A stretch of 64,000 nt of DNA, taken from positions 124,001 to 188,000 of IMG/VR virus record IMGVR_UViG_3300028920_000001; one strand, given 5' to 3'. Made by a program: the position numbers and the translations under genes. Positions within the stretch are counted from its first letter, which is position 1; each line of letters starts with the position of its first letter. The notes beneath the pieces are model-generated. The model saw nothing but the letters and a program-made list of their open reading frames with translations. It did no database searches and was not told the origin of the DNA. Positions 1-64,000 of the stretch are shown here, one piece after another.

Positions 1-287
1 CCACAAATAGGTGAGCATATTTTGTCCAACACAATCCAATTGAAATTGTATATGGATCTAATCGACAGTATGAAATAAATAAACAACCATTTTTCTTATT
101 TAACTTCAAAAGAGCTCTGGCTACGTTCAAAATTAAGCTTGATTCTTCCCATGGCGTCATAAGTGATCGAAATCGTTTTCCATTTGGAGCAATGGTTACG
201 TCAATCCATTTATTTTCATCCCAACTAAAACCAATAATTGATTTTCCCTCTTCCCAATCATAAATGGCAGACCCAGGCCCAATACAA

Positions 288-815
288 TCAGTCCACAGCT
301 TCATCTAAAATTCTCCGAGCCCAACGCTGCATCCATTCAGGATAGAGATTCTCATCACCTTTCTCAAGGGGCATTATACCATCTTTACAATACGGACAAT
401 CAATGTACTTAGGCGTTCCTTTAGGGGGAGCTAAATGTTTGCATTGATCAACAGCTTTTTGCAGAGCTTTATCAAGTTTAGCTCTGTCTTCTAAGTCAAC
501 TATTGGCTCTTCCCAAAATTTAGTAGCATCAGGATTGACAATTTTGGCTGAGACTCTAACACAACCATCAATCTTGTCTTTCACACCTAGTTCTACTTGA
601 AATTGTTCTTCTAATCTAAAAACTTCATCCAACCATGGCTTCCATGCAGGATTGAGAGGCTGAGCCGGAATTTTGTACATATCACCTTCAGGCTTAACAC
701 TAAATCTGTGATCAACAGGAGCCTCACCTGGTTCCACTTGCGGGCTAAAATTACAATGAGGACATGGTTTTTCAAAAACAAATCGGGCTTCTCTAATAAC
801 TTGATCCATAATCAA
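288..815 (-). CDS. hypothetical protein with two CxxC motifs
   Basis: 175-aa ORF; CPHC and CPYC motifs. Confidence 0.7.
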   Translation of the reverse strand: MIMDQVIREARFVFEKPCPHCNFSPQVEPGEAPVDHRFSVKPEGDMYKIPAQPLNPAWKPWLDEVFRLEEQFQVELGVKDKIDGCVRVSAKIVNPDATKFWEEPIVDLEDRAKLDKALQKAVDQCKHLAPPKGTPKYIDCPYCKDGIMPLEKGDENLYPEWMQRWARRILDEAVD

Positions 816-841
816 ATCTACACTTAAATTTGTTAAAAATC

Positions 842-917
842 TGGGGTGACCGACGAGAATCGAACTCGCTTACCCTGAGTCACAGTCAGGTACATTTACC
901 AATATGATACGGTCACC
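842..917 (-). tRNA. tRNA-His(GTG)
   Basis: Cloverleaf; anticodon arm CCTGA-CTGTGAC-TCAGG; G-1; encoded CCA. Confidence 0.92.
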
Positions 918-952
918 ATAAATTTGCCTGAATTTGACTAAATTGTTGGCGG

Positions 953-1024
953 TCGGGATGGTGAGACTCGAACCCACATAGTCTCCGCCCCAAACGGAGT
1001 GGCTTGCCATTCACCCACACCCCG
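953..1024 (-). tRNA. tRNA-Pro(TGG)
   Basis: Cloverleaf; CTCCG-TTTGGGG-CGGAG; 3' end reads A-CCG. Confidence 0.9.
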
Positions 1025-1028
1025 AATT

Positions 1029-1050
1029 CTGACAGATAACGCCCTGTCAG
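1029..1050. terminator. small hairpin between tuf and tRNA-Pro
   Basis: CTGACAG-N8-CTGTCAG inverted repeat; no clear U-tract. Confidence 0.3.
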
Positions 1051-1068
1051 CACGGCGGGGCCAGTAGG

Positions 1069-2247
1069 CTAGGCTACTTCAGTTACGATTCCGGCACCAA
1101 CGGTGTGTCCACCCTCTCGAATGGCGAACCGCATGCCAGACTCGATCCCGACAGCCTTTTGCAGGTTGAAGCTTACCTGAGAGTTATCGCCAGGCTTCAC
1201 CATTTGGTTATTCTCGACGGTAATCTCACCAGTCACATCAGTTGTTCCGAAGAAAAACTGCGGACTGTAACCGCTGAAGAATGGAGTGTGACGTCCACCT
1301 TCTTTGGCTTTCAGGATGTAGACCTCAGCTTTGCCTTGAAGATGAGGCTTTACGCTGTTGGGGGCAGTGATGACTTGCCCACGTACAACCTCATCTTTTG
1401 CGACACCACGAAGCAGCAAACCAACATTTAAGCCAGCCTTCGCTTCGGGGATATCCTTGTGGAACATTTGGACTCCGGTGACGACAACCTGGCGAGGCTT
1501 CTGGTCCTCGTCCACCAGTCCCACAATTTCGACCGACTCTCCTTTAGTGAGTGTACCTCGCGATACCCGACCGGTGACCACAGTCCCCCGGCCCGGAATG
1601 CTGTGAGTGTCCTCGATCGGCATGAAGAAGGGAGCAGTGTAGTCCCGTGGAGGCTCAACGATATGCTCGTCGAGGGCCTTCACGAGCTCTACGATGCACT
1701 CTGTGTCTGCACCTAGTGCACCCGCTTCGATGGTCCGAAGCGCCAAGAGGGCGGACCCCTTGACCATGGGAGTACCCTCGTAGCCTTGACTCTCGAGCAT
1801 CTCCTTGGTTTCCATCTCGACCAGCTCCACCAACTCAGCATCAGGAGCTGCATCGATCTTGTTGAGGAAGACCACCATCTGGCTGACCCCAACTTGGCGG
1901 GCCAATAGGATATGCTCTCGAGTCTGTTGCTGCGGACCTTGTGATGCATCCACGAGAAGAATGGCACCATCCATTTGAGAGGCGCCAGTAATCATGTTCT
2001 TCACGTAGTCCGCATGCCCAGGACAATCGATATGGGCGTAGTGGCGCGTTGCAGAGTTATACTCCACATGGGCGGTGTTGATGGTTACGCCCCGCAGTTT
2101 CTCCTCCGGGGCTTTATCGATTTGGTCGAAGTCTACAGGTCTACCGCCGTGAATCGCTGCCATCACCTTCGTGATGGCCGCAGTCAAGGTAGTTTTCCCA
2201 TGATCGACGTGGCCAATCGTTCCGATATTGATGTGCACCGTATTCAT
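1069..2247 (-). CDS. tuf: elongation factor Tu (divergent)
   Basis: [27 protein letters not shown] motifs and domain II/III signatures; start set at MNTVH (2247) after AGGAGA RBS. Confidence 0.97.
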
Positions 2248-2314
2248 GACGGTATCTCCTGTTATCACCTATCCACCATGGATGGGCAAGTCTGTATTTG
2301 ATTGTTGTATTTGA

Positions 2315-2680
2315 TTGAGAATGCCTTATGTACAACAATCAGACATCGAAATCACTGAAATAAATGACACTATTTTTAAAGTAAATTATCTAAATAAATT
2401 TGATGTCTTCCTTTTAAAAAATGTGATGTTTGAAATCAACCCGACTGATGCAATACTGGATTGCATCTTAGAACATAAAAACAATATAGCTTCACTTTAT
2501 GATATTTTCGATGATTATTTCTGGAGCGGTGATGATTCCTATCCTGCTTGGGGAACTAAACCAAAATCTGCATTTTTATATGAATACCTGAGAGAAGTAG
2601 CAGATATAATCGTGACTATGACTAAGTCACAGCCTTGGTATCTAGAATGGAAATTAATTAAAAATATCATGGAATCATAA
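2315..2680 (+). CDS. hypothetical protein, C-terminal motif
   Basis: 121 aa; ends LIKNIMES*; start may be ATG at 2321. Confidence 0.75.
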   Translation: MRMPYVQQSDIEITEINDTIFKVNYLNKFDVFLLKNVMFEINPTDAILDCILEHKNNIASLYDIFDDYFWSGDDSYPAWGTKPKSAFLYEYLREVADIIVTMTKSQPWYLEWKLIKNIMES

Positions 2681-2687
2681 AAAGATC

Positions 2688-3098
2688 TTATGATTCCATA
2701 ATTTCAGATACGATTACATAATCCGGTATGCAATTTGTTGGTCGTAATTGAGGGTCTTTGCTAGGATCATTCCGATGTGGACACATCGGATAAAGTTCAG
2801 TTGAGCGAAAATCGCAATCATGAAGAAAACAATAATCATACATCCAATCTGAAGCATCTGGATCTTCTTCAACTTCTAAAGTAACAATATCTAATTTACC
2901 GGATGACCAGATTTTCTTCAGGCAACGTTCAGCAGATCGTCTGGTTTCATAAACTCGAGCTCGAGCATAACGTTTGGTGAACACAGGAACAGAAACAAAT
3001 GTCTCATCATCTCCATCCCATTGAGGAGCAAATTGTGCAGCCCAATGACTAAAGTATTCATTTCTATCATTAATGATTATGGATAATTTTCGCATCAA
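2688..3098 (-). CDS. hypothetical protein, C-terminal motif
   Basis: 136 aa; ends IVSEIMES*. Confidence 0.8.
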   Translation of the reverse strand: MMRKLSIIINDRNEYFSHWAAQFAPQWDGDDETFVSVPVFTKRYARARVYETRRSAERCLKKIWSSGKLDIVTLEVEEDPDASDWMYDYCFLHDCDFRSTELYPMCPHRNDPSKDPQLRPTNCIPDYVIVSEIMES

Positions 3099-3126
3099 TC
3101 TTCCATAATATTATAACACTTAAATT

Positions 3127-3315
3127 TTATCTTTCCATTATCTCAGCTACCATAAATTCCTCTTTAGAAACTATTCTTTCTTGAGAAACGAAATTAGTAA
3201 ATTTATAGCATGTTTTACACATGACATGATATTTATCTCCAATGCATATGTAATAATCAGGTGTTCCTTCACAATTAGGAAAACCTTGTCCATAGTTGGT
3301 ACACCTAATTGACAT
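3127..3315 (-). CDS. small Cys-rich protein, C-terminal motif
   Basis: 62 aa; CxxC; ends MVAEIMER*. Confidence 0.75.
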   Translation of the reverse strand: MSIRCTNYGQGFPNCEGTPDYYICIGDKYHVMCKTCYKFTNFVSQERIVSKEEFMVAEIMER

Positions 3316-3316
3316 A

Positions 3317-4558
3317 CTACCCTTTTACACAGATGATTTGCCGAAGTTCATGCTTAATCTCTACTAAATCCTTTTGGGCTTCCATCACTGCATCAATATC
3401 TTTGTACGCACCCGGAGTTTCGTCCAATACATCCTTGTCCTTACGACATTCAATGCCTTCAGTCGCCTGACGATGATCCTTGAGAGTGAATTGCTGTCGT
3501 GCTTGAGTGCGGCTCATCAAACGACCAGCGCCATGTGAAGCACTGGTGAAAGATTCCGGATTCCCAAGACCGCTAACAATGTAACTTCGTGCGCCCATCG
3601 ATCCTGGAATTATGCCGAGCTGTCCCTTTCGAGCTGAAATTGCGCCCTTCCGAGTGACCCAGATATTATGCTTGAAGTGATTTTCTCGAGTCACGTAATT
3701 ATGATGGCAGTTCACCTCTGTAACATCAGCATCAAATTTTGGAACCAGCTTTGATTTCCGAAGAGTTTTGACGATCGTCTCCATCATGAGTTCACGATTG
3801 ACCTGAGCGTAGCGTTGAGCCCATTGAACCGCTTTCATATATTGATCGAAATGCGGCGTTCCTTCCGGAAAGAACGATAAATCCATGTTAGGCAAATCAA
3901 CATAATATTTCTTCATAACATCCTTAGCTAGGCGAATAAAATAAGTACCAATTCGATTCCCGATTCCGCGAGATCCAGAGTGAAGCACAAGCCACACCTG
4001 ATCATTCTTGTCCAGGCACACTTCGATGAAATGATTGCCTGTGCCAAGCGTTCCAAGCTGCTTTTCTGGTCCTTTATGTTCACATGCTGGATTCGATTCT
4101 TTAATCTTTGTGTAACCAGGCTTAAGTTCCTCCCAAGCCACTTCAACTGCTACTGGCGGATTCTCCCATGAACCCGGATCACGTCCTTTAGCAAATCCGT
4201 GTGGAACCGCCTTTTCGATCAAAGCTCGAATTTTAGCCAAATCCTTGAGCATGGGAGCTCGAAGAGTAGTCTGCACGGCCATCATCCCACAACCTATATC
4301 GACCCCGACCGCCGAAGGAACCACTGCATCTTGGGTTGCAATCACGGTGCCGACTGTAGCACCAATCCCAGCATGCACATCCGGCATCACGGCAACATGT
4401 TTGTAAATGAAGGGAAGATCGGCTACGTAAGCAAGTTGGGCCTCAGCATAGTGCTCTACTGGAACACCAACTGTCCATCGCTTGATGAGATGCTTGTATC
4501 CCTTGGTGATTTCAATATTTCCATCGCGGAAAGTGTGTGGAACATTTTGATCAGTCAT
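3317..4558 (-). CDS. rtcB: RtcB family RNA ligase
   Basis: MPDVHAG, VGVDIGCG, LGTLGTGNHFIE, HSGSRG, HN, IIPGSMG, SHGAGR, DETPGAYK motifs. Confidence 0.97.
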   Translation of the reverse strand: MTDQNVPHTFRDGNIEITKGYKHLIKRWTVGVPVEHYAEAQLAYVADLPFIYKHVAVMPDVHAGIGATVGTVIATQDAVVPSAVGVDIGCGMMAVQTTLRAPMLKDLAKIRALIEKAVPHGFAKGRDPGSWENPPVAVEVAWEELKPGYTKIKESNPACEHKGPEKQLGTLGTGNHFIEVCLDKNDQVWLVLHSGSRGIGNRIGTYFIRLAKDVMKKYYVDLPNMDLSFFPEGTPHFDQYMKAVQWAQRYAQVNRELMMETIVKTLRKSKLVPKFDADVTEVNCHHNYVTRENHFKHNIWVTRKGAISARKGQLGIIPGSMGARSYIVSGLGNPESFTSASHGAGRLMSRTQARQQFTLKDHRQATEGIECRKDKDVLDETPGAYKDIDAVMEAQKDLVEIKHELRQIICVKG

Positions 4559-4566
4559 GGTATCCT

Positions 4567-4866
4567 CTATGAAAATTGTGCTCTATATACCTCAAATTCA
4601 TTCCGATTAAGAACTCTGTATTCAATTACGTCATCCCAGTTATGAATTTCATCTTCGCAGCATAATAAGAGATGATATTCTTTCATGTCATTATAAGTGA
4701 TGCAAAAGATTGGAATAGGACTATTACAAGCTTTAAAATCTACATCTATCATGCTGCAAAATGGGCATTCACGATTCAAATCAAATTTAGCAAGATCCTC
4801 ATCAGTAGGATGTATTAATACATCCTCACCAACCGGAATAATTAATTGTTGATTCTTAGTTGCCAT
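4567..4866 (-). CDS. hypothetical protein
   Basis: 99-aa ORF in coupled minus-strand run; CPFC. Confidence 0.7.
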   Translation of the reverse strand: MATKNQQLIIPVGEDVLIHPTDEDLAKFDLNRECPFCSMIDVDFKACNSPIPIFCITYNDMKEYHLLLCCEDEIHNWDDVIEYRVLNRNEFEVYRAQFS

Positions 4867-5056
4867 TGTTCCAAACGCAGTAATACTTTTTACATCGACC
4901 TTCAGTACACCTTATCCATTTCAATCCAAGAAACCAAGCCAGAGCATCGGAAATCCAACTAACTCGGGTTTCTAATCCTCCAGCTCCGCAATATGGACAA
5001 CGATAAGTCATCGCTTTTCCGAATGTTTTAATATTAGATGTAATGGACCGGAACAT
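4856..5056 (-). CDS. small zinc-finger/membrane protein
   Basis: CPYCG, hydrophobic segment, CxxxxC; true start likely MTYRC (~5011). Confidence 0.6.
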   Translation of the reverse strand: MFRSITSNIKTFGKAMTYRCPYCGAGGLETRVSWISDALAWFLGLKWIRCTEGRCKKYYCVWNNGN

Positions 5057-5250
5057 ACAAATTTATCATTATGATATACCGTAACTCGATCAATCCATCC
5101 CCACTTAAAAGGTTTTTCAGATAATTTCTTGGCTTTATTGACTGCACTTCTTACATGTAAAGCCTGTACTTCATAAGTATGGGTGTCAAATAAGTCATGG
5201 CCTTTAAAGCTCTCGTGCCCTTTTCTGATTTCCACTTTAAAAGTCTTCAT
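5008..5250 (-). CDS. hypothetical protein
   Basis: 80-aa ORF, coupled to neighbours. Confidence 0.7.
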   Translation of the reverse strand: MKTFKVEIRKGHESFKGHDLFDTHTYEVQALHVRSAVNKAKKLSEKPFKWGWIDRVTVYHNDKFVCSGPLHLILKHSEKR

Positions 5251-5416
5251 TGTCTTCTTCTTGAGCTTCCTGTCTTACCATTTCTACTCGGCTTGACATA
5301 ATATCTAGTATACCCTCAAGAGTCTCGAGCCATTCTTGTTTTGATTGGTCTTTAAGAAGACTGAGTTCCTCCAATTCAGTATAAAATTGTTCAAATTTTG
5401 ACTGAGCTTCTTCCAT
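5237..5416 (-). CDS. small acidic protein (59 aa, below ORF-track cutoff)
   Basis: MEEAQSKFEQF...EEDNEDF*; fills the gap and is coupled to both neighbours. Confidence 0.6.
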   Translation of the reverse strand: MEEAQSKFEQFYTELEELSLLKDQSKQEWLETLEGILDIMSSRVEMVRQEAQEEDNEDF

Positions 5417-5769
5417 TACTCCGGAAAATCCTTAGGAAGTGTTTCAAACAAATCATTCAACGCGATGGTTGCTTTTTCAAACAGCTTTTCCATAGTTGAT
5501 TCACGGATGGTCATTGAAATTTCAATGCCCGGTTGAAGCCTTAAGTCGAATTCCCAGTTGATAGAAAGCGAATAGGCGTCCCGGTCTCCATCTTTTGAAT
5601 TTAACCAACGCATGAGATGAAGAGTAATGCGTTCATCTCGAAAATACCAATTGGCCCATTGGGCATCATCATGACGGGCCAACTTGAGTTTATGTCCTTG
5701 CCATTCAACAACTTCAGGAAGCCGAATCTTAGTTCGAGCCCATTTAACAGTGCGGTATTTCATGATCAC
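5416..5769 (-). CDS. hypothetical protein, paralog of 5766..6134
   Basis: Ends KATIALNDLFETLPKDFPE*. Confidence 0.75.
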   Translation of the reverse strand: MIMKYRTVKWARTKIRLPEVVEWQGHKLKLARHDDAQWANWYFRDERITLHLMRWLNSKDGDRDAYSLSINWEFDLRLQPGIEISMTIRESTMEKLFEKATIALNDLFETLPKDFPE

Positions 5770-6134
5770 TCCGGAAAATGTCTGGCCAATGAATTATAAA
5801 GTTTATTCAAACCCTTGGTTGCTACTTCAACTAGTTCTTCTAGAGAGTCTGCCGAATATTGAATGGGCCAATCTAAAAAATTAAATTCAATTAAAATACT
5901 CCAATCTTTCCTGTCTTTTTTATTCACGTATAAACTTGTCGGCCAATAATGTATTGATCTTTTTGGCCAAAAACGAATTGCAATTTTTAGTTGTTTAGAT
6001 CTGTCTTCCACATCTGAAAGCCATACAGCATTTAGATTAGGCCATGGTTGCAATTTTAGAATATGTCCTTGAAAATTAATTTTGGATGGGACTTTATATT
6101 TTTCTTTGTTGATGACGATGGTACGAAGTCTCAT
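5766..6134 (-). CDS. hypothetical protein, paralog of 5416..5769
   Basis: Ends VATKGLNKLYNSLARHFPE*; leaderless start after promoter motif. Confidence 0.75.
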   Translation of the reverse strand: MRLRTIVINKEKYKVPSKINFQGHILKLQPWPNLNAVWLSDVEDRSKQLKIAIRFWPKRSIHYWPTSLYVNKKDRKDWSILIEFNFLDWPIQYSADSLEELVEVATKGLNKLYNSLARHFPE

Positions 6135-6140
6135 ATTTTA

Positions 6141-6168
6141 ATATACAAACCGCACTCAGTTATTTACT
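6141..6168 (-). promoter_or_regulatory. phage promoter-like motif
   Basis: AGTAAA-N13-TTTGTATAT, ATG 6 nt downstream. Confidence 0.6.
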
Positions 6169-6172
6169 TGTT

Positions 6173-6395
6173 GGGTGAGACAGTTTAGTCTCACCCGGAA
6201 ATTCGATATCTACAGAAGAACCTAAGCTGATCTGTAAAAACCGAACTCCAGGTGTCTTGAGGGCCAATAACTTGATTGGCCCTCGGCTACCCGGCATTTA
6301 CAGAGAAAGATAAATTTATCTGCAAAAGCCGAGGCCGAGAGATGGTTCCACCACCCTAGCATCTACTGACTAACCATAACCAGTAGAAGCTAGGG
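6173..6395 (-). ncRNA. structured non-coding RNA candidate (five hairpins)
   Basis: Stems at 6173-6196, 6204-6243, 6259-6284, 6292-6331, 6354-6395 directly 3' of tRNA-Phe. Confidence 0.55.
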
Positions 6396-6404
6396 TAGGT
6401 GTAG

Positions 6405-6477
6405 TGCTCCCGGCCGGAATCGAACCAGCGACGCCGAGCTCTTCAGGCTCGCGCTCTACCAACTGAGCTACAGGAGC
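6405..6477 (-). tRNA. tRNA-Phe(GAA)
   Basis: Cloverleaf; CGAGC-CTGAAGA-GCTCG; 3' A-CTA. Confidence 0.92.
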
Positions 6478-6494
6478 TGGAAAACCTTGACGGG

Positions 6495-6534
6495 CGGTGT
6501 CTATGGAAGAACCGAAGCTGATCCATAGAAACCG
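6495..6534 (-). repeat. 40-nt hairpin motif copy C
   Basis: CGGTTTCTATGGA-N14-TCCATAGACACCG with C(TTCG)G tetraloop; related to 6204, 6292, 13602. Confidence 0.7.
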
Positions 6535-6551
6535 CAGCTTTGCCGCCAAGG

Positions 6552-6626
6552 TGGTGACCGCAGGGGGAATTGAACCCGCCGTTGTCGGTGTGAAAAACCG
6601 ATTTCCTACCATTAGAAGATGCGGCC
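6552..6626 (-). tRNA. tRNA-Glu(TTC)
   Basis: Cloverleaf; TCGGT-TTTTCAC-ACCGA; encoded CCA. Confidence 0.92.
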
Positions 6627-6678
6627 GAACCTGTTTTTTAAAACAGATTGATTGAACCTGTTATGAAAAAGAAAATTC

Positions 6679-7230
6679 GTGAAGACTAAACGACGAATAA
6701 GAAAATGGAATACGGACTATTGGAGAAAACAATATATTATTAGAAAAGTTAAAGCAATTGAATATAAAGGAGGAAAATGTATAAAATGTGGATATAACAA
6801 ATGTTATGGAGCTTTAGAATTTCATCATAGAAATCCAAAAGAAAAAGAGTATGTGTGGTATAAATTAAGAAAAAGGAGTTGGAGAAATATTAAAGAAGAA
6901 TTAGATAAATGTGATTTAGTTTGTGCTAATTGTCATAGGGAAGCACATCATGATCCTTCTCTCTTAAAGAAAGCAAAGGAGTGGAGAGATAAAATTGATT
7001 CAAAAATCCCAATAATAGAAATAAACTGCAAAAATTGTGGAAAAGTATTTAGACCTGTGAGTCATAAAATCCAATTTTGTTCGCCTAAGTGTTCCGCTAA
7101 ATCTCAAGAAAGAGTTCAATGGCCAAAAAATTTGCCACTACTTGTAGCTAAGTTATCAAAAAGAGCGGTAGCATTCCAACTCGGTGTATCAGACAAAGCT
7201 GTAGCAAAAAGACTTCATAGCCATCATTAG
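6679..7230 (+). CDS. HNH endonuclease with Zn-finger and HTH tail
   Basis: CxxCGY..C..ALEFHH...CDLVCANCHREAH; GVSDKAVAKR HTH; GTG start. Confidence 0.88.
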   Translation: MKTKRRIRKWNTDYWRKQYIIRKVKAIEYKGGKCIKCGYNKCYGALEFHHRNPKEKEYVWYKLRKRSWRNIKEELDKCDLVCANCHREAHHDPSLLKKAKEWRDKIDSKIPIIEINCKNCGKVFRPVSHKIQFCSPKCSAKSQERVQWPKNLPLLVAKLSKRAVAFQLGVSDKAVAKRLHSHH

Positions 7231-7848
7231 TGTCCCGGGCGGGATTCGAATCCGCGCGTAAAGCAAAGGTCTCGTTTAGGAAACGCGCTTCCCGCTACGT
7301 AAATTTCACAACCTGCCATGGCGACTCCCGCCCACCCCTAGTTGTTACCAGTTAGCGTCTGGTGTAGAGTTGGAGGGTGAGCCAGATCGTCAAGAAGCTT
7401 GGCAATGGCGGGTCGAGGATCGCCTACCTGCTCAAGTCCGGGTACGTCTTGAAGGTCCACCGTTACAGAGCGACGAGGGATAACCAAGTCGAAGCCAGGA
7501 TTTACTATCTGGCTCAGAAGATGGGGGTCGGACACCACTTCGCTCGATGTCGGCTGAGTCCTCGTGGGCTCGTGATGGAGTACGTTGACACGTCGATACG
7601 AGACGACCCAGGGCGGGGCTTTCCTTGGTGGGTTCGTCTCATTGACAAGTATCAGGTGGGGCTCACCCGGGACGGTCGGCTGGTGGCCTACGACTACGCC
7701 AACCTGTGGCCCCAAGAGCCTACTATCTGGTACGACGGGTTGCGCTACTTCCTACTGAAAGAGGACTCGACGAAAGGACCCCTGGCGGACACTCTGCGCC
7801 TCTTTCCTGGTGTGAGTTTGAAGTGAGGTTCCTTTGAGCCACCGGGAC
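7231..7848 (-). ncRNA. tmRNA-like RNA with non-Ala acceptor stem
   Basis: Acceptor GTCCCGG/CCGGGAC-A; T-loop TTCGAAT; long discontinuous 5'/3' helix; pk1-like pseudoknot; GC-rich. Confidence 0.55.
7377..7826 (+). CDS. protein kinase-like protein (minimal/degenerate)
   Basis: GNGGSRIAY, VLKV, E, VMEYV, GRLVAYDYA motifs; GC3-rich codons; catalytic-loop region atypical. Confidence 0.55.
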   Translation: MSQIVKKLGNGGSRIAYLLKSGYVLKVHRYRATRDNQVEARIYYLAQKMGVGHHFARCRLSPRGLVMEYVDTSIRDDPGRGFPWWVRLIDKYQVGLTRDGRLVAYDYANLWPQEPTIWYDGLRYFLLKEDSTKGPLADTLRLFPGVSLK

Positions 7849-8085
7849 TTAACTCTCCATAATGAGAGTTACTAAAACTTCTTCGGGAGTAAGAATTATA
7901 AATCCAGACGTATAACCCGGCTTCATTTTTGCAATTCGTTCTATACACTGTTCACGGCTCGAGAAATGACAGGCATGTCTAATGCTGCTGGTATATTCAT
8001 ATTCATGCCCATCAGACCCTTTAATTAATTTTACATACCAGTTAGTCCCATATCCACCATTTTGAATCACCCATGGGTAGTTCAT
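7849..8085 (-). CDS. hypothetical protein, C-terminal motif
   Basis: Ends ILTPEEVLVTLIMES*. Confidence 0.8.
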   Translation of the reverse strand: MNYPWVIQNGGYGTNWYVKLIKGSDGHEYEYTSSIRHACHFSSREQCIERIAKMKPGYTSGFIILTPEEVLVTLIMES

Positions 8086-8828
8086 TAACCTAGCCGATTT
8101 TGAATAATGGGACGATTAAACCAATTATTATCGTCACTTTTAACTTTTTCAAATTCAGGACGTGATAATTTCATTCTACCAACCACCTTTTCATCATCCT
8201 CGATTCTGATATAAATTCCTTCCATCAAAATTGAATCATCAGTTCCTTCCAACGATTTCAAGTGTTTTTTCCAGTCGGGAGTCTTGAAATTAGAAGGACC
8301 AATGAATTGGGCGAAATTATTCACCTTGCCGAAGATTCCTTGGAAAAGAATCGGTGCAGTTGGTAATTCTGTTAAAGTAAATGCTTGACTGAGCAAAGCA
8401 TGCCGCTTTGGTGTCGAAAGAAACAAGTCATTTTCTTTATCATAAACATCATACTCGACAAAATAGCCAGGTAAAGCATCATAGAAGACACGATGCTTAG
8501 CATAGAGCCACTCACCAAATAAAAGATAACGAGTTCCAAGAATTCGCTCTAAATCAGTCTTTTTGGAATAAGACCATTGTTTGAATAAATTAAATTGGCG
8601 TTCTCTTGGTCCACCAACTAAATAATGGCCTCGACTTTGCAATACTAGCCTATCATCAACTTCGGTTTGAGGAACTTCAAAACTGATTCCAACATTAGCT
8701 CCGTCAAGCTTTTCAGTCACGTATACTTTAAGTTTACCCCATTCTTTATAAATGTCGTCTCGAAGAACTACCTCGAGCCGTTGAGTTTTCGGAAATTTAA
8801 TCATCTTCCTCCATAATATAATCAACAA
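8085..8828 (-). CDS. RNA ligase (Rnl2-like ATP-dependent nucleotidyltransferase)
   Basis: TEKLDGAN (motif I), FGEW, YDVYD, EGIYIR, RMKL; start likely MIKFPK (~8804). Confidence 0.88.
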   Translation of the reverse strand: MLIILWRKMIKFPKTQRLEVVLRDDIYKEWGKLKVYVTEKLDGANVGISFEVPQTEVDDRLVLQSRGHYLVGGPRERQFNLFKQWSYSKKTDLERILGTRYLLFGEWLYAKHRVFYDALPGYFVEYDVYDKENDLFLSTPKRHALLSQAFTLTELPTAPILFQGIFGKVNNFAQFIGPSNFKTPDWKKHLKSLEGTDDSILMEGIYIRIEDDEKVVGRMKLSRPEFEKVKSDDNNWFNRPIIQNRLG

Positions 8829-9111
8829 TTAATTCATAACCCATATGTTCAAGCTCATCATAATCATGACGTTCAGAGTCTATATACGCTCCGTCTTCAT
8901 TTATTCCAATATATTGGAAATAATTTTCATATAAACGAAGAGCTGTACGTATTTTTCCAACTTCATTATGAATTCGAACATGGCATAACACTTTAGACGG
9001 AATACTTTTAAAAATCCTTAACGCATTATCATCTGAAATTAAAACAGTTTCAGATCCGTGCTTTCTAAGCTGATCTCGAACATATTGAAATTTTGTTTCT
9101 GCAAGATTCAT
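8797..9111 (-). CDS. hypothetical protein, variant C-terminal motif
   Basis: Ends IVDYIMEEDD*. Confidence 0.75.
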   Translation of the reverse strand: MNLAETKFQYVRDQLRKHGSETVLISDDNALRIFKSIPSKVLCHVRIHNEVGKIRTALRLYENYFQYIGINEDGAYIDSERHDYDELEHMGYELIVDYIMEEDD

Positions 9112-9419
9112 TAGCTATCCATTATCAAAGCTACCATAGTTTCTTTTGGACCAAGGACTTCAAAATCTGAGAACGGATACTGTTTACTTACATCTGCTCT
9201 CCATCTTTCCAATTCAGATGTAAGAAGCATCAAAGCTTCATTTTCATCTAAGAAAAACGTAGCATTATAAATGTTACCTACAAATTTCATTCCTGTATTC
9301 GATCGTGCAAAATATACTTGCGCGCTTGGTTCATAACCACCAATTACTTTCCATTTTCCATTATATTTAATTACATAACCATAACCTTCGTCATGGGCTT
9401 TAAAATGAGCATCAGACAT
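9111..9419 (-). CDS. hypothetical protein, C-terminal motif
   Basis: Ends VLGPKETMVALIMDS*. Confidence 0.8.
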   Translation of the reverse strand: MSDAHFKAHDEGYGYVIKYNGKWKVIGGYEPSAQVYFARSNTGMKFVGNIYNATFFLDENEALMLLTSELERWRADVSKQYPFSDFEVLGPKETMVALIMDS

Positions 9420-9658
9420 TATGATTCCATCAATCTGGCTATCATAACCTCTGCTGGGTTTAAAATAGTGAAATCTGAACGTATACTATCTTCGTCAACT
9501 AACGCATCCTCAATAATTCTTTCACACACAAATTGGCTAGAAAATAAAGCTGCTTTAGCAATTTCATTTATATAATTCTCAGCAGCTCTATAACTATGTG
9601 TAAAATAACCTAGATCTTTATGCCTAATCACCCACTTATCACCCCAATTACACATCAC
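9419..9658 (-). CDS. hypothetical protein, C-terminal motif
   Basis: Ends ILNPAEVMIARLMES*. Confidence 0.8.
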   Translation of the reverse strand: MMCNWGDKWVIRHKDLGYFTHSYRAAENYINEIAKAALFSSQFVCERIIEDALVDEDSIRSDFTILNPAEVMIARLMES

Positions 9659-9921
9659 GACTCCATTACCGAAAGTAATAACACCTTTTCAGGAGCATAA
9701 ATCTCAAAATCGTTAGCAAGTAATCGTAGATTCCGTGACTTATACCATTTAATAGCTTGCTGAGCTTCTACATAGGACGAATAATGAGTAGCATCTTCAA
9801 TTCTGGGCACTAGGAAAAAAGTGCCGGTAGCATTATGACCAAAGTACCCATCATACCCATCTCCGTCAAAATAAACAATATAACCTATACCAATTTCCAT
9901 TTTATCAAATTTTAAGCCCAT
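9655..9921 (-). CDS. hypothetical protein, C-terminal motif
   Basis: Ends IYAPEKVLLLSVMES*; ORF-track start lies inside tRNA-Thr so moved to the first downstream ATG. Confidence 0.75.
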   Translation of the reverse strand: MGLKFDKMEIGIGYIVYFDGDGYDGYFGHNATGTFFLVPRIEDATHYSSYVEAQQAIKWYKSRNLRLLANDFEIYAPEKVLLLSVMES

Positions 9922-9937
9922 AGTGTAATTTACATAG

Positions 9938-10008
9938 AGCCACCCCAGAGAATCGAACTCCAATCAGTTGTTTACGAAACAACTGCTCTACCATTGAGCT
10001 ACGGTGGC
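9938..10008 (-). tRNA. tRNA-Thr(CGT)
   Basis: Cloverleaf; GTTGT-TTCGTAA-ACAAC; G7.G66 mismatch; 3' T-CTA. Confidence 0.88.
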
Positions 10009-10012
10009 ATAG

Positions 10013-10084
10013 CGCCCCTGAAGAGAATCGAACTCTCCTCGTCTGATCGACAGTCAGATAGCCTCACCAGATGCTTACAGGGGC
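10013..10084 (-). tRNA. tRNA-Asp(GTC)
   Basis: Cloverleaf; TCTGA-CTGTCGA-TCAGA; 3' G-CTA. Confidence 0.9.
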
Positions 10085-10746
10085 ATATTTAAAGCTTGTT
10101 GTTTAGCCCAGTATCCGACAGGAGGGGTTTTGATTCCTCGCTTGTCGCAACGTTTCTTAATGGCTTTGTCAGAAACGCCAAATTTCTTAGCCAACGTGGT
10201 GACAGGTGTTTTCCAAATTAATTTTGCCAATTGGACGTCAGATGGCCACTTAGTCTTTTCAGTAATATGATCAATATTGTGATTAAATTTCTTAGCCATC
10301 TTTTTATAACATTGTCTACTACAAAATGGATATTTAAGGTTTTTCTTATGAGATCTCTTAAACTGTTTTCCACAATTACTGCAAGTTAACTCTTCAGCTT
10401 CTTGCCTTCTATATTTTTCTATCTTCATACGTTGTTTTTCTATTAGTTTTTGTCGAAGCTCGTCATGAATTTCTCTATGACAATTGGCGCAAACCAATTC
10501 ACATTTATCCAATTCTTTTTTAATTCTCTCAAATGATCTAGAATCTCCTTTAGAAATCCTAAGTTCCTTCTTAGTTGGATCTCTATGATGAAAATCAAGA
10601 GCTACTAGACACTTACAATATCCACATCGTTCACATTTACCACCTTTATACTGAACTGCCCTTTCTTTAATTTTTCTTCGATGTTCAGCTACTCGTAGTC
10701 TAGCCAGTTCTTGCTTTAGTTTTAAATCCATACTAAATTTAACCAC
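10075..10746 (-). CDS. HNH endonuclease with Zn-finger and HTH tail
   Basis: Paralog of 6679..7230 (ALDFHH...CELVCANCHREIH; GVSDKAIKKR); stop overlaps tRNA-Asp 5' end. Confidence 0.88.
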   Translation of the reverse strand: MVKFSMDLKLKQELARLRVAEHRRKIKERAVQYKGGKCERCGYCKCLVALDFHHRDPTKKELRISKGDSRSFERIKKELDKCELVCANCHREIHDELRQKLIEKQRMKIEKYRRQEAEELTCSNCGKQFKRSHKKNLKYPFCSRQCYKKMAKKFNHNIDHITEKTKWPSDVQLAKLIWKTPVTTLAKKFGVSDKAIKKRCDKRGIKTPPVGYWAKQQALNMPL

Positions 10747-10779
10747 AAAATCGAACTTGTGTCAATTTTGCATTACAGG

Positions 10780-10852
10780 CCCCGAGGGAAGGATTCGAAC
10801 CCTCAATCAAACGGGTAACAACCGTCCGGCTTGCCAATTTGCCTACCTCGGG
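10780..10852 (-). tRNA. tRNA-Asn(GTT) copy 1
   Basis: Cloverleaf; GACGG-TTGTTAC-CCGTT. Confidence 0.88.
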
Positions 10853-10861
10853 AAAATTTGA

Positions 10862-10933
10862 AGGCCCCTCTCAGAATTGCACTGAGGACCCGCAGGTTAA
10901 CGGCCTGCCGCTCTGCTGCTGAGCTAAGGAGCC
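10862..10933 (-). tRNA. tRNA-Asn(GTT) copy 2, atypical T-loop
   Basis: GCAGG-CCGTTAA-CCTGC; T-loop TGCAATT; D-loop lacks GG. Confidence 0.75.
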
Positions 10934-10938
10934 ACTAT

Positions 10939-10967
10939 ATTCTTGACGTGAGTTCACGTCAAAAGAA
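10939..10967. terminator. hairpin upstream of tRNA-Asn cluster
   Basis: TTGACGTG-AGTT-CACGTCAA inverted repeat. Confidence 0.35.
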
Positions 10968-11019
10968 TCGTTTGTTTAATGATAAATTGATAAAATTATG
11001 CAGTCTTGAATGGGTTCTT

Positions 11020-11238
11020 TCATGTTTTCATCACCATATCAATAGTTATTTTTCCTTGAGTTTCTTCACAAGTTTCAGGACAAGGCTCACCGCCATGCAC
11101 TGGATGATAAGGTTCTTCTACCATGTAGCGTATTTGATTCTCATCGTCTCTGAGTTGCATAGTCAGCACACCACAATGCTCACATGTTGCAACTATAACT
11201 TTAGAAGTTCTTCTGATTGTTTTCCATTTGTGTTTCAT
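11020..11238 (-). CDS. small HxW/CxxC zinc protein, C-terminal motif
   Basis: MKHKW...CEHCG...C; ends TIDMVMKT*. Confidence 0.8.
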   Translation of the reverse strand: MKHKWKTIRRTSKVIVATCEHCGVLTMQLRDDENQIRYMVEEPYHPVHGGEPCPETCEETQGKITIDMVMKT

Positions 11239-11471
11239 AACGTCATGATTCGCTTAACTAATTCTTCGTCACAGTCAAGCGAAACTTTATATAAATCTAA
11301 TTCATCATCTGTGGGTGGAAAACAAGTATATTTCTCCCCACTGACATGATATCGACTTGTGACAAAATTACCACCACACCTATTACATCCAAATTTAATC
11401 TTCATCCAATGTGGAGCATGAGCTTCATCTGGTGGAATTTCTCGAGGCTGTCTCTTCCAATCATGGTTCAT
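11235..11471 (-). CDS. small HxW/CxxC zinc protein, C-terminal motif
   Basis: MNHDW...CNRCG...DC; ends LVKRIMTL*. Confidence 0.8.
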   Translation of the reverse strand: MNHDWKRQPREIPPDEAHAPHWMKIKFGCNRCGGNFVTSRYHVSGEKYTCFPPTDDELDLYKVSLDCDEELVKRIMTL

Positions 11472-11662
11472 TTTGTAATAATTTTCTTAGGGGTCTTTGT
11501 GGTCACTTCCGCTATCTCATCCAGTATTCTAAATATCTCCGCATCTTCATTAGCTTGGGCTTCTGCTTTAAATAAACAAGATGCACAGATTCTTTTAGAT
11601 TTATCCTGTGGATTTGAGGTAAATCTGGTAAACCCATGGATTGGACAATATTGTGAACTCAT
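11468..11662 (-). CDS. small CxxHG/CxxC protein
   Basis: YCPIHG...ICASC; paralog of 11659..11841. Confidence 0.75.
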   Translation of the reverse strand: MSSQYCPIHGFTRFTSNPQDKSKRICASCLFKAEAQANEDAEIFRILDEIAEVTTKTPKKIITK

Positions 11663-11841
11663 CGGGTCATGATTTTCTTTATAAGTGAAGTTTTGGTTTG
11701 CATTGAAACAGCCAAACAGACTACACAGATTGGATCAGTATACAGTGGCTTTTCATCAATTGATTGTGGAAGCCGAACATGCTTAGTGTTCCCATGTTTT
11801 TGACAATAACGAATACCAACAGATTTCAGTCTGGCAGTCAT
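11659..11841 (-). CDS. small CxxHG/CxxC protein, C-terminal motif
   Basis: YCQKHG...ICVVC; ends LIKKIMTR*. Confidence 0.75.
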   Translation of the reverse strand: MTARLKSVGIRYCQKHGNTKHVRLPQSIDEKPLYTDPICVVCLAVSMQTKTSLIKKIMTR

Positions 11842-12332
11842 AATTGCATAATGTCCTGAATAAACATACGCCGAAAGGCATCAAGTAAAAGCTCAGCAGT
11901 TAAATCTATCAATTGGCAATCAATCGGAACTACGGTATCTCTGAACTCCGAACTAGAACACCAATAATACCGTTTAAAAAATTCACGCTGGCGATTCAAT
12001 AAAGTTTGGCGGCAGTATTCCTCAAGAAAGAAATATGGTCCCAGTCCAATCCGGCCACGGTCATATTCGAATTGAAATTTAATTAGTCTACCATTCCAGT
12101 CATCCCCGATTATCACTCGATCTCCATCATACGACCCTGCCATCATGGCCTTCGTCTTTTCAAAAAACGGGTCACTGATGGAAAGGAAACGGATACGTTG
12201 GATGATCTTCTTTAGTCTTGGGATAGCTTCTTCCTCATGGAAGATGAGCCATTCCTCCGGGTCCGGTCGAACAATTTTTCCCATGATTGCCTCGATAAGT
12301 GAGACAAACAGGGGGACCTCGGCATAGATCAA
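11838..12332 (-). CDS. hypothetical protein, C-terminal motif
   Basis: Ends FIQDIMQL*. Confidence 0.75.
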   Translation of the reverse strand: MIYAEVPLFVSLIEAIMGKIVRPDPEEWLIFHEEEAIPRLKKIIQRIRFLSISDPFFEKTKAMMAGSYDGDRVIIGDDWNGRLIKFQFEYDRGRIGLGPYFFLEEYCRQTLLNRQREFFKRYYWCSSSEFRDTVVPIDCQLIDLTAELLLDAFRRMFIQDIMQL

Positions 12333-12353
12333 TCATCACCTTGAATTATACAA

Positions 12354-12977
12354 TCAAGCTCTAGATTTCCAGATTTCAATAATATTAGAATGATATCTCT
12401 CTAGACGATTCCCTAAAGATTCGGAATGTGGTTTTTGCTTTGGCTGAAGATGGACAGCATCTTCACCTAAATAGCAAAGATAATCTGCAATCATACTTCG
12501 ATGGCACTTCCACCATAAGCATTCACAGCACATGATTCCAAGATGCTGAGATTTGGATCGTTCAATCAATTTATCGATCCCATCCAAAAATTCTGGCAGA
12601 GTCATAAACCAACTATAGTCCCACAAGCCCTGATTCCACCAATAAGGCTGATCAGATGGTTGATTATTCTTACCTATCCGTTGTTTAGGGAATTTTCCAT
12701 TGGAATAAGCTCGAACATCAACTAGATGAGCTTCCATCTGATCAGCTAAATAAAGATGCTGATTATTCCATCCACCTAATTCAGGCCAGAATTCATAATT
12801 GATATTGGCTTCAGGAAGCCAATACTCGAGCTCCGCTTTTTTAAATTGATCCCAACGGCTAGTTGGATGTGATCTCACATCAACAATTACCTCAATCGGT
12901 TCAGCTAACTTGAGGAATTCGTCTTTTTCTAGCTTAGAATGTCCTATTGTATAAATCATATTTCCATCACCAACCAA
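12354..12977 (-). CDS. DUF488 family protein
   Basis: IYTIGHS, DVRSHP.SR, MCCECLWWKCHR motifs; start likely MIYTIG (~12959). Confidence 0.85.
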   Translation of the reverse strand: MVGDGNMIYTIGHSKLEKDEFLKLAEPIEVIVDVRSHPTSRWDQFKKAELEYWLPEANINYEFWPELGGWNNQHLYLADQMEAHLVDVRAYSNGKFPKQRIGKNNQPSDQPYWWNQGLWDYSWFMTLPEFLDGIDKLIERSKSQHLGIMCCECLWWKCHRSMIADYLCYLGEDAVHLQPKQKPHSESLGNRLERYHSNIIEIWKSRA

Positions 12978-13270
12978 ACCAAAAGATCTGGTTCTAAATC
13001 AGAATCTAATCTACTGGACCAGCCCATCAAGCGACTATCTAGATAATCTCCACCGCCTTGTTCATATACCCTAATTTTAGCTTGATAGCCTACTTTAGGT
13101 AAGTGGCTAATACGATCTCCATAGACTCGATACTGACCCTCCATAGTAATCACGTCCGCTGTAACCCAGTCAAGAGTGTCTATATCTTTGAAATTTATTA
13201 TGATCCCTCGTAATTCTTGATACCTTCCAACTCTATCAGCTGGATATTCAAGATTAGGATCAAAAATCAT
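12956..13270 (-). CDS. hypothetical protein, C-terminal motif
   Basis: Ends LVWLVMEI*. Confidence 0.75.
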   Translation of the reverse strand: MIFDPNLEYPADRVGRYQELRGIIINFKDIDTLDWVTADVITMEGQYRVYGDRISHLPKVGYQAKIRVYEQGGGDYLDSRLMGWSSRLDSDLEPDLLVWLVMEI

Positions 13271-13479
13271 TATTCCTCCATAAATCTAGCTATCTGACCA
13301 AGTATACATTCTTCTTCAGTGTGAAATCTTGAAATCACGAAACAACCACAATAAATGCATTCCGATAGATATTTAGTCGTTTCAGGTCCGAGAATTCCAT
13401 CGGGTTTAATACCAACTTTATGCTGATATCCTGCAGTTATTCCTGCTCTTACATCATCTAAATAAGTAACATAACTCAC
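13270..13479 (-). CDS. small protein with peptidoglycan-binding-like segment, C-terminal motif
   Basis: YQHKVGIKPDGILGPET resembles PG-binding repeat; CIYC; ends QIARFMEE*; start moved out of tRNA-like gene to GTG 13479. Confidence 0.6.
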   Translation of the reverse strand: MSYVTYLDDVRAGITAGYQHKVGIKPDGILGPETTKYLSECIYCGCFVISRFHTEEECILGQIARFMEE

Positions 13480-13496
13480 GATTGAATTTACATTAG

Positions 13497-13682
13497 TACC
13501 CCGGACGGGAATCGAACCCGCTCCGCACCCGTGGTAGGGCACAACCCGTGGCCTTCAAGGCGATCAACTCTCTATCTCCAGCGGGCAAAGACCACGCTAT
13601 CCGACATTTACAGGTGAACTCGAGCTCATCTGTAAAAGCCGTTTAACCTGACCTAAAGCTCTGACCGTTAAGCTACCGAGGT
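13497..13682 (-). ncRNA. tRNA-like RNA with ~125-nt structured insertion replacing the anticodon loop
   Basis: Acceptor ACCTCGG/CCGGGGT-A, D-arm GCTT-AACGGTCA-GAGC, T-arm GCGGG-TTCGATT-CCCGT; 186 nt. Confidence 0.75.
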
Positions 13683-13685
13683 ATT

Positions 13686-13761
13686 TGGCACCCCACAGGA
13701 GACTTGAACTCCTATCTTGTGATCGAGAATCACAAATCCTGAGCCATTAGACGAGTGGGGC
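13686..13761 (-). tRNA. tRNA-Glu(CTC)
   Basis: Cloverleaf; TGTGA-TTCTCGA-TCACA; encoded CCA. Confidence 0.92.
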
Positions 13762-13776
13762 ATTGTAAAATCTTGT

Positions 13777-14133
13777 ATGTATGATCTTCGTATTCAAGTA
13801 ACTTTAAAAAGAACAGGTGAAAAACCCAAAACTAGAACTTTCAAAGGAAATAGCGCTAAAAGATTAACTGAGGTTTTGAAAGAAATCGTAGATAATGAAG
13901 ATAAACTTCAATCTGATCCTGATCGACTAAAATCATGGCGAGATGGACATAAATTCAAAAAATTGAAGGAAATTGGAGAAAAAGAATACTACCAGTGTCG
14001 ACAGTGCCAAGCCGAAGTAAATTTCCCTAAGAACTTTAATGATTTCCAAAGACGATTGACTTTAGCATTTCATCATATGCGTACTTGTGCGGAGTGGATG
14101 AGTTCAACCGTAAGTAAAGTGATGGAAAGCTGA
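13777..14133 (+). CDS. hypothetical protein, C-terminal motif
   Basis: CRQC...HxxxC; ends TVSKVMES*. Confidence 0.8.
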   Translation: MYDLRIQVTLKRTGEKPKTRTFKGNSAKRLTEVLKEIVDNEDKLQSDPDRLKSWRDGHKFKKLKEIGEKEYYQCRQCQAEVNFPKNFNDFQRRLTLAFHHMRTCAEWMSSTVSKVMES

Positions 14134-14558
14134 TGTCTGAAAATTTCGATTTATGGCCCGAATTCGGGGAAACTGTTCTCAATGATGTAAATCTAGAAGT
14201 CGTTCCTAGAATGACGCTACCTTGTCCAGAATGCCTGAAATCCGTTGAATGGAAAAACATGAGAGCGATTTTGAATCGTTCTAATAATCAAACTGTCATC
14301 AGAGTGTGTTGCAAAGGATGTATCGCACAAAATCCGCCTCTTGATCAGACTGCACTTTCCGATGACATCAATTGGATTAGTAGATACCAATCTGATAATT
14401 ATCGAATTATAAATGCAGATCAAATTACCAAGCTCGCTATTTTAGCTAAGGAAAGACAAATCCGGACTTTAGCCACCGAACTTCTTCAGAAGGTTAGTCC
14501 TGATCAACTAAAATTTGTTATTGATCAAGCAATTGTTGAGTCAATCATGAAATCTTAG
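14133..14558 (+). CDS. hypothetical protein, C-terminal motif
   Basis: CPEC, CKGC; ends IVESIMKS*. Confidence 0.8.
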   Translation: MSENFDLWPEFGETVLNDVNLEVVPRMTLPCPECLKSVEWKNMRAILNRSNNQTVIRVCCKGCIAQNPPLDQTALSDDINWISRYQSDNYRIINADQITKLAILAKERQIRTLATELLQKVSPDQLKFVIDQAIVESIMKS

Positions 14559-14648
14559 CTAAACCAGTGATGGAAAGTTAATCATCCCAGGTGGCGAATA
14601 GTATTAAAAAAGCCATTACTATTAACAGAATTAACACAATCCACAATT

Positions 14649-14870
14649 TTAACTTTTCATAATACTTTCGACGATGGCTTCTTCATACACTTCATTAAAT
14701 AAATCTCGAGTTTTTTCTAATGAAAGACCTTGTTTTTTCATTTCTTTTAAAAATGCACGAACTCGAATTTTAGCAATTGAATCTAATTGATCCAGTATGG
14801 TCTTTAAATCATCACCATCCGGCAATTCTTCAGGACTGCCGTCCCAGGGAGAAAATTCTTGTATGGCCAT
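14649..14870 (-). CDS. hypothetical protein, C-terminal motif
   Basis: Ends EAIVESIMKS* (same last 9 aa as convergent 14133..14558, different codons). Confidence 0.8.
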   Translation of the reverse strand: MAIQEFSPWDGSPEELPDGDDLKTILDQLDSIAKIRVRAFLKEMKKQGLSLEKTRDLFNEVYEEAIVESIMKS

Positions 14871-15391
14871 CAGGCTTCCATGACCTTATAAACAATTACT
14901 AGATTCCGAGCTTCTGGCCATTGCATGATTTTGAATTTACGATCATCAATAATCTGCATAGCCTGTGCTAAATTATAAGTCTGCTTTTTCCCGATACAAT
15001 GGGAGGAATTACCAATCACTACTTCAAAAGTCGCGATCTGAGGAACTTCATTATGAGCCACTTCGAGTGCCTTTTCCGCATTTAAAACAAAATGAGCAGC
15101 TTGCTCAGCAGTAAAATATCCGGATTGAAGAGCTGCTTCCAAAACTTGTTGAACGAATTGTTGTTGATTACTCCATCCTAAAATATCTTCATAGTCACGT
15201 TTGTTCATGAAAATCTTTGAAGCTTTTAAATCAGAATTGTAGACCTGTTGCAAAACGGAATTTAAATCAGAAGTAATACCCATGTTGCATTTTACAGCAA
15301 AATCAACGAGAGGAGTGGATGCCCTGCTACGCACAGACCGTTTCTCTCCCCATTGAGAGGCGTATTCCAATACGAACTTTTCGGCGTACAA
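14870..15391 (-). CDS. hypothetical protein, C-terminal motif
   Basis: Ends IVYKVMEA*; start uncertain (TTG). Confidence 0.7.
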   Translation of the reverse strand: MYAEKFVLEYASQWGEKRSVRSRASTPLVDFAVKCNMGITSDLNSVLQQVYNSDLKASKIFMNKRDYEDILGWSNQQQFVQQVLEAALQSGYFTAEQAAHFVLNAEKALEVAHNEVPQIATFEVVIGNSSHCIGKKQTYNLAQAMQIIDDRKFKIMQWPEARNLVIVYKVMEA

Positions 15392-15483
15392 CCCTTAGGA
15401 GGCGGTACTTAGATGCCGTGGGCATCCACCCCAAGTCGCAGTCAAGTTGTCAATGAGCGGGCCCCCGAAGGAACCGTTCGCAG

Positions 15484-15554
15484 CACCGGGTGAAGGAATC
15501 GAACCCTCCTTTGCAGAACCAGAATCTGCCGCCTTACCACTGGGCTAACCCGGT
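15484..15554 (-). tRNA. tRNA-Gln(CTG)
   Basis: Cloverleaf; GCAGA-TTCTGGT-TCTGC. Confidence 0.88.
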
Positions 15555-15669
15555 ATGTTTGCACACTTCTCTATTGATCACCTCTCAGGTGTTGAACCAC
15601 AAACTCCCCGTAGACCGAGACCGGTCTTTGTTACTTCAGGTTGTTTTCGAGGTTACTTCATGTAACCGG

Positions 15670-15741
15670 TGGGTGAGGCGAGGATCGAACTCGCAATCGC
15701 TGGATTAAGAATCCAGAGCTTTACCATTTAGCTACTCACCC
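15670..15741 (-). tRNA. tRNA-Lys(CTT)
   Basis: Cloverleaf; CTGGA-TTCTTAA-TCCAG. Confidence 0.9.
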
Positions 15742-15750
15742 GGCCTTTAG

Positions 15751-15821
15751 TGGGTCCACCCGGATTCGAACCGAGATCTACCGGTTAAAGGCCGGCGGCT
15801 CTACCCTTGAGCTATAGACCC
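15751..15821 (-). tRNA. tRNA-Lys(TTT)
   Basis: Cloverleaf; GCCGG-CCTTTAA-CCGGT; 3' A-CTA. Confidence 0.9.
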
Positions 15822-15885
15822 TCTTTTCTCAAGCCAAGCTTGTGTTTGTGTTTTCGTTTCATTTGTTTTCCTTTTCCTTTCTTAG

Positions 15886-15972
15886 TGGTGCGCAGTGGAA
15901 TCGAACCACACAGCCAAAGGCAACGAGTTTACAGCCCGCCGGAAGCTTGCCGAGTCTCCCTAGTTACGCACC
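15886..15972 (-). tRNA. tRNA-Tyr(GTA), atypical fold
   Basis: GCGGG-CTGTAAA-CTCGT; long variable arm; possible 8-bp acceptor/4-bp T stem; 3' A-CTA. Confidence 0.8.
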
Positions 15973-16029
15973 GTGCAACAAACTGTGTGCGCGCGTGCGC
16001 TGCGGGATAGGTTATACGTTTTAGTGAGG

Positions 16030-16290
16030 TCATCGTTCTGTGTTCCAAAATGCTTGAGGCCGCCAGGAATTTCTTCCGGGCGGCCTCAGATCCTTTGCAG
16101 GTAAATCTTTTGGCCGCCCTTATGTATCCTCCTCCAGATTGGCTGCGGGCTGACGGCTTGAGGAGGTTCCTTCAATGGGATATTCGCCGCCACCCATGGC
16201 ACACAAAAACGCCGACACGACGGGCTGCTTATCCCGTTGCCAGGCTCTTGGTGTCGTATGTTTGGGGGCGAACATCGGAACTCTCTACTC
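16030..16290 (-). ncRNA. GC-rich structured RNA candidate upstream of tRNA cluster
   Basis: Several long stems, GCAA tetraloops, mutually exclusive GGCCGCC pairings; downstream of tandem promoters. Confidence 0.5.
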
Positions 16291-16334
16291 TCTTTCGATT
16301 ATTGTAGCACGTCTTTCTACTCTACGCAAGTTCA

Positions 16335-16362
16335 TTTTACACTGAAGCATAAAGAACTTACG
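16335..16362 (-). promoter_or_regulatory. phage promoter-like motif (tandem P2)
   Basis: CGTAAG-N13-AGTGTAAAA. Confidence 0.55.
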
Positions 16363-16373
16363 ATCTTACTCTA

Positions 16374-16401
16374 CCTTACAACGGACAACAGAAGACTTAC
16401 G
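16374..16401 (-). promoter_or_regulatory. phage promoter-like motif (tandem P1)
   Basis: CGTAAG-N13-GTTGTAAGG. Confidence 0.55.
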
Positions 16402-16414
16402 TTTGTTTCTATAC

Positions 16415-17059
16415 CTATGATCGTAACATTACAATCGTGCCCATTTTAGTTCCTGAATGATCCCCGGTCCCATTATACTCGTAATATTGTTCATTAAAAG
16501 GAATCCATTTCTGATAAGCCCACCAGGGAATTTTCTTTCCAAGTCTGGTAATAAAATCATCAATAGAAGAGCGATGGCTATAACAAGAGAGTACCACGTT
16601 AGCGATGAAAAGAATTGGAGTCTCTTCTACTCGAGAAAGTAATCGAAAAATCTTCGCAAATTGGTTAGCAGCTTCAGTCGGCATATTTACAGAATCGAAA
16701 TTGACTGCCGCTGGATTAAATTCTCTAGTATGCTTATGATTCAACATAACTTCATAAAAATCTCCTTGCCAGAAATGTCCTTGAGGAAGAGACATATTTT
16801 CTAAATGAATATCAGGATTGATTTCTACTCCATTAAACTGTTCAGGTTTAATCAGACCAGACTTAATTAATTGATCAAATTCAGTACCTGAACCAATTGA
16901 TCTTCCGCACAATGTCCAGTATTGACGATTCTCAGGAATTTTATTTCCAAACACCTGATGGATTGTATCAATAATAGTATCATCCCGTGTTCTAATTTTA
17001 CGAGGATGATTCCAGGTTTTATCTGGAAGCGAAATTCCTAGGCGGCTATGCGGCGACAT
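16415..17059 (-). CDS. hypothetical protein, possibly SAM-dependent methyltransferase fold
   Basis: GVEINP, GDF and VNFD segments resemble Rossmann MTase motifs; weak. Confidence 0.45.
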   Translation of the reverse strand: MSPHSRLGISLPDKTWNHPRKIRTRDDTIIDTIHQVFGNKIPENRQYWTLCGRSIGSGTEFDQLIKSGLIKPEQFNGVEINPDIHLENMSLPQGHFWQGDFYEVMLNHKHTREFNPAAVNFDSVNMPTEAANQFAKIFRLLSRVEETPILFIANVVLSCYSHRSSIDDFITRLGKKIPWWAYQKWIPFNEQYYEYNGTGDHSGTKMGTIVMLRS

Positions 17060-17552
17060 TTTCTCTACTACAAATGGGACACCACTTTTCTTTAGCTTCG
17101 TTTAGAGTTGCTTTCCATTGATGACCCTCAGAGCATTTCCATTCAAATTTTTTAGTATTAAGAAAACGTTTAAAATCAGAATTAGAAACAGTTAAACAAT
17201 TACCTTTAAAACTTTTAGCGATTTTGTGACATTCCAATAAACTAGATGCTCTATTATCACAATAAGGGCAGCATATTTTACCACTTTTAATTAGGATTTG
17301 CATATAACTATAATTTTCGGACCATTGATGACCCTCAGAGCATTTCCATTTCAAATTTTCAGTACGATTTGTATATATAGTACTTAAACATTTCCCATTA
17401 AAATTTGTCGCTAATTTCTTACAGTCTTGAATTGTTATTTTACGCCAACATATCGGACACCATGATCCCTGTTTAATACTAGAATATAGTGCTTTCCATT
17501 CGTGACCTTTAGCACAACGCCATCTGAGTTTAGTATTACTGCTTATTTTCAT
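17046..17552 (-). CDS. zinc-ribbon repeat protein (3 x WxCxxGHxW...WCPxC)
   Basis: WRCAKGHEW, WKCSEGHQW x2. Confidence 0.85.
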   Translation of the reverse strand: MKISSNTKLRWRCAKGHEWKALYSSIKQGSWCPICWRKITIQDCKKLATNFNGKCLSTIYTNRTENLKWKCSEGHQWSENYSYMQILIKSGKICCPYCDNRASSLLECHKIAKSFKGNCLTVSNSDFKRFLNTKKFEWKCSEGHQWKATLNEAKEKWCPICSRENVAA

Positions 17553-17673
17553 CAGGAGATTTTCCTACAAATATCTTTTTAGCGCAATATGGGCACCATC
17601 TTCCTCGTTTTATGCTATTGTAAGTGGCTTTCCATTCATGACCCTTATTACAACGCCATTTTTTAGTTTTCAT
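17536..17673 (-). CDS. single zinc-ribbon repeat (45 aa)
   Basis: MKTKKWRCNKGHEWKATYNSIKRGRWCPYC. Confidence 0.5.
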   Translation of the reverse strand: MKTKKWRCNKGHEWKATYNSIKRGRWCPYCAKKIFVGKSPDENKQ

Positions 17674-17704
17674 TTCTGGAAAATACAGCAAACATGACTC
17701 AATT

Positions 17705-17886
17705 TCCGTCTAGGCGACCTTCTTCCTAGAACAGATTTGACACCAGTTTCCATGACTATCCATTCATGACCTTCATCACAGCGCCTTAATAGCAGAATTT
17801 ATTTTTAATATGACTATGTGTGGCTCTCCATTCATGACCTTTGGCACAGCGCCATTTTAATTTAGTGATAGTGCTATTTATTTCAT
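17705..17886 (-). pseudogene. two frameshifted zinc-ribbon repeats
   Basis: WRCAKGHEW, RCDEGHEW and WCQICSRKKVA* readable only across frameshifts. Confidence 0.65.
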
Positions 17887-18266
17887 TAAGCGACTTTCTT
17901 TGCATTATTTCTTCCTACTTTATAGGATGGATAAATTAATCGATGGCATCTTCCACATGTACAAATCGGACACCAAACTCCGGATTTAACACTAATGTAT
18001 GATGCTCGAAATTTATGCCCTTTACTACATTCCCAAACCGTTTTATTATATCCAACGTAGTGAATTTTCTTACTCAAACATTTTCCATCATATCTTGCAG
18101 CTAATAAGTTATAATCATCAGTTGTCTTTTTCTTATTACCTGCACAAATACGGCACCACGAACCTTGCTGAATCATATTATAAGTAGCCGTCCATCTATG
18201 GCCTTTGGCACAGCGCCATTTTAATTTAGTATCACTTTTTATTTTCATTTCTTTTCCTAACTTCAT
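17886..18266 (-). CDS. zinc-ribbon repeat protein (2 repeats)
   Basis: WRCAKGHRW...WCRIC; WECSKGHKF...WCPIC. Confidence 0.8.
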   Translation of the reverse strand: MKLGKEMKIKSDTKLKWRCAKGHRWTATYNMIQQGSWCRICAGNKKKTTDDYNLLAARYDGKCLSKKIHYVGYNKTVWECSKGHKFRASYISVKSGVWCPICTCGRCHRLIYPSYKVGRNNAKKVA

Positions 18267-18377
18267 ACACTTTTTAGCAATAGAAATCTTTTTTCCATTT
18301 TCAATACGCGCACAATATCGACACCAAGTTCCTCCTTTGATGCTTGATTATTCTACCAGAATAAACAGGGCACCAAC

Positions 18378-20207
18378 TTATATAGATATTCCTAGACATT
18401 CACCACCTCGTTCTTTAGCTAACGCTTGACAATCTTCGAATGTGATACAACGATTAGGGATTACTGCACGAATATCTCTAAATGTATAACCACCAACTTT
18501 TCCAGAAGTGTAACGAAGTAAAGCTTTGAACGGATTTTGAACTTCTTCAAGTAATTCAATATTAATAGTTTTTACGTCAATACCCTTCTTCTTGATTGTT
18601 TTACGGCACCACTCATACCATAATTGATCACGAACAAGCTTAGCATACTTAATTTGAATATCCCTTTCTTTTAATTCATCAACTACAATTTCAAGAAGTA
18701 GCTTCTTTAATTGAACTTTATCCATGTTTTCAACATGATGATTCTTAATTTGATCAATAATATTCACTCGAAATGCATGTTGATCATTGGAATCAGGAAG
18801 CAAATCTTGCAATTTAGTAAGAGTTTTTACTTGTCTCCCAGTCTTTTTCCCTCGCTTAGTCTTAAAGGCAATCTTAAGTGGACAAAATACGTTTTCCAAC
18901 ATCATGGAACATAGGACTGCTTTAAGCCAGTCATTTAAATCGGATCGATGTTGCTCTTTCTTAGCCTGGTTGAAAGTAAATGGAAGTAAGTGAATTAAAC
19001 GAATCTTTTTTTTACCAGGAAAATCGCGCATTAATCTTCCCAATTTTTGAATAATTCCTGGCAAAGAATAACGAGGACCAATTACCACTGCTGTATCAGC
19101 TCGTTTCCAATTGGCTCCCTCCTCCATCATGTTCATAGTAAAGATAGCATTTACGTCTAAATTCGGATCTTCAATTAGTCGCTGTTTACGCTCCTCACGG
19201 CCTTGCTCATGTACTAAATCTAAATCAGTCCAATCTCTCCATAATTCACCACGAATCGATTCTACATCATAAGTCTTAGTGCCTAATGAAGCTGCTTGGC
19301 CAGTCTTTGGAATATAAAAAATGACTCTATTATCTTTAGTAAGTAATCCTTCTTTAATTAAATGAGCAATGGCTTTGTGATGCAGTCCATCATATAAAGC
19401 GAAATCGTATGAAAGATACTGAATTTGCAATGTATCGAAATATTTATCAAATGGATAGTCATATCGACTAAAATTATCGTATTGTTTATCCGTTAAAATT
19501 TCAACTCGATCACCTCGAGCATAAGTAGCAGTGGTCATAGTTATACCAATGCCATGCTTAATAGCATAACTGGTTAAAACGCCAAGCTGATTTTTAACTG
19601 GAATTCCATGAATAGTCTCACCATTCTGAATATGATGGGCTTCATCAATAAATAAATGAATATCACTAAATAGGTGACTCTTCTCCTGTTGTTGCAAGAT
19701 CTGAAATGCTCTAACCAAAGCTGAATGGGTACAAACCAGAGTTGGATCTTCTTCAGGCATTCTTAAAAAGTTGAGGATCTTACTAATAACTTGATTGACT
19801 TCAACATCACATAAATTATTTGAAACGTCCCAATTGTACTCTGGACAACCCGGGAGTTTTAAAGTCAATTCTTCAATAAAACCGCTGGCAATTACATCTT
19901 GTGGAACTGCTATAATTGCTCGTCTAAATTGCTTCTTTTGCAGACCATAAGCAGCCAGACAACAAACCTCAATTGTCTTTCCGCTGCCGGTCGGCATGTT
20001 GATGATTCGATACTTCTTTTTCTTCAAAGAGTCAAAACACTCACGCTGGCAATCTCGAGGGGATACCCATCCCTTTCGTTTAGGACCAAAGTCCAATTGA
20101 AGAGGATACGGGATTTTTAGTCCGGGTGCCCGTTTTGATCGAATCAAAACGACATTCGGTTTAACATCAACTTCCGTTTGCATACTTTCCCATGGTCTGA
20201 TGGGCAC
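18378..20207 (-). CDS. SF2 (DEAD/DEAH, Res-III-like) helicase
   Basis: PTGSGKT, IDEAHH, TAT, EGANW, QKLGRLMR motifs; C-terminus begins a zinc-ribbon-type repeat. Confidence 0.88.
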   Translation of the reverse strand: MPIRPWESMQTEVDVKPNVVLIRSKRAPGLKIPYPLQLDFGPKRKGWVSPRDCQRECFDSLKKKKYRIINMPTGSGKTIEVCCLAAYGLQKKQFRRAIIAVPQDVIASGFIEELTLKLPGCPEYNWDVSNNLCDVEVNQVISKILNFLRMPEEDPTLVCTHSALVRAFQILQQQEKSHLFSDIHLFIDEAHHIQNGETIHGIPVKNQLGVLTSYAIKHGIGITMTTATYARGDRVEILTDKQYDNFSRYDYPFDKYFDTLQIQYLSYDFALYDGLHHKAIAHLIKEGLLTKDNRVIFYIPKTGQAASLGTKTYDVESIRGELWRDWTDLDLVHEQGREERKQRLIEDPNLDVNAIFTMNMMEEGANWKRADTAVVIGPRYSLPGIIQKLGRLMRDFPGKKKIRLIHLLPFTFNQAKKEQHRSDLNDWLKAVLCSMMLENVFCPLKIAFKTKRGKKTGRQVKTLTKLQDLLPDSNDQHAFRVNIIDQIKNHHVENMDKVQLKKLLLEIVVDELKERDIQIKYAKLVRDQLWYEWCRKTIKKKGIDVKTINIELLEEVQNPFKALLRYTSGKVGGYTFRDIRAVIPNRCITFEDCQALAKERGGECLGISI

Positions 20208-20331
20208 GCCATGCCGCTACCGTTTGACGAGGAACTAACAGAGATTCAGCTACTTCTTCAGCAGTCAATCCCTGGTTTAGCAAACTAAGAGCCACATTAC
20301 GTAGGTATACCTTGAGCTCAGACTCTGACAT
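20167..20331 (-). CDS. small HTH DNA-binding protein
   Basis: GLTAEEVAESLLVPRQTVAAW; start MSESE after AGGAGA. Confidence 0.7.
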   Translation of the reverse strand: MSESELKVYLRNVALSLLNQGLTAEEVAESLLVPRQTVAAWRAHQTMGKYANGS

Positions 20332-20353
20332 GTTGATTCTCCTGTTGATTAGG

Positions 20354-20380
20354 ATTATGAGTTGGATTTGCAAATTTACG
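20354..20380 (-). promoter_or_regulatory. phage promoter-like motif (divergent pair, left)
   Basis: CGTAAA-N13-CTCATAAT. Confidence 0.5.
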
Positions 20381-20382
20381 AA

Positions 20383-20410
20383 TGCAAATTAGACACTCTA
20401 GAACGTACAC
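20383..20410 (+). promoter_or_regulatory. phage promoter-like motif (divergent pair, right)
   Basis: TGCAAA-N13-AACGTACAC, ATG 6 nt downstream. Confidence 0.55.
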
Positions 20411-20416
20411 TGTAGA

Positions 20417-20668
20417 ATGACAAAGGATGAATTAACTGAAGTTCTTGGATATTGTCTTTATCGAGCCAGATTCAGTCCTAAAATTGAAAGAAAAATATCT
20501 GAAAATGTATTTGAAATGGCTTGTGCAAATAACATCACTTGGCGAGACGTAAGAAAACAAGAACAGGGGATGTTTGATTTCTCAAAAGAAGTGTGGCTAG
20601 AAGCAGAAGACTTATACGAAAGATTTGCTCACGGCGATGAAATTATCGAAAGAATTATGCAGTTATGA
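20417..20668 (+). CDS. hypothetical protein, C-terminal motif
   Basis: Ends IIERIMQL*; paralog-like to 20665..20967. Confidence 0.8.
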   Translation: MTKDELTEVLGYCLYRARFSPKIERKISENVFEMACANNITWRDVRKQEQGMFDFSKEVWLEAEDLYERFAHGDEIIERIMQL

Positions 20669-20967
20669 CTAAAGAAGAGCAAGCTCAATCACTTGCTTTT
20701 TGCATGGTGCGGGCCTATCATATTTCTCCTAAAAGTAAAGATGGATGGCCAACCCATGATAATGAAATTTATTGGTATACTCGAGAATCTGCTCTCAAAA
20801 TAGCCCGAAATCTTAGTATTCCTTGGACCAAAATTATGAAGGAATATACTAATACTTGCGCTTTAACTTATGATAAATTATCCAAGGATCAAATTCAGGA
20901 ATCCGAAGCCTTTTGGCCTGATGTGGCCCATCCCGATTTAATTATCGGAGAAGTCATGGAATCGTAA
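20665..20967 (+). CDS. hypothetical protein, C-terminal motif
   Basis: Ends IIGEVMES*. Confidence 0.8.
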   Translation: MTKEEQAQSLAFCMVRAYHISPKSKDGWPTHDNEIYWYTRESALKIARNLSIPWTKIMKEYTNTCALTYDKLSKDQIQESEAFWPDVAHPDLIIGEVMES

Positions 20968-21249
20968 AAGCGGTAGAGTTGCAATGTAAAATCTTTACAG
21001 CAATTCAGCATAACTATCGAGAATGTAAGATTATAATGCTATTCAGACGACACAAAGATCTGAACACAGCAGCCCTTTTATGGGTTAAAATTAGGGAAGC
21101 AATTGGAATAAGATATGGTCCAGATATTTGAATCTAAGATGACCTATCCTACAGACAACGATTAATTCCAAAATCATATTCTCTCAGGAGAAAATATCTC
21201 CTGCCATATCAATATCCCAACCTAGAAAATTGCCACCCAAGGAAAAGAA

Positions 21250-21783
21250 ATGAACGATCAAGCTGAACAAGCCGTTGAGAATCAGAATGAATCTGCAGCA
21301 AAGGAGCCTGAAAACGAAGATCGTGCTCCGTTTGAAGATGATGTCCTTTTGGAGGAAATGGTAAGAGCATTAGTTACTTATCCAGAAGATGTTGAAGTCA
21401 AACAAACTATAGATGGTGAACGGAAAGAACTCATGGTCTATTGTAATTCCGATGATGTCGGAAAGGTCATTGGAAAACATGGACGTGTAGTCAATATGAT
21501 CAATGATTTCTTCGGAGTAATTGGATTCCGAAATGGATATCAGGTTACCGTTCAGGTCCAAGGAGATACCAACTTCTTCCGGAAGAATCCTGGAGTGCGT
21601 CCTCCCCAGCAACGCCATCCTGCACCATATCCACCGCAGCAGCAGCCTCCTTATTACCCACCTCCTCAAGCTTATGGGTATCCTCCTCCAGGTCCTCCGC
21701 CACAACGTCATTATCGCCGTCAACCCCAGGTAGAGTACCAGGGAAGACAAAATGGTGGTGGCTTCCGAAGGAATAACGACTAG
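21250..21783 (+). CDS. KhpA-like KH-domain RNA-binding protein with P/Q/Y-rich tail
   Basis: LVTYPEDVEV...DDVGKVIGKHGR (GxxG loop); low-complexity C-terminus. Confidence 0.85.
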   Translation: MNDQAEQAVENQNESAAKEPENEDRAPFEDDVLLEEMVRALVTYPEDVEVKQTIDGERKELMVYCNSDDVGKVIGKHGRVVNMINDFFGVIGFRNGYQVTVQVQGDTNFFRKNPGVRPPQQRHPAPYPPQQQPPYYPPPQAYGYPPPGPPPQRHYRRQPQVEYQGRQNGGGFRRNND

Positions 21784-22099
21784 TTACCTCCTTAAGAGGA
21801 TTCTTGGCTGGTATGCCGATTCTAGAAATTGGGTACCAGCCAAGAAACCTGAATTTAGCCTGACTAGGCCAAATCGAGTAATTCAAAAAGATAAAACTCG
21901 ATTCGCCCGATTGGCGCTCGAGACCCAATCAACTGGGCAATTGATCTCCTTAGTATGTGATGCTTATGGTATATCTTTAACCCATTTAGCTAAACGATCA
22001 AATATATCTCAACCTAGAATGTACGATATTGTAAATGGATGTGAGTTAACAGAAGCCGAATCAGTTTCAATTCGAGGAATTTTTGACATAATTGATTGA
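21752..22099 (+). CDS. XRE-like HTH protein
   Basis: GISLTHLAKRSNISQPRMYDIVNG; start uncertain. Confidence 0.65.
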   Translation: MVVASEGITTSYLLKRILGWYADSRNWVPAKKPEFSLTRPNRVIQKDKTRFARLALETQSTGQLISLVCDAYGISLTHLAKRSNISQPRMYDIVNGCELTEAESVSIRGIFDIID

Positions 22100-22111
22100 T
22101 GAATCAATTTC

Positions 22112-22309
22112 GTGTTATCATACAAGATTACGATGGAGAAAAAAGAGGGAATAGAACTCTCGCCTCTAAGTGAGGAAAGAGTCAAATTGAAGTCGCAGAT
22201 CAAAGAATTGCGTGCAGAGATTGATGCTCAAATCAATCTTCAATCAGTTCAATCCTTGATCAATTCACCTGCTTATGAATTCTTGAGTAAACCACTTAAG
22301 AATTCATAA
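22112..22309 (+). CDS. small coiled-coil protein
   Basis: 65-aa ORF; ERVKLKSQIKELRAEID. Confidence 0.6.
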   Translation: MLSYKITMEKKEGIELSPLSEERVKLKSQIKELRAEIDAQINLQSVQSLINSPAYEFLSKPLKNS

Positions 22310-22583
22310 TCTTATATACAATGAATTGATTGGGATCAAAGAATTCCCTATTAAATTTGTGTACTTCATACACGGGAGGATAATCACAGACTGTGATTCT
22401 AAGCTCCCCTTTATATACAATAACTTGATATTTATTTATATAGGCTTGATTAACTAAAGTCTCGAGTAAATGGGTTAATACAGATTCAGTTTGCCTAATG
22501 TCTTCAAAAATTTGATAGGGTTCATCATATGCTCTACACAAACATCGATATATCTCGTCTTGGAGCTCTATGAAAATAATCAT
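22296..22583 (-). CDS. hypothetical protein, C-terminal motif
   Basis: Ends IVYKIMNS*. Confidence 0.8.
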   Translation of the reverse strand: MIIFIELQDEIYRCLCRAYDEPYQIFEDIRQTESVLTHLLETLVNQAYINKYQVIVYKGELRITVCDYPPVYEVHKFNREFFDPNQFIVYKIMNS

Positions 22584-22759
22584 CTGTCAACTTCAAATTC
22601 CATTCTCCAAAGCCACTCATGAAAGGCTTTAGGCGGTGGTTGATCTTGCATCCACATTTTAGCTAACTTTAAGCAACGAACATGAAAATGAGAAGTGCCA
22701 TGTTCATCCGACACTATCTCTGTCGGCTCTTTTCCTTCACACCATGCACATTTAGGCAT
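22580..22759 (-). CDS. small zinc-finger protein (59 aa, below cutoff)
   Basis: MPKCAWCEG...FHVRC; GGAGG RBS; coupled both sides. Confidence 0.6.
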   Translation of the reverse strand: MPKCAWCEGKEPTEIVSDEHGTSHFHVRCLKLAKMWMQDQPPPKAFHEWLWRMEFEVDR

Positions 22760-22957
22760 TCATTCCTCCATGATCAGTCTAACCAAATTGTCTTCACATT
22801 CAGTTGGGTAAGTAGGAGGAAGCACATCATTGAGTTCATCTCGAATCCAATACTGTGCTTCAATCATGGATTCGATCTGGCACACACTGCATTTTACTTT
22901 GACCTGAAGCGAGCCTGGAGTCGGAGCTAAATCAAAAATCTCCCACTTATGATTCAT
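22760..22957 (-). CDS. small HxW/CxxC zinc protein, C-terminal motif
   Basis: MNHKW...CSVC...EC; ends LVRLIMEE*. Confidence 0.8.
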   Translation of the reverse strand: MNHKWEIFDLAPTPGSLQVKVKCSVCQIESMIEAQYWIRDELNDVLPPTYPTECEDNLVRLIMEE

Positions 22958-23189
22958 GAATTTCTCTAATTAACTGTAAATTACAATCCCCTTCCATATA
23001 CCAATCACAGTGAACAGTGTTATCCTCAAGCCTATTGGCTACTGTCCAAACTTCGGCACCACAATTTTCACATTGAACTTTATAAATAGTTTCTATTGCA
23101 TTTGCTTTTGGGTATTTAGGACTAATGCCACAATATGGAATTGATCCACCTTCATTTACCTGTTCTAGAATTTTCCAGTCATGTTTCAC
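22947..23189 (-). CDS. small HxW/CxxC zinc protein, variant motif
   Basis: (M)KHDW...CENCG...DC; ends LIREIHES*; start moved to GTG 23189. Confidence 0.7.
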   Translation of the reverse strand: MKHDWKILEQVNEGGSIPYCGISPKYPKANAIETIYKVQCENCGAEVWTVANRLEDNTVHCDWYMEGDCNLQLIREIHES

Positions 23190-23439
23190 GAGTTCGATTC
23201 CAGTCAAATTCTGCGTCTTCCGCTTCGATTTCTTCAATTCCTTTAATGGCAGCATCAGCAAGTGCTACTGCCGATTCAGCACAACTATAGGAATGCTCAT
23301 TAGCCAGGTCGGATCGAGCTTTACCTTGCCCCATTTGCCAACTAGCTCGATACAGACCATCGATGTCAGCTACAAAGGCGGCAGCAAAAGTGGCATTCCA
23401 GATTGCCTGTTTCCTTTGTTCATCCATGATTACCCACAA
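23179..23439 (-). CDS. Ala-rich helical protein
   Basis: 86-aa ORF; start likely MDEQRK. Confidence 0.7.
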   Translation of the reverse strand: MWVIMDEQRKQAIWNATFAAAFVADIDGLYRASWQMGQGKARSDLANEHSYSCAESAVALADAAIKGIEEIEAEDAEFDWNRTRET

Positions 23440-23998
23440 CTTCAGGATCTGAATCGTCTGGAATTAAAGTTCTTTCCACCATTCCCTCAGAGGCTAAAGC
23501 AATCATCAAAAAATCAACAACTTCTTCTAACTCATCTCCTGAATCCTCCATGAGGAGTTTGCCATCGACCCAGATTTTCTGCCTAATCAAATTGTCGATT
23601 CGAGTTTGGATTTCATCCTTTGGGGTTTTAGTAAATTCACTAATTTTATCTACATCATCTTGGAAATACATAAGCATACTAAAAAGCGTGACTAATGCGT
23701 CAAATCCCAATTCTCCAGGATTAGCTAACTCTAAAGCTAATCCATGTACGTAGCCAAGATTAGGGGAAGATTGCAAACAAGCAAAACAACGATGTTTTCC
23801 ATCAACCTTCATCATGCAATGCTCATGAGCCCACTGTTCACATCCCCGGCAGAATCTTCTATATCTAGCATAGGGTTCAGGTTGTTCAATGGTAGGATCA
23901 AGATCTGCACTATAATAAACAGTTGTTCCACATACCGGACATTCTGGATATGGAGCGACTATGATTGGTCTGCCGTCTGATCCTTTAGTATATACCAT
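23420..23998 (-). CDS. protein with PHD-like C4HC3 finger and helical C-terminal domain
   Basis: CPVC...CRGCEQWAHEHC...CFAC. Confidence 0.7.
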   Translation of the reverse strand: MVYTKGSDGRPIIVAPYPECPVCGTTVYYSADLDPTIEQPEPYARYRRFCRGCEQWAHEHCMMKVDGKHRCFACLQSSPNLGYVHGLALELANPGELGFDALVTLFSMLMYFQDDVDKISEFTKTPKDEIQTRIDNLIRQKIWVDGKLLMEDSGDELEEVVDFLMIALASEGMVERTLIPDDSDPEVVGNHG

Positions 23999-24007
23999 AT
24001 ATTTCTT

Positions 24008-24796
24008 TCATATTGTATATATACTTGAATAAATAACACCTTTTTTAGCGAAACCAAGAAATCCATCATCTTTCGCCCGTTTTTCAAATTCCTCATTCAC
24101 ATTATCTTGATAATGAGTTAACAACATCTTAGCTTTAATTTCATCTGGCAAAGTTTTAAGCTGGTCATAATGGGCATGAACACCCGATTGATAAGGAGCC
24201 GTTTCACAATCATGAATAATCAAATCAGCTTCCTGATAAAAAGCCTTCATTGAAGTCTCTGGTGCAAACTGAACATCGGTCGTAATATAAATTCGCTTAC
24301 CGCTATCCGGGTCTGTGAACATCAGTCCGTAAGAATCAACTAAGGTATATTTAGCAGTGATATGAACAGATTGCACTAAGAAGAATTCAATTCCTTCCCA
24401 AATAAAGGATTCATCTTTCCAGATCACGGGAGCATCAAAATACGTCTCGAGAGTGGCATCCACACCCTGAAGTCCTTCAAGTCCACCTTTTAAAGTGTGG
24501 TCCCATAAATCAAGTAACAATTGCCGTTCAGCAAAAAACTTCGGCTTACCCTGGTATCGAGGATCAAAATAACTCCCAAAAGCCAGCCATTCCACACCGC
24601 CACAATGATCAGCATGGGCATGGGAAATATAAACTGCGTCAATATCTAAATAAGTGAGTCCAGCTTCTTTGACAGAGAACCGAGCATCAGTGCCGCAGTC
24701 CACCATCATGTTTTTACCGTTTCGCTTAATAAGATAATTGGTCTGAAAATTATTTAAACAAAAAGCACTTCCGGTTCCAAGGGCGTAGATTTCCAT
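24008..24796 (-). CDS. metallo-beta-lactamase fold hydrolase (RNase Z-like)
   Basis: LGTGSA, VDCG, SHAHADH, TTD, IHDC, H, THY motifs. Confidence 0.9.
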   Translation of the reverse strand: MEIYALGTGSAFCLNNFQTNYLIKRNGKNMMVDCGTDARFSVKEAGLTYLDIDAVYISHAHADHCGGVEWLAFGSYFDPRYQGKPKFFAERQLLLDLWDHTLKGGLEGLQGVDATLETYFDAPVIWKDESFIWEGIEFFLVQSVHITAKYTLVDSYGLMFTDPDSGKRIYITTDVQFAPETSMKAFYQEADLIIHDCETAPYQSGVHAHYDQLKTLPDEIKAKMLLTHYQDNVNEEFEKRAKDDGFLGFAKKGVIYSSIYTI

Positions 24797-24804
24797 GATT
24801 TAGT

Positions 24805-25104
24805 TTACATCTCCATGAGCGTAGCCACTTCAACTTCATCTAAATCCACTAGTTCAAATTCATCATGATGATAAGCTGAATCACCTATCCAGTAAGGAAC
24901 AATAGCCCTGATAATAAACCAATTACAATCGCAAGTCTTGCCTTTACATTTTTTACAAACCCCATAGGTAGGACGTTTTTCAATATCAATAATCTTCCCG
25001 TATACTTGTTGCTCAAAAGCAATATTATCAAAATGTTTGCTGGGATCCTTAACTCTAACTGTTTGACGAACCCACCTTCGATACAATGGTGATACAAGTT
25101 TCAT
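24805..25104 (-). CDS. hypothetical protein, C-terminal motif
   Basis: CKKC..C.C; ends EVATLMEM*. Confidence 0.75.
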   Translation of the reverse strand: MKLVSPLYRRWVRQTVRVKDPSKHFDNIAFEQQVYGKIIDIEKRPTYGVCKKCKGKTCDCNWFIIRAIVPYWIGDSAYHHDEFELVDLDEVEVATLMEM

Positions 25105-25406
25105 TCTTCCATCACCTCAGCCACATATTGTGCATCATGCCAAGCAATCCAATTTCGAGGATTATTTATGACATCTGTTTCTTTGGTCCAAAATTCCTCC
25201 CATAATTTAGCAGCCTCAAGTAAAATGGTCCGCCGTTCTTCCCAAGTTAAGTCCTCTTTGATGCTTAAAGTTTCTTTAGGGTAAGCTTCAGGTCGATGCC
25301 TTAACACTTCATAAATACGACAAGAAGCATTCGGACTAAATTCAATTGTTACTAAGTATGACTCTAAATGTGATCTAATCCACAAGAATTTTTGAAAAAT
25401 TCTCAC
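25101..25406 (-). CDS. hypothetical protein, C-terminal motif
   Basis: Ends YVAEVMEE*. Confidence 0.75.
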   Translation of the reverse strand: MRIFQKFLWIRSHLESYLVTIEFSPNASCRIYEVLRHRPEAYPKETLSIKEDLTWEERRTILLEAAKLWEEFWTKETDVINNPRNWIAWHDAQYVAEVMEE

Positions 25407-25603
25407 GATTGCATCACCTTAGCTACTTCAACTTCTTCTTTAGAAACTATTCTGATTTCATTTTCCCCTAAATTAACAGAACTTCCATTAGAAAGAATAA
25501 CTTCATGGTAACTAATAGTATATCCACGTTCATCTGACATTACTAAGCCATATGAACCACAATCCACTCCACAGGTTACTTTGATATAATCACCCTTCTT
25601 CAT
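25403..25603 (-). CDS. small KOW/SH3-like protein, C-terminal motif
   Basis: MKKGDYIKVT.G...YGLV; ends EVAKVMQS*. Confidence 0.75.
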   Translation of the reverse strand: MKKGDYIKVTCGVDCGSYGLVMSDERGYTISYHEVILSNGSSVNLGENEIRIVSKEEVEVAKVMQS

Positions 25604-25677
25604 GATTGCATAACCTGAACAATTTTCTTGTTATTAGCATTAGCAATCGAGTTAAATAAAATAGAGGCTTCAGCATT
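25600..25677 (-). pseudogene. gene remnant ending in the C-terminal motif
   Basis: Frame reads ...NNKKIVQVMQS* but has an in-frame TAG and no start; ATG after the promoter is in another frame. Confidence 0.45.
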
Positions 25678-25685
25678 CTACGTAT

Positions 25686-25713
25686 AAATACAACAACGCT
25701 AGACCAATTTACG
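25686..25713 (-). promoter_or_regulatory. phage promoter-like motif
   Basis: CGTAAA-N13-GTTGTATTT. Confidence 0.6.
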
Positions 25714-25735
25714 AAACTAAGTCATTTATGATCAT

Positions 25736-26830
25736 TTAGTGAACCATAATTTCAAAATTATCTAATGAAAATGCATGGTTGGCGTACCTCATCGCAGCAT
25801 GATATTCTAAATCACCAATTCTCTCATAAGGATTGAAATCACCCATCACAGTTTTGAGAGCACCGATGTGTGGAAGAATATGAGCCTCTCTTTCATCATA
25901 AATTAAACCTGACTTACAAGTTTCAAAGCGTTCTTCAGAAATAATATCTTCCATTTTTTGACTGAAGAAATCATTGAAAACTTTAATCAATTCGTCTTTA
26001 GTCTGTTCACGAGTTTCTGCTCCGACTAATGGAACAATGCGATTACCCATCACGCATTCGTACGCGCCCACTCCATAAGCTAAGCCGCGCTTTTCTCGCA
26101 CTTCTTGATATAGCGGGGACTCCAGTCCTTCACTGATGCAACTGGAAATCAAACTAGTGATAGCAGCAGCACCCAATCCTAATGGCTTCCTGTGAACTAG
26201 AAATACGATTGCTTGTTCTTCTTTAGGAACAGTCTCGAGCTCTAAATCGTAGGTAGAAAATTCCACCGGATTCGGGATATCAGGTGTTTTAAATTCACCA
26301 TCAAAAGATACATCATGATTACCAACAGTGCAAATTAAACGAGGATTTTGAAATAATTCTTTAGCCAATTCAAGAGAATCTTCATAAGTGAATCCCTCAA
26401 TATCTGAACGAATTCCAATGGGTCCTCCATATTTATAATGTTTACGCATTAAATTATAATAAGTACCACCAAGTTGATGATTAAAACAAACTCCATACTC
26501 TTGCAAAACGACTTTCTTTTCGTTATCGAATTGTTCTTCAGTCCATAATTTTTCTTGTTTAGTCAATCTATCCAACATAATTTGAGAAAATTTGGACAAA
26601 CACTCATCAAGACCACGAGCCCAAAACACTACTCGATTATCAGTTGTGACAGCATTATCGACTACGTTATGCCTTCTCATTTCAGGATAAAGATCTTGAT
26701 AAGTCTTGCACATCAAATGTTCCATCAAATGACTGCAACCCCTGCGTCCAGGCTGTTCCCAGATACCGCCAGCATTGAAAACTACGCCAAAGTAACTCAT
26801 CCCGATGAAACTATCGATCTTTTTATGCAT
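25736..26830 (-). CDS. M16 (insulinase/pitrilysin family) zinc peptidase
   Basis: Inverted zinc motif HLMEH, NAVT, EKKVVLQE, LYQEVREKRGLAYGV. Confidence 0.9.
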   Translation of the reverse strand: MHKKIDSFIGMSYFGVVFNAGGIWEQPGRRGCSHLMEHLMCKTYQDLYPEMRRHNVVDNAVTTDNRVVFWARGLDECLSKFSQIMLDRLTKQEKLWTEEQFDNEKKVVLQEYGVCFNHQLGGTYYNLMRKHYKYGGPIGIRSDIEGFTYEDSLELAKELFQNPRLICTVGNHDVSFDGEFKTPDIPNPVEFSTYDLELETVPKEEQAIVFLVHRKPLGLGAAAITSLISSCISEGLESPLYQEVREKRGLAYGVGAYECVMGNRIVPLVGAETREQTKDELIKVFNDFFSQKMEDIISEERFETCKSGLIYDEREAHILPHIGALKTVMGDFNPYERIGDLEYHAAMRYANHAFSLDNFEIMVH

Positions 26831-26851
26831 GGTCTATATTACACCACCAGC

Positions 26852-27427
26852 TTATTCGTAATTTAGTGTGGCCTCATGAAAGCCACTTTCGGTTACTCGA
26901 TATTCAGTAGGACGATTATCTTCCAAGTATTCTCGATGATTCTTTTTGGCCTCATCATTCGGAAGTAAATCTGGATCAATATTATATACAATGATCTTTT
27001 CAAAATTCTCTGGAATAACTAAGATTTCATCATCTTTCAAATCTTCACTTCGAATCAATTCTAAAGGAACATAGGTGCTCCAGTGTTCAGGTCCAGGCCG
27101 TCCGTCGGAAAGCAATTGATGACGGAATCCGTCATTACATGAATCTAATTGCACTAGATCATAGACCCATGATTCAAATTCTTCTCCGAAATATTCATCG
27201 GAATAAGTTGATCCGGTAGAAGCTTCACGAGGAAACAATCCGGTACGCGTAGTTCCCAACCAGGCATTTAAGTATTCAATTAGAAGGTCGTTAGCCAGAC
27301 TCTTAACAGCCTGTTCTGGAGTCTCTGCTTCAGCTGGAACCACATCATCATAATTAGTGATCCACATTATGGATGTGATTTGTGCAGTTTCAACATACCC
27401 ACCCGTAGAAACAATGCAATAAATCAT
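26852..27427 (-). CDS. hypothetical acidic protein
   Basis: 191-aa ORF. Confidence 0.7.
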   Translation of the reverse strand: MIYCIVSTGGYVETAQITSIMWITNYDDVVPAEAETPEQAVKSLANDLLIEYLNAWLGTTRTGLFPREASTGSTYSDEYFGEEFESWVYDLVQLDSCNDGFRHQLLSDGRPGPEHWSTYVPLELIRSEDLKDDEILVIPENFEKIIVYNIDPDLLPNDEAKKNHREYLEDNRPTEYRVTESGFHEATLNYE

Positions 27428-27443
27428 ACCTAATACACTTACT

Positions 27444-27480
27444 CAATGGCCCATGGATTTTATAAATCCATGGGCCATTG
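27444..27480. terminator. perfect 17-bp inverted repeat
   Basis: CAATGGCCCATGGATTT-TAT-AAATCCATGGGCCATTG just 3' of 27504..28214. Confidence 0.6.
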
Positions 27481-27503
27481 AAAGTTCGACCGAACACTTC
27501 AAC

Positions 27504-28214
27504 TCAAGTTGGGAACTTGAGTGCTGGAGCAACTCGGACCACACTCTGAGCGAGAATAGTCTGCACGTCTTCCGTGGTCTTCTCGATCTCGGCTTCGTAA
27601 TTCTTGGTTGTCTTGACCTTGACCTTGGTCTCGAACAACTTCTCCATGCTGTTAGTGACCTCAGCATCATTCAAACCGGCAACCTCCTTTAGGAGGTTAC
27701 GAATGAGATCCTCAGCATCACCGCGCAGGGTCTTGGTCGTCTCTTCCTCGAACAGCTTGTCGTAAGTCTCCCCAAGCTCCGGCTTGAAATTGAGGACAGC
27801 CTCCTGCTCGACCGAATACTTGTTAGTGCAGACCACCTGAACTACGCGCGTTTCACGACCCGGGGTAGCCGAATCTTCGTCCTTCGGAACCTCAATCGTG
27901 TACGGCACACCGACCGTAGTCACATTGGTCTTGAACGCCTTGTTGTAGCCCTTGCGCTTGTCCGCACCGTAGTCTCGAAGCTCAGCCTGAGCCACCTTGA
28001 AATCGGCTTCGGCCTGCTCGAGTGCCGCCTTCAAATTGGCGCAATACTTGGCTCGATCGGTAATCTTGGGATCGACCCCCAAGTGAACCGTATTCTTTTC
28101 TCGCTTGGCGCCCTTCAGGGCCGGGTCATCGAGTCCCGCGATCAGGGAACCGGTGCCAGCAGGAGCGGGCTTGTCAGTAGCGAGAGCCTTAAGTGCATCG
28201 AGTGCATTTCCCAT
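27504..28214 (-). CDS. hypothetical protein, GC3-rich (likely highly expressed)
   Basis: 236 aa; strong codon bias; AGAGGA RBS; own promoter and hairpin. Confidence 0.85.
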   Translation of the reverse strand: MGNALDALKALATDKPAPAGTGSLIAGLDDPALKGAKREKNTVHLGVDPKITDRAKYCANLKAALEQAEADFKVAQAELRDYGADKRKGYNKAFKTNVTTVGVPYTIEVPKDEDSATPGRETRVVQVVCTNKYSVEQEAVLNFKPELGETYDKLFEEETTKTLRGDAEDLIRNLLKEVAGLNDAEVTNSMEKLFETKVKVKTTKNYEAEIEKTTEDVQTILAQSVVRVAPALKFPT

Positions 28215-28316
28215 TTTGTCCTCTTGTTTGGAAAGGGATCCTCGGCTTAGTCCACCCTAGCATTAGCCCCAATGCTAACGGTAGTGAAGACGAGCCCTTG
28301 ATCTTTCCACTCTGGA

Positions 28317-28344
28317 TCTTACATCCGGAGAGATTCGATTTACG
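28317..28344 (-). promoter_or_regulatory. phage promoter-like motif
   Basis: CGTAAA-N13-GATGTAAGA; upstream block overlaps stop of 28340..28924. Confidence 0.55.
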
Positions 28345-28924
28345 TGTCCATCACCTTCTGGACCTGAGTCTCGCGCCAGGTCATGAGAATATCCCCTTCA
28401 CTACATCCTAATAGATCCAAGGACTTTAGGACTTTTCGAAGCTCATTAAGCTTATGGTTTCTAGCATCATCCAATCTTGACCGAAATTCGGCGCTTTCCT
28501 TATACTTTTCCAAAGCCTGAAGACTTTTGGTTTCAATTTCATTTAATTTAGATTTTAAGGCAACCTTCATGATTGCAATTACATCATCTTTCTTTCTAAC
28601 AAAATGACCGAAATTTAAAATTAGATCACCTATGAAATCCCCATAATTTGAATCAAAATCTACATGGATTCCACCAAATTTTCCACTCTTTTCTTGATAT
28701 ATTACCTCCATGGAAAATTCGAGCCAAAACACTTCGTCATCATGAATACTGACGTAGATTCTAAATTTATCAGTAAGAATCCGATTAATTGATTGATACA
28801 GCTGAGCCAACTGACGAATATCAGCTTCAACCCGAGTAGTTGCCCACTGTGGATTTGCGAGCAAAACTTCTTCGATTCGACGTTTTGCTTCAAAGAAGTT
28901 TCTACGCTTGTGACTCCGACTCAT
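28340..28924 (-). CDS. hypothetical protein, extended C-terminal motif
   Basis: Ends WRETQVQKVMDT*. Confidence 0.8.
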   Translation of the reverse strand: MSRSHKRRNFFEAKRRIEEVLLANPQWATTRVEADIRQLAQLYQSINRILTDKFRIYVSIHDDEVFWLEFSMEVIYQEKSGKFGGIHVDFDSNYGDFIGDLILNFGHFVRKKDDVIAIMKVALKSKLNEIETKSLQALEKYKESAEFRSRLDDARNHKLNELRKVLKSLDLLGCSEGDILMTWRETQVQKVMDT

Positions 28925-29150
28925 GACCCTTCTTCCGGTCTCGATTTCGCTGGAAACGTTCCAGTTGGGACAAATCGTTCACCAGAGGAAGCCATGCCAA
29001 ATGCCACTTCTCGCCTCGGTCTTCGAGATATTGCACAGCTTGGCGAGTCTGTTGAATAGCTTCATCCAGCTCTCTATCCGTGATGTGGTCGCCTCGGCCG
29101 TACTTTTCCCAGACCTTCTTCATGTTGACTTTCGTGTTCTGATTAGCCAT
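28902..29150 (-). CDS. hypothetical helical protein
   Basis: 82 aa; leaderless after promoter motif. Confidence 0.75.
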   Translation of the reverse strand: MANQNTKVNMKKVWEKYGRGDHITDRELDEAIQQTRQAVQYLEDRGEKWHLAWLPLVNDLSQLERFQRNRDRKKGHESESQA

Positions 29151-29156
29151 ACGTTG

Positions 29157-29184
29157 AAGTACGACTCAGATTTGTAGATTTACG
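29157..29184 (-). promoter_or_regulatory. phage promoter-like motif
   Basis: CGTAAA-N13-GTCGTACTT, ATG 6 nt downstream. Confidence 0.65.
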
Positions 29185-29260
29185 AACTGGCTGTGTAATA
29201 ACCGAATGTGTTAACAGCCTGGATAATTATAATGATATTAATTGCCTTACTCGAAACTCA

Positions 29261-29581
29261 CTAATCATCCATCACTTTATAAATTTCTTTCATATGTCGA
29301 AAATCTTCAACACTAATTATTCTAAGACTCGGAGTAAAATTTCTCCAACATGCTGGACTTAATGTCTTTAAAGCCTTATCTCCGTGAAGATCACGTTCAG
29401 CATCTTCTTCAGAATCATATAAATTTGCATACATTAATTCGGCTTCATCAAATTTAGACATCATCCCCCAACTGCTTTTATCAGCTTTAAAAATCCAACC
29501 ACAACCTTCACTAGTGATTATGAACTTCTTGCTGACATCGACAACATTTTTGCTTTCGTCTTTCTTCCTTTCGAAGAGCAT
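29261..29581 (-). CDS. hypothetical protein, C-terminal motif
   Basis: Ends EIYKVMDD*; start uncertain. Confidence 0.7.
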   Translation of the reverse strand: MLFERKKDESKNVVDVSKKFIITSEGCGWIFKADKSSWGMMSKFDEAELMYANLYDSEEDAERDLHGDKALKTLSPACWRNFTPSLRIISVEDFRHMKEIYKVMDD

Positions 29582-29879
29582 CAGCTTCCCTCCGATAGCG
29601 TTGGAAATTGGACCAGTCAGGAGTTACCCAACCTAAAGGTCGTGGCCCTTCTAAAATCTTTACTTTAAACCAACGGATGCCAACAAATTCAGGATTTTTA
29701 TGTGGGATGTACTGACCTACAACCCATAAAGGTGGATATGGTTTCTCACCAGGGCGATTGGGGCGATAAGCATTCTTATTGCATTTCCACATCTTCCAGA
29801 GAGTTGTGCCTGTGGGAATAGAGCACGAATACTCTCCCATCGAATCCAACTCCCAAGGAAAAAGACGAATTTCGTTCAC
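29511..29879 (-). CDS. Trp/Pro-rich hypothetical protein
   Basis: 122 aa; GTG start coupled to upstream stop. Confidence 0.7.
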   Translation of the reverse strand: MNEIRLFPWELDSMGEYSCSIPTGTTLWKMWKCNKNAYRPNRPGEKPYPPLWVVGQYIPHKNPEFVGIRWFKVKILEGPRPLGWVTPDWSNFQRYRREADALRKEERRKQKCCRCQQEVHNH

Positions 29880-30268
29880 TTACCGTCCCAATGCTTCACC
29901 ACCACGGGCTTTCCGATATCCATCTTAAGCTTGAGTCGACGAAGTCGCTTACCAAGAGATTCCGTTCTCTTTCTAAGATTGCATACCTTAGCAAGGGAAA
30001 AGGTAGAAAGGACCAGGTGCTCTGTTCGCTGATCCCATAAATCTTGAGAGTTTAAAGGCGAAAGAACCACATAATTAGTATCAGAACAATAATTATGCTC
30101 ACATCGAGCTTTGGCGTCGATTGCGCATAAGAGTTCTTCAAATTCCCCGTCGATTCCGCTGAAATCGAAGGTCTTACCATTAAAGGTAATCTGTTCATCT
30201 TCATCTATATTCTCAGCGATTAGATGAGTAAGAAGAATGACGTATCCTACGTTTATGTTGTCGCTCAT
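29876..30268 (-). CDS. hypothetical protein
   Basis: 130 aa; leaderless after promoter motif. Confidence 0.7.
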   Translation of the reverse strand: MSDNINVGYVILLTHLIAENIDEDEQITFNGKTFDFSGIDGEFEELLCAIDAKARCEHNYCSDTNYVVLSPLNSQDLWDQRTEHLVLSTFSLAKVCNLRKRTESLGKRLRRLKLKMDIGKPVVVKHWDGK

Positions 30269-30274
30269 GTTGTT

Positions 30275-30302
30275 ATATACAAACTAATAACTAAGACTTC
30301 CA
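30275..30302 (-). promoter_or_regulatory. phage promoter-like motif
   Basis: TGGAAG-N13-TTTGTATAT, ATG 6 nt downstream. Confidence 0.5.
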
Positions 30303-30878
30303 CAGCTCCTTAGTCACAACCTCTTCTTGTACTAAACGAAATCCGATAATTTTAATTTCACAACCGAACTTATAATTCTTCCACACTTCAGTAAATTTCT
30401 TGGCTCTAGTCATTAAGAAACCAAGAGTTTCAATTGACGGACGTTCATGAAAGAACATAGCTACGCTTTGATATGATGAATGCTTACTGGGCATTGCCGT
30501 ATCAGCATCTTTGTCTTTCATACCACCAGATGTCATTTGATATTCTCTAATTGTTTCACGATATTTATCAATAGTATGCTGTTTTCCATGTTCTAAATCG
30601 GGGTACTCATTACCCATCCCATCATTCCAAAAACCGGGAGTAGGATAAATGCTAGTAGGACGATGACAACCGTGCTCATCAGGCACCTGAGCTACGATAT
30701 TATACATCAATTTCGTAAAATCAGGGAATTCTTCTTTAAAGAGCGCAGCATGCTCTTTTCCTTTTTCGCATTCACCAATAATTCCAGTACAATAAGCAGT
30801 CATTTCTCGTTCGAAATTACCTGCGTATTGCTCAGTATCAACCACAAAGATAAATAAATCTTCTTGTTCGTATCTCAT
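30291..30878 (-). CDS. hypothetical protein
   Basis: 195 aa; FVVDTEQYAGNFEREMTAYCTG. Confidence 0.8.
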   Translation of the reverse strand: MRYEQEDLFIFVVDTEQYAGNFEREMTAYCTGIIGECEKGKEHAALFKEEFPDFTKLMYNIVAQVPDEHGCHRPTSIYPTPGFWNDGMGNEYPDLEHGKQHTIDKYRETIREYQMTSGGMKDKDADTAMPSKHSSYQSVAMFFHERPSIETLGFLMTRAKKFTEVWKNYKFGCEIKIIGFRLVQEEVVTKELWKS

Positions 30879-31288
30879 TTCTTTTTCGCCCTTAATTCTG
30901 CTTTGACTTCATCGATAGTTTTGTGAATTTCGTACTGAATATTATTCACTTCATGTAATTTAGCCCAAAATCTTCCACCAGGAAATTTATCTTCCATAAT
31001 TGCTTCAACTTTTTTATCGCGAGCTTTATCTTTCTTAGATTTATAGGTCCGAAATGTGATAGAGTCATAGCTATCTTCATTAGACTTACTCTTATTGAAT
31101 TGTCTAATATAAACTCGATCAATAGTTAAAATAGTTCCTGCTTTAACCGTAACAGAAATGGGTTCCCTTCCTTGCACTCCGTATGACTTTCGAAATTCAT
31201 GATTGCGCATTTCATTATAACAGGTAAAAGTCCAATCTTCAGTTAATTTAATCTGAACTCCACATGACGGGATAAACATTTGCGACAT
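30875..31288 (-). CDS. hypothetical protein
   Basis: Start moved to MSQMFIP to remove overlap; TIDRVYIR, FWAKL. Confidence 0.75.
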   Translation of the reverse strand: MSQMFIPSCGVQIKLTEDWTFTCYNEMRNHEFRKSYGVQGREPISVTVKAGTILTIDRVYIRQFNKSKSNEDSYDSITFRTYKSKKDKARDKKVEAIMEDKFPGGRFWAKLHEVNNIQYEIHKTIDEVKAELRAKKK

Positions 31289-31289
31289 T

Positions 31290-31541
31290 TTATTTTTCCT
31301 CAGGAAAGGCGCTTCGAATGGCTCGAGAAATGAGTCTCCAAATTGAATAAGAATGACGTGGAAAATCGTACACTCGGCCACGTCGATTGACTCGACTGGT
31401 TGAGCCTCGTCTAAACACTTCTACATTATAATTACCACGACTAAAATCAGTTGAAGTACAATCATTACTAACATGCATCCGACCTAATTCTGTAATTTTA
31501 CCAGTTCGGGCACTGTGTAATTCGACTTTAACTATGATCAT
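31290..31541 (-). CDS. hypothetical protein
   Basis: 83 aa; MIIVKVELHSARTG. Confidence 0.75.
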   Translation of the reverse strand: MIIVKVELHSARTGKITELGRMHVSNDCTSTDFSRGNYNVEVFRRGSTSRVNRRGRVYDFPRHSYSIWRLISRAIRSAFPEEK

Positions 31542-31909
31542 AGATTCATCACCGATAGAACCAAGGCATGATCTCGAGCTTCATGTAGTAATTCTCTAAA
31601 ACGTTCCCACAAAGGTCCATACTGCTTAGCAACTTCCGGTCCATCGTGCTCAAAAGTGAAATCACTGGCGTATCGATTAGCTTCCTCATAATCGCCTTCA
31701 ATAATTTTTTCGATGGCACCCTCTCCTAAACCAACAGCAAATATACCATGTTGTTTGATCTTATGTAATTCCACACTAAGTTCAATTACATATTTTAATC
31801 GTAATTTACGTTCGGTTCTATCAGCTAAGAACCAAGATCTTTTGAGCGATTCTATATAGTATCGCTCAAAATTTTTCATCATAGCCGCTTTTATTTCATC
31901 CTGATTCAA
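31538..31909 (-). CDS. hypothetical protein, C-terminal motif
   Basis: Ends LVLSVMNL*. Confidence 0.75.
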   Translation of the reverse strand: MNQDEIKAAMMKNFERYYIESLKRSWFLADRTERKLRLKYVIELSVELHKIKQHGIFAVGLGEGAIEKIIEGDYEEANRYASDFTFEHDGPEVAKQYGPLWERFRELLHEARDHALVLSVMNL

Positions 31910-32276
31910 ATTCTTCCGTGCTCACTGAGCTTGCTGTTGGTTTAAATGTGTATTTGCCAACGAAGTTCTTATGTCCAGCTATGGCCTGTAGTTCATTTGA
32001 GTATCTTAATTCATCAACAGAATGACCGGATGGGAGAAAAACCTGAGTTTCAAATGGATAGCTGTCAATATCTGAATCAATGATCCCTAATTCAGCATAA
32101 GGCAAACGCACTGTAGAAACAAGATACCCATTCACCCTTGTTTTCGCAATAATTCGTTTATCCTTAGGAAGCCGGGTATCACCAAATAAGTGATTTAAAT
32201 TAGCTTGCCATTTATGCCGGTAGCGCCAGGCCAACCAAAATCCAATAAGAACAACAATACCCCAAAAGATATTCAT
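31896..32276 (-). CDS. membrane-anchored hypothetical protein
   Basis: N-terminal hydrophobic helix; VSTV...FETQVF. Confidence 0.75.
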   Translation of the reverse strand: MNIFWGIVVLIGFWLAWRYRHKWQANLNHLFGDTRLPKDKRIIAKTRVNGYLVSTVRLPYAELGIIDSDIDSYPFETQVFLPSGHSVDELRYSNELQAIAGHKNFVGKYTFKPTASSVSTEEFESG

Positions 32277-32291
32277 GTCTAACCCTATAGT

Positions 32292-32552
32292 TTACAGTCC
32301 CATCACTTCGAGCAGAGCAATTTCTTCTTTAGTTAATCGATATTTAGTAATTTTATCCCAATAATCTACAACTTGGTGTCGATGCATATTACATCGAGAG
32401 ACAATCCAGGCTGTTTCAGTTCCTGTCTGCCAGCCGTCCCCAATCATCCAGACATGCTTACATATACCGCCACAGATTTGACATTGACGGAGTGCTAATA
32501 AATCTGCGTCGGTCAATTTAAAATTCAATAAGATATTAGAAGGAATGGTCAT
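32292..32552 (-). CDS. small CxxC/CxxH zinc protein, C-terminal motif
   Basis: CQICG...RCNMH; ends ALLEVMGL*. Confidence 0.75.
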   Translation of the reverse strand: MTIPSNILLNFKLTDADLLALRQCQICGGICKHVWMIGDGWQTGTETAWIVSRCNMHRHQVVDYWDKITKYRLTKEEIALLEVMGL

Positions 32553-32803
32553 TCATTGAGAGCCCGTAATTCTTCAAGCATTTGTTGTTTTTCTTCTTCA
32601 ATTCTATTAAGATCAATCTCAAAAAAATCTGCTAACAATTTTTGAATTGATGTCCGGACCGGGGCGTAATCATTATATTTATCTGGTTCACAAAGCTGAA
32701 TCTGAGATTCACTAAGCCAATCAACAAACTCCCCAATTTTCTGACTAAACTGGCTGATAGCTTTTAGCTTAATATGCTCGGGATACCTAGTCTCTTCGTC
32801 CAT
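32549..32803 (-). CDS. hypothetical protein
   Basis: Start moved to MDEETRYPEH, 6 nt after promoter motif; FFEID...E.EK. Confidence 0.75.
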   Translation of the reverse strand: MDEETRYPEHIKLKAISQFSQKIGEFVDWLSESQIQLCEPDKYNDYAPVRTSIQKLLADFFEIDLNRIEEEKQQMLEELRALNE

Positions 32804-32809
32804 ACACAA

Positions 32810-32837
32810 ATATACAAAACTCAAGCCGGCATTTACA
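32810..32837 (-). promoter_or_regulatory. phage promoter-like motif
   Basis: TGTAAA-N13-TTTGTATAT. Confidence 0.6.
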
Positions 32838-32861
32838 ATTTTGGTAAAATTTAATTAGTAT

Positions 32862-33059
32862 ATGACCAAATCCAACACAGCCTTTTTCCTGAGAAATTTA
32901 AAAGACTGGGCTGCCGAATTACAGGCTAGGTATCAATGCCCAGTATCTATCTCTCGAGATAGAACTGGTTATGTATTTGTGATACAAACAGAATATAATA
33001 TAGATATTCCTAAAATATATAGGAATATTCCGGTTCGACGTCAACTTATTGCAGGCTAA
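32862..33059 (+). CDS. small hypothetical protein
   Basis: 65-aa ORF filling an intergenic gap. Confidence 0.5.
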   Translation: MTKSNTAFFLRNLKDWAAELQARYQCPVSISRDRTGYVFVIQTEYNIDIPKIYRNIPVRRQLIAG

Positions 33060-33465
33060 TCTTACCTATTTGATCAGGTGTAGGAGTAATAATCCCCGCT
33101 TCAGCAGCGGTTAGACGCTTCAAGATTTCTTGTCCTTCGGCAATAATTTTATAGTGTTTGCGCCGATCATTTTCATGCATGTCCTCGAAAAAGATGAGAA
33201 GCTCAGGAATCACATAAGTGGTTGCCGGATGAATGCTAACTCCATAAGGAGTTAGCTGTGGAATTCGGCCAACCTTGACCTTTCCATCCGGAGTTTCTCC
33301 TACTTGAACCACCTGAATTTGAAATTCAAAAATATCGTGAATCTCAAGTGGTTGATGATTGTTCCACTTCTTTATGGCTTCATCCTTAGATTCTGCAATT
33401 TTGCCAATCCAGCGTCCATTGGAAGTCTCAATGATTGCGTAATTACCTTTAATTTTATCTGACAT
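33046..33465 (-). CDS. hypothetical beta-rich protein
   Basis: 139 aa. Confidence 0.75.
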   Translation of the reverse strand: MSDKIKGNYAIIETSNGRWIGKIAESKDEAIKKWNNHQPLEIHDIFEFQIQVVQVGETPDGKVKVGRIPQLTPYGVSIHPATTYVIPELLIFFEDMHENDRRKHYKIIAEGQEILKRLTAAEAGIITPTPDQIGKISLQ

Positions 33466-33483
33466 AGAGGAACGATACCACGC

Positions 33484-33936
33484 TCAATCAGTCATGATTC
33501 TTTCAACAAAATAAAAATCTGTGGCCTCTTTCACATTTTTCTCGCTAATCCTAAACCAATTAAACAAATCTAGATACTTAAATACGATTCCTTTATTGAT
33601 TAATTCAGAGCCCTCCTTAACAAATGCTCTGATCTCCATCAGAGCATTGAAATCAAGTACATAATGATTATCAAGAATAGCTATAATGACTTCGACGTTA
33701 GCCTCTAAAGAAGTCGGGTCATACCTTAGACCATTGTATCCATCAAGATGATTACCATGAAAGCTAAATCCATAAAACTTTTCATCATTAGTTTTGATCA
33801 GCTCTATCCTACCTTCACTTCTTGACTTCAAATGAAGAGTTACCAACCTATTTTCAAATGCGCCACCAATACCAGTCTGTGAATAATAGGTCCGCTTAAA
33901 ACCGGTAATTTCGCGTTTTTGATGAAACGGAGTCAT
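33484..33936 (-). CDS. hypothetical protein, C-terminal motif
   Basis: Ends FVERIMTD*. Confidence 0.8.
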   Translation of the reverse strand: MTPFHQKREITGFKRTYYSQTGIGGAFENRLVTLHLKSRSEGRIELIKTNDEKFYGFSFHGNHLDGYNGLRYDPTSLEANVEVIIAILDNHYVLDFNALMEIRAFVKEGSELINKGIVFKYLDLFNWFRISEKNVKEATDFYFVERIMTD

Positions 33937-34382
33937 GATTCCATCACGTGACTCACTACATTTCTACGTTTAATCATTCTAGTGATTTCTGTCCGGTGTT
34001 GCTTCCACCACTCGGTCTGTTTAATTGCAGTCCCTACATTTTTCAGATGCAGTTTGTTAAAATAAATACTGTTAATACCGATTTCTTTAATCAGGCTGCT
34101 AACAGCTTGGTTGTCCTGTTGATCACGGAATACTACTAATACAGCAGTAAACCATTTACTATTAAATTCTTTGAATGAATTTCCCTTCGAGTCCTCAAAA
34201 TAACCAGCTTTATTAATATGAAGATCATGAAACCAAGTTCCAAGATCTAATGATGAAGAAGAAACAAGAGTTTCTATCTTCAGTCCAGCTAAGGTCTTTT
34301 CAAGAGCACGGAGAGTCTCCGGCTGCTTCAACATCCATCTTAGCATAACAGCATTTTCATTTATCATGGATATCCATTCCAT
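33933..34382 (-). CDS. hypothetical protein, C-terminal motif
   Basis: Ends VVSHVMES*; shares LKQTEWWK..H..I.R with 45210..45647. Confidence 0.8.
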   Translation of the reverse strand: MEWISMINENAVMLRWMLKQPETLRALEKTLAGLKIETLVSSSSLDLGTWFHDLHINKAGYFEDSKGNSFKEFNSKWFTAVLVVFRDQQDNQAVSSLIKEIGINSIYFNKLHLKNVGTAIKQTEWWKQHRTEITRMIKRRNVVSHVMES

Positions 34383-34824
34383 TCAATTCAGCTAGTTGCT
34401 TCATCGCATCGTAAAATGGAGATAATTTCATAAGCTCTAACGGTCTAACCGCACAATAGGATCGAGTCTTCAGCATATTAATACGAATTTCATCCACCGG
34501 TACAGCGTAGCTACGCAGGTGCTCATGCTCCCGGTCGGGATCAAGGGTCAAGTCCACCGTCTCGCCGTCCACGATAAGCCACGCGTGCTCGATCGGAATG
34601 ATGGACATCACATAACCCTCCCGATATTCGACATCGAGCGGAAGTTGATATCTGTCCACATCAATTGCAAATCGCTGACAATTGGCAAAGCATTCCTTAA
34701 TACCAGGAACTAGGCCAATTTCATCCAGAGTATCCTGAACCTTCTTAGGAAGATGGTCCGTTCGAGCCGGATAAAACCCATCCCGAAGATAAATAACAAT
34801 TTGCTCTTCAGCAGTCATCGTCAT
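34357..34824 (-). CDS. hypothetical protein (C..N...Y.EG...HAW family)
   Basis: ECFANC...YREGY...IEHAW...VDLT resembles a permuted papain/transglutaminase-like core; weak. Confidence 0.7.
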   Translation of the reverse strand: MTMTAEEQIVIYLRDGFYPARTDHLPKKVQDTLDEIGLVPGIKECFANCQRFAIDVDRYQLPLDVEYREGYVMSIIPIEHAWLIVDGETVDLTLDPDREHEHLRSYAVPVDEIRINMLKTRSYCAVRPLELMKLSPFYDAMKQLAELNGMDIHDK

Positions 34825-34931
34825 GGCTCACCGACCACAATCAGTCGGATAATGGTCATAACTAAGGCTAATGATCCGCCGACTAAAAATCCCCCGATCA
34901 TCCAGCGGATTATTTTAGTTTGGGTATCCAT
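34821..34931 (-). CDS. small membrane peptide (36 aa)
   Basis: MDTQTKIIRWMIGGFLVGGSLALVMTIIRLIVVGEP*; ATGA-coupled. Confidence 0.45.
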   Translation of the reverse strand: MDTQTKIIRWMIGGFLVGGSLALVMTIIRLIVVGEP

Positions 34932-34947
34932 ATTTTTATATATGTGA

Positions 34948-34976
34948 CCCCGGCCGGTCTTATGACCGGCTCGGGG
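34948..34976. terminator. GC-rich hairpin
   Basis: CCCCGGCCGGTC-TTAT-GACCGGCTCGGGG 3' of 34990..35796. Confidence 0.55.
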
Positions 34977-34989
34977 CTCTTGTTTAGTC

Positions 34990-35796
34990 TTAACTTCGGG
35001 CGCGGATCTTATGTGCCTCTCCGTCCTTTTTCACTACGCATCCTTCGTAGTGCTTGACCAGGAGGTCCCAGAGTGCCCGGCGATTGGTCAGAGGCTCTCC
35101 GTTGGGCCCGGGGACGGCAGAAAGACGCTGCTTCATCTTATCCCCCACATGGTCAGGATGGTAAATAGGTACGATCATACCCCGATCTTCTTTAGAATAG
35201 AATGCTCCGTTCAGATCTTGCTTCACGTCCCGGCTCCAGCTCCAAGTCCATTCACTCTTCTTGACCCAGACCTTGATGCAACCCGGATGATTCTTGGCGT
35301 CAGTAATACTCACGACTGCCAGGGTATTTCGAAGCAGGGAAGCCATCTTCCGGTGGCCCAGAGATTCCACGGCGTCACAGCATGCCGAGAAAACCTTTTC
35401 GTTTCCAGTCCGATGGTAGGCACGTCCACGTGGCCGATTCAAGGAACAAACCCGAACCAAGCCATTTACGAGCCCTCGGATACCGAGTGGCTTGTAGTGC
35501 TCCGTCAAGAACTCCACCAACTCCGGGAATTCAGCCAAGTCAATCATGGCCTGCATCTCATCGCCATCCACTGGCTCCTCGGAATAGCCCTTACGACTGC
35601 ACCGTGGCCCCAATGATCTTTGGACACTAATACTATCTGTTAATGCCATTCCGCAATGAGCACACTGAATAGCAACACCAGCCAATATTAGATTTCGGTG
35701 AGGAATTTTTACGGTAGTGAGATGATTAAGATCAGGATGGGACTCACAATCAGTTGGTTCCGAGAGTTGTTCAGCCAATGCTGTTGCTGTATTCAT
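34990..35796 (-). CDS. DUF6011-like zinc-finger domain protein
   Basis: CAHCG..LTD..S...LGP.C motif; AT-rich 5' part, GC-rich 3' part. Confidence 0.75.
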   Translation of the reverse strand: MNTATALAEQLSEPTDCESHPDLNHLTTVKIPHRNLILAGVAIQCAHCGMALTDSISVQRSLGPRCSRKGYSEEPVDGDEMQAMIDLAEFPELVEFLTEHYKPLGIRGLVNGLVRVCSLNRPRGRAYHRTGNEKVFSACCDAVESLGHRKMASLLRNTLAVVSITDAKNHPGCIKVWVKKSEWTWSWSRDVKQDLNGAFYSKEDRGMIVPIYHPDHVGDKMKQRLSAVPGPNGEPLTNRRALWDLLVKHYEGCVVKKDGEAHKIRARS

Positions 35797-35813
35797 CTGT
35801 TCACCTCGATCAG

Positions 35814-35841
35814 GAGTACGATCTGATCGGACTGATTTCCG
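35814..35841 (-). promoter_or_regulatory. phage promoter-like motif
   Basis: CGGAAA-N13-ATCGTACTC. Confidence 0.55.
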
Positions 35842-35908
35842 TATTTCATTATCTTTAAAGGAAACCTAGTCATTTAATCTTATAATTGGTTAACGTGTGT
35901 AGAATACA

Positions 35909-36994
35909 ATGATAAATTTAATAGGTCAGAAATTCAATAAACTCACTATTCTGGAAAGACATGGGAGTACTCAGCAACAAAAAGCACTCTGGAGATGTCG
36001 TTGTGATTGTGGAAATATAGTTATTACCACAACTGGAGTTCTCAAATCTGGTAAAACTAAATCATGTGGCTGTCTTCGTAAAATTACTGCACAAAGATTG
36101 GGTTTATCAAGAAGAAAAATTAATTATAATAACATTCAATGTCACATTTGTGGTAAAAGTTTATCCTATCGGTTTCTTAATTCAGACGGGTCATTAAAAA
36201 GGCCACTTTGTGAAAAGAAAATTAATAGTTTAGTTTGTAAACCATGTCACAAACTAATTTCTAAAAAGAATGGTCATAAAGTTGCAGATTTAAATTCTAA
36301 TATTCCAATCTCAAATCTTCAAATAGAAATTATATTAGGATCAATTTTAGGCGACGGACATTTAGAAAAAAGCCCAGCCGGAAAATTATCTAATTATGGC
36401 CTCTCTGTAAAACATGGACTACAACAAGAAAAATACTGTTTATGGAAAGCTTCATTACTGGGTGATTTAATCACTAAAATCGATTATCCACGCAATAGAA
36501 TTAGATTTAGAACTAAGAAACACAAATTAATTAGAAACATTGCGAAACAATTTATGGTGAATGGGAGAAAAACCATCACTTATGATGCCATTAAAAACAT
36601 CGGACCCATAGGTCTTTTGATTTGGTATTTAGATGACGGAAGCTTACTTCCATATCGAATTAGTAAAAAAGGCAAAACTCGAAAGCCTGAAATTAGATTT
36701 TCTACCAATTGTTTCACAGACGAAGAAAATCTAATTATTCGTAAGGTGCTTAAGGAAAGAATGGATATTGAATCGACCAAGTGCAGCTGGAAAGCTACCA
36801 GAAATTTTAGAGGAGAAAAATTAAAAGAGCCAAAACGCTATTATGGTATTCGACTTTATGGGAAAAATGCTGAAAAATTTATAGATTTTGTACGACCTCA
36901 TGCTGATTTAAATAAATCAGGAATGGCTTACAAATTCGACCTTACCCTTAGAGGTCCACTTGATAACAAGCACACAAGACCACGAATAAACTAG
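35909..36994 (+). mobile_element. free-standing LAGLIDADG homing endonuclease gene
   Basis: ILGSILGDGHL and LLIWYLDDGS motifs; N-terminal WRCRCDCG...SCGC module; AT-rich, opposite strand. Confidence 0.88.
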
Positions 36995-37554
36995 TCTACA
37001 TCTTCAGACATGATTTCAGATTCATCAATGCTAGGCAATTCGTTTATTTTATTTTCAATAAGATGAGCTGCTTCCACTGGGTCATCTGATTGGGCCATGC
37101 TGTCAACCACTTGAGCAGCTCCTTCCCAATTATACTCATCTAAAACCTCAGTCTTAGCCATTGATTTACAAGCATCACCAAGAGCTAAAAGAACTTCTCG
37201 AATCGATTTAGATACAGCAGGAGATTCACCTTGTTCACCTGAAGATTGAATCATTAACAATATTTGTTCTACAGTATGACCCCTATCAAGAAGATGTATC
37301 AATTCCCCTTGTAGGTTACCTGTCTTCAAGAAAGATGCAGTCACAACTCGTAAAATGTCCTTGACATTAAAATAAGCGAGTGACTTGAAAACAAATTCTG
37401 ATGCGGATTTAGGTCTAGTATCTACATTTTCAATATCATCACTATCATCAAGATCAGTGTGAGTTGATTCAGCGTCTGGATCAGGCCCTTCAGTCACACT
37501 TTCAAGCCCACACTCCTCAGCCATTTCGCTGGCCATCTTGATAAGATCCACCAT
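36991..37554 (-). CDS. acidic hypothetical protein
   Basis: 187 aa. Confidence 0.75.
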   Translation of the reverse strand: MVDLIKMASEMAEECGLESVTEGPDPDAESTHTDLDDSDDIENVDTRPKSASEFVFKSLAYFNVKDILRVVTASFLKTGNLQGELIHLLDRGHTVEQILLMIQSSGEQGESPAVSKSIREVLLALGDACKSMAKTEVLDEYNWEGAAQVVDSMAQSDDPVEAAHLIENKINELPSIDESEIMSEDVD

Positions 37555-37577
37555 ATAAAATGGTGGCTATCAATATT

Positions 37578-37793
37578 TTAAACTAGAGGTCGGAATCGAA
37601 AATAACCACTACCGCGAATACCCTTCACAGGCTTGACGTAAATTTGCACCAACTCACGTCTTCCGGAAGGGAAAAATCGCTCCCAAGCTGAGAACCCTGA
37701 TGATGCTTGACACCAAACAGCTTCGGTAGCCGTAGTGATTACGCTCTCCTGAGCATGGAGAGGAATACAGACGTTTGGAACGATATGCTCCAC
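37578..37793 (-). CDS. small hypothetical protein
   Basis: 71 aa; GGAG RBS. Confidence 0.6.
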   Translation of the reverse strand: MEHIVPNVCIPLHAQESVITTATEAVWCQASSGFSAWERFFPSGRRELVQIYVKPVKGIRGSGYFRFRPLV

Positions 37794-37800
37794 AGGTTGA

Positions 37801-38145
37801 CTAAGCCTGCATCAAGGACGCAAACTGTTCAATCAATGGCTGTAATTTATCATAGGCGTCCTGGTCGTTCGGATTCTCAAACAGGGCATCCTTGTGTTTG
37901 GCGATTTCTTGAGCGAGCTCCGTAACCTGAGTCATCTTAGCCTTTTGCTCTTCATCATCACCCGCCAGAGCTTGCCGGAATCGCTCCATGTTGGAGGCTG
38001 CGCTATCCTTCGGGAGTAGTTCATCCTTCTTGCGAAGGTACTGAGCCCTCAAGGTATCGCCTTCTCTCAAGAGATCTGGGCTTGCTTCAGGGTTCTGCTT
38101 CTGAATCTCGGACCAGGGAAGATCATGAGTTGCGGTGTCTGACAT
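37801..38145 (-). CDS. helical hypothetical protein
   Basis: 114 aa; GGAG RBS; own promoter motif. Confidence 0.8.
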   Translation of the reverse strand: MSDTATHDLPWSEIQKQNPEASPDLLREGDTLRAQYLRKKDELLPKDSAASNMERFRQALAGDDEEQKAKMTQVTELAQEIAKHKDALFENPNDQDAYDKLQPLIEQFASLMQA

Positions 38146-38175
38146 TATTTGCTCCGGTTAGAGTATACACTCAGC

Positions 38176-38203
38176 CTATACATCTAAGAATGGTGGATTT
38201 TCG
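38176..38203 (-). promoter_or_regulatory. phage promoter-like motif
   Basis: CGAAAA-N13-GATGTATAG. Confidence 0.5.
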
Positions 38204-38453
38204 CTACTTCGAGTTCTTTCTCAAGTTGGGGGATATTAAATACCCAATGGTAATATGGTTGTTCAACTATCAATTTAATCAATTTTTCACAAGCTTCCGA
38301 GAAGTCCTTTCCTTCAGCTATAGCAATATCCATATTTCGTTCACTTGCACTTGTAGTTAAAGTATTACCACTTTCAGAAAAAATATGTGCCCTAGTCATT
38401 GTAGGAGGACTTTGTTTGGTACTCCAAGTACCAACTAGATAAGCTTTTCTCAT
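38184..38453 (-). CDS. hypothetical protein
   Basis: 89 aa. Confidence 0.7.
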   Translation of the reverse strand: MRKAYLVGTWSTKQSPPTMTRAHIFSESGNTLTTSASERNMDIAIAEGKDFSEACEKLIKLIVEQPYYHWVFNIPQLEKELEVAKIHHS

Positions 38454-38454
38454 A

Positions 38455-39045
38455 TTAGCTCTTCATGATGTTTTTAGCCATGAAAAAATCGCATACCTCT
38501 TGAGTGTGACCACGACGCTTCTTGCCATGCCGACCCTTACCAGCAATCGGTGATCCACACCGTTGGCAAACGTGAGTACCCTTCTTAGCGAATTTATCGG
38601 TCGCACGCTTCTGCTGGGTAGTTAACGTGATAGTGGTGGGAACTTTATCTGGAGCAATAACTTGCCGGTTCCAGAATTGACGCTCGCGTATCTCTCCTGG
38701 GAGAGAACCATCACGATGCCATGGCAAACGCATGTGAACGAGTTTGGAATCGTAACAAAGCTTACCATCAATCTTGAATTTAATCGGCACTGACTTAGAA
38801 ATCTGAAATATGATTTTATCCTTTTTGACATAAGGATTGACAGCGAAAAACTCATAAAATTTCAAATATTTGAAAACAGCTTCGCTTTCCTTGAGTGAAG
38901 GATTAGGAACAATCTCGAGGCAAATATTGTAAATTTTGTGGATCCAATCTTTGCGATATAAGCTGTTATAGGTGTACTTACCCTGATTTCCCGTGAAACG
39001 GGAAATCACTTCATCGCAGATCTTCTTCCACCGATCGGAAATCAT
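38455..39045 (-). CDS. hypothetical protein with C-terminal CxxC, C-terminal motif
   Basis: CQRCG...H...C; ends MAKNIMKS*. Confidence 0.8.
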   Translation of the reverse strand: MISDRWKKICDEVISRFTGNQGKYTYNSLYRKDWIHKIYNICLEIVPNPSLKESEAVFKYLKFYEFFAVNPYVKKDKIIFQISKSVPIKFKIDGKLCYDSKLVHMRLPWHRDGSLPGEIRERQFWNRQVIAPDKVPTTITLTTQQKRATDKFAKKGTHVCQRCGSPIAGKGRHGKKRRGHTQEVCDFFMAKNIMKS

Positions 39046-39056
39046 CAGTTAATCAA

Positions 39057-39084
39057 ACATACAAAGAAACCGCCCGGATTTACG
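39057..39084 (-). promoter_or_regulatory. phage promoter-like motif
   Basis: CGTAAA-N13-TTTGTATGT. Confidence 0.6.
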
Positions 39085-39102
39085 GATCAATTGTTTTAGA
39101 AG

Positions 39103-40200
39103 TTATTCATCCATCACGGTACTTACCGTAAATTCATCAATCCATTCATGAATTTCATCGATGGAAAATTCCCTCACTGCCGGTTCGAGCCAATGACGAA
39201 GTTGACTTTTAACTTCTCTCCGATGTGCTTTCTTTTTTTGATCTTCAAAAATTGGTTCAATTCTAGCAATAAAGTTTGGTGCTTTAGCTCGAACGTCTCC
39301 GGCTTTCATTGTTCTATCAATAGAATGCTCTGTTAAATATTCAACCAACAAACTTAAAATATCGGGCACCAAATCTTCAAACCGTTTGTTATTGCCCGCA
39401 TTTTCTAACTTAAAAGTTTTCTTACTTAAATCAAGTCCATACATTTCTGGCCATCTAAATTCCATGTCAAAGATTGTACTGTTATCCCAATCTTTTCTCC
39501 ACGAAGTAGATTCATATTTAATACCATTAATCCATTTCCATACTTGATTCATCGCCCGATTTTGTGCTTTAGGCAACTCTCTCTGTATTGCTTTTTCATA
39601 ATTAGGTAAATGGCTCCCGAATATTTTTGGCACTTCCCAACTGTCTAGATCAGAGCCCCTCCGGAAACGCATCAATTTTTTGACGGGAATGTCCTGAAAA
39701 AGAGCTTCAAATGCATCACTAACTGATTCTTGAAGATGCTGAGCAACTATATTTACATCCCTAGTATAGGGCACACACAATTCACCAAGATAGGATAAGC
39801 CCCAGATTTTAAAGGCTAGCCAAATTAGATTCTGTCCATTAATATACCTGACTCCAACAAATCGAATCCTTTTATAGGATTCCTCGAGCTGAGTTTTGAA
39901 CGATTCAGGAGAGATATACCATTCAGTTCCATCTTTTAGAACCACATCATGACCACAGTCTTTATAGAAATGATTCGGATCATCATCGATTTTCTTAATT
40001 TGATTATATTTAGATAACTTCAATATTGGAGGATCTTCTTCGTGATTCATCAAATTAAAATAGTATCCTCCTTCGTGAAGGAGTAGACCTGAATTATTCC
40101 AATCCTTTTTGCATACACCATGCTTTCCAATAAAATCAAGGTAAGCCCGTTCACAACGAGCTTGTTGCCTTTGAAGTTTTCTACGAATTCGAGTAGTCAC
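39103..40200 (-). CDS. hypothetical protein, extended C-terminal motif
   Basis: 365 aa; ends IDEFTVSTVMDE*. Confidence 0.85.
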   Translation of the reverse strand: MTTRIRRKLQRQQARCERAYLDFIGKHGVCKKDWNNSGLLLHEGGYYFNLMNHEEDPPILKLSKYNQIKKIDDDPNHFYKDCGHDVVLKDGTEWYISPESFKTQLEESYKRIRFVGVRYINGQNLIWLAFKIWGLSYLGELCVPYTRDVNIVAQHLQESVSDAFEALFQDIPVKKLMRFRRGSDLDSWEVPKIFGSHLPNYEKAIQRELPKAQNRAMNQVWKWINGIKYESTSWRKDWDNSTIFDMEFRWPEMYGLDLSKKTFKLENAGNNKRFEDLVPDILSLLVEYLTEHSIDRTMKAGDVRAKAPNFIARIEPIFEDQKKKAHRREVKSQLRHWLEPAVREFSIDEIHEWIDEFTVSTVMDE

Positions 40201-40883
40201 TGTTCCATCGTTACTTTAACAATGCATTGATTTAGAATTTCACGCAATCGATCGGCAGAGGCACCATGTTTTAGTGCATACGTAGCCATGGTCTGAAATT
40301 TATGAGTTGCTGATTTCTTAATGTGAGTACTTTGTACCTGAGGCAGCTGATTTTGAACAATCAAATCGAATTTATCCTTATTCCTTTCCCAAATAGAGGG
40401 GATCGACTTAGCAATGGCCGCTCGAACAAATTCAATTGTAAAGATACGAACTTCAATATGCGTACTTCCATCATCTTCAATATCAGCTTGTTTCATGAAT
40501 TCTGCTAATGAAATATAAGGACGCTCGACTTTATGCATCAAAGCAAGTGCAAGTCCAACTTGTTCCATTAGTCCTTCAATAGTACGGAAAGATTCACTAA
40601 CTCCATTACTCTCAAAAGGAGGAAGAGATATATAAAACACTGGAATCCGATCAGCCCGCACACTAGCTTTTACCATACTTCCAGTCGGATTTGGTTTCAT
40701 ATTATAAAGATTAGTTTTACTTAGCAATTCATGGAAATCATTAATTTGCTCCTGCCACGGAGGAGTGCTATAAATACGACGTGTTTCTTGAACGACCTTA
40801 TTATTCAAGGTCGGATAATAGTTTCCAAGACTCCAGCGAGAATAAACCCTATGAGTAATTTCAAGTAAATTTTGCTGGGCCAT
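40197..40883 (-). CDS. hypothetical protein, extended C-terminal motif
   Basis: Ends LNQCIVKVTMEQ*. Confidence 0.8.
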   Translation of the reverse strand: MAQQNLLEITHRVYSRWSLGNYYPTLNNKVVQETRRIYSTPPWQEQINDFHELLSKTNLYNMKPNPTGSMVKASVRADRIPVFYISLPPFESNGVSESFRTIEGLMEQVGLALALMHKVERPYISLAEFMKQADIEDDGSTHIEVRIFTIEFVRAAIAKSIPSIWERNKDKFDLIVQNQLPQVQSTHIKKSATHKFQTMATYALKHGASADRLREILNQCIVKVTMEQ

Positions 40884-41131
40884 CAGTCCTCATAGTCCGC
40901 CGTATAGTCGGGGTTAGTCAGGGTGTCGGGTGCATCGTCCTCGTCTACGAAGTTGTTATACTGCTCCGTATTGCGCCGAGCTGGATCTGCGTATTGAGCC
41001 TTTTCAATCTTCTCGCAGAAACCCTCAAGGCCAACCACCCGTTGTGTCAGAAGCTCAAGCTTCTCCTCAAGTACTTTCACACGCTCTCCCAAAAGCACTA
41101 TCAAGCGTTCGTTTGCACGTTCTAGATACAT
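40883..41131 (-). CDS. coiled-coil/acidic small protein
   Basis: 82 aa; GGAG RBS. Confidence 0.7.
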   Translation of the reverse strand: MYLERANERLIVLLGERVKVLEEKLELLTQRVVGLEGFCEKIEKAQYADPARRNTEQYNNFVDEDDAPDTLTNPDYTADYED

Positions 41132-41158
41132 TTCACACTCCGACGTTTGATTTAGATA

Positions 41159-41899
41159 TTACGAATCCATGACTGTTTCAACGGTAGTGATGGACCTCGC
41201 ATGATCTAACATCTCATTAAACCACTTAAAGACATAATCTTCAGCAATCCAATCACCGAGCTTTTGTTCCAACTCAATGATTTTGGTTGGTTTATTTTCG
41301 TATGATGTACCATTTAAGATAAGATGATAAGCAACGTCCTCAGCAAACTTGAAGATTGATTCTTCGGCTAAAATTTGGTCTCGGTACAATTTATAAACTG
41401 GAACATACCTACGTTCACTTTTAAACGTAGCGGCTCCGTTTTTCTTAATCCGGACATACCCAATAATTGATTCCCGACTCCTTAAGTTTTTGACTGTAAC
41501 CTTTCCATTATTATCATCAATATAAATAATACGTGATCTTACTTTAACTGTGAATTCCCTGAATTTAGTCCCGGCATAGCTATTTTCATGAGTTGAGCCC
41601 AACACTAATTTCATATGCTTATAGCCAGGAAAGTCTTTACGAGTGACCCCTTGGCGATGAACAACTCCAGAACAAGAACCTAAACGAGCATCATGTACGC
41701 CAGTATTCTTATCCCATCCATCCCGGACCCAAATATACGGGAAGGATTTGTTAAATTCTTTTCCTTGCTCAATAGCAGCTAAAGCTCGTCTTGCCCGATC
41801 TCCAAGTCTAACCAAGATGCGAAGACCTTGGACAATCTTCTCCATCTCCTGCGGTTCAGCAGTGTCACCCAGGACTAGCTTGTCAAAATCAATCTTCAT
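41159..41899 (-). CDS. hypothetical protein, extended C-terminal motif
   Basis: Ends TVETVMDS*. Confidence 0.8.
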   Translation of the reverse strand: MKIDFDKLVLGDTAEPQEMEKIVQGLRILVRLGDRARRALAAIEQGKEFNKSFPYIWVRDGWDKNTGVHDARLGSCSGVVHRQGVTRKDFPGYKHMKLVLGSTHENSYAGTKFREFTVKVRSRIIYIDDNNGKVTVKNLRSRESIIGYVRIKKNGAATFKSERRYVPVYKLYRDQILAEESIFKFAEDVAYHLILNGTSYENKPTKIIELEQKLGDWIAEDYVFKWFNEMLDHARSITTVETVMDS

Positions 41900-42243
41900 G
41901 AATCCATTACGTCTTCAACCTTAAGTAGCTTAATACCGTCTTCTACGTCCTTCTGAGAAAGGCGGGACATAGAGGCAGTAAATTTATCCAGCAAATCAGT
42001 GTACTTCTCAAGTTTTTCAAGCTCAGATTCCTTAGGTCCAAGATAAGGATCCCAACATTCAACTTCAATAGCAATAGCTAAGCCATTCACAAAATTCAAT
42101 ATCCGTAGATAAGCTTCTGCAGTAGACTTCTCCTTATCGGAAGCCATCACCCGAGGATCAAAATCATCATCCTCAGCCACGCTTCTTCCCCAACTTAGGA
42201 AGTCTGTCTGTGATTTTATCCCAATCCTTACGGCACCTATCAA
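41896..42243 (-). CDS. hypothetical protein, C-terminal motif
   Basis: Ends KVEDVMDS*; start probably downstream of the ORF-track start. Confidence 0.75.
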   Translation of the reverse strand: MIGAVRIGIKSQTDFLSWGRSVAEDDDFDPRVMASDKEKSTAEAYLRILNFVNGLAIAIEVECWDPYLGPKESELEKLEKYTDLLDKFTASMSRLSQKDVEDGIKLLKVEDVMDS

Positions 42244-42370
42244 GAACGGTCTTATCTCCGGGCTCTAGTTGCCTAGGTCCGTCTCCTTGAGCGAAATTGT
42301 AAGCTATATTACTGAGAGCGTAACCAGCCAAAATTAGTCTTTCGTATTCAGCCTTTTTGATGTAGGGCAC
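42173..42370 (-). CDS. small hypothetical protein
   Basis: 65 aa; GTG start after AGGAGA. Confidence 0.6.
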   Translation of the reverse strand: MPYIKKAEYERLILAGYALSNIAYNFAQGDGPRQLEPGDKTVLDRCRKDWDKITDRLPKLGKKRG

Positions 42371-42394
42371 CGGATGTCTCCTAGAGGGTGAAGA

Positions 42395-42742
42395 TCAAAA
42401 ATCGGGATCGACGATGGAATCCTCGGCGTTCTGCATGATCATCTCGTAAAACTTGGCTTCACTGATGATCTTGGTGCCATTGGCCTCTGCCTTGCGAAGC
42501 TTGTTGGACTTGCCGCCCTTGACAGCACCAGCATTCCAATCCGCATTAGTAATCAAATAGTTGGTGCCATAGGTCGGCTGCTTTTCGTAAACACCGCCAC
42601 ACTCTTCGATGATCTTGACGATATCAACGCGCTTGCGGCCGAGGTGCCCTGTGATGCTGAAGCGCTTTCCCTTCAGGGCATTGCCAGGCTCCATAATCTC
42701 TATGACAGTCGCCGTGTCGGTATTGCTGTTTACTCTCGCCAT
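42395..42742 (-). CDS. stand-alone BRCT-domain protein
   Basis: LKGKRFSITG...GG...TNYLI...K..KA...GTKIISE; start moved to leaderless ATG 42742. Confidence 0.85.
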   Translation of the reverse strand: MARVNSNTDTATVIEIMEPGNALKGKRFSITGHLGRKRVDIVKIIEECGGVYEKQPTYGTNYLITNADWNAGAVKGGKSNKLRKAEANGTKIISEAKFYEMIMQNAEDSIVDPDF

Positions 42743-42748
42743 ATCGAA

Positions 42749-42776
42749 TTGTACGTCGGCCAAAGCCGGACTTACG
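42749..42776 (-). promoter_or_regulatory. phage promoter-like motif
   Basis: CGTAAG-N13-GACGTACAA; upstream block overlaps stop of 42772..42987. Confidence 0.6.
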
Positions 42777-42987
42777 TGTTCATCACTTGGGCAATTTTCT
42801 CTAAATCACAATCCGGGTTTATACCATCGTCTTCTAAATCTATTGGAAGAGGATGATATGTAACTTGTCCATTCACATCACACGAAGGAGACATGGTGCA
42901 AGCACCACAACCATCACATCTATAATGAATGGTAGTTCCTATCGCACTTTTATGCGAGCCCCAGGACTTCCATTCATGGTTTTTCAT
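42772..42987 (-). CDS. small HxW/CxxC zinc protein, C-terminal motif
   Basis: NHEW...CDGCG...DC; ends KIAQVMNT*. Confidence 0.8.
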   Translation of the reverse strand: MKNHEWKSWGSHKSAIGTTIHYRCDGCGACTMSPSCDVNGQVTYHPLPIDLEDDGINPDCDLEKIAQVMNT

Positions 42988-44430
42988 CTAATAAATTAGC
43001 CCTGGTTCTTCAATAAATCCAGCTGCAAGAAGTTGTTGTTTGATAGAATTCCAGTCCCCACGAATCTCAAAAATAGCTTCAGCAGTCTGGACTAGAGTCT
43101 GCGGTACATATTGATTTACCCAATTTGCATCAATGTCCTGTTCATATTGACATTGTTCACGTTCCCACCACATCTTAGGACACATTATTACTGTGTTGGG
43201 ATCATAATTCGAATTACCGGATAAAGTGACTCCAAATAACATATCTGATGGCTTCAACGTACTAAAGTCGATAAAAGTAGGCCCATCTGGCCCTTCCCCA
43301 AGAATTGCTGGCTCTTCGACAAAGCCAGCCGCAAGCAACTTTTGTCTAAGCGGCTCCCAGTCACAGTTAAAATGGAAAAGAGACTCACAGGCTTGATTCA
43401 TTTCAGATGGAACGTATTGCTTCACCCAATTATAATCAATATCAGTGTCATGTACACAATGCTCTCTCTCGAAGTATTCTCGAGCCACCATGTAGACGCC
43501 CTCCTCCGTATGTCGTGCAAACAGCATGTCTGATGGCTGAATCTTGCTATAATCCGGAACCCAGAACACGCCATCTACCTTCAACACACTGTTAGGGCCA
43601 GGTGCAGTTTGAGGAGGGGTGTACGGAGTGCCCTGACCGGCAGTTTTAAGCGCAGGATTGTGCACAAACCCGATTTGACTCAAATCGTGAGTAATCATTT
43701 TGATAGCGCCCTGTGGCGTAAAAGACTGGCCTGGGGCAAAATTTTCATAAGCTGCTTCAGCTATATCGGGATCAATCTCATACATAGCTTCCATTTCTTC
43801 GTACAAATAGTCAGGCCAGTGAACTTGATCACAAACGTACTCCAACAGTGGAGATTGATCATAAAGACAATGATGCTGATCGAAATGAACCCTAGGCGCT
43901 AACGCCACGCTAAGACCATCAGGAGTATTATCAACATCAAAATAGAAATCCGCTGGTTCCAATTTTGACCAGGCCACTGCTTCCACGCCAATTGGCCCTA
44001 ACTTTGCCAAATCCGGGTCTTCCAATGTCTTATCATCAATATCCCACGGCGCAGGAACCTTCTGGACGATTTCGTCGGGGACTCTTTTGGGATCGACGTC
44101 CGCACCTCCTAATTCCGGATTCGGCTCGGGCGGAGCAAAAGCTAGACCAAAACGACCATCATTGAAACTATCCTTACGACCGCTATGATCCATAACGAGC
44201 TTGTGATGCAAATTGACTTGAAGTAATGCAACCTCCCCTTCATCTGCTTCAAATCCGTTGCTCATCGCCGTAGCGTGTTCAGAACAGAATCCGAACAATT
44301 TCACTTTAGTCACGGTAGGAACCACTCGATAATTGGTGGTTTCCTTCCCGCAAACCAAACATTTCTTTGAAAGATCATAAAACTCAAGAACACGTGACCA
44401 ATCCAGATCAAAAATATTCGTCGGTTCCAT
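42988..44430 (-). CDS. acidic protein with N-terminal Zn finger and three internal repeats
   Basis: CLVCG...CSEH; repeats PxDxxF...E..C..D.D...W...YVP...E..F...LLAAGF. Confidence 0.85.
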   Translation of the reverse strand: MEPTNIFDLDWSRVLEFYDLSKKCLVCGKETTNYRVVPTVTKVKLFGFCSEHATAMSNGFEADEGEVALLQVNLHHKLVMDHSGRKDSFNDGRFGLAFAPPEPNPELGGADVDPKRVPDEIVQKVPAPWDIDDKTLEDPDLAKLGPIGVEAVAWSKLEPADFYFDVDNTPDGLSVALAPRVHFDQHHCLYDQSPLLEYVCDQVHWPDYLYEEMEAMYEIDPDIAEAAYENFAPGQSFTPQGAIKMITHDLSQIGFVHNPALKTAGQGTPYTPPQTAPGPNSVLKVDGVFWVPDYSKIQPSDMLFARHTEEGVYMVAREYFEREHCVHDTDIDYNWVKQYVPSEMNQACESLFHFNCDWEPLRQKLLAAGFVEEPAILGEGPDGPTFIDFSTLKPSDMLFGVTLSGNSNYDPNTVIMCPKMWWEREQCQYEQDIDANWVNQYVPQTLVQTAEAIFEIRGDWNSIKQQLLAAGFIEEPGLIY

Positions 44431-44436
44431 ACCTAA

Positions 44437-44464
44437 AAGTACGACAAAAGTCAGCCAATTTACG
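44437..44464 (-). promoter_or_regulatory. phage promoter-like motif
   Basis: CGTAAA-N13-GTCGTACTT, ATG 6 nt downstream. Confidence 0.65.
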
Positions 44465-44529
44465 ATCCCATAATTTCTGCGATTTGGTTCAAACGCAGAC
44501 TGATCACGACAGTAAGAATTGCGTACATA

Positions 44530-45213
44530 TCATGACTCCATGAGTTTTCTTACTTGGGCTAGGTTTAAAGCTTCTTCCACATCATCTACTGTGAGAAAAT
44601 TAAGATCACTTTCATTACGATGGATGAATTTAGCTAAAATTTCGATTTCCTTAGCTCCGATATGCATAACTTTACAAATATGAATAGCATCCATTTCAAC
44701 CAGATTTGGACAAAATTTTAGAATTTCTACAAACTTCTTGCGGAAAGCTTTTTGATATTTAGGAGCCCCTTTAACAGAAAGTGTATCCCAAATTTGTTCT
44801 TTGTTTTTATCAATTCTCTGCCACTCCGTCTCTAATTGCTCAGTAAATTCTTTTACTCGATCTAGTTCGAGATAAGCTTGTTTTAAATCATCATATTGAA
44901 CATTATCTCCATGTCCATAATAATCATCGCAAATAAAACGATAGACAAATTTAGGAAGTCCATAATTAATAAAGGTTCCGTAACTTAAATCTCCAATCAA
45001 ATACTTGGAATGAAGCATTCTGATTCTTTGTTTTCCAAACACCAAGTGCACATTCGGAACGATGTACATTTGTTTATCTTCTAAAATAGTACCCTCCTGA
45101 GCCTTCTTCATTAATCGAGGCGTACCGATCACCAACTTGGCGTTATTGACAAACTCAGTCGCCATAGAGAATGCTCTAACGGTAGCTTCTCTAGTCAAAC
45201 GTTCTTTTCTCAC
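44530..45213 (-). CDS. hypothetical protein, extended C-terminal motif
   Basis: Ends QVRKLMES*. Confidence 0.8.
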   Translation of the reverse strand: MRKERLTREATVRAFSMATEFVNNAKLVIGTPRLMKKAQEGTILEDKQMYIVPNVHLVFGKQRIRMLHSKYLIGDLSYGTFINYGLPKFVYRFICDDYYGHGDNVQYDDLKQAYLELDRVKEFTEQLETEWQRIDKNKEQIWDTLSVKGAPKYQKAFRKKFVEILKFCPNLVEMDAIHICKVMHIGAKEIEILAKFIHRNESDLNFLTVDDVEEALNLAQVRKLMES

Positions 45214-45647
45214 AATTCCATCACTTTTTTAACTTGTTTAAAACGGCGTCTTGCTCGATTAATCTGTGTAAGATGTTCTCTCCACCATTTAGTCTTTTTT
45301 AGATAAGCACCAAGTGCCTCACAAATGTCATCTTCAATCCAATATTTTTGCCATTGAAGTTGAACCGGACGAAGATTTTGAACAAATGAAATACAAGGAT
45401 CTTTGGAACAAAATTCGTTAAATTTATTAACATAATCACTATGATCATTTAAAACTTTGCCAACATTGTAATTGTGATGATCTATAAATAATCCTACGTC
45501 AATTTCATCAGCTACAGAAGTTGTTGTATTAAACACATCTTCAGTATCAATCCAATAAGCAATGAAGCATAATTGTATAGAACGAACATTCGGTAATGTA
45601 GTAGACGTAATTGCTCTCAATAAGGATATAGCTTCAAGCTTGGACAT
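45210..45647 (-). CDS. hypothetical protein, C-terminal motif
   Basis: Ends QVKKVMEL*. Confidence 0.8.
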   Translation of the reverse strand: MSKLEAISLLRAITSTTLPNVRSIQLCFIAYWIDTEDVFNTTTSVADEIDVGLFIDHHNYNVGKVLNDHSDYVNKFNEFCSKDPCISFVQNLRPVQLQWQKYWIEDDICEALGAYLKKTKWWREHLTQINRARRRFKQVKKVMEL

Positions 45648-45657
45648 TTATAAGTGA

Positions 45658-45685
45658 AGATACAAATAAGAAAAACGAATTTACG
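45658..45685 (-). promoter_or_regulatory. phage promoter-like motif
   Basis: CGTAAA-N13-TTTGTATCT; upstream block overlaps stop of 45681..45977. Confidence 0.6.
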
Positions 45686-45977
45686 CAGTCATTATGCTAT
45701 AGGCTATAGCTTCATTCCGATCAATTTCCTCTAATAACACAACCACTGATAATTGTTTTCTTACCATAATTACACAATTATCACATAATCCAATTATTTC
45801 AGTCTTGTCTGTAACTAATTTATACTGTCGATCCGGTTTCTTATTACATCCAATGTAAGAACATTCCTCAAGAGGATCAGCTTGGAAATTCTTAAGATCA
45901 TTAGAACCAAATGGTAAACTTAAATGTTCAATGCTCCAGGTCACACTTGCAAATTCTGGCAGCTGGCGCATTGGCAT
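45681..45977 (-). CDS. small zinc-finger protein, C-terminal motif
   Basis: CSYIGC...LCDNC; ends IAYSIMTA*. Confidence 0.75.
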   Translation of the reverse strand: MPMRQLPEFASVTWSIEHLSLPFGSNDLKNFQADPLEECSYIGCNKKPDRQYKLVTDKTEIIGLCDNCVIMVRKQLSVVVLLEEIDRNEAIAYSIMTA

Positions 45978-45978
45978 T

Positions 45979-46407
45979 TTATTTCCCCTTATCTCTTCTC
46001 AATTTCTTAATTTGATTTAAATTTTTCTTAATAAAATTTGATCGCTTGACCATCGCGCCCAGTTCACTAATTATTTGCTTATTTACAAAATGGCGAGTCA
46101 TATCAACTTTATCTCGAATGGTTCCCTCCTTTCGGGCTCGAGTAGCTTGTTCAATCATATGCTTTAAAGTGGAATTGTGTTTACACAAATCCCAGAAATT
46201 TTGAATGGTTTTATCAACCGGAAAGCAGGTGGCTAATGCATTACCGAGATCAAAATCTACTCGACTTGTAAAATTAGATAAATCTGCTTTTTCTAAAGAT
46301 TTATGTATATGAAACTCTAAATCAGAATGCTGATCAAACCACCAAATAACGGCCGCAACTAGGATTGCTTCCGGTCCCGTTATTCTTCGAGAGCCGATGT
46401 CACGCAT
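45979..46407 (-). CDS. hypothetical protein, paralog of 58304..58708
   Basis: EAILVAAVIWW vs EAVIIAAIQFW; shared LG..(V/M)K.S. Confidence 0.8.
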   Translation of the reverse strand: MRDIGSRRITGPEAILVAAVIWWFDQHSDLEFHIHKSLEKADLSNFTSRVDFDLGNALATCFPVDKTIQNFWDLCKHNSTLKHMIEQATRARKEGTIRDKVDMTRHFVNKQIISELGAMVKRSNFIKKNLNQIKKLRRDKGK

Positions 46408-46687
46408 TCCTGAAAATAATACAATCTACACATCCGAAGAAGGCGTCGAATTTGAAATAATGGAGGGCCGCCTTACTATTTTCCATGAAAGCTGGTCCGG
46501 AGGATTATATATTGATACAGATGTTATTCAAAAATGGGATGCTAACCTACATAATCCAGAAAACCTTGAGTATTGGTATTGGCTCGATGGTAACCGCCAA
46601 AGCATGTCTCTAGGAAAAGCACAGTTAATCGCCAATGCCTTCAAGGAATCCGGCTTAAAAGATATTATTCAGATAATGCTGAGTTAA
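46397..46687 (+). CDS. hypothetical protein, C-terminal motif
   Basis: Ends DIIQIMLS*. Confidence 0.7.
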   Translation: MSRIPENNTIYTSEEGVEFEIMEGRLTIFHESWSGGLYIDTDVIQKWDANLHNPENLEYWYWLDGNRQSMSLGKAQLIANAFKESGLKDIIQIMLS

Positions 46688-46833
46688 TCTGGCTCGCCGT
46701 CGTCCTCAACAATAATTACATCTCCACGTTTCGAATAGTCTGGAAAAGCAGTTTGACTCTTTTCCTTGGGAGGGGGTGGAGGATTTGATGGAGGATGATA
46801 AGGAGAGGTAGATTTGTTGGTTCGGTTCCCCAT
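46684..46833 (-). CDS. small Pro-rich protein (49 aa)
   Basis: MGNRTNK...HPPSNPPPPPKEK...EPD*. Confidence 0.4.
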   Translation of the reverse strand: MGNRTNKSTSPYHPPSNPPPPPKEKSQTAFPDYSKRGDVIIVEDDGEPD

Positions 46834-46927
46834 ACAAGATCTCGTTATCAAAGCTTTCTTTAAAAATAAACCCGTCGTTCGACCAGTTTCACTTGCATAT
46901 TTATCTAAGATGTGTTAAACTTTTTGT

Positions 46928-47359
46928 ATGGCTACTGCAGCCACTATCGACTTTGGCCGATACCGGATTGTAAATCTTGGAAAGGTGAGATCTGATCTAA
47001 GGACCAAAGATAGCGTAGAAGCCGGAATATCCCTTGATAAAAAACAAGGGAATATGCGGCTAATCGAATATCGTCCCGGGAATGGTCGAACCTACAATCT
47101 TTTAATTAGTCATCTTTGTGATTTGAAAGAAAATGATATTCAGCAAGCTTTAGGGATTTCTGATAATTCCATACTTGTTTACGTTTTAGGAAAGGTCGGT
47201 AATTTTACTGTCAATTTGGATCGACCAATAGATTATAAATGGGTTCAGCAAGAACTCAACTGCTCCATTATTGATGCTGTAGTGATTTCGGAGTTAGTGG
47301 GTTCCCTTTATAATCTAAAATATATTTCGAGCTTAGATTACCTGGCCGGCACCCGATAA
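46928..47359 (+). CDS. hypothetical protein
   Basis: 143 aa. Confidence 0.7.
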   Translation: MATAATIDFGRYRIVNLGKVRSDLRTKDSVEAGISLDKKQGNMRLIEYRPGNGRTYNLLISHLCDLKENDIQQALGISDNSILVYVLGKVGNFTVNLDRPIDYKWVQQELNCSIIDAVVISELVGSLYNLKYISSLDYLAGTR

Positions 47360-47385
47360 GCTTCCTTTAACCAGCCATCAATAAG

Positions 47386-47787
47386 ATGGCTGACCAACTC
47401 ACTACTGCTACTTCCATCACCTACACCCCTCCTAAGGCAGCTGCCAATTCTGGGCAGAGCACCCTAGGCACTTCAGGTGTCTACAATGCCGCTGCAGTAG
47501 GTTCAATTGATGTTCCAAATGGGACGACAGTAGGCACAGTATTTAGTATCCCATTTAATTCGGTTGATAATGCCAAGACCGTAATTGTCCGAAATGACAT
47601 GACTTCAGATATCGGAATTAGACTGAACGGAGCAGTGGCCGATAATTTTGAATTAGCGCCATCAGGAGAAATGGTCATTAGCAATCCGGTTGCTCCCGGA
47701 ACTACACCAATTACTGCAGTTGATGTAGTTACTACAGCCGACCCAACTAATCTTGAAAGGTTGTTCTATTGGATCTTCGGCGACTAA
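47386..47787 (+). CDS. T/A/P/V-rich beta protein, possibly virion-associated
   Basis: Composition typical of structural/decoration proteins; inference only. Confidence 0.65.
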   Translation: MADQLTTATSITYTPPKAAANSGQSTLGTSGVYNAAAVGSIDVPNGTTVGTVFSIPFNSVDNAKTVIVRNDMTSDIGIRLNGAVADNFELAPSGEMVISNPVAPGTTPITAVDVVTTADPTNLERLFYWIFGD

Positions 47788-47814
47788 AATAATTTCACAA
47801 ACTCGAGCTTCTTC

Positions 47815-48048
47815 TCATTCATCCATTATTTGTTGAATCATATACTCTTGAATTGTGATTCTGGACCCGTGCATGAATTTCGCATGGTCCGCACAACAGA
47901 GAAATGGTCTCATTTCCACGATAGGGATTGCATTTTTATTTATGATTTTTGTTTTCATTGAATAAACAAATATGGCTTCACCCATACAGCGATAATAACC
48001 ACCAAAACAAGATGGTTGATATTCGCACATGTACTCCGGCAGTTTCAT
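47815..48048 (-). CDS. small Cys-rich protein, C-terminal motif
   Basis: Ends MIQQIMDE*. Confidence 0.75.
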   Translation of the reverse strand: MKLPEYMCEYQPSCFGGYYRCMGEAIFVYSMKTKIINKNAIPIVEMRPFLCCADHAKFMHGSRITIQEYMIQQIMDE

Positions 48049-48281
48049 GTCTCCATGACCTGAGAAACAAGAATTAAACCTTTTGCTTTCTTAATTAATT
48101 TCCGCTTTACTTTAATAGGAAACCAACAATAACTCCATCCATCATAACTAAAATTTCCCCGTTCCTTTGTGTAGACTTCAGGTTTATTGACATTAAATAC
48201 AACTTTGCAAGGCCACCCATCCCAAATTAGGCAAACCTCTGCGTAATCTTTATTACCCAATTTTTCTCGAGGCTTACCCAT
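48045..48281 (-). CDS. hypothetical protein, C-terminal motif
   Basis: Ends LVSQVMET*. Confidence 0.75.
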   Translation of the reverse strand: MGKPREKLGNKDYAEVCLIWDGWPCKVVFNVNKPEVYTKERGNFSYDGWSYCWFPIKVKRKLIKKAKGLILVSQVMET

Positions 48282-48568
48282 TATTCATCGAAAAGCTCAC
48301 GAAGTGAGAGTATATGTTTAACTTCTAACCACGGTACAAAGGTGACCGTTTCATCTCCCTTTGCCCTAAAATGTTCAACTGACATGTTAGCTAAATCCCA
48401 ATTCTGAAAAGCAATTTTATTAAAATCACGAAGTGCACACACCCAAAAACCATTACATCCTGTTGATAGAAACTCAGGATTATCTCCAACACCTTTTCGC
48501 ATCACAGCATAATTGCTAAATGGCATGTGCCACGATGGAGGTCTAGGCGGTTTTTCCCAGTCTGTCAT
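48281..48568 (-). CDS. hypothetical protein, variant motif
   Basis: YAVMRK...PEFLS paralog of 48565..48831; ends LRELFDE*. Confidence 0.75.
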   Translation of the reverse strand: MTDWEKPPRPPSWHMPFSNYAVMRKGVGDNPEFLSTGCNGFWVCALRDFNKIAFQNWDLANMSVEHFRAKGDETVTFVPWLEVKHILSLRELFDE

Positions 48569-48831
48569 TCTGCCATTAACCGGTAGACTTGAGCAATTTC
48601 TAAAAAATTAGACCATGTGATAATTTGAATAGAAGAGTCGCTCTTACGAAGGTTAGCAGCTTTTAACCCAGCTGAAATCTTTAAATATTTAGTAACAAAA
48701 GTATTCAACCTGAAATCAAACTTATCAAGCGGAATTGACCACCACGTGTCTTCTTGCCCAAAACTGTAATGCTGTGGAACTGACAAAAATTCTGGAATTC
48801 CATGGCTAGTTCTCATGATTACATACTTCAT
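48565..48831 (-). CDS. hypothetical protein, C-terminal motif
   Basis: MKYVIMR...PEFLS; ends QVYRLMAE*. Confidence 0.8.
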   Translation of the reverse strand: MKYVIMRTSHGIPEFLSVPQHYSFGQEDTWWSIPLDKFDFRLNTFVTKYLKISAGLKAANLRKSDSSIQIITWSNFLEIAQVYRLMAE

Positions 48832-49058
48832 GAATCCATCACTTTATTTACTATTATTGATTCATATGAAACAACATCTATATATGAAAAATTATGTCCA
48901 AACACTTGCTCAACAAAAGAGTGAACTTCTTTTTGAAGAAAAGTCTTAGCCTCTTCGACAACAGAAGTCCAACCATAATCTGGGCCCCAAGGGACGCCAT
49001 CGTCTTTATCGAGGATGCACAATAAATATCCATCTTTATTTTTAATTACATACTTCAT
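48828..49058 (-). CDS. hypothetical protein, C-terminal motif
   Basis: MKYVIK; ends IVNKVMDS*. Confidence 0.8.
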   Translation of the reverse strand: MKYVIKNKDGYLLCILDKDDGVPWGPDYGWTSVVEEAKTFLQKEVHSFVEQVFGHNFSYIDVVSYESIIVNKVMDS

Positions 49059-49258
49059 GAGTTCATTATCCTATTAACTAACCAAGTATCATATTCCCCG
49101 AGGGAAAGAACTCTGATATCGGGCCGAAAATAGAAATGTTTTGACTTCCTGTTTACATGTTTAGCACAACGAGCATAAACATGTTTCTCATTAAACAATA
49201 AAAATATTCCTGCAGGTCTGTCACAGATTTCACACTTATGTCGGACTACACACTTCAT
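49055..49258 (-). CDS. small CxxC/CxxH zinc protein, C-terminal motif
   Basis: CEICDRPA...RCAKH; ends LVNRIMNS*. Confidence 0.8.
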   Translation of the reverse strand: MKCVVRHKCEICDRPAGIFLLFNEKHVYARCAKHVNRKSKHFYFRPDIRVLSLGEYDTWLVNRIMNS

Positions 49259-49800
49259 TCAAGTTTACTTAATTCCGGGATCGCTTCAAATAATGTCTTG
49301 AAAAACTCTTCTTTGACTGACTCACCTAATGGATCTTGCCCCTCCTTCACATATATGACGTAAGTATTACTACCATATTCAAATTCAGTATGTGGGGTAG
49401 ATTTTACAATTACCTTCTTAAAGTTATCAAGGTCTGCTGTCTTATAGATGGTGAAATAGAGATAATTAAATTTTAGCGCATGTTCATAGCGCTTGATTTC
49501 GTAATTATATTCTTTTATGAAGGTGTCGTGTTGCTGCTTCTTCCATTCGAGAAAACCATTCGCCAGTGAAATGCGAACAGATTCATCTTTGAGATGGTTA
49601 CGAGCTTCTTCCACCGTATCAAATCCCAAAGCCTTAGCAGCTTTTTCACCAGCCACCGAAAGTGCCTTGATCAAAGTCTTTACATCATCCTTGGTCACTG
49701 GGACTAATTTCCCATCCCTGCGCCAAAACCAATCAACTTTGCCGCGCGTCTTGGTCAGGGCTTCCTTGTCCAGGATGTTCATATAGATGCTGTAGTCCAT
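49255..49800 (-). CDS. hypothetical protein
   Basis: 181 aa. Confidence 0.75.
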   Translation of the reverse strand: MDYSIYMNILDKEALTKTRGKVDWFWRRDGKLVPVTKDDVKTLIKALSVAGEKAAKALGFDTVEEARNHLKDESVRISLANGFLEWKKQQHDTFIKEYNYEIKRYEHALKFNYLYFTIYKTADLDNFKKVIVKSTPHTEFEYGSNTYVIYVKEGQDPLGESVKEEFFKTLFEAIPELSKLE

Positions 49801-49802
49801 CT

Positions 49803-50036
49803 TTACGACCTCATGATTGAAGAAACAGAATTAAGCTTATCGCATTCTGCTTGAGCTTCTTCATAAATATTAAACATCTGATCTTCAGTGGCTAATTTAC
49901 GTGAAAGAGCGTACTTTTTAGAGGTTATCCACACGATCCAATAAGACATCTTCTTACGAGGGCCACATCCTCTTCGAGGGATCTTCTTGGTGGAAGACTG
50001 TGGGACGTACACAGTATCTTCGTAGGGATTTTTCAT
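49803..50036 (-). CDS. hypothetical protein, C-terminal motif
   Basis: Ends SVSSIMRS*. Confidence 0.75.
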   Translation of the reverse strand: MKNPYEDTVYVPQSSTKKIPRRGCGPRKKMSYWIVWITSKKYALSRKLATEDQMFNIYEEAQAECDKLNSVSSIMRS

Positions 50037-50302
50037 GCAGTCATCACCTGCAGCATCGCGATTTCATCACGTGGAATTTTGATCACTTCGTCAGCATCCG
50101 CCCACGTGACGATTTTGCGATGACGAAAGCACCTGGCATGGATTTCCGGTTCTTGTCCTTCACGGAGGACTAAGAATGCGAAATCCACAGTTCGCTCGAA
50201 CTGAGAATTGCAATAGGGGCACTTGTTGATTTCTTCCACGCGAGAATGAGTGACCTGATGGCCACACACATCATAGCGCTTCAGCGTATCAAATACTGCC
50301 AT
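50033..50302 (-). CDS. small zinc protein, C-terminal motif
   Basis: CPYC...RCFRH; ends AMLQVMTA*; GAGGTG RBS. Confidence 0.8.
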   Translation of the reverse strand: MAVFDTLKRYDVCGHQVTHSRVEEINKCPYCNSQFERTVDFAFLVLREGQEPEIHARCFRHRKIVTWADADEVIKIPRDEIAMLQVMTA

Positions 50303-50310
50303 GGCTCACC

Positions 50311-51009
50311 TCATGTATATAGACGCATTGTCTCGGATACAGCTTTCGCTACAACAACACGTGGATCGACTCTTTTAATTTTCATTTTCTGCCTAACATT
50401 CTCAGGAAAATCTTCCACGGTGGCTGTAGCGATGCCTTCCACAATGAGATAATCTGCTCCTCGGCGCATAGCTCTGGAAGGACAATCTCCGCGGGCGGGT
50501 TCTTCACCTTCCTCATCTTGCTGAGGAGTAATGCCCCTGACCATGATTGTAGACTCCAGATACTCATCCCGAAGATCACGCACATGGTCAGGGTGACAGA
50601 CAAACCCAGTGATTCCCGCAGCAGAAACATCGGCCGCATCCTTCCTCCAATCACGATTGGGATCCAGAGAGACCAACACTTCCACTTCTTCACCAGCAGC
50701 TGCGACCGCTGCTGCAAAGACCTCAGGTGGATTATCAATATGAAGGCTCACGAAGGATACCTGATGCTCCTTCGCAAATTCAATATTTTGGCGAATTGCT
50801 TCGACGCCACCCTTATATTCCATATCCAGGAAAGTGTTGAGTGCACACTCCGGGGCAAGGTTGAGAATTGATTCCCCGGCGTTTTCGTACAGAGCTGCAG
50901 TGACCTGGATGATACCGATGTCCTCATGCAGATCCGACGTAAGGTCTACAGCCTCCAGCGTATCTTCAGGCAGAGGCAAAACAATTCTGCGGTAGGGGCG
51001 CATTTCCAT
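50311..51009 (-). CDS. OMP decarboxylase (PyrF)-like TIM barrel lacking catalytic residues
   Basis: FLDMEYKG replaces FLDLKxxD; IQV replaces xKV; retains VSLH, G.VC.P, GADYLIV. Confidence 0.7.
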   Translation of the reverse strand: MEMRPYRRIVLPLPEDTLEAVDLTSDLHEDIGIIQVTAALYENAGESILNLAPECALNTFLDMEYKGGVEAIRQNIEFAKEHQVSFVSLHIDNPPEVFAAAVAAAGEEVEVLVSLDPNRDWRKDAADVSAAGITGFVCHPDHVRDLRDEYLESTIMVRGITPQQDEEGEEPARGDCPSRAMRRGADYLIVEGIATATVEDFPENVRQKMKIKRVDPRVVVAKAVSETMRLYT

Positions 51010-51028
51010 AGATCAAATCTCCATGATC

Positions 51029-51056
51029 AAATACAGCGGAGCTGTAACGATTTACG
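51029..51056 (-). promoter_or_regulatory. phage promoter-like motif
   Basis: CGTAAA-N13-GCTGTATTT; upstream block overlaps stop of 51052..51423. Confidence 0.6.
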
Positions 51057-51423
51057 CCTCCATCACTTTTCTAACCATGGTCTCTTGGATTCGATGTACA
51101 ACTTCATCTGGCGGAATACCCGATTCAAGAATCATTTCTACTATCTCATCTAAACATTCATCAACATAAATTATAGCACGCTTGATACATTCTTTCTTAT
51201 TGGGATGGAAACTAAAAGCTCGGGGACCACTTGCCTCCCATTGTCTATCTTCCTCTCGGCGCAAGATTCTTACAGACCCACTATGAACTGAAACTGTGTC
51301 TCCTCTTTTAAACAACTTACCCAGTTCCTCTTTAGCCTCCGGGCTCATAAATCCACCCGCTGCCGCCCGCCTTTTCCAGAGTTCTCTTTCTTCCCTCTCT
51401 TCTTTAAGGGTCTTATATGTCAT
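51052..51423 (-). CDS. hypothetical protein, extended C-terminal motif
   Basis: Ends IQETMVRKVMEA*. Confidence 0.8.
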   Translation of the reverse strand: MTYKTLKEEREERELWKRRAAAGGFMSPEAKEELGKLFKRGDTVSVHSGSVRILRREEDRQWEASGPRAFSFHPNKKECIKRAIIYVDECLDEIVEMILESGIPPDEVVHRIQETMVRKVMEA

Positions 51424-51770
51424 GGGTCCATCACTTCATGAATCACAATTGTAGGAAACTTGGCTAAAAGCAGATTTTTGAAGGTTTCGTAGTGCTGTAC
51501 TACAACCACAACATATGTACTGCTTTTACCTACTCTGGTCTGTCCCCAGGTTAAATCCGGGGTGGCTTTAGACACATTATGAATAAATGTGTCTGTGCGC
51601 TTCATAATTGTCCTACTAAAACGTACAGAAGCTACACTATGCTGTTCAATCCATTTGCCTGCTTTATTACGAACATCCTCACGAGAATAAACCTGCTCTA
51701 ACAAATCATTAAATGCCGGATATCCTAACGGCACGTCACCAAGATCATTCCAATTACGTACAGCAGTCAT
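51420..51770 (-). CDS. hypothetical protein, C-terminal motif
   Basis: Ends VIHEVMDP*. Confidence 0.8.
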   Translation of the reverse strand: MTAVRNWNDLGDVPLGYPAFNDLLEQVYSREDVRNKAGKWIEQHSVASVRFSRTIMKRTDTFIHNVSKATPDLTWGQTRVGKSSTYVVVVVQHYETFKNLLLAKFPTIVIHEVMDP

Positions 51771-52324
51771 TTTTCCATAGTTTCTTTAACTTGAAGAAAA
51801 TCAAATTCTTCTTTAAAGAGTTCTTCAATTCTTCCAAGAGCAACGTGACTTCGGGCTCGTTTTAAGCCATCAGCAATTACATTTCGGGCCATTTTATCAT
51901 TATGGGCTTGGATTCGATCTTGATAATTGCTATTGAAAGATTTAATTTGTTCTTTAATACGCTGAATCAAATACTTGAAATAAGGATCCTTTTTCAGGGG
52001 CGCTTCAGATAAACAATAATTTCGATCGTAATCCTCAATCAGCTCCAAAATTTCATGAATAACAAAATCCCGACCTGTTTTCAGGTCTCTCTTGGAGAAT
52101 AGAAAACTATTTTGTTTGTAAGTAGGTTTGGTTGGATCTTTAAACTCATATCTTGATGCTTCGAGTACCTCATTTGCTGGCGGCCCGAATCCAAGAATAA
52201 AAGACACTCCGAGGTTATCTATATTTATTCCTTGTACATTCATTTCGTTACAGGCTTTTTCGAACAATTTTAAATTTTGATTTAGATAAAATTCTTCATT
52301 ATCCTTCTGAATTTTAATAGCCAT
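51767..52324 (-). CDS. hypothetical protein, extended C-terminal motif
   Basis: Ends QVKETMEK*. Confidence 0.8.
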   Translation of the reverse strand: MAIKIQKDNEEFYLNQNLKLFEKACNEMNVQGINIDNLGVSFILGFGPPANEVLEASRYEFKDPTKPTYKQNSFLFSKRDLKTGRDFVIHEILELIEDYDRNYCLSEAPLKKDPYFKYLIQRIKEQIKSFNSNYQDRIQAHNDKMARNVIADGLKRARSHVALGRIEELFKEEFDFLQVKETMEK

Positions 52325-52521
52325 TACGACACCATGAGTTGTCGAATCCAGTCCTCAGCACAATTACAAGAAGCTTTAGGTTTTTGACCAGACTTCACCA
52401 CCGCCCTTACATGACATTTCTTACAAATATATCTTTCCATCCAATCTTTAGTGACCGGATTCTGATATTGGCCATCTCGACGCCATTTGTGACGACCTTG
52501 AAATCGAAAATGACTCTTCAA
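52324..52521 (-). CDS. small HxW/CxxC zinc protein, C-terminal motif
   Basis: RHKW...CKKC...C.C; ends WIRQLMVS*. Confidence 0.75.
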   Translation of the reverse strand: MKSHFRFQGRHKWRRDGQYQNPVTKDWMERYICKKCHVRAVVKSGQKPKASCNCAEDWIRQLMVS

Positions 52522-53102
52522 GATTTCATCACTCCTTCAATAGTTAATTCTCTAATCACATCTTCCATCAATTCACAAATCTCAGTAAGCGGAATTTTAT
52601 TATCAAAACTCTTAGCATTTGCTTTAATAGACGCTCGAGCTTCTTGCTTGAGAATTTGATATTGTTGATCTTTTAAATCAATCTGACTAATGATTTGTTT
52701 TACCTGTGCTCTAGTGCGATTAAATGCATCTTTAAGCTCAGGTAGTGCATAAATGCGCTCAGTAAGCGCTTCATGTTGATTCTCTCGCAAACCCTTGATT
52801 TTCTTATCACCAAATCGGTTTTTACCATTAGCTATTTTCTGATAAAGAAACCCATCTAAGATAGATCCTCCGTAGTTATTTCGATTCAGCCACACATTTT
52901 CTTTAAAGGCTTTGAATTTTTGGGAAGCAGAAAAACTCAAGCAATTACTATTCCAGTCTCCTTGTGGCTTTTCTTTACTGCGAAATGGTCCTATGTAATA
53001 ATGGAAATAAGAACTACCAGAATAAACCTTATACGCTGATATATTTACTCTGGGTAAGAGCTTTTGGATCTTCTCGACTATTTCATCTACCTTAGTTCGC
53101 AT
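52518..53102 (-). CDS. hypothetical protein, extended C-terminal motif
   Basis: Ends TIEGVMKS*. Confidence 0.8.
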   Translation of the reverse strand: MRTKVDEIVEKIQKLLPRVNISAYKVYSGSSYFHYYIGPFRSKEKPQGDWNSNCLSFSASQKFKAFKENVWLNRNNYGGSILDGFLYQKIANGKNRFGDKKIKGLRENQHEALTERIYALPELKDAFNRTRAQVKQIISQIDLKDQQYQILKQEARASIKANAKSFDNKIPLTEICELMEDVIRELTIEGVMKS

Positions 53103-53599
53103 TAGCTGACGCTGTAGGTCTGAACCACCCGAGGCTTCCCGACCTTCTTGATGCCAAGTGACTTGAGCTTATTTCCAAGCTTCTCCAGAGCTTTAGCCTG
53201 AGCCACCACAGACTGATAGGTGACAGCTCCGCCAATCCGAAGATTGTGATTGATATCAAAATCTTCTTCAATTTGCTTCAAGGCAGGACGATTGAGACCA
53301 AAAATCACCCAACTTACGTCACCACTAACGAAATCACCGTAAACATGGTAATGACAGCCAGCTCTACTAGCAATGTCCTCGAGGAGTTCTTCTTCAGTTT
53401 CATAAGTGCCATCAAATTCATAGAACACTTCTTCGTCAGAATCGATGACTTTTTCCGGCTTGATCTCTTTGCCAGTTTTCTGATCCCAACGTGGCTCCAG
53501 ATGGGATTCCTCTGGCTTGATCTTTTCGAAGGGGCGAATCAACTCATAAAGATCAAAAACATAACCGACCTTGATTTCAACGCTGTATTCGACGCCCAT
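53102..53599 (-). CDS. acidic hypothetical protein
   Basis: 165 aa; coupled both sides. Confidence 0.8.
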   Translation of the reverse strand: MGVEYSVEIKVGYVFDLYELIRPFEKIKPEESHLEPRWDQKTGKEIKPEKVIDSDEEVFYEFDGTYETEEELLEDIASRAGCHYHVYGDFVSGDVSWVIFGLNRPALKQIEEDFDINHNLRIGGAVTYQSVVAQAKALEKLGNKLKSLGIKKVGKPRVVQTYSVS

Positions 53600-53997
53600 T
53601 ATCCTTTTCCTTTATGATTCTCGTTGGGACGATTCTCAGCTACTTTGCGAAATGGAATACCAGGGTCATTCATCAAGCGACCCATTTGACAAATTGCAGC
53701 CGAAAACAACCCGGAGTTATTCTGCCAGAAATGCTTATAATTTTCGCGATCCTTCACTGAATCAAATGATAAAATCTCGCATCCACTTTGCTTACCAGCG
53801 GCATTCTGCACACCCAAATATCGAACTGTTGATTCCTCACTACAGTCTGGGCAATGAGTAATTTTGCCGCCAGCTCTTCGCTTTTCAGGGCTGTGTAGGT
53901 CGAACTCGTCTCCACATTCAATACATACACGAATCTGGCTCATATTCAGTAATACGCGGAGGTTGAGCCAATCTACGACTCCATAATTTCTTCGCAC
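53599..53997 (-). CDS. zinc-ribbon protein
   Basis: CIECG...HCPDC; start likely MSQIRVC (53943). Confidence 0.75.
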   Translation of the reverse strand: MRRNYGVVDWLNLRVLLNMSQIRVCIECGDEFDLHSPEKRRAGGKITHCPDCSEESTVRYLGVQNAAGKQSGCEILSFDSVKDRENYKHFWQNNSGLFSAAICQMGRLMNDPGIPFRKVAENRPNENHKGKG

Positions 53998-54575
53998 TGA
54001 ATTTCACGCCACAGGTTTAATACTTCTTCTTTATCCCAGGCTGACTGATACAGCTTACGATAGAGTGCTTTAAGCTCATTTGACTGACGATCACGAATAC
54101 GACCTTTGAATTTTCTAATTTTGCTTTGAATAATTTCAATCTGATCAGGATCTTGCAAATATGATTTTACTGCATTATCCATATATTGCTTAAATCGGTT
54201 ATATTCAATTTCAAACTTAGGCTCTTCTAGAAAATCACGACATAGTTGATCGATAAAAGGTGAATTAAAATGATCACTTGGAACGAACGATCTCAACAAA
54301 TTAGGAAGAAAATATCCAGGTGTAATTGTGCGTTTGACTGATTTCTTTTTAGTCTCAAATGAAGTAGGCATCATACAAGAATATGTAACTCTTACCAATG
54401 ATGCAATTTGATTATCTCCTATCTCGTATATTTTTACGCCCACCTCCTTGAGATGAGCATAATTAATGAAATAGATCAATTTTAGGGACGCTTTTTTATA
54501 TTCTCCCCGCAGATTTTCGCCAGCAATTCGATTATTAACTATCCGCTCAATTAAACCAGATGAAACAACGCTCAT
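53973..54575 (-). CDS. hypothetical protein, extended C-terminal motif
   Basis: Ends WREIQCEEIMES*. Confidence 0.8.
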   Translation of the reverse strand: MSVVSSGLIERIVNNRIAGENLRGEYKKASLKLIYFINYAHLKEVGVKIYEIGDNQIASLVRVTYSCMMPTSFETKKKSVKRTITPGYFLPNLLRSFVPSDHFNSPFIDQLCRDFLEEPKFEIEYNRFKQYMDNAVKSYLQDPDQIEIIQSKIRKFKGRIRDRQSNELKALYRKLYQSAWDKEEVLNLWREIQCEEIMES

Positions 54576-54624
54576 CTCAGGATCTACACCTGAGCAGATC
54601 TTCAGTTAATACTAAGGGAAAACA

Positions 54625-55311
54625 TTAAGTTTCGAGAATATCCCCGATGACGAAGGTCTGTACGGCTCGCTTCATCGTATCATCACCGAGCCATGAGTAC
54701 TTCATCATGAGATTCTTAATCGATTCACAAGCAAACTGAGCCTGGGCTTCCTTTCTGGCTTGAAGCAAATCCTCAGACTTGCGCAATTTGATGATTTGAT
54801 TATAGAGGCGTTCCTTAGCAGCTTGAAACTCAGGAGCTTTTCGAATGATTTCATCCCAAAGCCACACGCCGAATGAAGGGATGTTAGCTTTCCCAGATTT
54901 ATAGGAAAATTCCTTTCCTTTCAAACAAACTTCCTTCAGGCAGTTAAAAGTGGGAACACCCTTATCTTTTCCAAGGCGAGAATGAACTACAGCTGTAGCA
55001 TCACTACTATTACCATCGTCAGATTCATGAAGAAGTTTATCTCGAGCCAATGCAATATTATCAGGCTGAATATTACTCAAAGTATCATCATCAAATGATT
55101 GAGAAATGGTGAACCTATCTCCAACAAACTTGAATTTGGTATGCACCTGCATTGAGGCTTCTCCAGTGCCCCATGCACCAGCTACCTCAAAAGTATAACT
55201 AACTACATTCAAAGTCTGAAGCTGATGTAGAATCCGATCCTGCAAAGCCTGTCCATCTGCAGTCTTCAACAACCTGGGGTACACCTTATTCGTGTAACTA
55301 GATGATGCCAC
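54625..55311 (-). CDS. hypothetical protein, variant motif
   Basis: Ends VIGDILET*; start moved to GTG 55311 after GGAGG and promoter. Confidence 0.8.
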   Translation of the reverse strand: MASSSYTNKVYPRLLKTADGQALQDRILHQLQTLNVVSYTFEVAGAWGTGEASMQVHTKFKFVGDRFTISQSFDDDTLSNIQPDNIALARDKLLHESDDGNSSDATAVVHSRLGKDKGVPTFNCLKEVCLKGKEFSYKSGKANIPSFGVWLWDEIIRKAPEFQAAKERLYNQIIKLRKSEDLLQARKEAQAQFACESIKNLMMKYSWLGDDTMKRAVQTFVIGDILET

Positions 55312-55327
55312 TATTACCTCCGATCCT

Positions 55328-55355
55328 GGATACGCAGGACGGCTAGCAATTTGCG
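55328..55355 (-). promoter_or_regulatory. phage promoter-like motif with shared leader
   Basis: CGCAAA-N13-TGCGTATCC followed by AGGATCGGAGGTA. Confidence 0.6.
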
Positions 55356-55401
55356 ATCCTAATGAACTCAAATATTCATCATTTTTTCTACAAGAAATGT
55401 G

Positions 55402-56400
55402 CTACCAGCGACCGTGCCCACACATCATATACATCATCATCGGATGGTAGCCGCCACGATCTTTTCCCGAGATGAAATCCCTTGCCATCTTCTCTGGATC
55501 CAGGGTCCATGATTCTGAAAGTTTTTTGATGAACTGCTCCTTATCCACCTCCGGGAAGGCCCGAAGATATTCACGAATGGTGTATGCGTCATTAACCTTA
55601 GTCATGTACTCATGCAAAGCTGTGACAGCAGCACCACCAATTTTCTTCAGCAGCTCAATATATTCCGAAGCCTTATGTCTTCCAAGGTGCTTCTCGAACC
55701 ACTTTTCCCAAAACTCAGGACGATTAAGTGATGGGACTCGTTCCAGAATATCGGAGAGTCGCTTTGTGCTTTCGACATTATCCCAATCACAACCCAACAG
55801 ACGAGCTTCCAAAGCCCTGGTACCTCTTGAATCATACTGTAGGGGAGACGGTCTTTCATCATTGAGACGAGCATCGAGATAAAAGCAAACTGTTTCGTGT
55901 CCAGCATGTCCCAAAATGACATCGTAAATCGAATCGAGAGACGCCCAGCCAAATCGTTCAACAGCAAATCGAGTAACTTCATTGATACCAGTCCAATGAC
56001 AATTACTAGGAACACTATGAGACTGCAAACTGTGAAGCAAAATCTGAGCCGAATCCTTGGCTCCGTGTTGAACGAAAATACCCAAGAACAACCAAAAAAC
56101 GTGACGGTTTTCCGTCAGTGGATAAGTGCTAGTCGGAACAGCACCCGGGTAAGCCTTGATAAGGCTCAACATGATGTACTCGTATTGATCGCGATCCGCC
56201 TCGATTAAATCAGTAACAACTTCACAAGCCTGGTCCAGAGTCAGATCCTTAGCTGTTTCATCATTCAACTGCTGATATAGCTTAGTACGATGTTCTCGCG
56301 CTGACTTCTGAGCCTCGGAAAAGAGCGTATAAAGTTCATTAACAGAATGTTTGGTGGTTTTCTTCGAAGACTTTTCGGTCTTGGTTGATCTCGGTGACAT
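55402..56400 (-). CDS. helical repeat-like hypothetical protein
   Basis: Start moved to leaderless MSPRST (56400); Met-rich C-terminus. Confidence 0.8.
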   Translation of the reverse strand: MSPRSTKTEKSSKKTTKHSVNELYTLFSEAQKSAREHRTKLYQQLNDETAKDLTLDQACEVVTDLIEADRDQYEYIMLSLIKAYPGAVPTSTYPLTENRHVFWLFLGIFVQHGAKDSAQILLHSLQSHSVPSNCHWTGINEVTRFAVERFGWASLDSIYDVILGHAGHETVCFYLDARLNDERPSPLQYDSRGTRALEARLLGCDWDNVESTKRLSDILERVPSLNRPEFWEKWFEKHLGRHKASEYIELLKKIGGAAVTALHEYMTKVNDAYTIREYLRAFPEVDKEQFIKKLSESWTLDPEKMARDFISGKDRGGYHPMMMYMMCGHGRW

Positions 56401-56406
56401 ATGTAA

Positions 56407-56434
56407 AATTACGGCGGAGAACTGCAAATTTTCG
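56407..56434 (-). promoter_or_regulatory. phage promoter-like motif (divergent pair, left)
   Basis: CGAAAA-N13-GCCGTAATT, ATG 6 nt downstream. Confidence 0.55.
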
Positions 56435-56451
56435 CATGCTCACAGCCGGCC

Positions 56452-56479
56452 CGTAAATCAAGTTAATCCTGTCGTATCC
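56452..56479 (+). promoter_or_regulatory. phage promoter-like motif (divergent pair, right)
   Basis: CGTAAA-N13-GTCGTATCC, ATG 7 nt downstream. Confidence 0.65.
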
Positions 56480-56483
56480 TCGT

Positions 56484-57023
56484 GTGATGGCCTGTAATGT
56501 GCTCATTCATCGGCTTAAGACGATCCATAAATCCGCTTCTAAGAAAAATTATGTGGTTAAAACTAATGCGTGTGGATGCAAGACTCATCGCATTCTAGTG
56601 GTAGACATTACACGAGGATATATCTCAGAAAAAGTAGATCTCACTCTTCAATTTGAATTATGTAAAGCTCATGCTGCAAAATTGGAACGTGAAGGGATTA
56701 ACTTTTTCAATAATCCAGAAGTAACTAATCAAACTAACAATCCTCAAGCACTAAAGGAATACTTTTCGAGTCCTGGTCATCGATATCGTCGTCATGTTTT
56801 TCGAAATTGGTATCGCATTTCCAGTATCAACTCTTATGAAATGACACCCATTGAGGATACGACTATTCCATCAAAACGAATTCAAAGACGGAATGCAGTT
56901 AAGGACCGGATCAAGCGTATGATGGACCAATCCAACACGAAGCTATTGACCGACCAGGATTGGTATGATGCTATGGAACTCGCTCTTAAAGAACATATGA
57001 TCGAACAAGTTATGAAATCCTAA
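56484..57023 (+). CDS. hypothetical protein, extended C-terminal motif
   Basis: Ends HMIEQVMKS*. Confidence 0.8.
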   Translation: MMACNVLIHRLKTIHKSASKKNYVVKTNACGCKTHRILVVDITRGYISEKVDLTLQFELCKAHAAKLEREGINFFNNPEVTNQTNNPQALKEYFSSPGHRYRRHVFRNWYRISSINSYEMTPIEDTTIPSKRIQRRNAVKDRIKRMMDQSNTKLLTDQDWYDAMELALKEHMIEQVMKS

Positions 57024-57031
57024 GATCTATA

Positions 57032-57253
57032 ATGTCCGTTATAGGAGGTATAAAAAGAAAACGCTGCGTAGTGTGTGGTAAACCAGCCACCCGCTTTTAT
57101 ATAGGTAAATCTGAAAAAACTGGCATTAATGATGAGTATGTTTACTTTATGAGTCCACGATGCACAGCGCATCTTCCTCCTGCGGATAATCCAATGCAGC
57201 TGAAGGAATGCTCGAGGGAAGAAATTATAACACTTGAAGTAATGGAATCATAA
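57032..57253 (+). CDS. small CxxC/CxxH zinc protein, C-terminal motif
   Basis: CVVCGKPA...RCTAH; ends ITLEVMES*. Confidence 0.8.
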   Translation: MSVIGGIKRKRCVVCGKPATRFYIGKSEKTGINDEYVYFMSPRCTAHLPPADNPMQLKECSREEIITLEVMES

Positions 57254-57254
57254 A

Positions 57255-57482
57255 GTGTCACATTCTAAAAAATATATAGTTGTTAATTGTAATGGACGAG
57301 GATTACTTTATCTCAAAAGAATGGGAGAAGGAAACCGTGTATGGTCTTACAATTTAGAATTAGCACAAAAATATAGCCGTTCTCAGATTTATGAAATCAT
57401 GCAGCATAGATTGTGGGTACCGAATCGGTGGAAAATCATGAGTGAAAAAAGGGCTCTGATTTATACTATTATGAATACCTAA
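57255..57482 (+). CDS. hypothetical protein, C-terminal motif
   Basis: KKYIVV...LAQKY; ends LIYTIMNT*. Confidence 0.75.
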   Translation: MSHSKKYIVVNCNGRGLLYLKRMGEGNRVWSYNLELAQKYSRSQIYEIMQHRLWVPNRWKIMSEKRALIYTIMNT

Positions 57483-57488
57483 ATACGT

Positions 57489-57520
57489 CTGAACCCGGGA
57501 TCGAGGGAGCCCGGGTTCAG
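57489..57520 (+). terminator. GC-rich hairpin
   Basis: CTGAACCCGGG-N10-CCCGGGTTCAG right after the 57482 stop. Confidence 0.55.
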
Positions 57521-57578
57521 TACGTCTCACACTGGCGATAGCCAAATGTACTCATATTTTACACTAAGAATCCATCAA

Positions 57579-57606
57579 CGTAAATATTGAATTTTTACGT
57601 GTACAG
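57579..57606 (+). promoter_or_regulatory. phage promoter-like motif
   Basis: CGTAAA-N13-CGTGTACAG, ATG 8 nt downstream. Confidence 0.55.
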
Positions 57607-57614
57607 TAGACTAC

Positions 57615-58307
57615 ATGACTTCGGTAACAGATTCAGAAATAGAACAAGAGATTCAATATTTAGAACGAATTAAACGGATAGATCAACAGATAGATCAAAT
57701 TGAATGCGTAAAGGATAGAATTTATAAAGACCTCGAATCGGACATTAATCAGGCTTGTGCAGAAATAGCCAAATTGATTCGAGATGCAAAACCAACCACA
57801 GCCAGTGTCATGGCTGGAGGTTCTACCATCCAATGTAGAGTCCGGGCCCTTGGAAGAATTTATCGTACTTCAGCCTGTGACGAATGGATTCGGGATGCTG
57901 ATTTATCTGTTTGGGGTAAAAATTTATTTATTGGTACCATAATTAGATTGTTTAAATTAGACAATCATTCAATCATTGACCCTCTCAGGAAAAAGGCTCT
58001 AGATTTAGCTACTGAACGAATTCCTAAAATTTCTGGGCATTTTCAATTTACCGATCAAATCAACTCATTTTTAGAAAAACCTGAAATTTATCCTGAATGT
58101 GAAAAATTAGTTAAAGAAATCTACGCCAAATTTCGGGTTGTGCTCTATCAAGGCAATCTCGAGCAAAAGAAACAGGCACACGAATTAAGAAAAGCTCTGA
58201 AGAAACTGAAACCAATTTTACTTGATGCGCTTAGAGCTGGTCTTACAGATGAAGACCTGCAGACTTTAGTTGATGAATCTCGGGTTGAGATCGTAATGAA
58301 AAGTTAA
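57615..58307 (+). CDS. hypothetical protein, extended C-terminal motif
   Basis: Ends AGLTDEDLQTLVDESRVEIVMKS*. Confidence 0.85.
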   Translation: MTSVTDSEIEQEIQYLERIKRIDQQIDQIECVKDRIYKDLESDINQACAEIAKLIRDAKPTTASVMAGGSTIQCRVRALGRIYRTSACDEWIRDADLSVWGKNLFIGTIIRLFKLDNHSIIDPLRKKALDLATERIPKISGHFQFTDQINSFLEKPEIYPECEKLVKEIYAKFRVVLYQGNLEQKKQAHELRKALKKLKPILLDALRAGLTDEDLQTLVDESRVEIVMKS

Positions 58308-58708
58308 GCAGCGGCTTTCTTTTGTTTCTTGGACTCCAGTTTAATAGTGGTTTCATTTACAACCCACCAATCGCTAGCCTTCATTCGCTTCCCAAGATGG
58401 GTACAAATTTGGTCACTTACAAAAGTGGATGGTAATCCAGGTTTGCCTGAAGCAAATTGCCTGAGGACCCACTTCAAATAAGGATTTCCATCGGCGAACT
58501 GCTGGAATTCCGTGACATAATCGCGGGTTTCGCATAGCGCCCGGCCCACGTCGCGGTCAGAGAACGCCGGAAAGCCTGTCACGTCACGCTCCATGCCGGT
58601 TTCCTCGATTGTCAGGTCGTCAATTCCAGCTTCATTCAGCCAGAACTGGATAGCAGCAATTATCACTGCTTCAATGCTGCTAGTACTTTTCGCATAGATA
58701 TTTTTCAT
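58304..58708 (-). CDS. hypothetical protein, paralog of 45979..46407
   Basis: 134 aa. Confidence 0.75.
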   Translation of the reverse strand: MKNIYAKSTSSIEAVIIAAIQFWLNEAGIDDLTIEETGMERDVTGFPAFSDRDVGRALCETRDYVTEFQQFADGNPYLKWVLRQFASGKPGLPSTFVSDQICTHLGKRMKASDWWVVNETTIKLESKKQKKAAA

Positions 58709-58857
58709 ATCTTCGTCTTTCTAAAATTGGTTGTGGCCGGAATTGCGACTGAATCCCGCCGGCAGCGGCAAATCCCAGAATTATTCTTAAAACATCAGTC
58801 TTATAAAATTTATAATACCGATTATACCTGCCCAAATTTATTATACAACGACGGATA

Positions 58858-59157
58858 TCAGTCTGTCATCAAGGCATGAACCTTGGCCAGCGGTGTTAGG
58901 GCCTCGGCTAAAACAATGGCTTCAAGATGATCTAAATTATAATCGACAATTTCTTCTTTATGTAGAGATCCCCAATCAACCCAAACATTGAATTGATTAC
59001 CGAAGGTCATGAAATGCCAATGGTCTTTACGATCAATTATATCAACCAAATAATAACGCTCATTCAGTTTAAACTCAAATTCCCAATGTGTAACTTCCTT
59101 AGTTTCACAGAGTAGAGTGGCTCGGGTGATCATTAGCTGTAGACTGGTGACGTACAA
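58858..59157 (-). CDS. hypothetical protein, C-terminal motif
   Basis: Ends KVHALMTD*; start uncertain. Confidence 0.7.
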   Translation of the reverse strand: MYVTSLQLMITRATLLCETKEVTHWEFEFKLNERYYLVDIIDRKDHWHFMTFGNQFNVWVDWGSLHKEEIVDYNLDHLEAIVLAEALTPLAKVHALMTD

Positions 59158-59465
59158 TTATGTCCAGTTTTACCATCGTAAACAAGTTTAGTACCTTGCC
59201 AAACCTGGCAGTTGGCTGATGCAAAAGTGATTTCCGTGTATGGATTGCGACTTGCAATTATATGTCCGATCAATAGCGCCCGAATTGGCCTAAAGGGCCC
59301 AATCACATATGACTCATTACGCCGAAAAGGTGACGGCTCTATTATAATCACCACTTTGCGCTTAGGATATCGGAATGTGTGATAAATAGCAACCACACAT
59401 TCCGACAGTGGACCTGCGAAGCAGATCAGGAGAAACACGCCTAGGGCAATCGGGAAACCAATCAC
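59133..59465 (-). CDS. membrane-anchored hypothetical protein
   Basis: N-terminal hydrophobic helix; coupled to vWA gene. Confidence 0.65.
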   Translation of the reverse strand: MIGFPIALGVFLLICFAGPLSECVVAIYHTFRYPKRKVVIIIEPSPFRRNESYVIGPFRPIRALLIGHIIASRNPYTEITFASANCQVWQGTKLVYDGKTGHNCTSPVYS

Positions 59466-60934
59466 ATCTTCTGTGGTCGGAGCGGAGCAACCCGTCCGAA
59501 AGTGGGCTTGTAGTTTGCATGATACTGGGTCAGGACCCAGACCACATCACATTTCGGAGCCAGCTCCTTCGGGATCTCGCCGCAGTAACCATCCGTCAAG
59601 ACGATCACACAGTCGAATTCATTCCCTAGGTGCTGCGGGAACTCCCGGAAGAAATCGTCGAAGACGGTGCCTCCGCGACCAACGACCTTGGTTCGCTTGA
59701 GGTCTTCCATGGAGTCAATCTTGGTGACTGCATTCCAGTCCGGGCTGGCATCCACCGGGACGACGTATCCCTCTGTGTTGCCAAGGCACTTGAGCTGGCT
59801 GATGCCATACACCAGATCATCGTCACTCATGCTGCCAGAGGTATCCAGCATCGCCAACCACCGTGGCTTGTGCGTGTGACGCTTGGGAAGGTACTGACGC
59901 ATCCGACCGCGAGCCGGTGTGATCCAGCGCTTGCGATAGCGCTTGTAATCGTTTTGCATGCCAGCGTCCTGCACCTTTTTCATGCAGGCACTTCGCACCA
60001 GGTCGGTGAATTTCAAGGTCGGCTTGATCAATTCGCCGAGATAGTCTTCGATTTCAGACGGGACAGTGCCTCGCATTTGCACGGCCTGTTCGGCTGCACG
60101 CATCACATCACTCTGGACTTCCTGCTTGGAGACAGCTGCGTCCATGTGATTGTCCATAGGAGCCGGCAAGCCATCTCCATAGCCCTGTCCTGAACTAGGG
60201 TCAATCGGCGAGCCACAATGCGGGCAGCACATACCCTTATGGTCACAGTTCGGCCGGTTTTTGCACGGCCCTGGAGGATTGGGCTTACCCGTCTTGGGAT
60301 CGATGGTCAGGGCAGCGCACTCTGGGCACTTACGGGGAGAATTCTCCCAGTGCCTCATGATCTCGTCGTAAATCTGCTCCGGAGGCCGGCCATATTGAGA
60401 CACATCAGCATAGCAGCAATCGCCCTTCGGAATATCACCTTGGCCATCGATGAAGGCCAGAAGGTCCTTCAGATGCCAGGGATCCCCAATATTCCCGCCC
60501 CAAAGCTTGCCCTTGCGTTGGGTCTTGACGTGATCACTTTCGATACACGAATTGACCACGTAGTCCATCGCAATATTGCATTTGCGAGGCTCTGCCGCGC
60601 GCATTCGCTTGGGATGGAGAAAGATGATGTGATAGGACTCGTGCTGCATGATGATCGGACATTCATCCCGGGACAATTTGAACAGGAATTCCGGATTCCA
60701 GTAATATCTCTTACCGTCTGTTGCAGCAGTAGTGAGTTTCTTACCACTGGGTAGGGTATCTCGCAGCTCGTGCGGCTTCGGGGCAGCCAGGCTGAACAAG
60801 AAAGGGTTGCCTCCGTTTTCGGGCTTGCGGAACATGCGCGTCATGCACGACGCCACCTTTTCCTGCAGCTCGTACATCTTTTGAGCGTCAGACACCAGAC
60901 CGTTGGGATCTGTGAGGCGGACTCCGATTTGCAT
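59462..60934 (-). CDS. DUF2201-like metallopeptidase/vWA domain protein
   Basis: TAATDG, HESYH (HExxH), NIAMDYVVN; C-terminal MIDAS DTSGSMS and GRGGT; Cys-rich insert. Confidence 0.9.
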   Translation of the reverse strand: MQIGVRLTDPNGLVSDAQKMYELQEKVASCMTRMFRKPENGGNPFLFSLAAPKPHELRDTLPSGKKLTTAATDGKRYYWNPEFLFKLSRDECPIIMQHESYHIIFLHPKRMRAAEPRKCNIAMDYVVNSCIESDHVKTQRKGKLWGGNIGDPWHLKDLLAFIDGQGDIPKGDCCYADVSQYGRPPEQIYDEIMRHWENSPRKCPECAALTIDPKTGKPNPPGPCKNRPNCDHKGMCCPHCGSPIDPSSGQGYGDGLPAPMDNHMDAAVSKQEVQSDVMRAAEQAVQMRGTVPSEIEDYLGELIKPTLKFTDLVRSACMKKVQDAGMQNDYKRYRKRWITPARGRMRQYLPKRHTHKPRWLAMLDTSGSMSDDDLVYGISQLKCLGNTEGYVVPVDASPDWNAVTKIDSMEDLKRTKVVGRGGTVFDDFFREFPQHLGNEFDCVIVLTDGYCGEIPKELAPKCDVVWVLTQYHANYKPTFGRVAPLRPQKM

Positions 60935-60953
60935 TTATGATACCTCCGATCCT

Positions 60954-60981
60954 GGATACAACGCGCGATGCCTGATTTACG
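60954..60981 (-). promoter_or_regulatory. phage promoter-like motif with shared leader
   Basis: CGTAAA-N13-GTTGTATCC followed by AGGATCGGAGGTA. Confidence 0.65.
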
Positions 60982-61005
60982 TAGCCAACCCTTCCCTAAG
61001 ACAAG

Positions 61006-61027
61006 TGAAGGGCCAAGTGGCCCTTCA
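61006..61027. terminator. hairpin upstream of vWA promoter
   Basis: TGAAGGGCC-AAGT-GGCCCTTCA. Confidence 0.4.
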
Positions 61028-61490
61028 ACTCGGTTAGCTTTGCCGGTCCCGGTTTCACACCCTATCATTCAGGGCATTAGTGATCCAGAATCTGCCCTCT
61101 CTAAGGTCATCGGGAGCTCGCCTTAGAGCAATGCAGAAACCTATTTGGCCGAATCGGCCCATCTCTTTATGGAAACGTGTCTACCAACATCTTCCATATC
61201 TTCCGTTCTAATAATCCCGATTTCACCTTTATAATTAGCCAGGATTTATTCCCCATGATGCCGTTGGGAATTCACAACATGGTGATATAAATCCATCGTA
61301 GCCGAGTAGGCTGACTATTTAGGGAAAAGTGTCTGGTTTCATTGTTTTATCCTTTGCCACGCAGAGTTTGAGTCTGCCCACCATTTCACTAACTAACTTT
61401 TCTACTTAGGTGTTTTTCCATCTGTTGGGCCATCGTGGTTTCACCCAAAAGCGGAAAAGAACCGCAGCCTTGAAGGCATTCTAAACATGC

Positions 61491-61952
61491 TTATTGCTTC
61501 ATAATGTCCATAACCGCACGCATTCCTATTTTCTTAGCGAGAATGAGAGCGGATTTTCGCACTTTCTCCGGTCTGTTTCTTCGGAAGGTCTTCTTATACT
61601 GACAATGACCCGTCCAGTCGACCCCACCTTCCTCGTCTATAGGAAGGACATGAACACTTACTTTCTGTTTATCAAAATTTACAGTGAATAAATACCGATT
61701 TTCGTCCTTTTCAATTACGGCTCGATATCCCATCTGAATTCCACCAGGGAAAGAAGGAGGAGCCAGAACCAATTTTTCAATAATAATCACCCCGTAAGTA
61801 GGACGAGTCAGGACGCTAAGATAGGTTTGCCCAATCTCTTCCGCCCACTTGTCACCCTTTCCTGCCATATTAGATGTTACGACTCGTAGACCGAGACTTA
61901 CATTGTGTGATTCAGATACCTCAAGATTATTCCATATTTTGAGATTAACCAT
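61491..61952 (-). CDS. hypothetical protein, C-terminal motif
   Basis: Ends AVMDIMKQ*. Confidence 0.75.
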   Translation of the reverse strand: MVNLKIWNNLEVSESHNVSLGLRVVTSNMAGKGDKWAEEIGQTYLSVLTRPTYGVIIIEKLVLAPPSFPGGIQMGYRAVIEKDENRYLFTVNFDKQKVSVHVLPIDEEGGVDWTGHCQYKKTFRRNRPEKVRKSALILAKKIGMRAVMDIMKQ

Positions 61953-62374
61953 TACATACTCATAATTGCATTAACATGATCATGATTGATGAGATTTTCA
62001 ATTTCATCAGCGATTCTTAAGAGACAATCTCTTTCAAGCCAAAACCCATTTCGATCACCTTTTCTTTTGATGATCTGTAGATAGTATTCATTATAAAATA
62101 ATTCATTCTCCTGAGAATCATTTAAATGAGGAGCGTCAACTTTAATCCGAGGACCTCTGGTCTCTGAATTATCATATAGAATACCGTAAGCTTTTTTATT
62201 CACAGCAGTCCGAATTGTCGAAATAAATTCCTGAGCTCGTTCTATTTCGAAACGAAATTTATAATCAGGATGGCCAATACTAATTTGAATATAATCTCCC
62301 ATCCACAATACTTCCATTCGACCATAATCCCAGTGCTCCCAAGAAGCACCAACAGTCTTGTCGATGGAAGGCAT
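61952..62374 (-). CDS. hypothetical protein, C-terminal motif
   Basis: Ends HVNAIMSM*. Confidence 0.75.
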   Translation of the reverse strand: MPSIDKTVGASWEHWDYGRMEVLWMGDYIQISIGHPDYKFRFEIERAQEFISTIRTAVNKKAYGILYDNSETRGPRIKVDAPHLNDSQENELFYNEYYLQIIKRKGDRNGFWLERDCLLRIADEIENLINHDHVNAIMSM

Positions 62375-62405
62375 GTTTATGTACTCTTCATTCTCACAAT
62401 ACGCG

Positions 62406-63140
62406 CTAACCTTTCATATTTACATCGTCTTCGTGACAACAATGACCATAAGCACCTATAGCAAAGTTACAATTATGACAAAGAACACGGTAGCCATCAG
62501 GAAAATTTTGTTCCATTAACCAAAGCCAAAAACTATGAGTTTTCTTACCAAGCTTTCTACGGTGTTTATTTCCTCCGCCATCAATATGATCTATACAAAG
62601 AAATCCAAGATGAGATTCCCCACAACAGGCACATTTTGGTGGATCACCACCATAATATTGAAAAACCGCAGTTTTAATTACTTCCCTTCTTCTCTTGCGA
62701 GATTCACGAAATTGCTCAGCTTTTTCGGGATGAGATTCAAGATATTGTTTATTGTACTCTAAACGTTTTTCTTTATTCTCTCTACCCCAATGTCTGGCCC
62801 ATTTCCTCCTTCTATCTTTCACTTCCGGACGTTCTAAATATTCTTTATCGCATAATTTGCACTTATCCTTGTAAATAGGTTTTCCTTTATATTCAAATGC
62901 CTTTTGTTTACGAAAATCATCAGAAGTAAGTTGTCCATGTTTAGAACAAAAATATCTTGGCTTTTCTTCTAATTTCTTCCCAGTTCGCTTTCTTTCGCGT
63001 TTTCTAACATCAGACTCAGCTGCACATAATCGACAACGATAACTATAAATAGGTTCTCCTGCTGAATTCGTACGAGCAACATATTTATAGTATGCATCAA
63101 TCAACTGCTCGCCATGGCGCTTACAGGTTCGAGTCTCCAT
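62406..63140 (-). CDS. HNH endonuclease with two N-terminal CxxHG/CxxC modules
   Basis: CACCGE...LCIDHIDGGG...VLCHNCN; TCKRHG and FCSKHG modules. Confidence 0.85.
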   Translation of the reverse strand: METRTCKRHGEQLIDAYYKYVARTNSAGEPIYSYRCRLCAAESDVRKRERKRTGKKLEEKPRYFCSKHGQLTSDDFRKQKAFEYKGKPIYKDKCKLCDKEYLERPEVKDRRRKWARHWGRENKEKRLEYNKQYLESHPEKAEQFRESRKRRREVIKTAVFQYYGGDPPKCACCGESHLGFLCIDHIDGGGNKHRRKLGKKTHSFWLWLMEQNFPDGYRVLCHNCNFAIGAYGHCCHEDDVNMKG

Positions 63141-63187
63141 ATTTTAAAATACATCTGAGTTAATTTCTCTCTCATGGTCTATATAGG

Positions 63188-63222
63188 TGAGCCTTCCATG
63201 GATTAAATCCATGGAAGGCTCA
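63188..63222. terminator. perfect 15-bp inverted repeat
   Basis: TGAGCCTTCCATGGA-TTAAA-TCCATGGAAGGCTCA 3' of AAA gene. Confidence 0.6.
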
Positions 63223-63228
63223 ATGAAC

Positions 63229-63256
63229 GACTAACCGTTGGAGGTGACTAACCGTT
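63229..63256. repeat. 11-bp direct repeat, 17-bp period
   Basis: GACTAACCGTT at 63229 and 63246. Confidence 0.6.
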
Positions 63257-63264
63257 CATGGTCG

Positions 63265-63999
63265 TCAATCATCCTTCATGGCTTTGCGTATCTTCATGTA
63301 CACATCCATGAAAGGCTGGTTCTTGGTGAGTTGGAAGTCCGCGATGACCTTCATGTTGAGAGTGGACTTGACCGCTCCGATGCACACCTCACCAGACAGT
63401 TCCTTCAGCCACTTGAAGACGTTCTCGGTGGTCTGATGAACCTGCTTCTTGTGATCCACCTTCTTGTCCTTGGGAGGATTCCGGGTGGCTTCCATGACCG
63501 CATTCACGCCAGCAATGGCGCAGACGAACAGACGGTCGAGAGTCATATCCTTGGGAGGATGCGTGCCCTTCAGGACCAGCGCATCGATCGCCGGCTGGAT
63601 ATGCCGGTAATGCTCGAGCCACACCTTGAACTTGGTTGCAGCACCGGTTCCGACGCGGCCGGCAACCAACAGTTCCTGGAACTCGATGGGATCGTTTGGC
63701 GAAGTGCCGTCCAGGTCACGGGCAGCCAGAGTCCAAGCACGTGGGCTCGGGTGGCAGTATGCCGTTTCGTCACCCTCTGGTGGCTTCTGCAGCAGGAAGT
63801 TGGTATTCCGTGAGAGGAATCCAACGATGAGAGGATTGACACCAGCAGGCACTGCCCAATCTTGCCATGCCTGGAAATCGTGGGTGACTCGGTAGACACC
63901 GCACCGATTCGTCAGGGCATGAGAGACCGTCTGCGAGTAGGCACCCTCGTCCGGCAGGTTGCCTGTCGCGAGGACTGCCTTGAACTTGAGCTTAGTCCC
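63265..63999 (-). CDS. MoxR/AAA_5-type ATPase, 3' part (5' end outside window)
   Basis: Frame open to the window edge: VLATGNLPDEGA (sensor 1), HALTNR (Arg finger), PSPRAW (sensor 2). Confidence 0.88.
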   Translation of the reverse strand, partial: GTKLKFKAVLATGNLPDEGAYSQTVSHALTNRCGVYRVTHDFQAWQDWAVPAGVNPLIVGFLSRNTNFLLQKPPEGDETAYCHPSPRAWTLAARDLDGTSPNDPIEFQELLVAGRVGTGAATKFKVWLEHYRHIQPAIDALVLKGTHPPKDMTLDRLFVCAIAGVNAVMEATRNPPKDKKVDHKKQVHQTTENVFKWLKELSGEVCIGAVKSTLNMKVIADFQLTKNQPFMDVYMKIRKAMKDD

Positions 64000-64000
64000 G

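What the first reader, a model, noticed from the sequence alone, without database searches (positions are those of the whole stretch)
6141..60981. Phage-specific promoter-like motif YGNAAR-T-N12-NNYGTA, about 21 copies, many before leaderless ATGs
Seen: a fixed-spacing bipartite motif (best copies CGTAAA-N13-GTCGTACTT at 29157 and 44437) lies upstream of gene starts on both strands, including two divergent pairs (20354-20410, 56407-56479) and a tandem pair (16335-16401). In about 10 cases an ATG follows 6-8 nt after the downstream block with no RBS, which corrects several start sites (32803, 42742, 56400). Established: AAA-containing -35 and CGTA-type -10 boxes resemble ECF-sigma promoters. 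Inference: a phage-encoded or co-opted alternative sigma factor drives largely leaderless transcripts.
Basis: partly seen in the sequence, partly recalled or inferred. Interest (0 to 1): 0.6.

Follow-up and report, generated by a model that had tools for sequence, protein, structure and literature searches.

The report
Phage sigma promoters making leaderless mRNAs
A 427-kb uncultured phage and its relatives carry dozens of copies of a two-box promoter, probably read by the phage's own small sigma factor, spaced so that the predicted transcripts begin exactly at the AUG or at the ribosome-binding site.

Summary
YGNAART-N14-YGTA occurs 25 times in the window (about 1 expected) and 66 times in the 426,960-bp phage genome, mostly at 140-260 kb. 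Enrichment exists only at spacer N14 with GTA.

The landmark is the 10th base after GTA. It is a purine in about 90% of sites, preceded by a pyrimidine, and it is either the A of an ATG (10 window genes at exactly 9 nt) or the first G of GGAGGTGA. This fits a transcription start that yields leaderless or Shine-Dalgarno-first mRNAs.

The genome has no detectable RNA polymerase but has three sigma-like genes. One is a 219-aa two-domain ECF-like sigma, 52-62% identical across a clade of 240-436-kb uncultured phages and essentially absent from bacterial genomes. Four complete relatives are enriched for the same motif, and in the two read in full most homologous genes carry it. A more distant relative has a shifted variant (GGAARTC-N12-CGTY).

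The closest known cases are the phiEco32 and 7-11 phage sigma promoters.

No RNA data exist. The start site and the identity of the sigma are inferred.

The parts
6144..6168 (-). Degenerate bipartite promoter (AGTAAAT-N14-TGTA). ATG at 6134 lies 9 nt after GTA (122-aa ORF).
16377..16401 (-). Bipartite promoter, upstream copy of the tandem pair. No ORF at +1.
16338..16362 (-). Bipartite promoter, downstream copy of the tandem pair. No ORF at +1. A terminator-like hairpin lies at 16222-16210 and tRNA-Lys, Lys and Gln lie further downstream at 15821-15483.
17684..17708 (-). Bipartite promoter. ATG at 17673 lies 10 nt after GTA (45-aa ORF).
20383..20407 (+). Bipartite promoter. ATG at 20417 lies 9 nt after GTA (83 aa). 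The divergent weak partner on the - strand at about 20357-20381 has CATA as its -10.
25689..25713 (-). Bipartite promoter. The next ORF start is 25603, giving an 85-nt leader.
28320..28344 (-). Bipartite promoter inside the 3' end of the upstream gene. The next start is 28214 (236 aa).
29160..29184 (-). Bipartite promoter and the best-scoring copy here (19.2 bits). ATG at 29150 lies 9 nt after GTA (82 aa), so a leaderless transcript is predicted.
30278..30302 (-). Bipartite promoter. ATG at 30268 lies 9 nt after GTA (130 aa).
32813..32837 (-). Bipartite promoter. ATG at 32803 lies 9 nt after GTA (84 aa). The longer TTG starts lie inside the promoter or its discriminator.
35817..35841 (-). Bipartite promoter. 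GAGGTG begins at the predicted +1. ATG at 35796 (268 aa).
38179..38203 (-). Bipartite promoter. ATG at 38145 lies 33 nt after GTA, with a GGAG SD (114 aa).
39060..39084 (-). Bipartite promoter. ATG at 39045 lies 14 nt after GTA, giving a predicted 5-nt leader (196 aa).
42752..42776 (-). Bipartite promoter. ATG at 42742 lies 9 nt after GTA (115 aa). Homologues in G001, G004 and G005 align from residue 1. The G001 homologue has the same motif 46 nt upstream of its start.
43105..43129 (-). Pattern match inside the 480-aa gene with nothing at +1. Probably a chance match or a weak internal site.
44440..44464 (-). Bipartite promoter. ATG at 44430 lies 9 nt after GTA (480-aa protein of unknown family).
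45661..45685 (-). Bipartite promoter. ATG at 45647 lies 13 nt after GTA, giving a predicted 4-nt leader (145 aa).
51032..51056 (-). Bipartite promoter. GGAG begins at the predicted +1. ATG at 51009 (232 aa).
53953..53977 (-). Bipartite promoter found by PWM only (CGTAGAT -35 box, 18.8 bits). ATG at 53943 lies 9 nt after GTA (114 aa). The G001 homologue carries the motif.
55331..55355 (-). Bipartite promoter. GGAGGT begins at the predicted +1. GTG at 55311 (228 aa).
56410..56434 (-). Bipartite promoter, the - member of the divergent pair. ATG at 56400 lies 9 nt after GTA (332 aa).
56452..56476 (+). Bipartite promoter, the + member of the divergent pair and the top PWM score (21.5 bits). ATG at 56487 lies 10 nt after GTA (178 aa).
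57579..57603 (+). Bipartite promoter. ATG at 57615 lies 11 nt after GTA (230 aa).
60957..60981 (-). Bipartite promoter. GGAGGT begins at the predicted +1. ATG at 60934 (490-aa DUF2201 metallopeptidase/VWA protein). The G001 and G004 homologues carry the same motif with unrelated spacer sequence.
61680..61704 (-). Pattern match inside a gene with no ORF of 40 aa or more starting within 130 nt downstream. Status uncertain.
61878..61902 (-). Bipartite promoter. ATG at 61868 lies 9 nt after GTA (125 aa).
62400..62424 (-). Bipartite promoter. ATG at 62374 lies 25 nt after GTA (140 aa).
815..822 (-). -10-only element (TGTAgattT type) 9 nt before ATG 809 (173 aa).
13764..13771 (+). -10-only element TGTAAAAT 9 nt before ATG 13777 (118 aa).
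17065..17072 (-). -10-only element 9 nt before ATG 17059 (214 aa).
24802..24809 (-). -10-only element TGTAAACT 9 nt before ATG 24796 (262-aa Apyc1-like metallo-beta-lactamase).
26836..26843 (-). -10-only element TGTAATAT 9 nt before ATG 26830 (364-aa M16 peptidase-like protein).
54581..54588 (-). -10-only element 9 nt before ATG 54575 (200 aa).
63146..63153 (-). -10-only element TGTATTTT 9 nt before ATG 63140 (244 aa).

Best explanation
These are promoters of an uncultured 427-kb phage that encodes no detectable RNA polymerase. I infer that it redirects the host core enzyme with its own sigma factors.

The bipartite form is C-G-t-A-A/g-A/g-T, then 14 nt, then Y-G-T-A. It has the architecture of an ECF (group IV) sigma promoter: a -35 box read by a sigma4 domain and a GTA -10 core read by a sigma2 domain. 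The most likely reader is the phage's 219-aa two-domain ECF-like sigma (genome 44101-44757, outside the window).

Transcription is predicted to start at the 10th nucleotide after GTA. That position carries either the A of the start codon (leaderless mRNA) or the first G of GGAGGTGA, giving an mRNA that begins with its Shine-Dalgarno sequence and has an 11-15-nt leader.

A second, more numerous form shares the GTA core but has no -35 box: aawTGTAwwnT, then 5 nt, then ATG. It is either read by the same sigma through an extended -10, as in phiEco32, or by another sigma.

Shown: the motif statistics, its geometry, its conservation and lineage-specific variation, and the presence and fold of the sigma.

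Inferred: the start site, the use of host core polymerase, which sigma binds, and that the AUG-first RNAs are translated.
For: Motif and geometry.
- There are 25 window matches against about 1 expected and 66 in the genome, concentrated at 140-260 kb among small genes.
- A scan over spacers 11-17 and all four last bases finds enrichment only at N14 plus YGTA: 66, 62 and 72 against about 5 in G000, G001 and G004.
- The distance from GTA to an ORF-opening ATG has a spike at 9 nt (32 sites, plus 5 at 10 nt and 3 at 11 nt) and a second mode at 18-25 nt.
- In that second mode, GGAGG(TGA) begins at offset 9 in 10 of 18, 8 of 19 and 15 of 25 listed sites in three genomes.
- Offset 8 is a pyrimidine in 83-90% of sites and offset 9 a purine in 79-90%, in three genomes. 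These columns were not used to pick the sites. A pyrimidine-purine pair at the start site is reported for predicted ECF promoters (PMC7776599).

Polymerase and sigma genes.
- No RNA polymerase beta or beta' hit was found in the genome. The T7-like polymerase family search was uninformative because it matched nothing in its controls either.
- There are three sigma-like genes.
- The 219-aa protein has a Sigma70_r2 hit (34 bits against a cut-off of 24).
- Its AlphaFold model (pLDDT 83) matches ECF sigma2 domains over residues 23-118 (Z 6-7.9) and sigma4/LuxR HTH domains over residues 143-219 (Z 5-6.9).
- It is 52-62% identical in contigs of 240-436 kb. It occurs in only 2 of 185,579 species genomes, both MAG contigs.

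Related phages.
- Complete relatives that carry the sigma are enriched for the same motif: 62 against 5 in the control, 23 against 2, 21 against 4, and 72 against 7.
- 21 of 31 homologues in G001 and G004 of motif-driven genes keep the motif upstream.
- G005, whose sigma is 52% identical, has instead YGGAARTC-N12-CGTY at spacer 13 (27 and 26 against about 3), including upstream of several homologous genes.

Known parallels.
- phiEco32 gp36 reads tAATGTAtA with starts 6-8 bp downstream.
- 7-11 gp47 reads GTAAtg-N16-aCTA (PMC8948821).
Against: - No transcription start site or RNA data exist for this phage. The only holders of the sequence are DNA metagenomes.
- The sigma falls below NCBIfam's ECF cut-off (29 against 42.9 bits) and has no Pfam region-4 hit. 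The fold Z-scores are in the range the tool calls 'middling'.
- The stretch SAHDPRKSSFGHY in the region-2 domain is invariant or nearly so across lineages, although the base after GT differs (A in G000-type phages, C/T in G005). That it is the specificity loop is my inference from sigmaE structures. If so, sigma-promoter co-variation is not visible where it would be expected.
- The motif-rich region looks like an early or accessory gene region, including an Apyc1-like gene. That would require the sigma to be present very early.
- The spacer is 1-2 bp shorter than in classical ECF promoters.
Confidence: 0.68

Rival explanations
1. The motif is a promoter, but it is read by a host ECF sigma factor that the phage co-opts, for instance one induced by envelope stress at infection, rather than by the phage's own sigma.
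For: - The consensus resembles cellular ECF promoters. The G005 variant GGAARTC...CGTC looks even more like one.
- The motif-rich region holds small accessory genes that look early, and only host factors are present at that time.
- The conserved stretch in the phage sigma's region-2 domain does not change where the -10 base changes.
Against: - The same motif, with identical spacing, is kept in phages of 40% and 50% GC that probably infect different hosts.
- The motif changes with the phage lineage.
- The phages all carry a conserved, phage-specific ECF-like sigma.
- Host identity is unknown. EF-Tu gives only weak hints of Myxococcota or Alphaproteobacteria.
Confidence: 0.12
2. The motif is a promoter, but its reader is another phage factor. 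One candidate is the 396-aa group-1-like sigma (genome 65862-67049). Another is the 259-aa protein with two sigma-region-4 domains (genome 282367-283143), acting as a -35-box activator in the manner of T4 MotA-style sigma appropriation.
For: - Both proteins are conserved in G001, G004 and G005 (29-32% and 60-65% identity).
- Both boxes begin with CGTA, 21 bp apart (two helical turns), which would suit a tandem-HTH protein.
- The -10-only form contains TAnnnT, as in primary-sigma promoters.
Against: - In G005 the two boxes are not a direct repeat (GGAAGTC and CGTC) and the spacing shifts by one. The CGTA repeat is therefore probably coincidental.
- G at -12 is conserved in 68-82% of TAnnnT-N5-ATG sites. 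This is a feature of ECF-type GTC/GTA -10 elements and of phiEco32 gp36 promoters, not of primary-sigma promoters.
- The group-1-like sigma is only about 30% identical between phages that share the identical motif.
Confidence: 0.15
3. The motif is not a promoter. It would instead be a regulatory operator, or a signal at the RNA level for processing or translation, placed at a fixed distance from start codons.
For: The fixed 9-nt distance to ATG could in principle be a translational signal. No RNA data exclude this.
Against:
- It also stands before a stretch without an ORF, upstream of tRNA genes.
- When the ATG is 20-24 nt away, it is the SD, not the ATG, that keeps the 9-nt distance. The constant is therefore a point on the DNA, not a distance to the start codon.
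- A pyrimidine-purine pair sits at that point.
Confidence: 0.05

Closest known systems
Middle and late promoters of coliphage phiEco32, read by its ECF-like sigma gp36 (consensus tAATGTAtA, start 6-8 bp downstream; PMC8948821)
   Same: - A phage-encoded small sigma redirects host core RNA polymerase.
- The -10-only form here (aawTGTAwwnT) shares the core AATGTA.
- The predicted start, at the 10th nt after GTA, falls in the same range.
- A local sequence match exists in region 2 (KIVHKFF...QEV against KVVHKFF...QEV).
   Different: - Homology is not established (hhalign probability 13.5%).
- gp36 is reported to lack region 4 and to use no -35 box, whereas this sigma has a predicted sigma4-like domain and a bipartite promoter class.
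- The genome here is 427 kb against 77 kb.
- Leaderless or SD-first placement is not reported for phiEco32 in the paper I read.
Late promoters of Salmonella phage 7-11, read by sigma gp47 (GTAAtg-N16-aCTA; PMC8948821)
   Same: Both are bipartite phage-sigma promoters with a GTAA -35 box and a short four-base -10 ending in TA. Both were identified upstream of many phage genes.
   Different: - The spacer here is 2 bp shorter and the -10 is CGTA rather than aCTA.
- There is no detectable sequence similarity between the sigmas (hhalign probability 1.3%).
[quoted passage not shown]
Cellular ECF (group IV) sigma promoters, for example E. coli sigmaE (GTC -10 core) and B. subtilis sigmaW/sigmaX (CGTA-type -10; consensus from my own knowledge)
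   Same: - Two short boxes with rigid spacing.
- A -35 box with an A-run and a -10 with a CGT/GT core.
- A pyrimidine-purine pair at the start (PMC7776599).
- The model's sigma2 domain matches sigmaE region 2, including structures solved with -10 DNA (4lup, 5or5).
   Different: - The -35 is GTAAAT rather than GGAAC/TGAAAC.
- The spacer is 1-2 bp shorter.
- The sigma is phage-specific, falls below the NCBIfam ECF cut-off, and I identified no anti-sigma partner (not searched for).
- The motif occurs about 66-100 times in one replicon rather than in a small regulon.
Leaderless gene expression: -10 elements adjacent to ORFs in Deinococcus-Thermus (PMC12340547), lambda cI, and Thermus phage phiYS40 middle and late genes (Sevostyanova et al. 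2007, cited there; details from my own knowledge)
   Same: A -10 element lies at a fixed short distance from ATG with no SD, implying that transcription starts on the start codon.
   Different: - In those cases the primary sigma's TAnnnT element is used. Here the -10 core is GTA and one class has an ECF-like -35 box.
- Here the same promoter point is used alternatively for AUG-first and SD-first mRNAs. One homologous gene (42742) is ATG-first in G000, while its G001 homologue has the motif 46 nt upstream.

Membership tests
ECF (group IV) sigma-70 family, for the 219-aa protein at genome 44101-44757 | A sigma region-2 domain | tested here: met
   Pfam Sigma70_r2 hit: E 2.3e-8, 34.1 bits against a cut-off of 24. 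Model residues 23-118 match ECF sigma2 structures at Z 6-7.9.
ECF (group IV) sigma-70 family, for the 219-aa protein at genome 44101-44757 | A sigma region-4 (HTH) domain that reads the -35 box | tested here: inconclusive
   There is no Pfam r4 hit. Model residues 143-219 match sigma4 and LuxR-type HTH domains at Z 5-6.9, a range the tool warns is middling.
ECF (group IV) sigma-70 family, for the 219-aa protein at genome 44101-44757 | Only two domains: no region 1.1 and no region 3 | tested here: met
   The protein is 219 aa. The model has two helical domains joined by a low-confidence linker. No r3 hit was found.
ECF (group IV) sigma-70 family, for the 219-aa protein at genome 44101-44757 | Passes the curated family model (NCBIfam TIGR02937 sigma70-ECF) | tested here: not met
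   29.1 bits against a cut-off of 42.9. I therefore describe it as ECF-like rather than filing it as a member.
ECF (group IV) sigma-70 family, for the 219-aa protein at genome 44101-44757 | Binds core RNA polymerase and directs initiation at its cognate promoter | not testable with these tools
   This needs biochemistry.
ECF-type promoter | Two conserved boxes with rigid spacing | tested here: met
   Enrichment occurs only at N14 plus YGTA (N13 plus YGTY in G005) among spacers 11-17.
ECF-type promoter | A -35 box with an AAC-like core and a -10 with a CGT/GTC-like core | tested here: inconclusive
   The -10 is CGTA (CGTC/T in G005), which fits. The -35 is GTAAAT (GGAAGTC in G005), not AAC.
ECF-type promoter | A pyrimidine-purine pair at the transcription start, a fixed distance from the -10 | tested here: met
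   Offset 8 is a pyrimidine in 83-90% of sites and offset 9 a purine in 79-90%, in three genomes. The feature is described in PMC7776599.
ECF-type promoter | An experimentally mapped start site dependent on the sigma | not testable with these tools
   No public RNA run holds the sequence.
phiEco32 gp36 / 7-11 gp47 phage sigma family | Sequence homology of the sigma | tested here: not met
   hhalign probability is 13.5% (gp36) and 1.3% (gp47). Foldseek lists the gp36 complex 9m7y_F only at rank 15, E 1.1.
phiEco32 gp36 / 7-11 gp47 phage sigma family | Promoter consensus tAATGTAtA, or GTAAtg-N16-aCTA | tested here: inconclusive
   The consensus here is similar but not identical: aawTGTAwwnT and GTAAAT-N14-CGTA.
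Leaderless mRNA | The transcript's 5' end coincides with the start codon | not testable with these tools
   This is inferred from the fixed 9-nt spacing, the purine at that point, and the SD taking the same position in the other class.
Leaderless mRNA | No Shine-Dalgarno sequence upstream of the start, and an AUG start codon | tested here: met
   The 9 nt between GTA and ATG carry no SD-like 4-mer in the sites classed as leaderless. In the window all ten are ATG. The searches looked for ATG only at this spacing.

The most novel reading that the evidence does not exclude
A whole clade of uncultured 360-436-kb phages may run a transcription-translation design not described before. In it, a phage-specific ECF-like sigma places +1 with single-nucleotide precision, so that mRNAs begin either with AUG or with the full GGAGGUGA Shine-Dalgarno sequence. 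One homologous gene (42742) is ATG-first in G000 while its G001 homologue has the motif 46 nt upstream. Two promoter classes, bipartite and -10-only, share one GTA core. This would give the phage a built-in way to shift its genes between ribosome-recruitment modes, for instance by infection stage or after it has modified the host translation apparatus. The G005 variant would be a natural example of a promoter drifting in specificity along with its phage lineage.
Probability: 0.35. Interest if true: 0.7.

Novelty: new variant of a known kind. Interest (0 to 1): 0.6.

Why it matters
- **Annotation.** Huge phages are known almost only from metagenomes, and their gene regulation is unexplored. This gives a sequence-readable promoter code for a large clade: more than 250 sigma homologues, in contigs up to 436 kb. 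It allows operons and true start codons to be annotated. About 100 genes in this genome appear to start at an ATG that standard start-finders would miss or extend.
- **A testable factor.** It names a candidate sigma that can be expressed and tested without culturing the phage.
- **Translation mechanism.** The AUG-first and SD-first alternatives at one fixed point are an unusually clean natural system for comparing leaderless and SD-led initiation.
- **Tools.** The motif and its G005 variant are potential orthogonal sigma-promoter pairs for synthetic biology.

Tried and rejected
- **Close relatives.** blastn of 4 kb and tblastn of the 480-aa protein against GenBank phages found nothing. A single-protein scan of IMG/VR found nothing. 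Relatives were reached only through the sigma alignment. The sigma has one weak GenBank phage hit: an uncultured 485-kb phage at 26% identity.
- **RNA evidence.** No public run on record as RNA holds the stretch. The source is a marine sediment metagenome, with small shares in hot-spring and wetland runs.
- **Phage RNA polymerase.** No Pfam hit for beta or beta'. The T7-like search was uninformative, since nothing matched in its controls either. Very divergent phiKZ-type subunits cannot be excluded.
- **Phage factors that might favour leaderless translation.** No IF3, IF1 or S21 was found.
- **Host.** The nearest named cellular EF-Tu proteins (65-69% identity) are from Myxococcota, Alphaproteobacteria and Acidobacteriota MAGs. 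This is too weak to name a host. The two genome hits of the sigma are MAG contigs (Lentisphaeria, Methylobacter) that are probably mis-binned phage DNA.
- **Homology to known phage sigmas.** Homology to phiEco32 gp36 and 7-11 gp47 is not supported. PDB sequence search of the sigma profile gave nothing meaningful. The PHROG hit is only a generic 'RNA polymerase sigma factor' family.
- **Operator for the tandem sigma4 protein.** I considered whether the CGTA...CGTA direct repeat marks such an operator. I set this aside because the G005 variant is not a repeat.
- **Fragmentary relatives.** G006-G013 are 15-60% complete and are uninformative about motif presence.
- **Gene calls.** My home-made gene caller misses some genes, for example 59462-60934. 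Counts that depend on it are rough. The key statistics were recomputed without gene calls.

Full report
**What the window is.** The window is bases 124,001-188,000 of a single 426,960-bp IMG/VR virus record with direct terminal repeats, 40% GC. It is a jumbo phage.
- In the window it encodes EF-Tu, RtcB, a helicase, an Apyc1-like metallo-beta-lactamase, an M16 peptidase-like protein, a LAGLIDADG/HNH endonuclease, a DUF2201 protein and 12 tRNAs.
- Elsewhere it encodes helicases, UvsX, ribonucleotide reductase, a clamp loader, terminase and tail fibres.
- It has no close relative among GenBank phages.
- Its DNA is held by a marine sediment metagenome, and no RNA run holds it.

- YGNAART-N14-YGTA occurs 25 times in the window against 1.02 +/- 1.05 in shuffles, and 66 times in the genome, mostly at 140-260 kb.
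- An iterated weight matrix gives C-G-t-A-A/g-A/g-T-y, N13, Y-G-T-A-t-c, with about 100 genome sites against about 13 in shuffled sequence.
- I scanned every spacer from 11 to 17 and every fourth base of the downstream box. Enrichment appears in exactly one cell, N14 with YGTA: 66 against 3-14 elsewhere.
The second divergent pair has one weak member.

**A fixed landmark lies 9 nt downstream.**
- Among matrix hits, the distance from GTA to the first ORF-opening ATG is 9 nt in 32 cases, 10 nt in 5 and 11 nt in 3. A second mode lies at 18-25 nt.
- In the window, ten genes have the ATG exactly 9 nt after GTA.
- In the second mode the sequence GGAGG(TGA) begins at that same offset 9. This holds in 10 of 18 sites in this genome and in 8 of 19 and 15 of 25 listed sites in two relatives.
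- What is constant is therefore a point on the DNA, occupied by the A of AUG or by the first G of the Shine-Dalgarno sequence.
- That point is a purine in 88%, 90% and 79% of exact-pattern sites in three genomes. The base before it is a pyrimidine in 83%, 85% and 90% (also 90 of 98 and 82 of 98 matrix hits). These columns played no part in selecting the sites.
- A pyrimidine-purine pair at a fixed distance from the -10 is the reported signature of start sites at predicted ECF promoters (PMC7776599).
- I infer that transcription starts at the 10th nucleotide after GTA. This would produce leaderless mRNAs, or mRNAs that begin with their SD and have 11-15-nt leaders. It is an inference from geometry; no 5' ends have been measured.

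**The motif is part of a larger family.**
- Without any -35 requirement, YGTA lies 9 or 10 nt before the ATG of 101 called genes across the whole genome. The counts are TGTA 55 at 9 nt and 25 at 10 nt, and CGTA 17 at 9 nt, against about 4 at other offsets.
- Sites lacking the -35 box have their own logo, a-a-w-T-G-T-A-w-w-n-T then 5 nt then ATG, with T at -6 in 77%. In sites that have the box, T at -6 and T at -13 are much weaker.
- The G is not an artefact of my selection. Among all TAnnnT-N5-ATG sites, the base before TA is G in 68-82% in four genomes.
- So there are two classes that share a GTA core: a bipartite class clustered among small genes at 140-260 kb, and a -10-only class spread genome-wide.

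**Who reads it.**
- The genome has no hit to RNA polymerase beta or beta' families. The T7-like family search was uninformative.
- It has three sigma-like genes: a 396-aa group-1/2-like sigma, a 259-aa protein with two region-4 domains, and a 219-aa protein with a region-2 hit.
- The 219-aa protein models as two helical domains (pLDDT 83). The first matches ECF sigma2 domains: RpoE, SigK, sigmaE region 2, SigC, BldN and SigR, at Z 6-7.9. The second matches sigma4 and LuxR-type HTH domains, at Z 5-6.9. These Z values are moderate, and the protein is below NCBIfam's ECF cut-off. I therefore call it ECF-like.
- It has more than 250 homologues at 52-62% identity, many on contigs of 240-436 kb. It occurs in only 2 of 185,579 species-representative genomes, both MAG contigs. 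It is a phage protein.

**Comparative evidence.**
- Four complete related phages that carry the sigma are enriched for the same pattern: 62, 23, 21 and 72 matches against 5, 2, 4 and 7 for the reversed pattern.
- Two of them, read in full (50% GC against 40% here), show the same single-cell enrichment, the same two distance modes and the same pyrimidine-purine pair.
- Of 31 homologues in those two phages of genes that the motif drives here, 21 have the motif within 120 nt upstream. The boxes are kept and the spacer sequences are unrelated.
- One gene (42742) is ATG-first here, while its G001 homologue has the motif 46 nt upstream of its start.
- A more distant relative (G005, sigma 52% identical) lacks the pattern (5 against 4). 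Instead it has 27 and 26 copies of YGNAART-N13-YGTC/YGTT, against about 3. Its logo is YGGAARTC-N12-CGTY, followed 7 nt later by a T-G step and often GGAGG. This variant sits upstream of several of the same homologous genes.
- A motif that stays constant across phages of different base composition, and changes with phage lineage, argues for a phage-encoded reader rather than a host one.
The stretch SAHDPRKSSFGHY in the region-2 domain is invariant or nearly so between the lineages. If that stretch is the specificity loop, which I infer from sigmaE structures, this weakens the case for simple co-variation.

**Comparison with what is known.**
- The nearest characterised systems are the sigma-dependent promoters of phiEco32-like phages (PMC8948821). 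gp36 reads a single element tAATGTAtA with starts 6-8 bp downstream. 7-11 gp47 reads GTAAtg-N16-aCTA.
- The two classes here resemble these two consensus sequences closely. The sigmas, however, are not detectably homologous.
- Cellular ECF promoters share the architecture and the CGT/GT -10 core. They differ in the -35 box and have 1-2 bp more spacer.
- Leaderless expression from a -10 next to the ORF is known in Deinococcus-Thermus (PMC12340547) and in some phages. Jumbo phages without their own polymerase but with sigma factors are a recognised group (PMC7824862).
- In the papers searched I found no description of a promoter code for this clade, nor of one promoter point serving both AUG-first and SD-first mRNAs. 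That search is not exhaustive.

**Verdict.** It is a new variant of a known kind: promoters for a phage-encoded alternative sigma. Two features deserve experimental follow-up: the single-nucleotide coupling of the predicted start site to AUG or SD, and the coexistence of bipartite and -10-only classes on one GTA core.

Noticed in passing
window 16195-16401 (- strand): The tandem promoters are followed by no ORF at +1. About 110-150 nt downstream lies a terminator-like hairpin with a T-run (16222-16210). This may be a small non-coding RNA, or the leader of the tRNA-Lys/Lys/Gln cluster at 15821-15483. There is no Rfam hit other than tRNAs. The fold z-score is only -1.0.
   Followed up: partly
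window 842-15821 (- strand): There are twelve tRNA genes (His, Pro, Phe, Glu x2, Thr, Asp, Asn x2, Gln, Lys x2), next to phage-encoded EF-Tu (1069-2247) and RtcB RNA ligase (3317-4558).
   Followed up: partly
window, e.g. upstream of starts 9111, 9419, 14133, 24796-25104, 33936, 48831, 52521: Many genes inside operons have GTGATGGA(A/G) or AGGTGATG 5-8 nt before the start codon (ATGGAA 31 against 7 expected; GTGATG 19 against 4). GGTGAT is complementary to the part of the 16S rRNA 3' tail just upstream of CCUCC, so this may be a shifted SD used for coupled translation.
   Followed up: partly
window 24008-24796 (- strand): This is an Apyc1-like anti-Pycsar metallo-beta-lactamase (Pfam PF23023, 116 bits). 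It is a candidate counter-defence gene and is preceded by a -10-only element 9 nt before its ATG.
   Followed up: no
window 35909-36994 (+ strand); genome 5654, 55444, 283181, 322031, 352348: A LAGLIDADG/HNH homing endonuclease gene lies on the opposite strand inside a run of - strand genes. The genome holds at least five paralogous large HNH / Mom-like endonuclease genes.
   Followed up: no
G005 (L073-L088), e.g. 13913-82532: The related 308-kb phage has about 50 copies of a variant promoter, YGGAARTC-N12-CGTY. It is often followed by TGGGCGG... GC-rich palindromes before the SD. These may be attenuator or operator hairpins in the leaders.
   Followed up: partly
genome 282367-283143 (L014:568-1344): This is a 259-aa protein with two tandem sigma-70 region-4 domains and no region 2. 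It is 60-65% identical in three related phages. Its function is unknown; it could be a transcription activator or an anti-sigma-like factor.
   Followed up: partly
window 9931-9934 / tRNA-Thr 9937-10008 (- strand): A TGTA -10-only element, 9 nt before ATG 9921, lies just downstream of the 3' end of a tRNA gene. The promoter element and the tRNA gene are tightly packed.
   Followed up: no

What the first reader, a model, noticed from the sequence alone, without database searches (positions are those of the whole stretch)
6204..13641. A covarying 40-nt hairpin (13-14-13) repeated four times in the tRNA region
Seen (minus strand): copies at 6204-6243, 6292-6331, 6495-6534 and 13602-13641 have the form CGGYTTYTRYRGA-N14-YCYRTARAYRYCG. 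Arm and loop lengths are identical. Copy C has compensatory changes (TACAGA/TCTGTA to TATGGA/TCCATA, and a C-G swap). Pair 5 is always a pyrimidine-pyrimidine mismatch, G.U pairs appear on the minus strand, and three loops close as AGC-N4-GTT, one with C(UUCG)G. Inference: a protein-binding RNA module reused in an ncRNA, a tRNA spacer and the tRNA-mimic insert.
Basis: seen in the sequence. Interest (0 to 1): 0.62.

Follow-up and report, generated by a model that had tools for sequence, protein, structure and literature searches.

The report
Conserved RNA rod hairpin in phage
A 427-kb phage carries five copies of a previously undescribed 36-40-nt RNA hairpin, with a conserved U-U mismatch, capping long helices around its tRNA and RNA-repair genes; it is clearly a selected RNA structure, but what binds or cuts it is still unknown.

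Summary
All four hairpins are at the stated coordinates, with none expected by chance. A diverged fifth copy (E, 6357-6392) lies between them. These five are the only copies in the 426,960-bp phage genome.

Eleven distinct sequences from this phage, two near-identical strains and one relative at about 86% identity give 92% pairing, against 33-56% when the partners are slid. Seven of 13 stem pairs carry compensatory double changes, and position 5 is a pyrimidine-pyrimidine mismatch in 11 of 11. G-U pairs outnumber A-C by 17 to 1 on the minus strand, so this is an RNA (or minus-strand) element, not a symmetric DNA site.

Each copy caps a 24-28-bp rod whose lower stem is unrelated in sequence. 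Four copies flank tRNA-Phe, upstream of a conserved small ORF and RtcB. The fifth (D) sits in a tRNA-like RNA that the relative lacks.

There is no Rfam match and no copy in other phages. The phage also encodes Ro60 and a family of canonical Y-RNA-like helices whose sequence differs from the module, so the module is not the usual Ro60 site.

Best reading (0.4): a sequence-specific protein-docking helix. Main rival: an RNase III-type processing site.

The parts
6204..6243 (-). Module copy A (13-14-13), tip of rod A
6292..6331 (-). Module copy B (13-14-13; loop differs, 15 nt in the relative)
6357..6392 (-). Module copy E (13-10-13), a diverged fifth copy at the tip of 'rod 1'. It keeps the U-U mismatch and has three further compensatory pairs.
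   Evidence: 43.3 bits with model R2
6495..6534 (-). Module copy C, tip of the rod that fills the tRNA-Glu/tRNA-Phe spacer
13602..13641 (-). Module copy D, tip of a long arm of the tRNA-like D RNA
6192..6254 (-). Rod A: the module plus about 10 bp of unrelated lower stem
6280..6341 (-). Rod B: the module plus an 8-bp lower stem. One lower pair is C-G in the window and U-A in the relative.
6349..6401 (-). Rod E: six of the seven compensatory double changes against the relative fall in this rod
6485..6551 (-). Rod C: a 9-bp lower stem (compensatory changes in the relative), a 7-nt bulge, then the module. It starts directly after the encoded CCA of tRNA-Glu and is followed by UUUUCCA and then tRNA-Phe.
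13589..13654 (-). Rod D: about 26 bp with small internal loops, placed where a tRNA has its anticodon arm
6173..6403 (-). Structured ncRNA downstream of tRNA-Phe: rod E, rod B, hairpin 6261-6282, rod A, hairpin 6173-6196. The folding z-score is -10.5.
13496..13682 (-). D RNA: a tRNA-like scaffold with a 7-bp acceptor stem, a D arm and a canonical T arm (UUCGAUU), plus rod D and two further arms. Rfam does not recognise it as a tRNA. It is absent from the related lineage.
13542..13589 (-). Y-RNA-like sequence blocks inside the D RNA: the 3'-strand motif UCUUUGCCCG, a GGAGAU...UUGAUCGCC block and CGGGUUG
6404..6477 (-). tRNA-Phe(GAA), sandwiched between rods C and E
6552..6626 (-). tRNA-Glu(UUC), directly 5' of rod C
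13686..13761 (-). tRNA-Glu(CUC), directly 5' of the D RNA
5766..6134 (-). ORF122, the conserved gene that starts about 40 nt after the ncRNA (dN/dS 0.19 against the relative). No family match. It is a candidate partner, or the gene whose leader the rods form.
3317..4558 (-). RtcB RNA ligase, same strand, 1.6 kb downstream of the ncRNA

Best explanation
The element is a reusable RNA helix, made from minus-strand transcripts of the phage's tRNA and RNA-repair island. It forms the distal 16 or so base pairs of five rod-shaped hairpins. It has a fixed U-pyrimidine mismatch near the centre of each rod, three base pairs that never change orientation, and usually a 2x2 pyrimidine internal loop under a short capped stem. 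I take it to be a docking site for a sequence-specific RNA-binding protein. Four tandem sites flank tRNA-Phe at the head of the ORF122-RtcB gene string, and one site is grafted onto a tRNA-like RNA that also carries Y-RNA-like sequence blocks. Shown here: the RNA structure, the strand, the copy number, the covariation, the conserved mismatch and the synteny. Inferred: that a protein reads it. The partner is unknown; candidates are the adjacent ORF122, the phage Ro60, or a host protein.
For: There are five copies and no others in 427 kb. In 11 distinct sequences 91.6% of cells pair, against 33-56% with slid partners. Seven of 13 pairs carry double changes, and no shuffle reaches the observed covariation score. 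Position 5 is unpaired in 11 of 11, even in copy E where the neighbouring pairs changed. Pairs 6:36 (U-A), 8:34 (U-A) and 12:30 (G-C) are invariant, while the pairs around them flip. There are 17 G-U cells against 1 A-C on the minus strand. The module boundary is sharp: the flanks pair but are unrelated in sequence. The apical tetraloops vary freely, so the tip is only a cap. Rods of this kind are not a general feature of the island's tRNA junctions. The surrounding ncRNA is under structural selection: of 18 pairs changed against the relative, 7 are compensatory, 9 keep pairing and 2 break. ORF122 is the conserved downstream neighbour in both lineages, while the other small ORFs turn over. The phage uses modular protein-binding RNAs elsewhere: a full-length Ro60 gene and at least seven Y-RNA-like helices, several of them grafted into tRNA scaffolds.
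Against: No binding protein has been identified. ORF122 has no recognisable RNA-binding domain and its structure model is poor. Only two diverged lineages exist, so invariant pairs could reflect shared ancestry. The phage encodes no dsRBD, L7Ae or RNase III. Copy D is dispensable in the relative. Copy B has a different upper part. No expression data could be obtained.
Confidence: 0.4

Rival explanations
1. The rods are RNase III-type processing signals. Host RNase III, or another double-strand-specific nuclease, would cut each rod near its central mismatch. This would separate the tRNAs from one another and from the downstream ORF122-RtcB mRNA, as in the conserved hairpin families of phages T7 and SP82.
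For: Each rod is 24-28 bp, about two helical turns, with the mismatch near the middle. All copies lie at junctions between a tRNA and the next transcript unit. Paralogous, sequence-related hairpins at intercistronic sites are the classical signature of phage RNase III sites (my own knowledge of T7 and SP82).
Against: The phage encodes no RNase III or dsRBD. About 37 other tRNA junctions in the island lack such rods. Three tandem sites (E, B, A) within 230 nt are more than processing needs. Cutting rod D would split the D RNA. The conserved mismatch and internal loop could equally serve as anti-determinants that protect the rods from RNase III.
Confidence: 0.25
2. The rods are structural elements with no specific partner. 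They could act as folding insulators or exonuclease barriers that keep neighbouring tRNAs and the downstream mRNA stable. Their sequence similarity would then only reflect local duplication and gene conversion.
For: Four copies lie within 360 nt and the fifth 7 kb away. Copy A in a strain 99.7% identical overall carries the variant of the diverged lineage, which suggests exchange between alleles. The tetraloops include stable UNCG types.
Against: A destabilising mismatch kept in 11 of 11 sequences, and orientation-invariant pairs next to freely covarying ones, are not expected of a helix that only needs stability.
Confidence: 0.18
3. The module is a second kind of Ro60 (Rsr) binding or adaptor site, and the rod-bearing RNAs belong to the phage's Ro60/Y-RNA/RtcB repair particle.
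For: The phage has a full-length Ro60. The D RNA combines the module with Y-like sequence blocks on a tRNA-like body. An ncRNA upstream of RtcB recalls the Salmonella rsr-yrlBA-rtcBA operon (PMC7790460, PMC4201824).
Against: The module lacks the GNCGAA / GGUC(C)GA-type 5'-strand motif (PMC4201824), whereas seven other RNAs in this genome carry it. No Y_RNA, YrlA or sbRNA model matches the rods even at E up to 10. The Ro60 gene is 31-39 kb away. The Y-like blocks in D are rearranged, and one of them is not conserved between strains.
Confidence: 0.1
4. It is a DNA-level element: a pseudo-palindromic site for a homing endonuclease or recombinase, or a REP/MITE-like mobile hairpin.
For: HNH and LAGLIDADG endonuclease genes lie in the region. 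The tRNA-Phe/rod E block is swapped in the relative, and the D RNA is an indel bracketed by a GGGGU repeat.
Against: The 17:1 excess of G-U over A-C is strand-specific. Pairing continues into unrelated flanks, with compensatory changes there too. There is no Y1 transposase. There are only five copies, all on the transcribed strand.
Confidence: 0.04

Closest known systems
Y RNA / YrlA modular RNAs bound by Ro60 (Rsr)
   Same: Both are modular ncRNAs in which a conserved helix with a non-Watson-Crick feature is joined to a tRNA-like domain. Both are encoded with RtcB-type RNA repair genes. The same phage carries genuine Y-like helices, and one module copy shares an RNA with Y-like sequence blocks.
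   Different: The module's sequence is unrelated to the Ro60-binding motif. It is a capped hairpin tip, not a stem formed by the RNA's two ends. It is not next to the Ro60 gene, and no Rfam Y-family model matches it.
RNase III processing hairpins of phage T7 (R1.1 type) and SP82
   Same: Both are families of sequence-related hairpins of about two helical turns with a central non-paired feature, at intercistronic positions of phage polycistronic transcripts.
   Different: No cleavage data exist for the module. The copies are clustered at one locus rather than spread over gene boundaries. There is a 1x1 mismatch rather than an asymmetric internal loop, and one copy sits inside a tRNA-like RNA.
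Stable small RNAs in phage tRNA clusters (T4 species 1 and 2 RNAs) and large phage ncRNAs next to tRNAs (ROOL, GOLLD)
   Same: These are also structured RNAs of unknown function, co-transcribed with phage tRNA genes.
   Different: There is no sequence or Rfam similarity. The module is a short repeated unit, not a single large fold. This comparison rests on my own knowledge, not on a test made here.

Membership tests
Y RNA / YrlA Ro60-binding helix | 5'-strand motif GNCGAAN0-1G (bacterial) or GGUC(C)GA with a bulged C (metazoan) | tested here: not met
   The motif is absent from both arms of all five copies. It is present in seven other RNAs of this genome as CGGGYCGGAG / UYUUURCCCG. Motif definition from PMC4201824.
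Y RNA / YrlA Ro60-binding helix | [quoted passage not shown] | tested here: not met
   The module is always the loop-capped distal end of a hairpin.
Y RNA / YrlA Ro60-binding helix | A match to the Rfam models Y_RNA, YrlA or sbRNA | tested here: not met
   These models give no hit on the rods at E up to 10. The true Y-like RNAs of the genome hit RF01656 at 19-25 bits.
Y RNA / YrlA Ro60-binding helix | Encoded next to the Ro60 gene | tested here: not met
   The Ro60 gene lies at G000:97892-99673. The modules lie at genome positions 130204-137641, which is 31-39 kb away.
RNase III processing hairpin | About 20 bp or more of mostly continuous double-stranded RNA | tested here: met
   The rods are 24-28 bp.
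RNase III processing hairpin | Cleavage by RNase III giving staggered ends | not testable with these tools
The phage has no RNase III gene, and the host is unknown.
REP / RAYT or MITE-like palindromic repeat | An associated Y1 (RAYT/IS200) transposase and many dispersed copies | tested here: not met
   There is no Y1_Tnp match. There are five copies, all within 7.4 kb and on one strand.
CRISPR repeat mimic (solitary repeat, RNA anti-CRISPR) | Close similarity to a CRISPR repeat present in the system | tested here: not met
   This lineage's 31-nt CRISPR-like repeat shares only a CAGAUC...UCUG core with copies A and C.
Archaeal-type tRNA intron (bulge-helix-bulge) | A splicing endonuclease (EndA) and a BHB motif at the exon junctions | tested here: not met
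   There is no tRNA_int_endo match. ARAGORN reads D as tRNA-Thr(UGU) with a 106-nt intron. A near-identical strain contradicts this: it changes the anticodon and breaks the proposed stem.

The most novel reading that the evidence does not exclude
The module is the handle of a previously unknown adaptor system. A phage protein (ORF122 or another) would bind the U-U-mismatch helix. Through RNAs such as D, which join the module to a tRNA-like body and Y-RNA-like blocks, it would be coupled to the phage's Ro60/RtcB RNA-repair machinery or to tRNA-recognising enzymes. The module would then be a second kind of Y-RNA-like tether.
Probability: 0.12. Interest if true: 0.8.

Novelty: new variant of a known kind. 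Interest (0 to 1): 0.58.

Why it matters
Huge phages carry large tRNA and RNA-repair islands whose non-coding content is almost unexplored. This locus offers a compact element with strong covariation support and an obvious experimental handle: a 40-nt helix with a fixed mismatch. It sits beside RtcB in a genome that also encodes Ro60 and an unusually rich set of Y-RNA-like RNAs. Some of those have normal tRNA topology, which has not been described. Finding the module's partner could reveal how such phages organise tRNA processing or repair during infection.

Tried and rejected
- **Rfam:** the gathering-threshold and permissive scans of both loci gave only tRNAs and noise-level miRNA and sRNA hits.
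- **Phage database:** a BLAST of the locus matched only tRNA-Phe.
- **Pattern scans:** IMG/VR gave nothing. The prokaryote genome collection gave one chance match inside a Bacteroidales ORF whose arms do not pair.
- **Model R1:** it found nothing near the RtcB genes of 80 other phages or in five huge-phage records. It also found nothing in seven phage loci that carry YrlA-type RNAs.
- **G001 hit:** one 18-26-bit hit in the huge phage G001 lies inside an AT-rich zinc-finger ORF on the non-coding strand. I treat it as chance.
- **Close relatives:** protein word searches with ORF122 and the helicase found none in IMG/VR.
- **Repeat search:** blastn-short self-comparison of the island was too insensitive to find module-like repeats.
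- **ORF122 structure:** the AlphaFold single-sequence model was unusable (pLDDT 42). The ESM Atlas gave only weak HPF-like neighbours (TM about 0.46).
- **Signals:** the promoter and terminator scans were uninformative.
- **Hairpin scan:** the first whole-genome run timed out and was redone on 74-150 kb.
- **tRNA-Tyr idea:** I considered that the 3' arm (CUGUAAA in B and D) mimics a tRNA-Tyr anticodon loop. I dropped it because the motif is not conserved in copies A, C and E and lies inside the helix.
Full report
**Setting.** The window is bases 124001-188000 of a complete 426,960-bp virus record with direct terminal repeats. The first 20 kb is a minus-strand island of tRNA genes and small ORFs. 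It also holds EF-Tu (1069-2268), RtcB (3317-4558), an Rnl2-type RNA ligase (8085-8828), DUF488, a DEAD-box helicase and two HNH endonucleases. The whole genome has 37 tRNAs by ARAGORN and a tmRNA.

**The observation.**
None of 100 shuffles gave a match, and there are no other matches in the genome.
- Folding shows that each copy is the distal part of a longer helix. The lower stem pairs but is unrelated in sequence between copies, so the module boundary at C1-G40 is sharp.
- A scan of 74-150 kb for very stable single hairpins found rods A, B and C plus a fourth, 'rod 1', directly after tRNA-Phe.
- Rod 1 proved to be a diverged fifth copy, E (6357-6392, 13-10-13). It keeps the U-U mismatch at position 5. 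It differs from the consensus mostly by paired changes (pairs 1:40, 2:39 and 11:30).
- A model built from 11 sequences (copy E among them) finds these five copies in the genome and nothing else, with E scoring 43 bits.

**Relatives.**
- The motif is absent from IMG/VR.
- It is also absent from the neighbourhood of RtcB in 80 other phages and from five huge-phage records.
- The metagenome scan found two near-identical strains: L104 (99.7% identical) and L102 (98.7%). It also found one diverged lineage, L103, at about 86% identity.
- A homologue of the adjacent ORF led to a 17-kb syntenic contig of that lineage, L117.
- In these relatives, substitutions in the module keep pairing. Examples are G-C to A-U at pair 11:30 of copy C, U-G to C-G at pair 7:34 of copy A, and A-U to G-U at pair 9:32 of copy A.
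- The apical tetraloops change freely (UUAG, UACG, UAUG, UUCG, UACA).
- Over the 11 distinct sequences, 91.6% of cells pair, against 33-56% when the 3' partners are slid. Seven of 13 pairs show double changes. Position 5:37 is unpaired in all 11. Pairs 6:36, 8:34 and 12:30 never vary.
- In the nine-sequence set, 17 cells are G-U on the minus strand and only one is A-C. The plus strand would therefore carry 17 mismatches. The functional form is the minus strand, which is the strand of all neighbouring tRNAs and genes.

**Context of the copies.**
- Four copies surround tRNA-Phe. Rod C fills the 74-nt spacer after the encoded CCA of tRNA-Glu(UUC) and is followed by UUUUCCA and then tRNA-Phe.
- Rods E, B and A, with two small G+C-rich hairpins, form a 230-nt ncRNA that ends about 40 nt before ORF122.
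- I threaded the relative's sequence onto the predicted structure of this ncRNA. Of 18 changed pairs, 7 are compensatory, 9 keep pairing through G-U and 2 break.
- ORF122 is a real gene (dN/dS 0.19). It is the conserved downstream neighbour in both lineages, while the small ORFs between it and RtcB differ.
- In the relative, the block holding tRNA-Phe and rod E is a strongly diverged allele. Its tRNA-Phe(GAA) has a non-canonical T loop.

**The D RNA (13496-13682).**
- It has a 7-bp acceptor stem, a D arm and a canonical T arm. Rod D sits where the anticodon arm belongs, and there are two further arms.
- Strain L102 shows pair-preserving changes in the T stem, in rod D's lower stem and in a hairpin GYGCCC/GGGYGC.
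- ARAGORN with introns allowed reads D as tRNA-Thr(UGU) with a 106-nt intron. In L102, however, the supposed anticodon changes to UGC and a stem pair breaks. Rfam does not call D a tRNA. I therefore take D to be a tRNA-like ncRNA.
- The related lineage lacks D. There, tRNA-Glu(CUC) is followed directly by the trailer ACUAAUGUAAAUUCAAUC, which in the window follows D. The extra segment is bracketed by a GGGGU direct repeat. D is thus an accessory unit.

**Ro60 and Y RNAs.**
- With RtcB so near, I tested a Y-RNA reading. The genome encodes a full-length Ro60 with TROVE and Ro60-type vWA domains, about 25 kb upstream of the window.
- Next to that gene lies a stem-bulge RNA that hits the Rfam model of nematode sbRNAs, which I know as Y-RNA homologues. 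Two further RNAs hit the same model over their full length, at 19-25 bits, below the gathering score.
- A motif search showed a family with the strands CGGGYCGGAG...GGUUAUCG and UYUUURCCCG. This gives a helix GGGY[C]GG / UU-RCCC, laid out like the metazoan GGUC[C]GA / UU-GACC.
- Three members have the normal orientation, and one of these encloses a tRNA-like domain. Three members are circularly permuted, sitting as inserts in the anticodon region of tRNA-shaped RNAs with open acceptor ends.
- The same 5'-strand motif occurs in seven other phage contigs. Several of them (L110, L113) show the classical YrlA layout, L115 has free tandem Y RNAs, and some I did not examine further (PMC4201824; bioRxiv 10.1101/312249).
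- D carries the 3'-strand motif and a GGAGAU...UUGAUCGCC block, but in a rearranged form.
- The canonical Ro60 site in this phage is therefore a different sequence from the 40-nt module. The module is at most a second, different module on such RNAs.

**What it most likely is.**
- The data establish a selected, strand-specific RNA helix. Its features go beyond stability: a mismatch kept in every copy and lineage, orientation-invariant pairs beside covarying ones, a sharp boundary and a free tip. That pattern is typical of base-specific recognition of a distorted helix, so I favour a protein-docking role (0.4).
- The main rival is an RNase III-type processing signal (0.25). The rods are two helical turns long with the mismatch near the centre, and they lie at junctions between tRNAs and the next transcript unit. 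Against this, the phage has no RNase III or dsRBD, such rods are not general at the island's tRNA junctions, and three tandem copies exceed what processing needs.
- A purely structural role (0.18), a second Ro60 site (0.1) and a DNA-level site (0.04) are less likely, for the reasons given under the rivals.

**Limits.** Only two diverged lineages exist, so the covariation counts include inherited changes. 

Noticed in passing
G000:C1:96110-96177, 118879-118941, 112752-112879 (all minus strand; outside the window): Three Y-RNA-like stem-bulge RNAs (5' CGGGYCGGAG..GGUUAUCG, 3' UYUUURCCCG). Each hits the Rfam nematode sbRNA model over its full length at 19-25 bits, below the gathering score. One lies 1.7 kb from a full-length Ro60 gene (TROVE + vWA_Ro60, G000:97892-99673). 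One encloses a complete tRNA-like domain.
   Followed up: partly
G000:C1:95978-96105, 112506-112633, 123257-123354 (minus strand; outside the window): tRNA-shaped RNAs with open acceptor ends whose anticodon region holds a circularly permuted Y-like helix (UUURCCCG, a 3-4-nt loop, then CGGGYCG..GGUUAUCG). In effect these are YrlA-type RNAs with normal tRNA topology. ARAGORN reads them as intron-bearing tRNAs (Ala or Cys, Leu, Ser). The phage has RtcB but no EndA.
   Followed up: partly
window 21035-21065 (minus); also G000:12855, 45959, 67890, 195103, 376368; L102:4478-5064: Six solitary copies of a 31-nt CRISPR-like repeat (GTTCAGATCTTTGTGCCGTCTGAATRGCATT) are dispersed in the genome. The near-identical strain L102 has an array of at least five such repeats with spacers of about 30-40 nt, at the place corresponding to window position 16350.
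   Followed up: partly
L103:405-500 and L117:9640-9735, corresponding to window 6404-6477: In the related lineage tRNA-Phe(GAA) is replaced by a strongly diverged allele with a non-canonical T loop (AGCGUAA) and a D loop without GG. The flanking rods are kept.
   Followed up: no
window 13279-13689 compared with L117:3659-3677: The D RNA and a small downstream ORF (about 13270-13479) are missing from the related lineage. The D segment is bracketed by a GGGGU direct repeat formed by the 3' acceptor ends of tRNA-Glu(CUC) and of D.
   Followed up: yes
window 6679-7230 (+) and 10075-10746 (-): Two HNH homing-endonuclease genes are embedded among the tRNA genes. There is also a LAGLIDADG_2 protein somewhere in window 20-64 kb. 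These fit the mosaic differences between the lineages.
   Followed up: no
G000:C1:194717-195065 (+) and 80541-80615 (-); outside the window: A tRNA-like gene with an insert of about 263 nt, possibly a group I intron, lies next to tRNA-Lys. There is also a 75-nt tRNA with anticodon UCA, which ARAGORN calls SeC and which looks more like an opal suppressor.
   Followed up: no
window 20000-64000, exact place not determined: One ORF matches the anti-Pycsar protein Apyc1 family (E 3e-33). Another is a KhpA/B-type KH protein (21250-21783, plus strand), with a second KH protein at G000:213342-213557.
   Followed up: partly
window 13493-13496, 6401-6404 and other tRNA 3' ends: Several tRNA and tRNA-like genes without an encoded CCA end with discriminator A followed by CUA(A). 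This may be a shared 3'-processing signal. tRNA-Glu(UUC) and tRNA-Glu(CUC) encode CCA instead.
   Followed up: no

Follow-up and report, generated by a model that had tools for sequence, protein, structure and literature searches.

A tRNA-like RNA gene in a jumbo-phage tRNA array, very probably disrupted by a kinase-like cassette

The locus at positions 7231-7848 was analysed within a window of 64,000 nt, the whole stretch of DNA under study, which corresponds to G000:C1:124001-188000 of a 427-kb viral genome. The source record (426,960 bp, with direct terminal repeats) is that of a jumbo phage, and the sample was marine sediment. Across the whole genome, ARAGORN finds 37 tRNA genes, none of them for Ser, Tyr or Cys. 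The locus sits within a minus-strand tRNA array, with tRNA-Glu(ttc) (6552-6626) on one side and tRNA-Thr/Asp (9937-10084) on the other, and the genes and tRNAs around it are all on the minus strand; the neighbourhood also includes genes for EF-Tu, for HNH endonucleases and for the RNA ligases Rnl and RtcB. In particular, a free-standing HNH homing endonuclease gene (6679..7230, plus strand; PHROG HNH families, E = 6e-25) is convergent with the RNA gene and abuts its 3′ end, and a 78-aa gene (7849..8085, minus strand, from the list of open reading frames), one of several small paralogues ending in ...MES, lies upstream. As the sequence-only reading had noted, the element starts right after the stop codon of this upstream gene and ends at the HNH stop codon (7230). 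GC content rises abruptly over its 618 nt, to 56-59% from 32-38% in the flanks, which makes it a GC island with sharp borders. A DNA search of the region against GenBank phages gave no match, IMG/VR scans with exact patterns and single proteins for the T-arm, the kinase and Rnl returned nothing, and the runs holding the locus sequence were DNA only, with no RNA run found by the search.

The two ends of the element have the tRNA-like features first described for them. A 7-bp terminal helix, GTCCCGG/CCGGGAC, joins 7848-7842 with 7238-7232, after which come A and CTA; the T-arm GCGGA-TTCGAAT-CCCGC is present, where the A.C mismatch is the loop-closing pair; and the third acceptor pair is C3-G70 and not the G3.U70 of tmRNAs. 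From these ends, the sequence-only reading had proposed a tmRNA topology and a repurposed tmRNA. However, an RF00023 covariance search of 7100-8000 gave no match even at E <= 10 (the gathering score of this model is 47 bits), and the locus was not among the seven matches in the genome. ARAGORN, run with or without long introns, called no tRNA or tmRNA at 7231-7848, and did find the phage's canonical tmRNA on the minus strand at C1:75832-76185, which has an RF00023 score of 106.5 bits, a tag of ANDNASLAIAA and a distance of 55 kb from the locus. With introns of up to 700 nt allowed, ARAGORN gave only low-quality calls, none of them having the true ends. Similarly, an Rfam scan of the window at gathering thresholds returned only its 12 ordinary tRNAs, and a permissive Rfam scan of 7100-8000 (E <= 10) returned two meaningless matches. 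A tmRNA identity for 7231-7848 fails every test that was run, and the result is a corrective one: this stretch holds no second, non-alanine tmRNA.

Energy calculations bear on the long discontinuous helix that had been proposed to join the two ends in the manner of P2. For the duplex of the first 63 nt with the last 54 nt, the energy is -24.6 kcal/mol, compared to a mean of -22.3 kcal/mol (sd 3.7) for 300 dinucleotide shuffles, of which 76 are as good. The minimum-free-energy fold does not contain this helix, and retains only the terminal helix out of all those proposed; the fold of the whole RNA is not unusually stable (z = -1.6). Moreover, the 5′ strand of the P2-like helix, the proposed pseudoknot and the proposed resume codon are all antisense of a foreign cassette, described below, and have no counterpart in intact relatives. 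The 3′ strands of the proposed helices belong to an ancestral remnant, where intact relatives give them other, local partners: TTTCCT pairs inside a hairpin (hairpin C), GAGACC pairs with a GGTCTC strand that is lost in the window, and CAAAGG is the D-loop.

Relatives of the locus were found by fetching contigs with near-identical Rnl proteins and by aligning other metagenome contigs to 6300-8900. They show the locus in several states. A 428,825-nt contig (L017) is identical to the window and has the same cassette allele, and a 909-nt contig (L012) is identical to the cassette allele over 7104-7979. In L018, which is 97-98% identical in both flanks, an intact 253-nt RNA (L018:5225-5477) stands where the window has the cassette; its gene order is Rnl, the 78-aa gene, a 90-aa gene, the intact RNA and the same HNH gene, with the 90-aa gene being an extra paralogue between the 78-aa gene and the RNA. 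L013 (83% protein identity in Rnl) has a 263-nt orthologue of the RNA. Both L018 and L013 share the acceptor strand GTCCCGG of the window, followed by a normal D-arm (GCTC...GAGC). Three further contigs (L014, L015 and L016; 89% identical) contain Rnl, an 80-aa gene, a 90-aa gene and tRNA-Glu, and neither the RNA gene nor the HNH gene. One relative has 366 different bases instead of 6664-7898, and in another the tRNA-Glu region is joined directly to 7230-7293 before the sequences diverge. The HNH gene is present in L018 and L017, and is missing from the X5 relative, L013 and L014. As L012 and L018 both come from sample ERZ27252234, the cassette and intact alleles coexist there, so that an intact allele (L018) and kinase-replaced alleles (the window and L012) offer a natural comparison.

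The intact RNA belongs to a wider family. An nhmmer search found distant homologues in two other jumbo-phage loci, and retrieval with a two-motif pattern then yielded 16 IMG/VR loci, 11 loci in prokaryote genomes, with Myxococcota accounting for 8, and 75 metagenome loci. A covariance model (R1), built from three minimal members with a hand-derived structure, matches 72 loci, of which 60 are distinct, with scores of 45-179 bits. In the R1 alignment, 94.5% of cells form standard pairs, and 31 of the 41 pairs have changes on both sides; the covariation score, counted on this model-fitted alignment, is 0.52, whereas shuffles give 0.15 and slid partners no more than 0.10. Support from covariation is strong, and it covers the acceptor stem, the D-, T- and anticodon-like stems and, within the variable arm, hairpin B and the closing helix. 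Hairpin A is nearly invariant and hairpin C changes on one side only, an apparent invariance that is inflated because the retrieval pattern, which included the hairpin A and C motifs for most members, fixes these two motifs. The members, at least 60 of them distinct, were found in soils, sediments, wetlands and Myxococcota genomes, mostly in the tRNA arrays of large phages and sporadically in Myxococcota. There is a tRNA within 1 kb of 45 of the 60 members, and all 181 neighbouring tRNAs (181/181) are on the same strand as the RNA. CCA is encoded after the discriminator in 17 of 60 members, and G3.U70 occurs in 2 of 60. In Myxococcota, the RNA is single-copy amid unrelated chromosomal genes of the housekeeping type, not integrases, and is present in 2 of 101 sampled genomes of the order. 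Across the 60 loci, no protein gene is conserved beside the RNA, the best cluster being HNH endonucleases at 5 loci. Rfam 15 has no family for these RNAs, its tRNA model gives, at most, 37 bits to one minimal member as a tRNA with a huge insertion, and literature searches returned no description of the family; overall, the family is widespread and apparently undescribed.

Its members are 118-283 nt long (median 212 nt) and share one architecture: a 7-bp acceptor stem, a D-arm, an anticodon-like stem of 4-5 bp, a variable arm and a canonical T-arm. The anticodon-like stem is closed by a near-constant 10-nt loop with the consensus AAAAACGGAG, while the surrounding stems covary. This loop has no U33 and no variable anticodon and is not an anticodon loop. 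The variable arm, at 90-180 nt, combines a closing helix with three hairpins into a four-way junction; hairpin A, one of the three, is GGUUGC-GGAU-GCACC. A tertiary pairing between AAACG of the 10-nt loop and CGUUU of hairpin C, which was itself in the search pattern, is possible, with one suggestive variant in L068. Two candidate identities for intact members were rejected. A recurrent 'Val(aac)' call reads the conserved loop as an anticodon loop between mismatched stems, and a group I intron has no Rfam match and is longer than the inserts of intact members (~80-200 nt) would allow.

Local alignment of the window copy to family members finds only two homologous stretches, RNA positions 1-20 (7848-7829) and 497-618 (7352-7231). 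The 5′ remnant (7829..7848, minus strand; RNA positions 1-20) is identical to L018 at 18 of 19 positions and matches L079 and L129 over 19-20 nt. It contains the acceptor strand GTCCCGG (7848-7842), TG at positions 8-9, the D-stem strand GCTC and a D-loop with GG; its homology ends inside the D-loop, and the 3′ strand of the D-stem is lost. The absence of a D-stem had been remarked on before, and it is indeed absent from the window copy; it is missing because of a deletion and is not an original feature, as relatives carry GCTC/GAGC there. On the other side, a remnant of hairpin B (7314..7352, minus strand), consisting of the distal part and 3′ half of this variable-arm hairpin without its 5′ strand, is nearly identical to L079 and L129 over ~39 nt. 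A 20-nt insertion (7294..7313, minus strand), seen as a gap in pairwise alignments and absent in L079 and L129, separates it from hairpin C. The 3′ remnant (7231..7293, minus strand) is 61/63 identical to L018, and its 63 nt match the relatives' RNA with an nhmmer E of 5e-12. It comprises hairpin C (7293-7279), GAGACC (7273-7268) as the 3′ side of the closing helix, then a linker, the T-arm (7255-7239), the acceptor strand CCGGGAC (7238-7232) and the discriminator A (7231). As this homology indicates, the two tRNA-like ends are real and more than chance.

The segments lost between these stretches form the conserved core of the family: the 3′ strand of the D-stem, the anticodon-like arm and its loop, hairpin A, and the 5′ strands of both the closing helix and hairpin B. 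Of the features in model R1, the window copy has the 7-bp acceptor stem, the T-arm (with A.C in its stem) and, from the variable arm, hairpin C together with the 3′ closing-helix strand GAGACC; the D-arm, the anticodon-like stem with its AAAAACGGAG loop, the 5′ partner of GAGACC (GGTCTC) and hairpin A are absent from it and are also missing genome-wide. The copy scores 19.1 bits with R1; the ordinary tRNAs of the window score higher with this model, and intact members far higher (45-179 bits). Throughout the 427-kb genome, the hairpin A motif has zero occurrences, and neither an intact copy nor the missing half of the RNA was found elsewhere. Further, two positions that are constant in the family are altered: the loop-adjacent pair of the T-stem (G53-C61) is G-C in 60 of 60 distinct members and A.C in the window, and position 9, a nearly invariant A in the family, is G in the window. 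These changes fit relaxed constraint after disruption. By these alignments, the window copy is a fragment and not a working member of the RNA family, and the remnant probably no longer works as the ancestral RNA did. L018 is not the direct precursor of the window allele, as the hairpin B remnant is closer in type to L079/L129, and none of the alleles found is the exact ancestral one.

Between the remnants lies a GC-rich cassette of 476 nt (7353..7828, plus strand), which is of foreign origin: its GC content is 56-59%, compared to 41% for the stretch, and it has no homology to intact members. It stands in for positions 22-174 of the intact L079 RNA and is made up essentially of a kinase-like ORF and the 24 nt upstream of its GTG start codon. 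The ORF (7377..7826, plus strand; 149 aa), which the sequence-only reading had recognised as kinase-like, is a real gene of minimal size that matches PHROG 4301 and has homologues with 40-45% identity in phage-like contigs. Among 1.84 billion representatives (50% identity), a search with its profile found 1295 clusters at E <= 0.001. Most of the kinase-like clusters are 105-160 aa long and end just past an AYD[YF] motif, here A104-Y105-D106; because most relatives end after this motif, the conserved domain is residues 1-108 (7377-7700), and residues 109-149 (7701-7826) are an unusual 41-codon extension that most relatives do not have. Among 72 sequences, G11, K26, E39 and D106 are invariant, and G9 and D90 are nearly so. 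The ORF has a Gly-rich loop, a strand-3 Lys, a helix-C Glu, and catalytic and DFG-like Asp residues, all as in a kinase N-lobe. An AlphaFold (AF2) model from these 72 sequences has a pLDDT of 86.5, whereas an earlier AF2 model from 4 sequences (pLDDT 46) was too poor for use. The best Foldseek matches of the model in the PDB are all protein kinases at E ~1e-4, beginning with Rio2, NleH1/2 and OspG and followed by CDKs and PknB; in addition, a profile search against the PDB matched SteC and aminoglycoside phosphotransferases (APH) in their N-lobe part. The structure model confirms the cassette ORF as kinase-like at the level of the fold.

Very probably, 7231-7848 is a tRNA-like RNA gene that was disrupted when the kinase-like cassette took the place of its core. 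An ancestral gene for a tRNA-shaped non-coding RNA would have stood in the minus-strand tRNA array, and one or more recombination events would have swapped ~150 nt of its core, from the D-loop through the 5′ strand of hairpin B, for the 476-nt cassette. The cassette would have brought a ribosome-binding region and a minimal kinase-like gene on the opposite strand, co-oriented with the HNH gene, and the locus would now be a plus-strand pair of an HNH gene and a kinase-like gene inside a minus-strand array. The tmRNA-like look of the element is thus due to gene replacement inside a tRNA-like RNA gene. One earlier suggestion, that of a tmRNA disrupted by gene insertion, had come close: there is a disrupted RNA gene with a kinase-like insert, but the RNA is not a tmRNA and the event was a replacement. 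The working unit here now is probably the kinase-like protein gene. Both RNase P and the CCA-adding enzyme can act on an acceptor/T-arm minihelix alone, so excision of the remnant may still occur, and a processed 618-nt RNA, or a read-through minus-strand RNA trimmed at its tRNA-like ends, may be made.

There are other explanations of the element. A functional 618-nt tmRNA-like RNA with P2, pk1 and a resume codon, which would either carry a non-alanine amino acid or act as a decoy for SmpB or trans-translation, would explain the real 7-bp acceptor stem, T-arm and discriminator A, and it can draw on the two G3.U70 members and the 17 members with an encoded CCA in the wider family; it is nonetheless hardly credible in view of the negative RF00023 (E <= 10) and ARAGORN results, the phage's own canonical tmRNA, a P2-like helix that equals shuffles and lies outside the minimum-free-energy fold, key parts that are antisense of a foreign cassette, and damage to the T-stem at a family-invariant pair. 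The probability is next to negligible that the cassette is intron-like and is spliced out, by self-splicing or by the phage RtcB/Rnl, to restore the tRNA-like RNA. Both junctions do fall in ancestral loops (the D-loop and the loop of hairpin B), and Rnl and RtcB are encoded nearby; but the core of ~150 nt is replaced, not interrupted, and is gone from the locus and from the whole genome, there is no match to group I or group II introns, and the cassette consists of one antisense ORF with its ribosome-binding region. A reuse of the remnant as a trimmed antisense RNA that controls the plus-strand kinase-like gene is compatible with a replaced core, yet unlikely in itself: the acceptor/T-arm minihelix has been kept and flanks the ORF almost exactly, amid genes and tRNAs that are all on the minus strand, but the T-stem and position 9 have changed at conserved sites and the stability of the fold is ordinary (z = -1.6).

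A further explanation concerns the ancestor, which might have been a normal tRNA that decodes, such as one for Ser, Tyr or Cys, with an unusual intron; the window would in that case hold no more than a disrupted tRNA gene. The phage's tRNA set has no tRNAs for these three amino acids, members sit in tRNA arrays on the same strand, and the Rfam tRNA model does recognise one minimal member (37 bits). However, the 10-nt loop lacks U33 and keeps a near-constant sequence despite widely differing acceptor stems, and the extra domain, which lies at the variable-arm position, is the most conserved part of the RNA. Deleting any segment from four intact members produced no consistent anticodon arm. Moreover, L079 and L129 carry a normal tRNA-Ser beside the RNA, and L079 also has a normal tRNA-Cys nearby. 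A decoding ancestor is quite improbable.

The intact family can be compared with several known RNAs. Like tmRNA (RF00023), it has a tRNA-like half of acceptor stem and T-arm, no decoding anticodon and a large insertion between the halves; phage-encoded tmRNAs exist, two family members have G3.U70 and some encode CCA. In contrast to tmRNA, the family has a true D-stem and an anticodon-like hairpin, its extra domain is at the variable arm and not between the strands of P2, it has no identified tag frame or PK1-PK4, and most members do not have G3.U70; the tmRNA model matches family RNAs weakly and in the T-arm only. With class II tRNAs (Leu, Ser, Tyr and Sec), it has in common a cloverleaf with an extra arm, a location in tRNA arrays and, apparently, tRNA-like processing and a CCA end. 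The arm of class II tRNAs is a hairpin of ~10-20 nt, whereas that of the family is a four-way junction of 90-180 nt, and the family's 'anticodon' loop is a conserved 10 nt without U33. The Y RNA-like YrlA (RF02553) is also non-decoding, mimics the D-arm/T-arm elbow, has phage copies and occurs near RtcB. Its free ends presumably lie in the Ro-binding stem and its acceptor-like stem is closed, whereas here the free ends form the acceptor stem; YrlA matches at these loci are weak and fall on ordinary tRNAs.

For the intact RNA, a tentative proposal is that transcription occurs along with the tRNA array and that maturation follows the tRNA route, the tRNA body then serving to display the conserved junction domain to some tRNA-binding factor. 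The family is tentatively read as a mimic of tRNA that does not decode but undergoes tRNA-like processing, which agrees with the underlying idea of the sequence-only reading, a tRNA-like top half without a decoding function. The chances are somewhat better than even for a broader reading, in which an undescribed class of tRNA-shaped RNAs, processed and CCA-ended as tRNAs are, uses the tRNA body as a scaffold for the conserved four-way-junction domain and the fixed 10-nt loop, and is a non-decoding mimic (for example, a decoy or adaptor for a tRNA-binding factor of the host or the phage); the window would then show a natural knockout by the mini-kinase gene that segregates against the intact allele within one population. 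With its covariation-supported structure, its giant conserved variable-arm domain and no Rfam 15 model, the family qualifies as a tractable candidate for a tRNA mimic of a new type, acting in the conflict between phage and host.

The mini-kinase family, with ~1300 representative clusters at 50% identity and a domain of ~108 aa, is likewise uncharacterised. Compared to Rio2, NleH1/2, OspG and SteC, the cassette ORF shares the N-lobe strands, the K26/E39 pair, the hinge, D90 and D106, but its conserved domain of ~108 aa usually ends after the DFG-like motif and has no C-lobe. In the predicted structure, this similarity corresponds to TM-scores of ~0.45 at sequence identities of 10-19%. In addition to the HNH gene that abuts the RNA, the window contains an HNH paralogue at 10075..10746.

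Large phages carry intact members of the tRNA-shaped RNA family in their tRNA arrays; these include L018:5225-5477 (a strain 97% identical to the window), L013:1679-1941 (a relative carrying the orthologue), L067:1864-2018, L079:913-1190 and 56 more loci collected in alignment A8. These unannotated RNAs are 118 to 283 nt long and share a conserved 10-nt loop and a variable arm that forms a four-way junction; Rfam 15 contains no family covering the RNAs of alignment A8. The two-motif search pattern also matched L080, L081 and L084, from Cyanothece, Bryobacterales and Bacteroidota MAGs, where the covariance model built from three minimal members (R1) falls short of E <= 1e-5; these loci could represent variants of the RNA that are larger or have diverged.

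The family extends to Myxococcota MAGs, where single chromosomal copies are found at L089:7288-7510 (equivalent to G001:C1:7879288-7879510) and in L083, L085 to L088, L090 and L167. These copies adjoin unrelated genes, encoding an FHA protein, a signal peptidase, a sigma-54 activator and an MFS transporter, and the RNA is present in only 2 of the 101 genomes sampled from the order.

The phage record has a canonical tmRNA outside the window, about 48 kb ahead of its start (G000:C1:75832-76185, minus strand; RF00023, 106.5 bits), for which ARAGORN predicts the tag ANDNASLAIAA. Within the tRNA-shaped RNA family, two members contain a G3.U70 pair (L070:8586-8828 and L075:6285-6548), and the acceptor of the L075 member, GGGGCTG/CAGCTCC, is presumably the same stem as that of E. 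coli tmRNA. Together, the pair and this acceptor stem suggest that some members of the family could be charged with alanine.

The window contains another long tRNA-like gene, 186 nt in length (13497-13682, minus strand), directly 3′ of tRNA-Glu(ctc), with an acceptor (ACCTCGG/CCGGGGT plus A), a D-arm and a T-arm, the two arms being spaced by about 110 nt. Neither ARAGORN nor Rfam calls this gene, the family's invariant hairpin (hairpin A) is absent from it, and its R1 score of 26.7 bits is confined to the tRNA-like portions; the gene may be an interrupted tRNA or a further unusual tRNA-like RNA. Elsewhere in the phage, all five ARAGORN tRNA-Leu genes at G000:C1:109783-113049 are only 75-76 nt, which is class I length; a long variable arm is the norm for bacterial tRNA-Leu.

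Two paralogous, free-standing HNH endonuclease genes lie in the tRNA array, at 6679-7230 (plus strand) and 10075-10746 (minus strand). Several close relatives, namely the X5 contig, L013 and L014, lack the former, as would be expected of a mobile homing endonuclease. In aquatic metagenome run X3, the kinase cassette (window 7370-7520 and 7633-7783) is matched by two contigs of 151 nt at 97-99% identity, whereas identity falls to about 88% for the HNH fragments of that run; this difference in identity hints that more divergent phages have the cassette in common.

Also interspersed with the tRNAs are genes for a family of small paralogues whose C-terminus reads ...L[IV]M[ED]S (window 7849-8085, 9111-9419, 9419-9658 and 9655-9963, minus strand; L018:4953-5225). 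Their copy number varies by strain: the window lacks the 90-aa copy that both L018 and L014 carry. At the junction between the RNA ligase gene (Rnl) and the 78-aa gene (window 8078-8088; L013:705-1688), the L013, X2 and X5 relatives have small indels that seem to change the two reading frames or join them into one; the gene call in L013 is 327 aa long.
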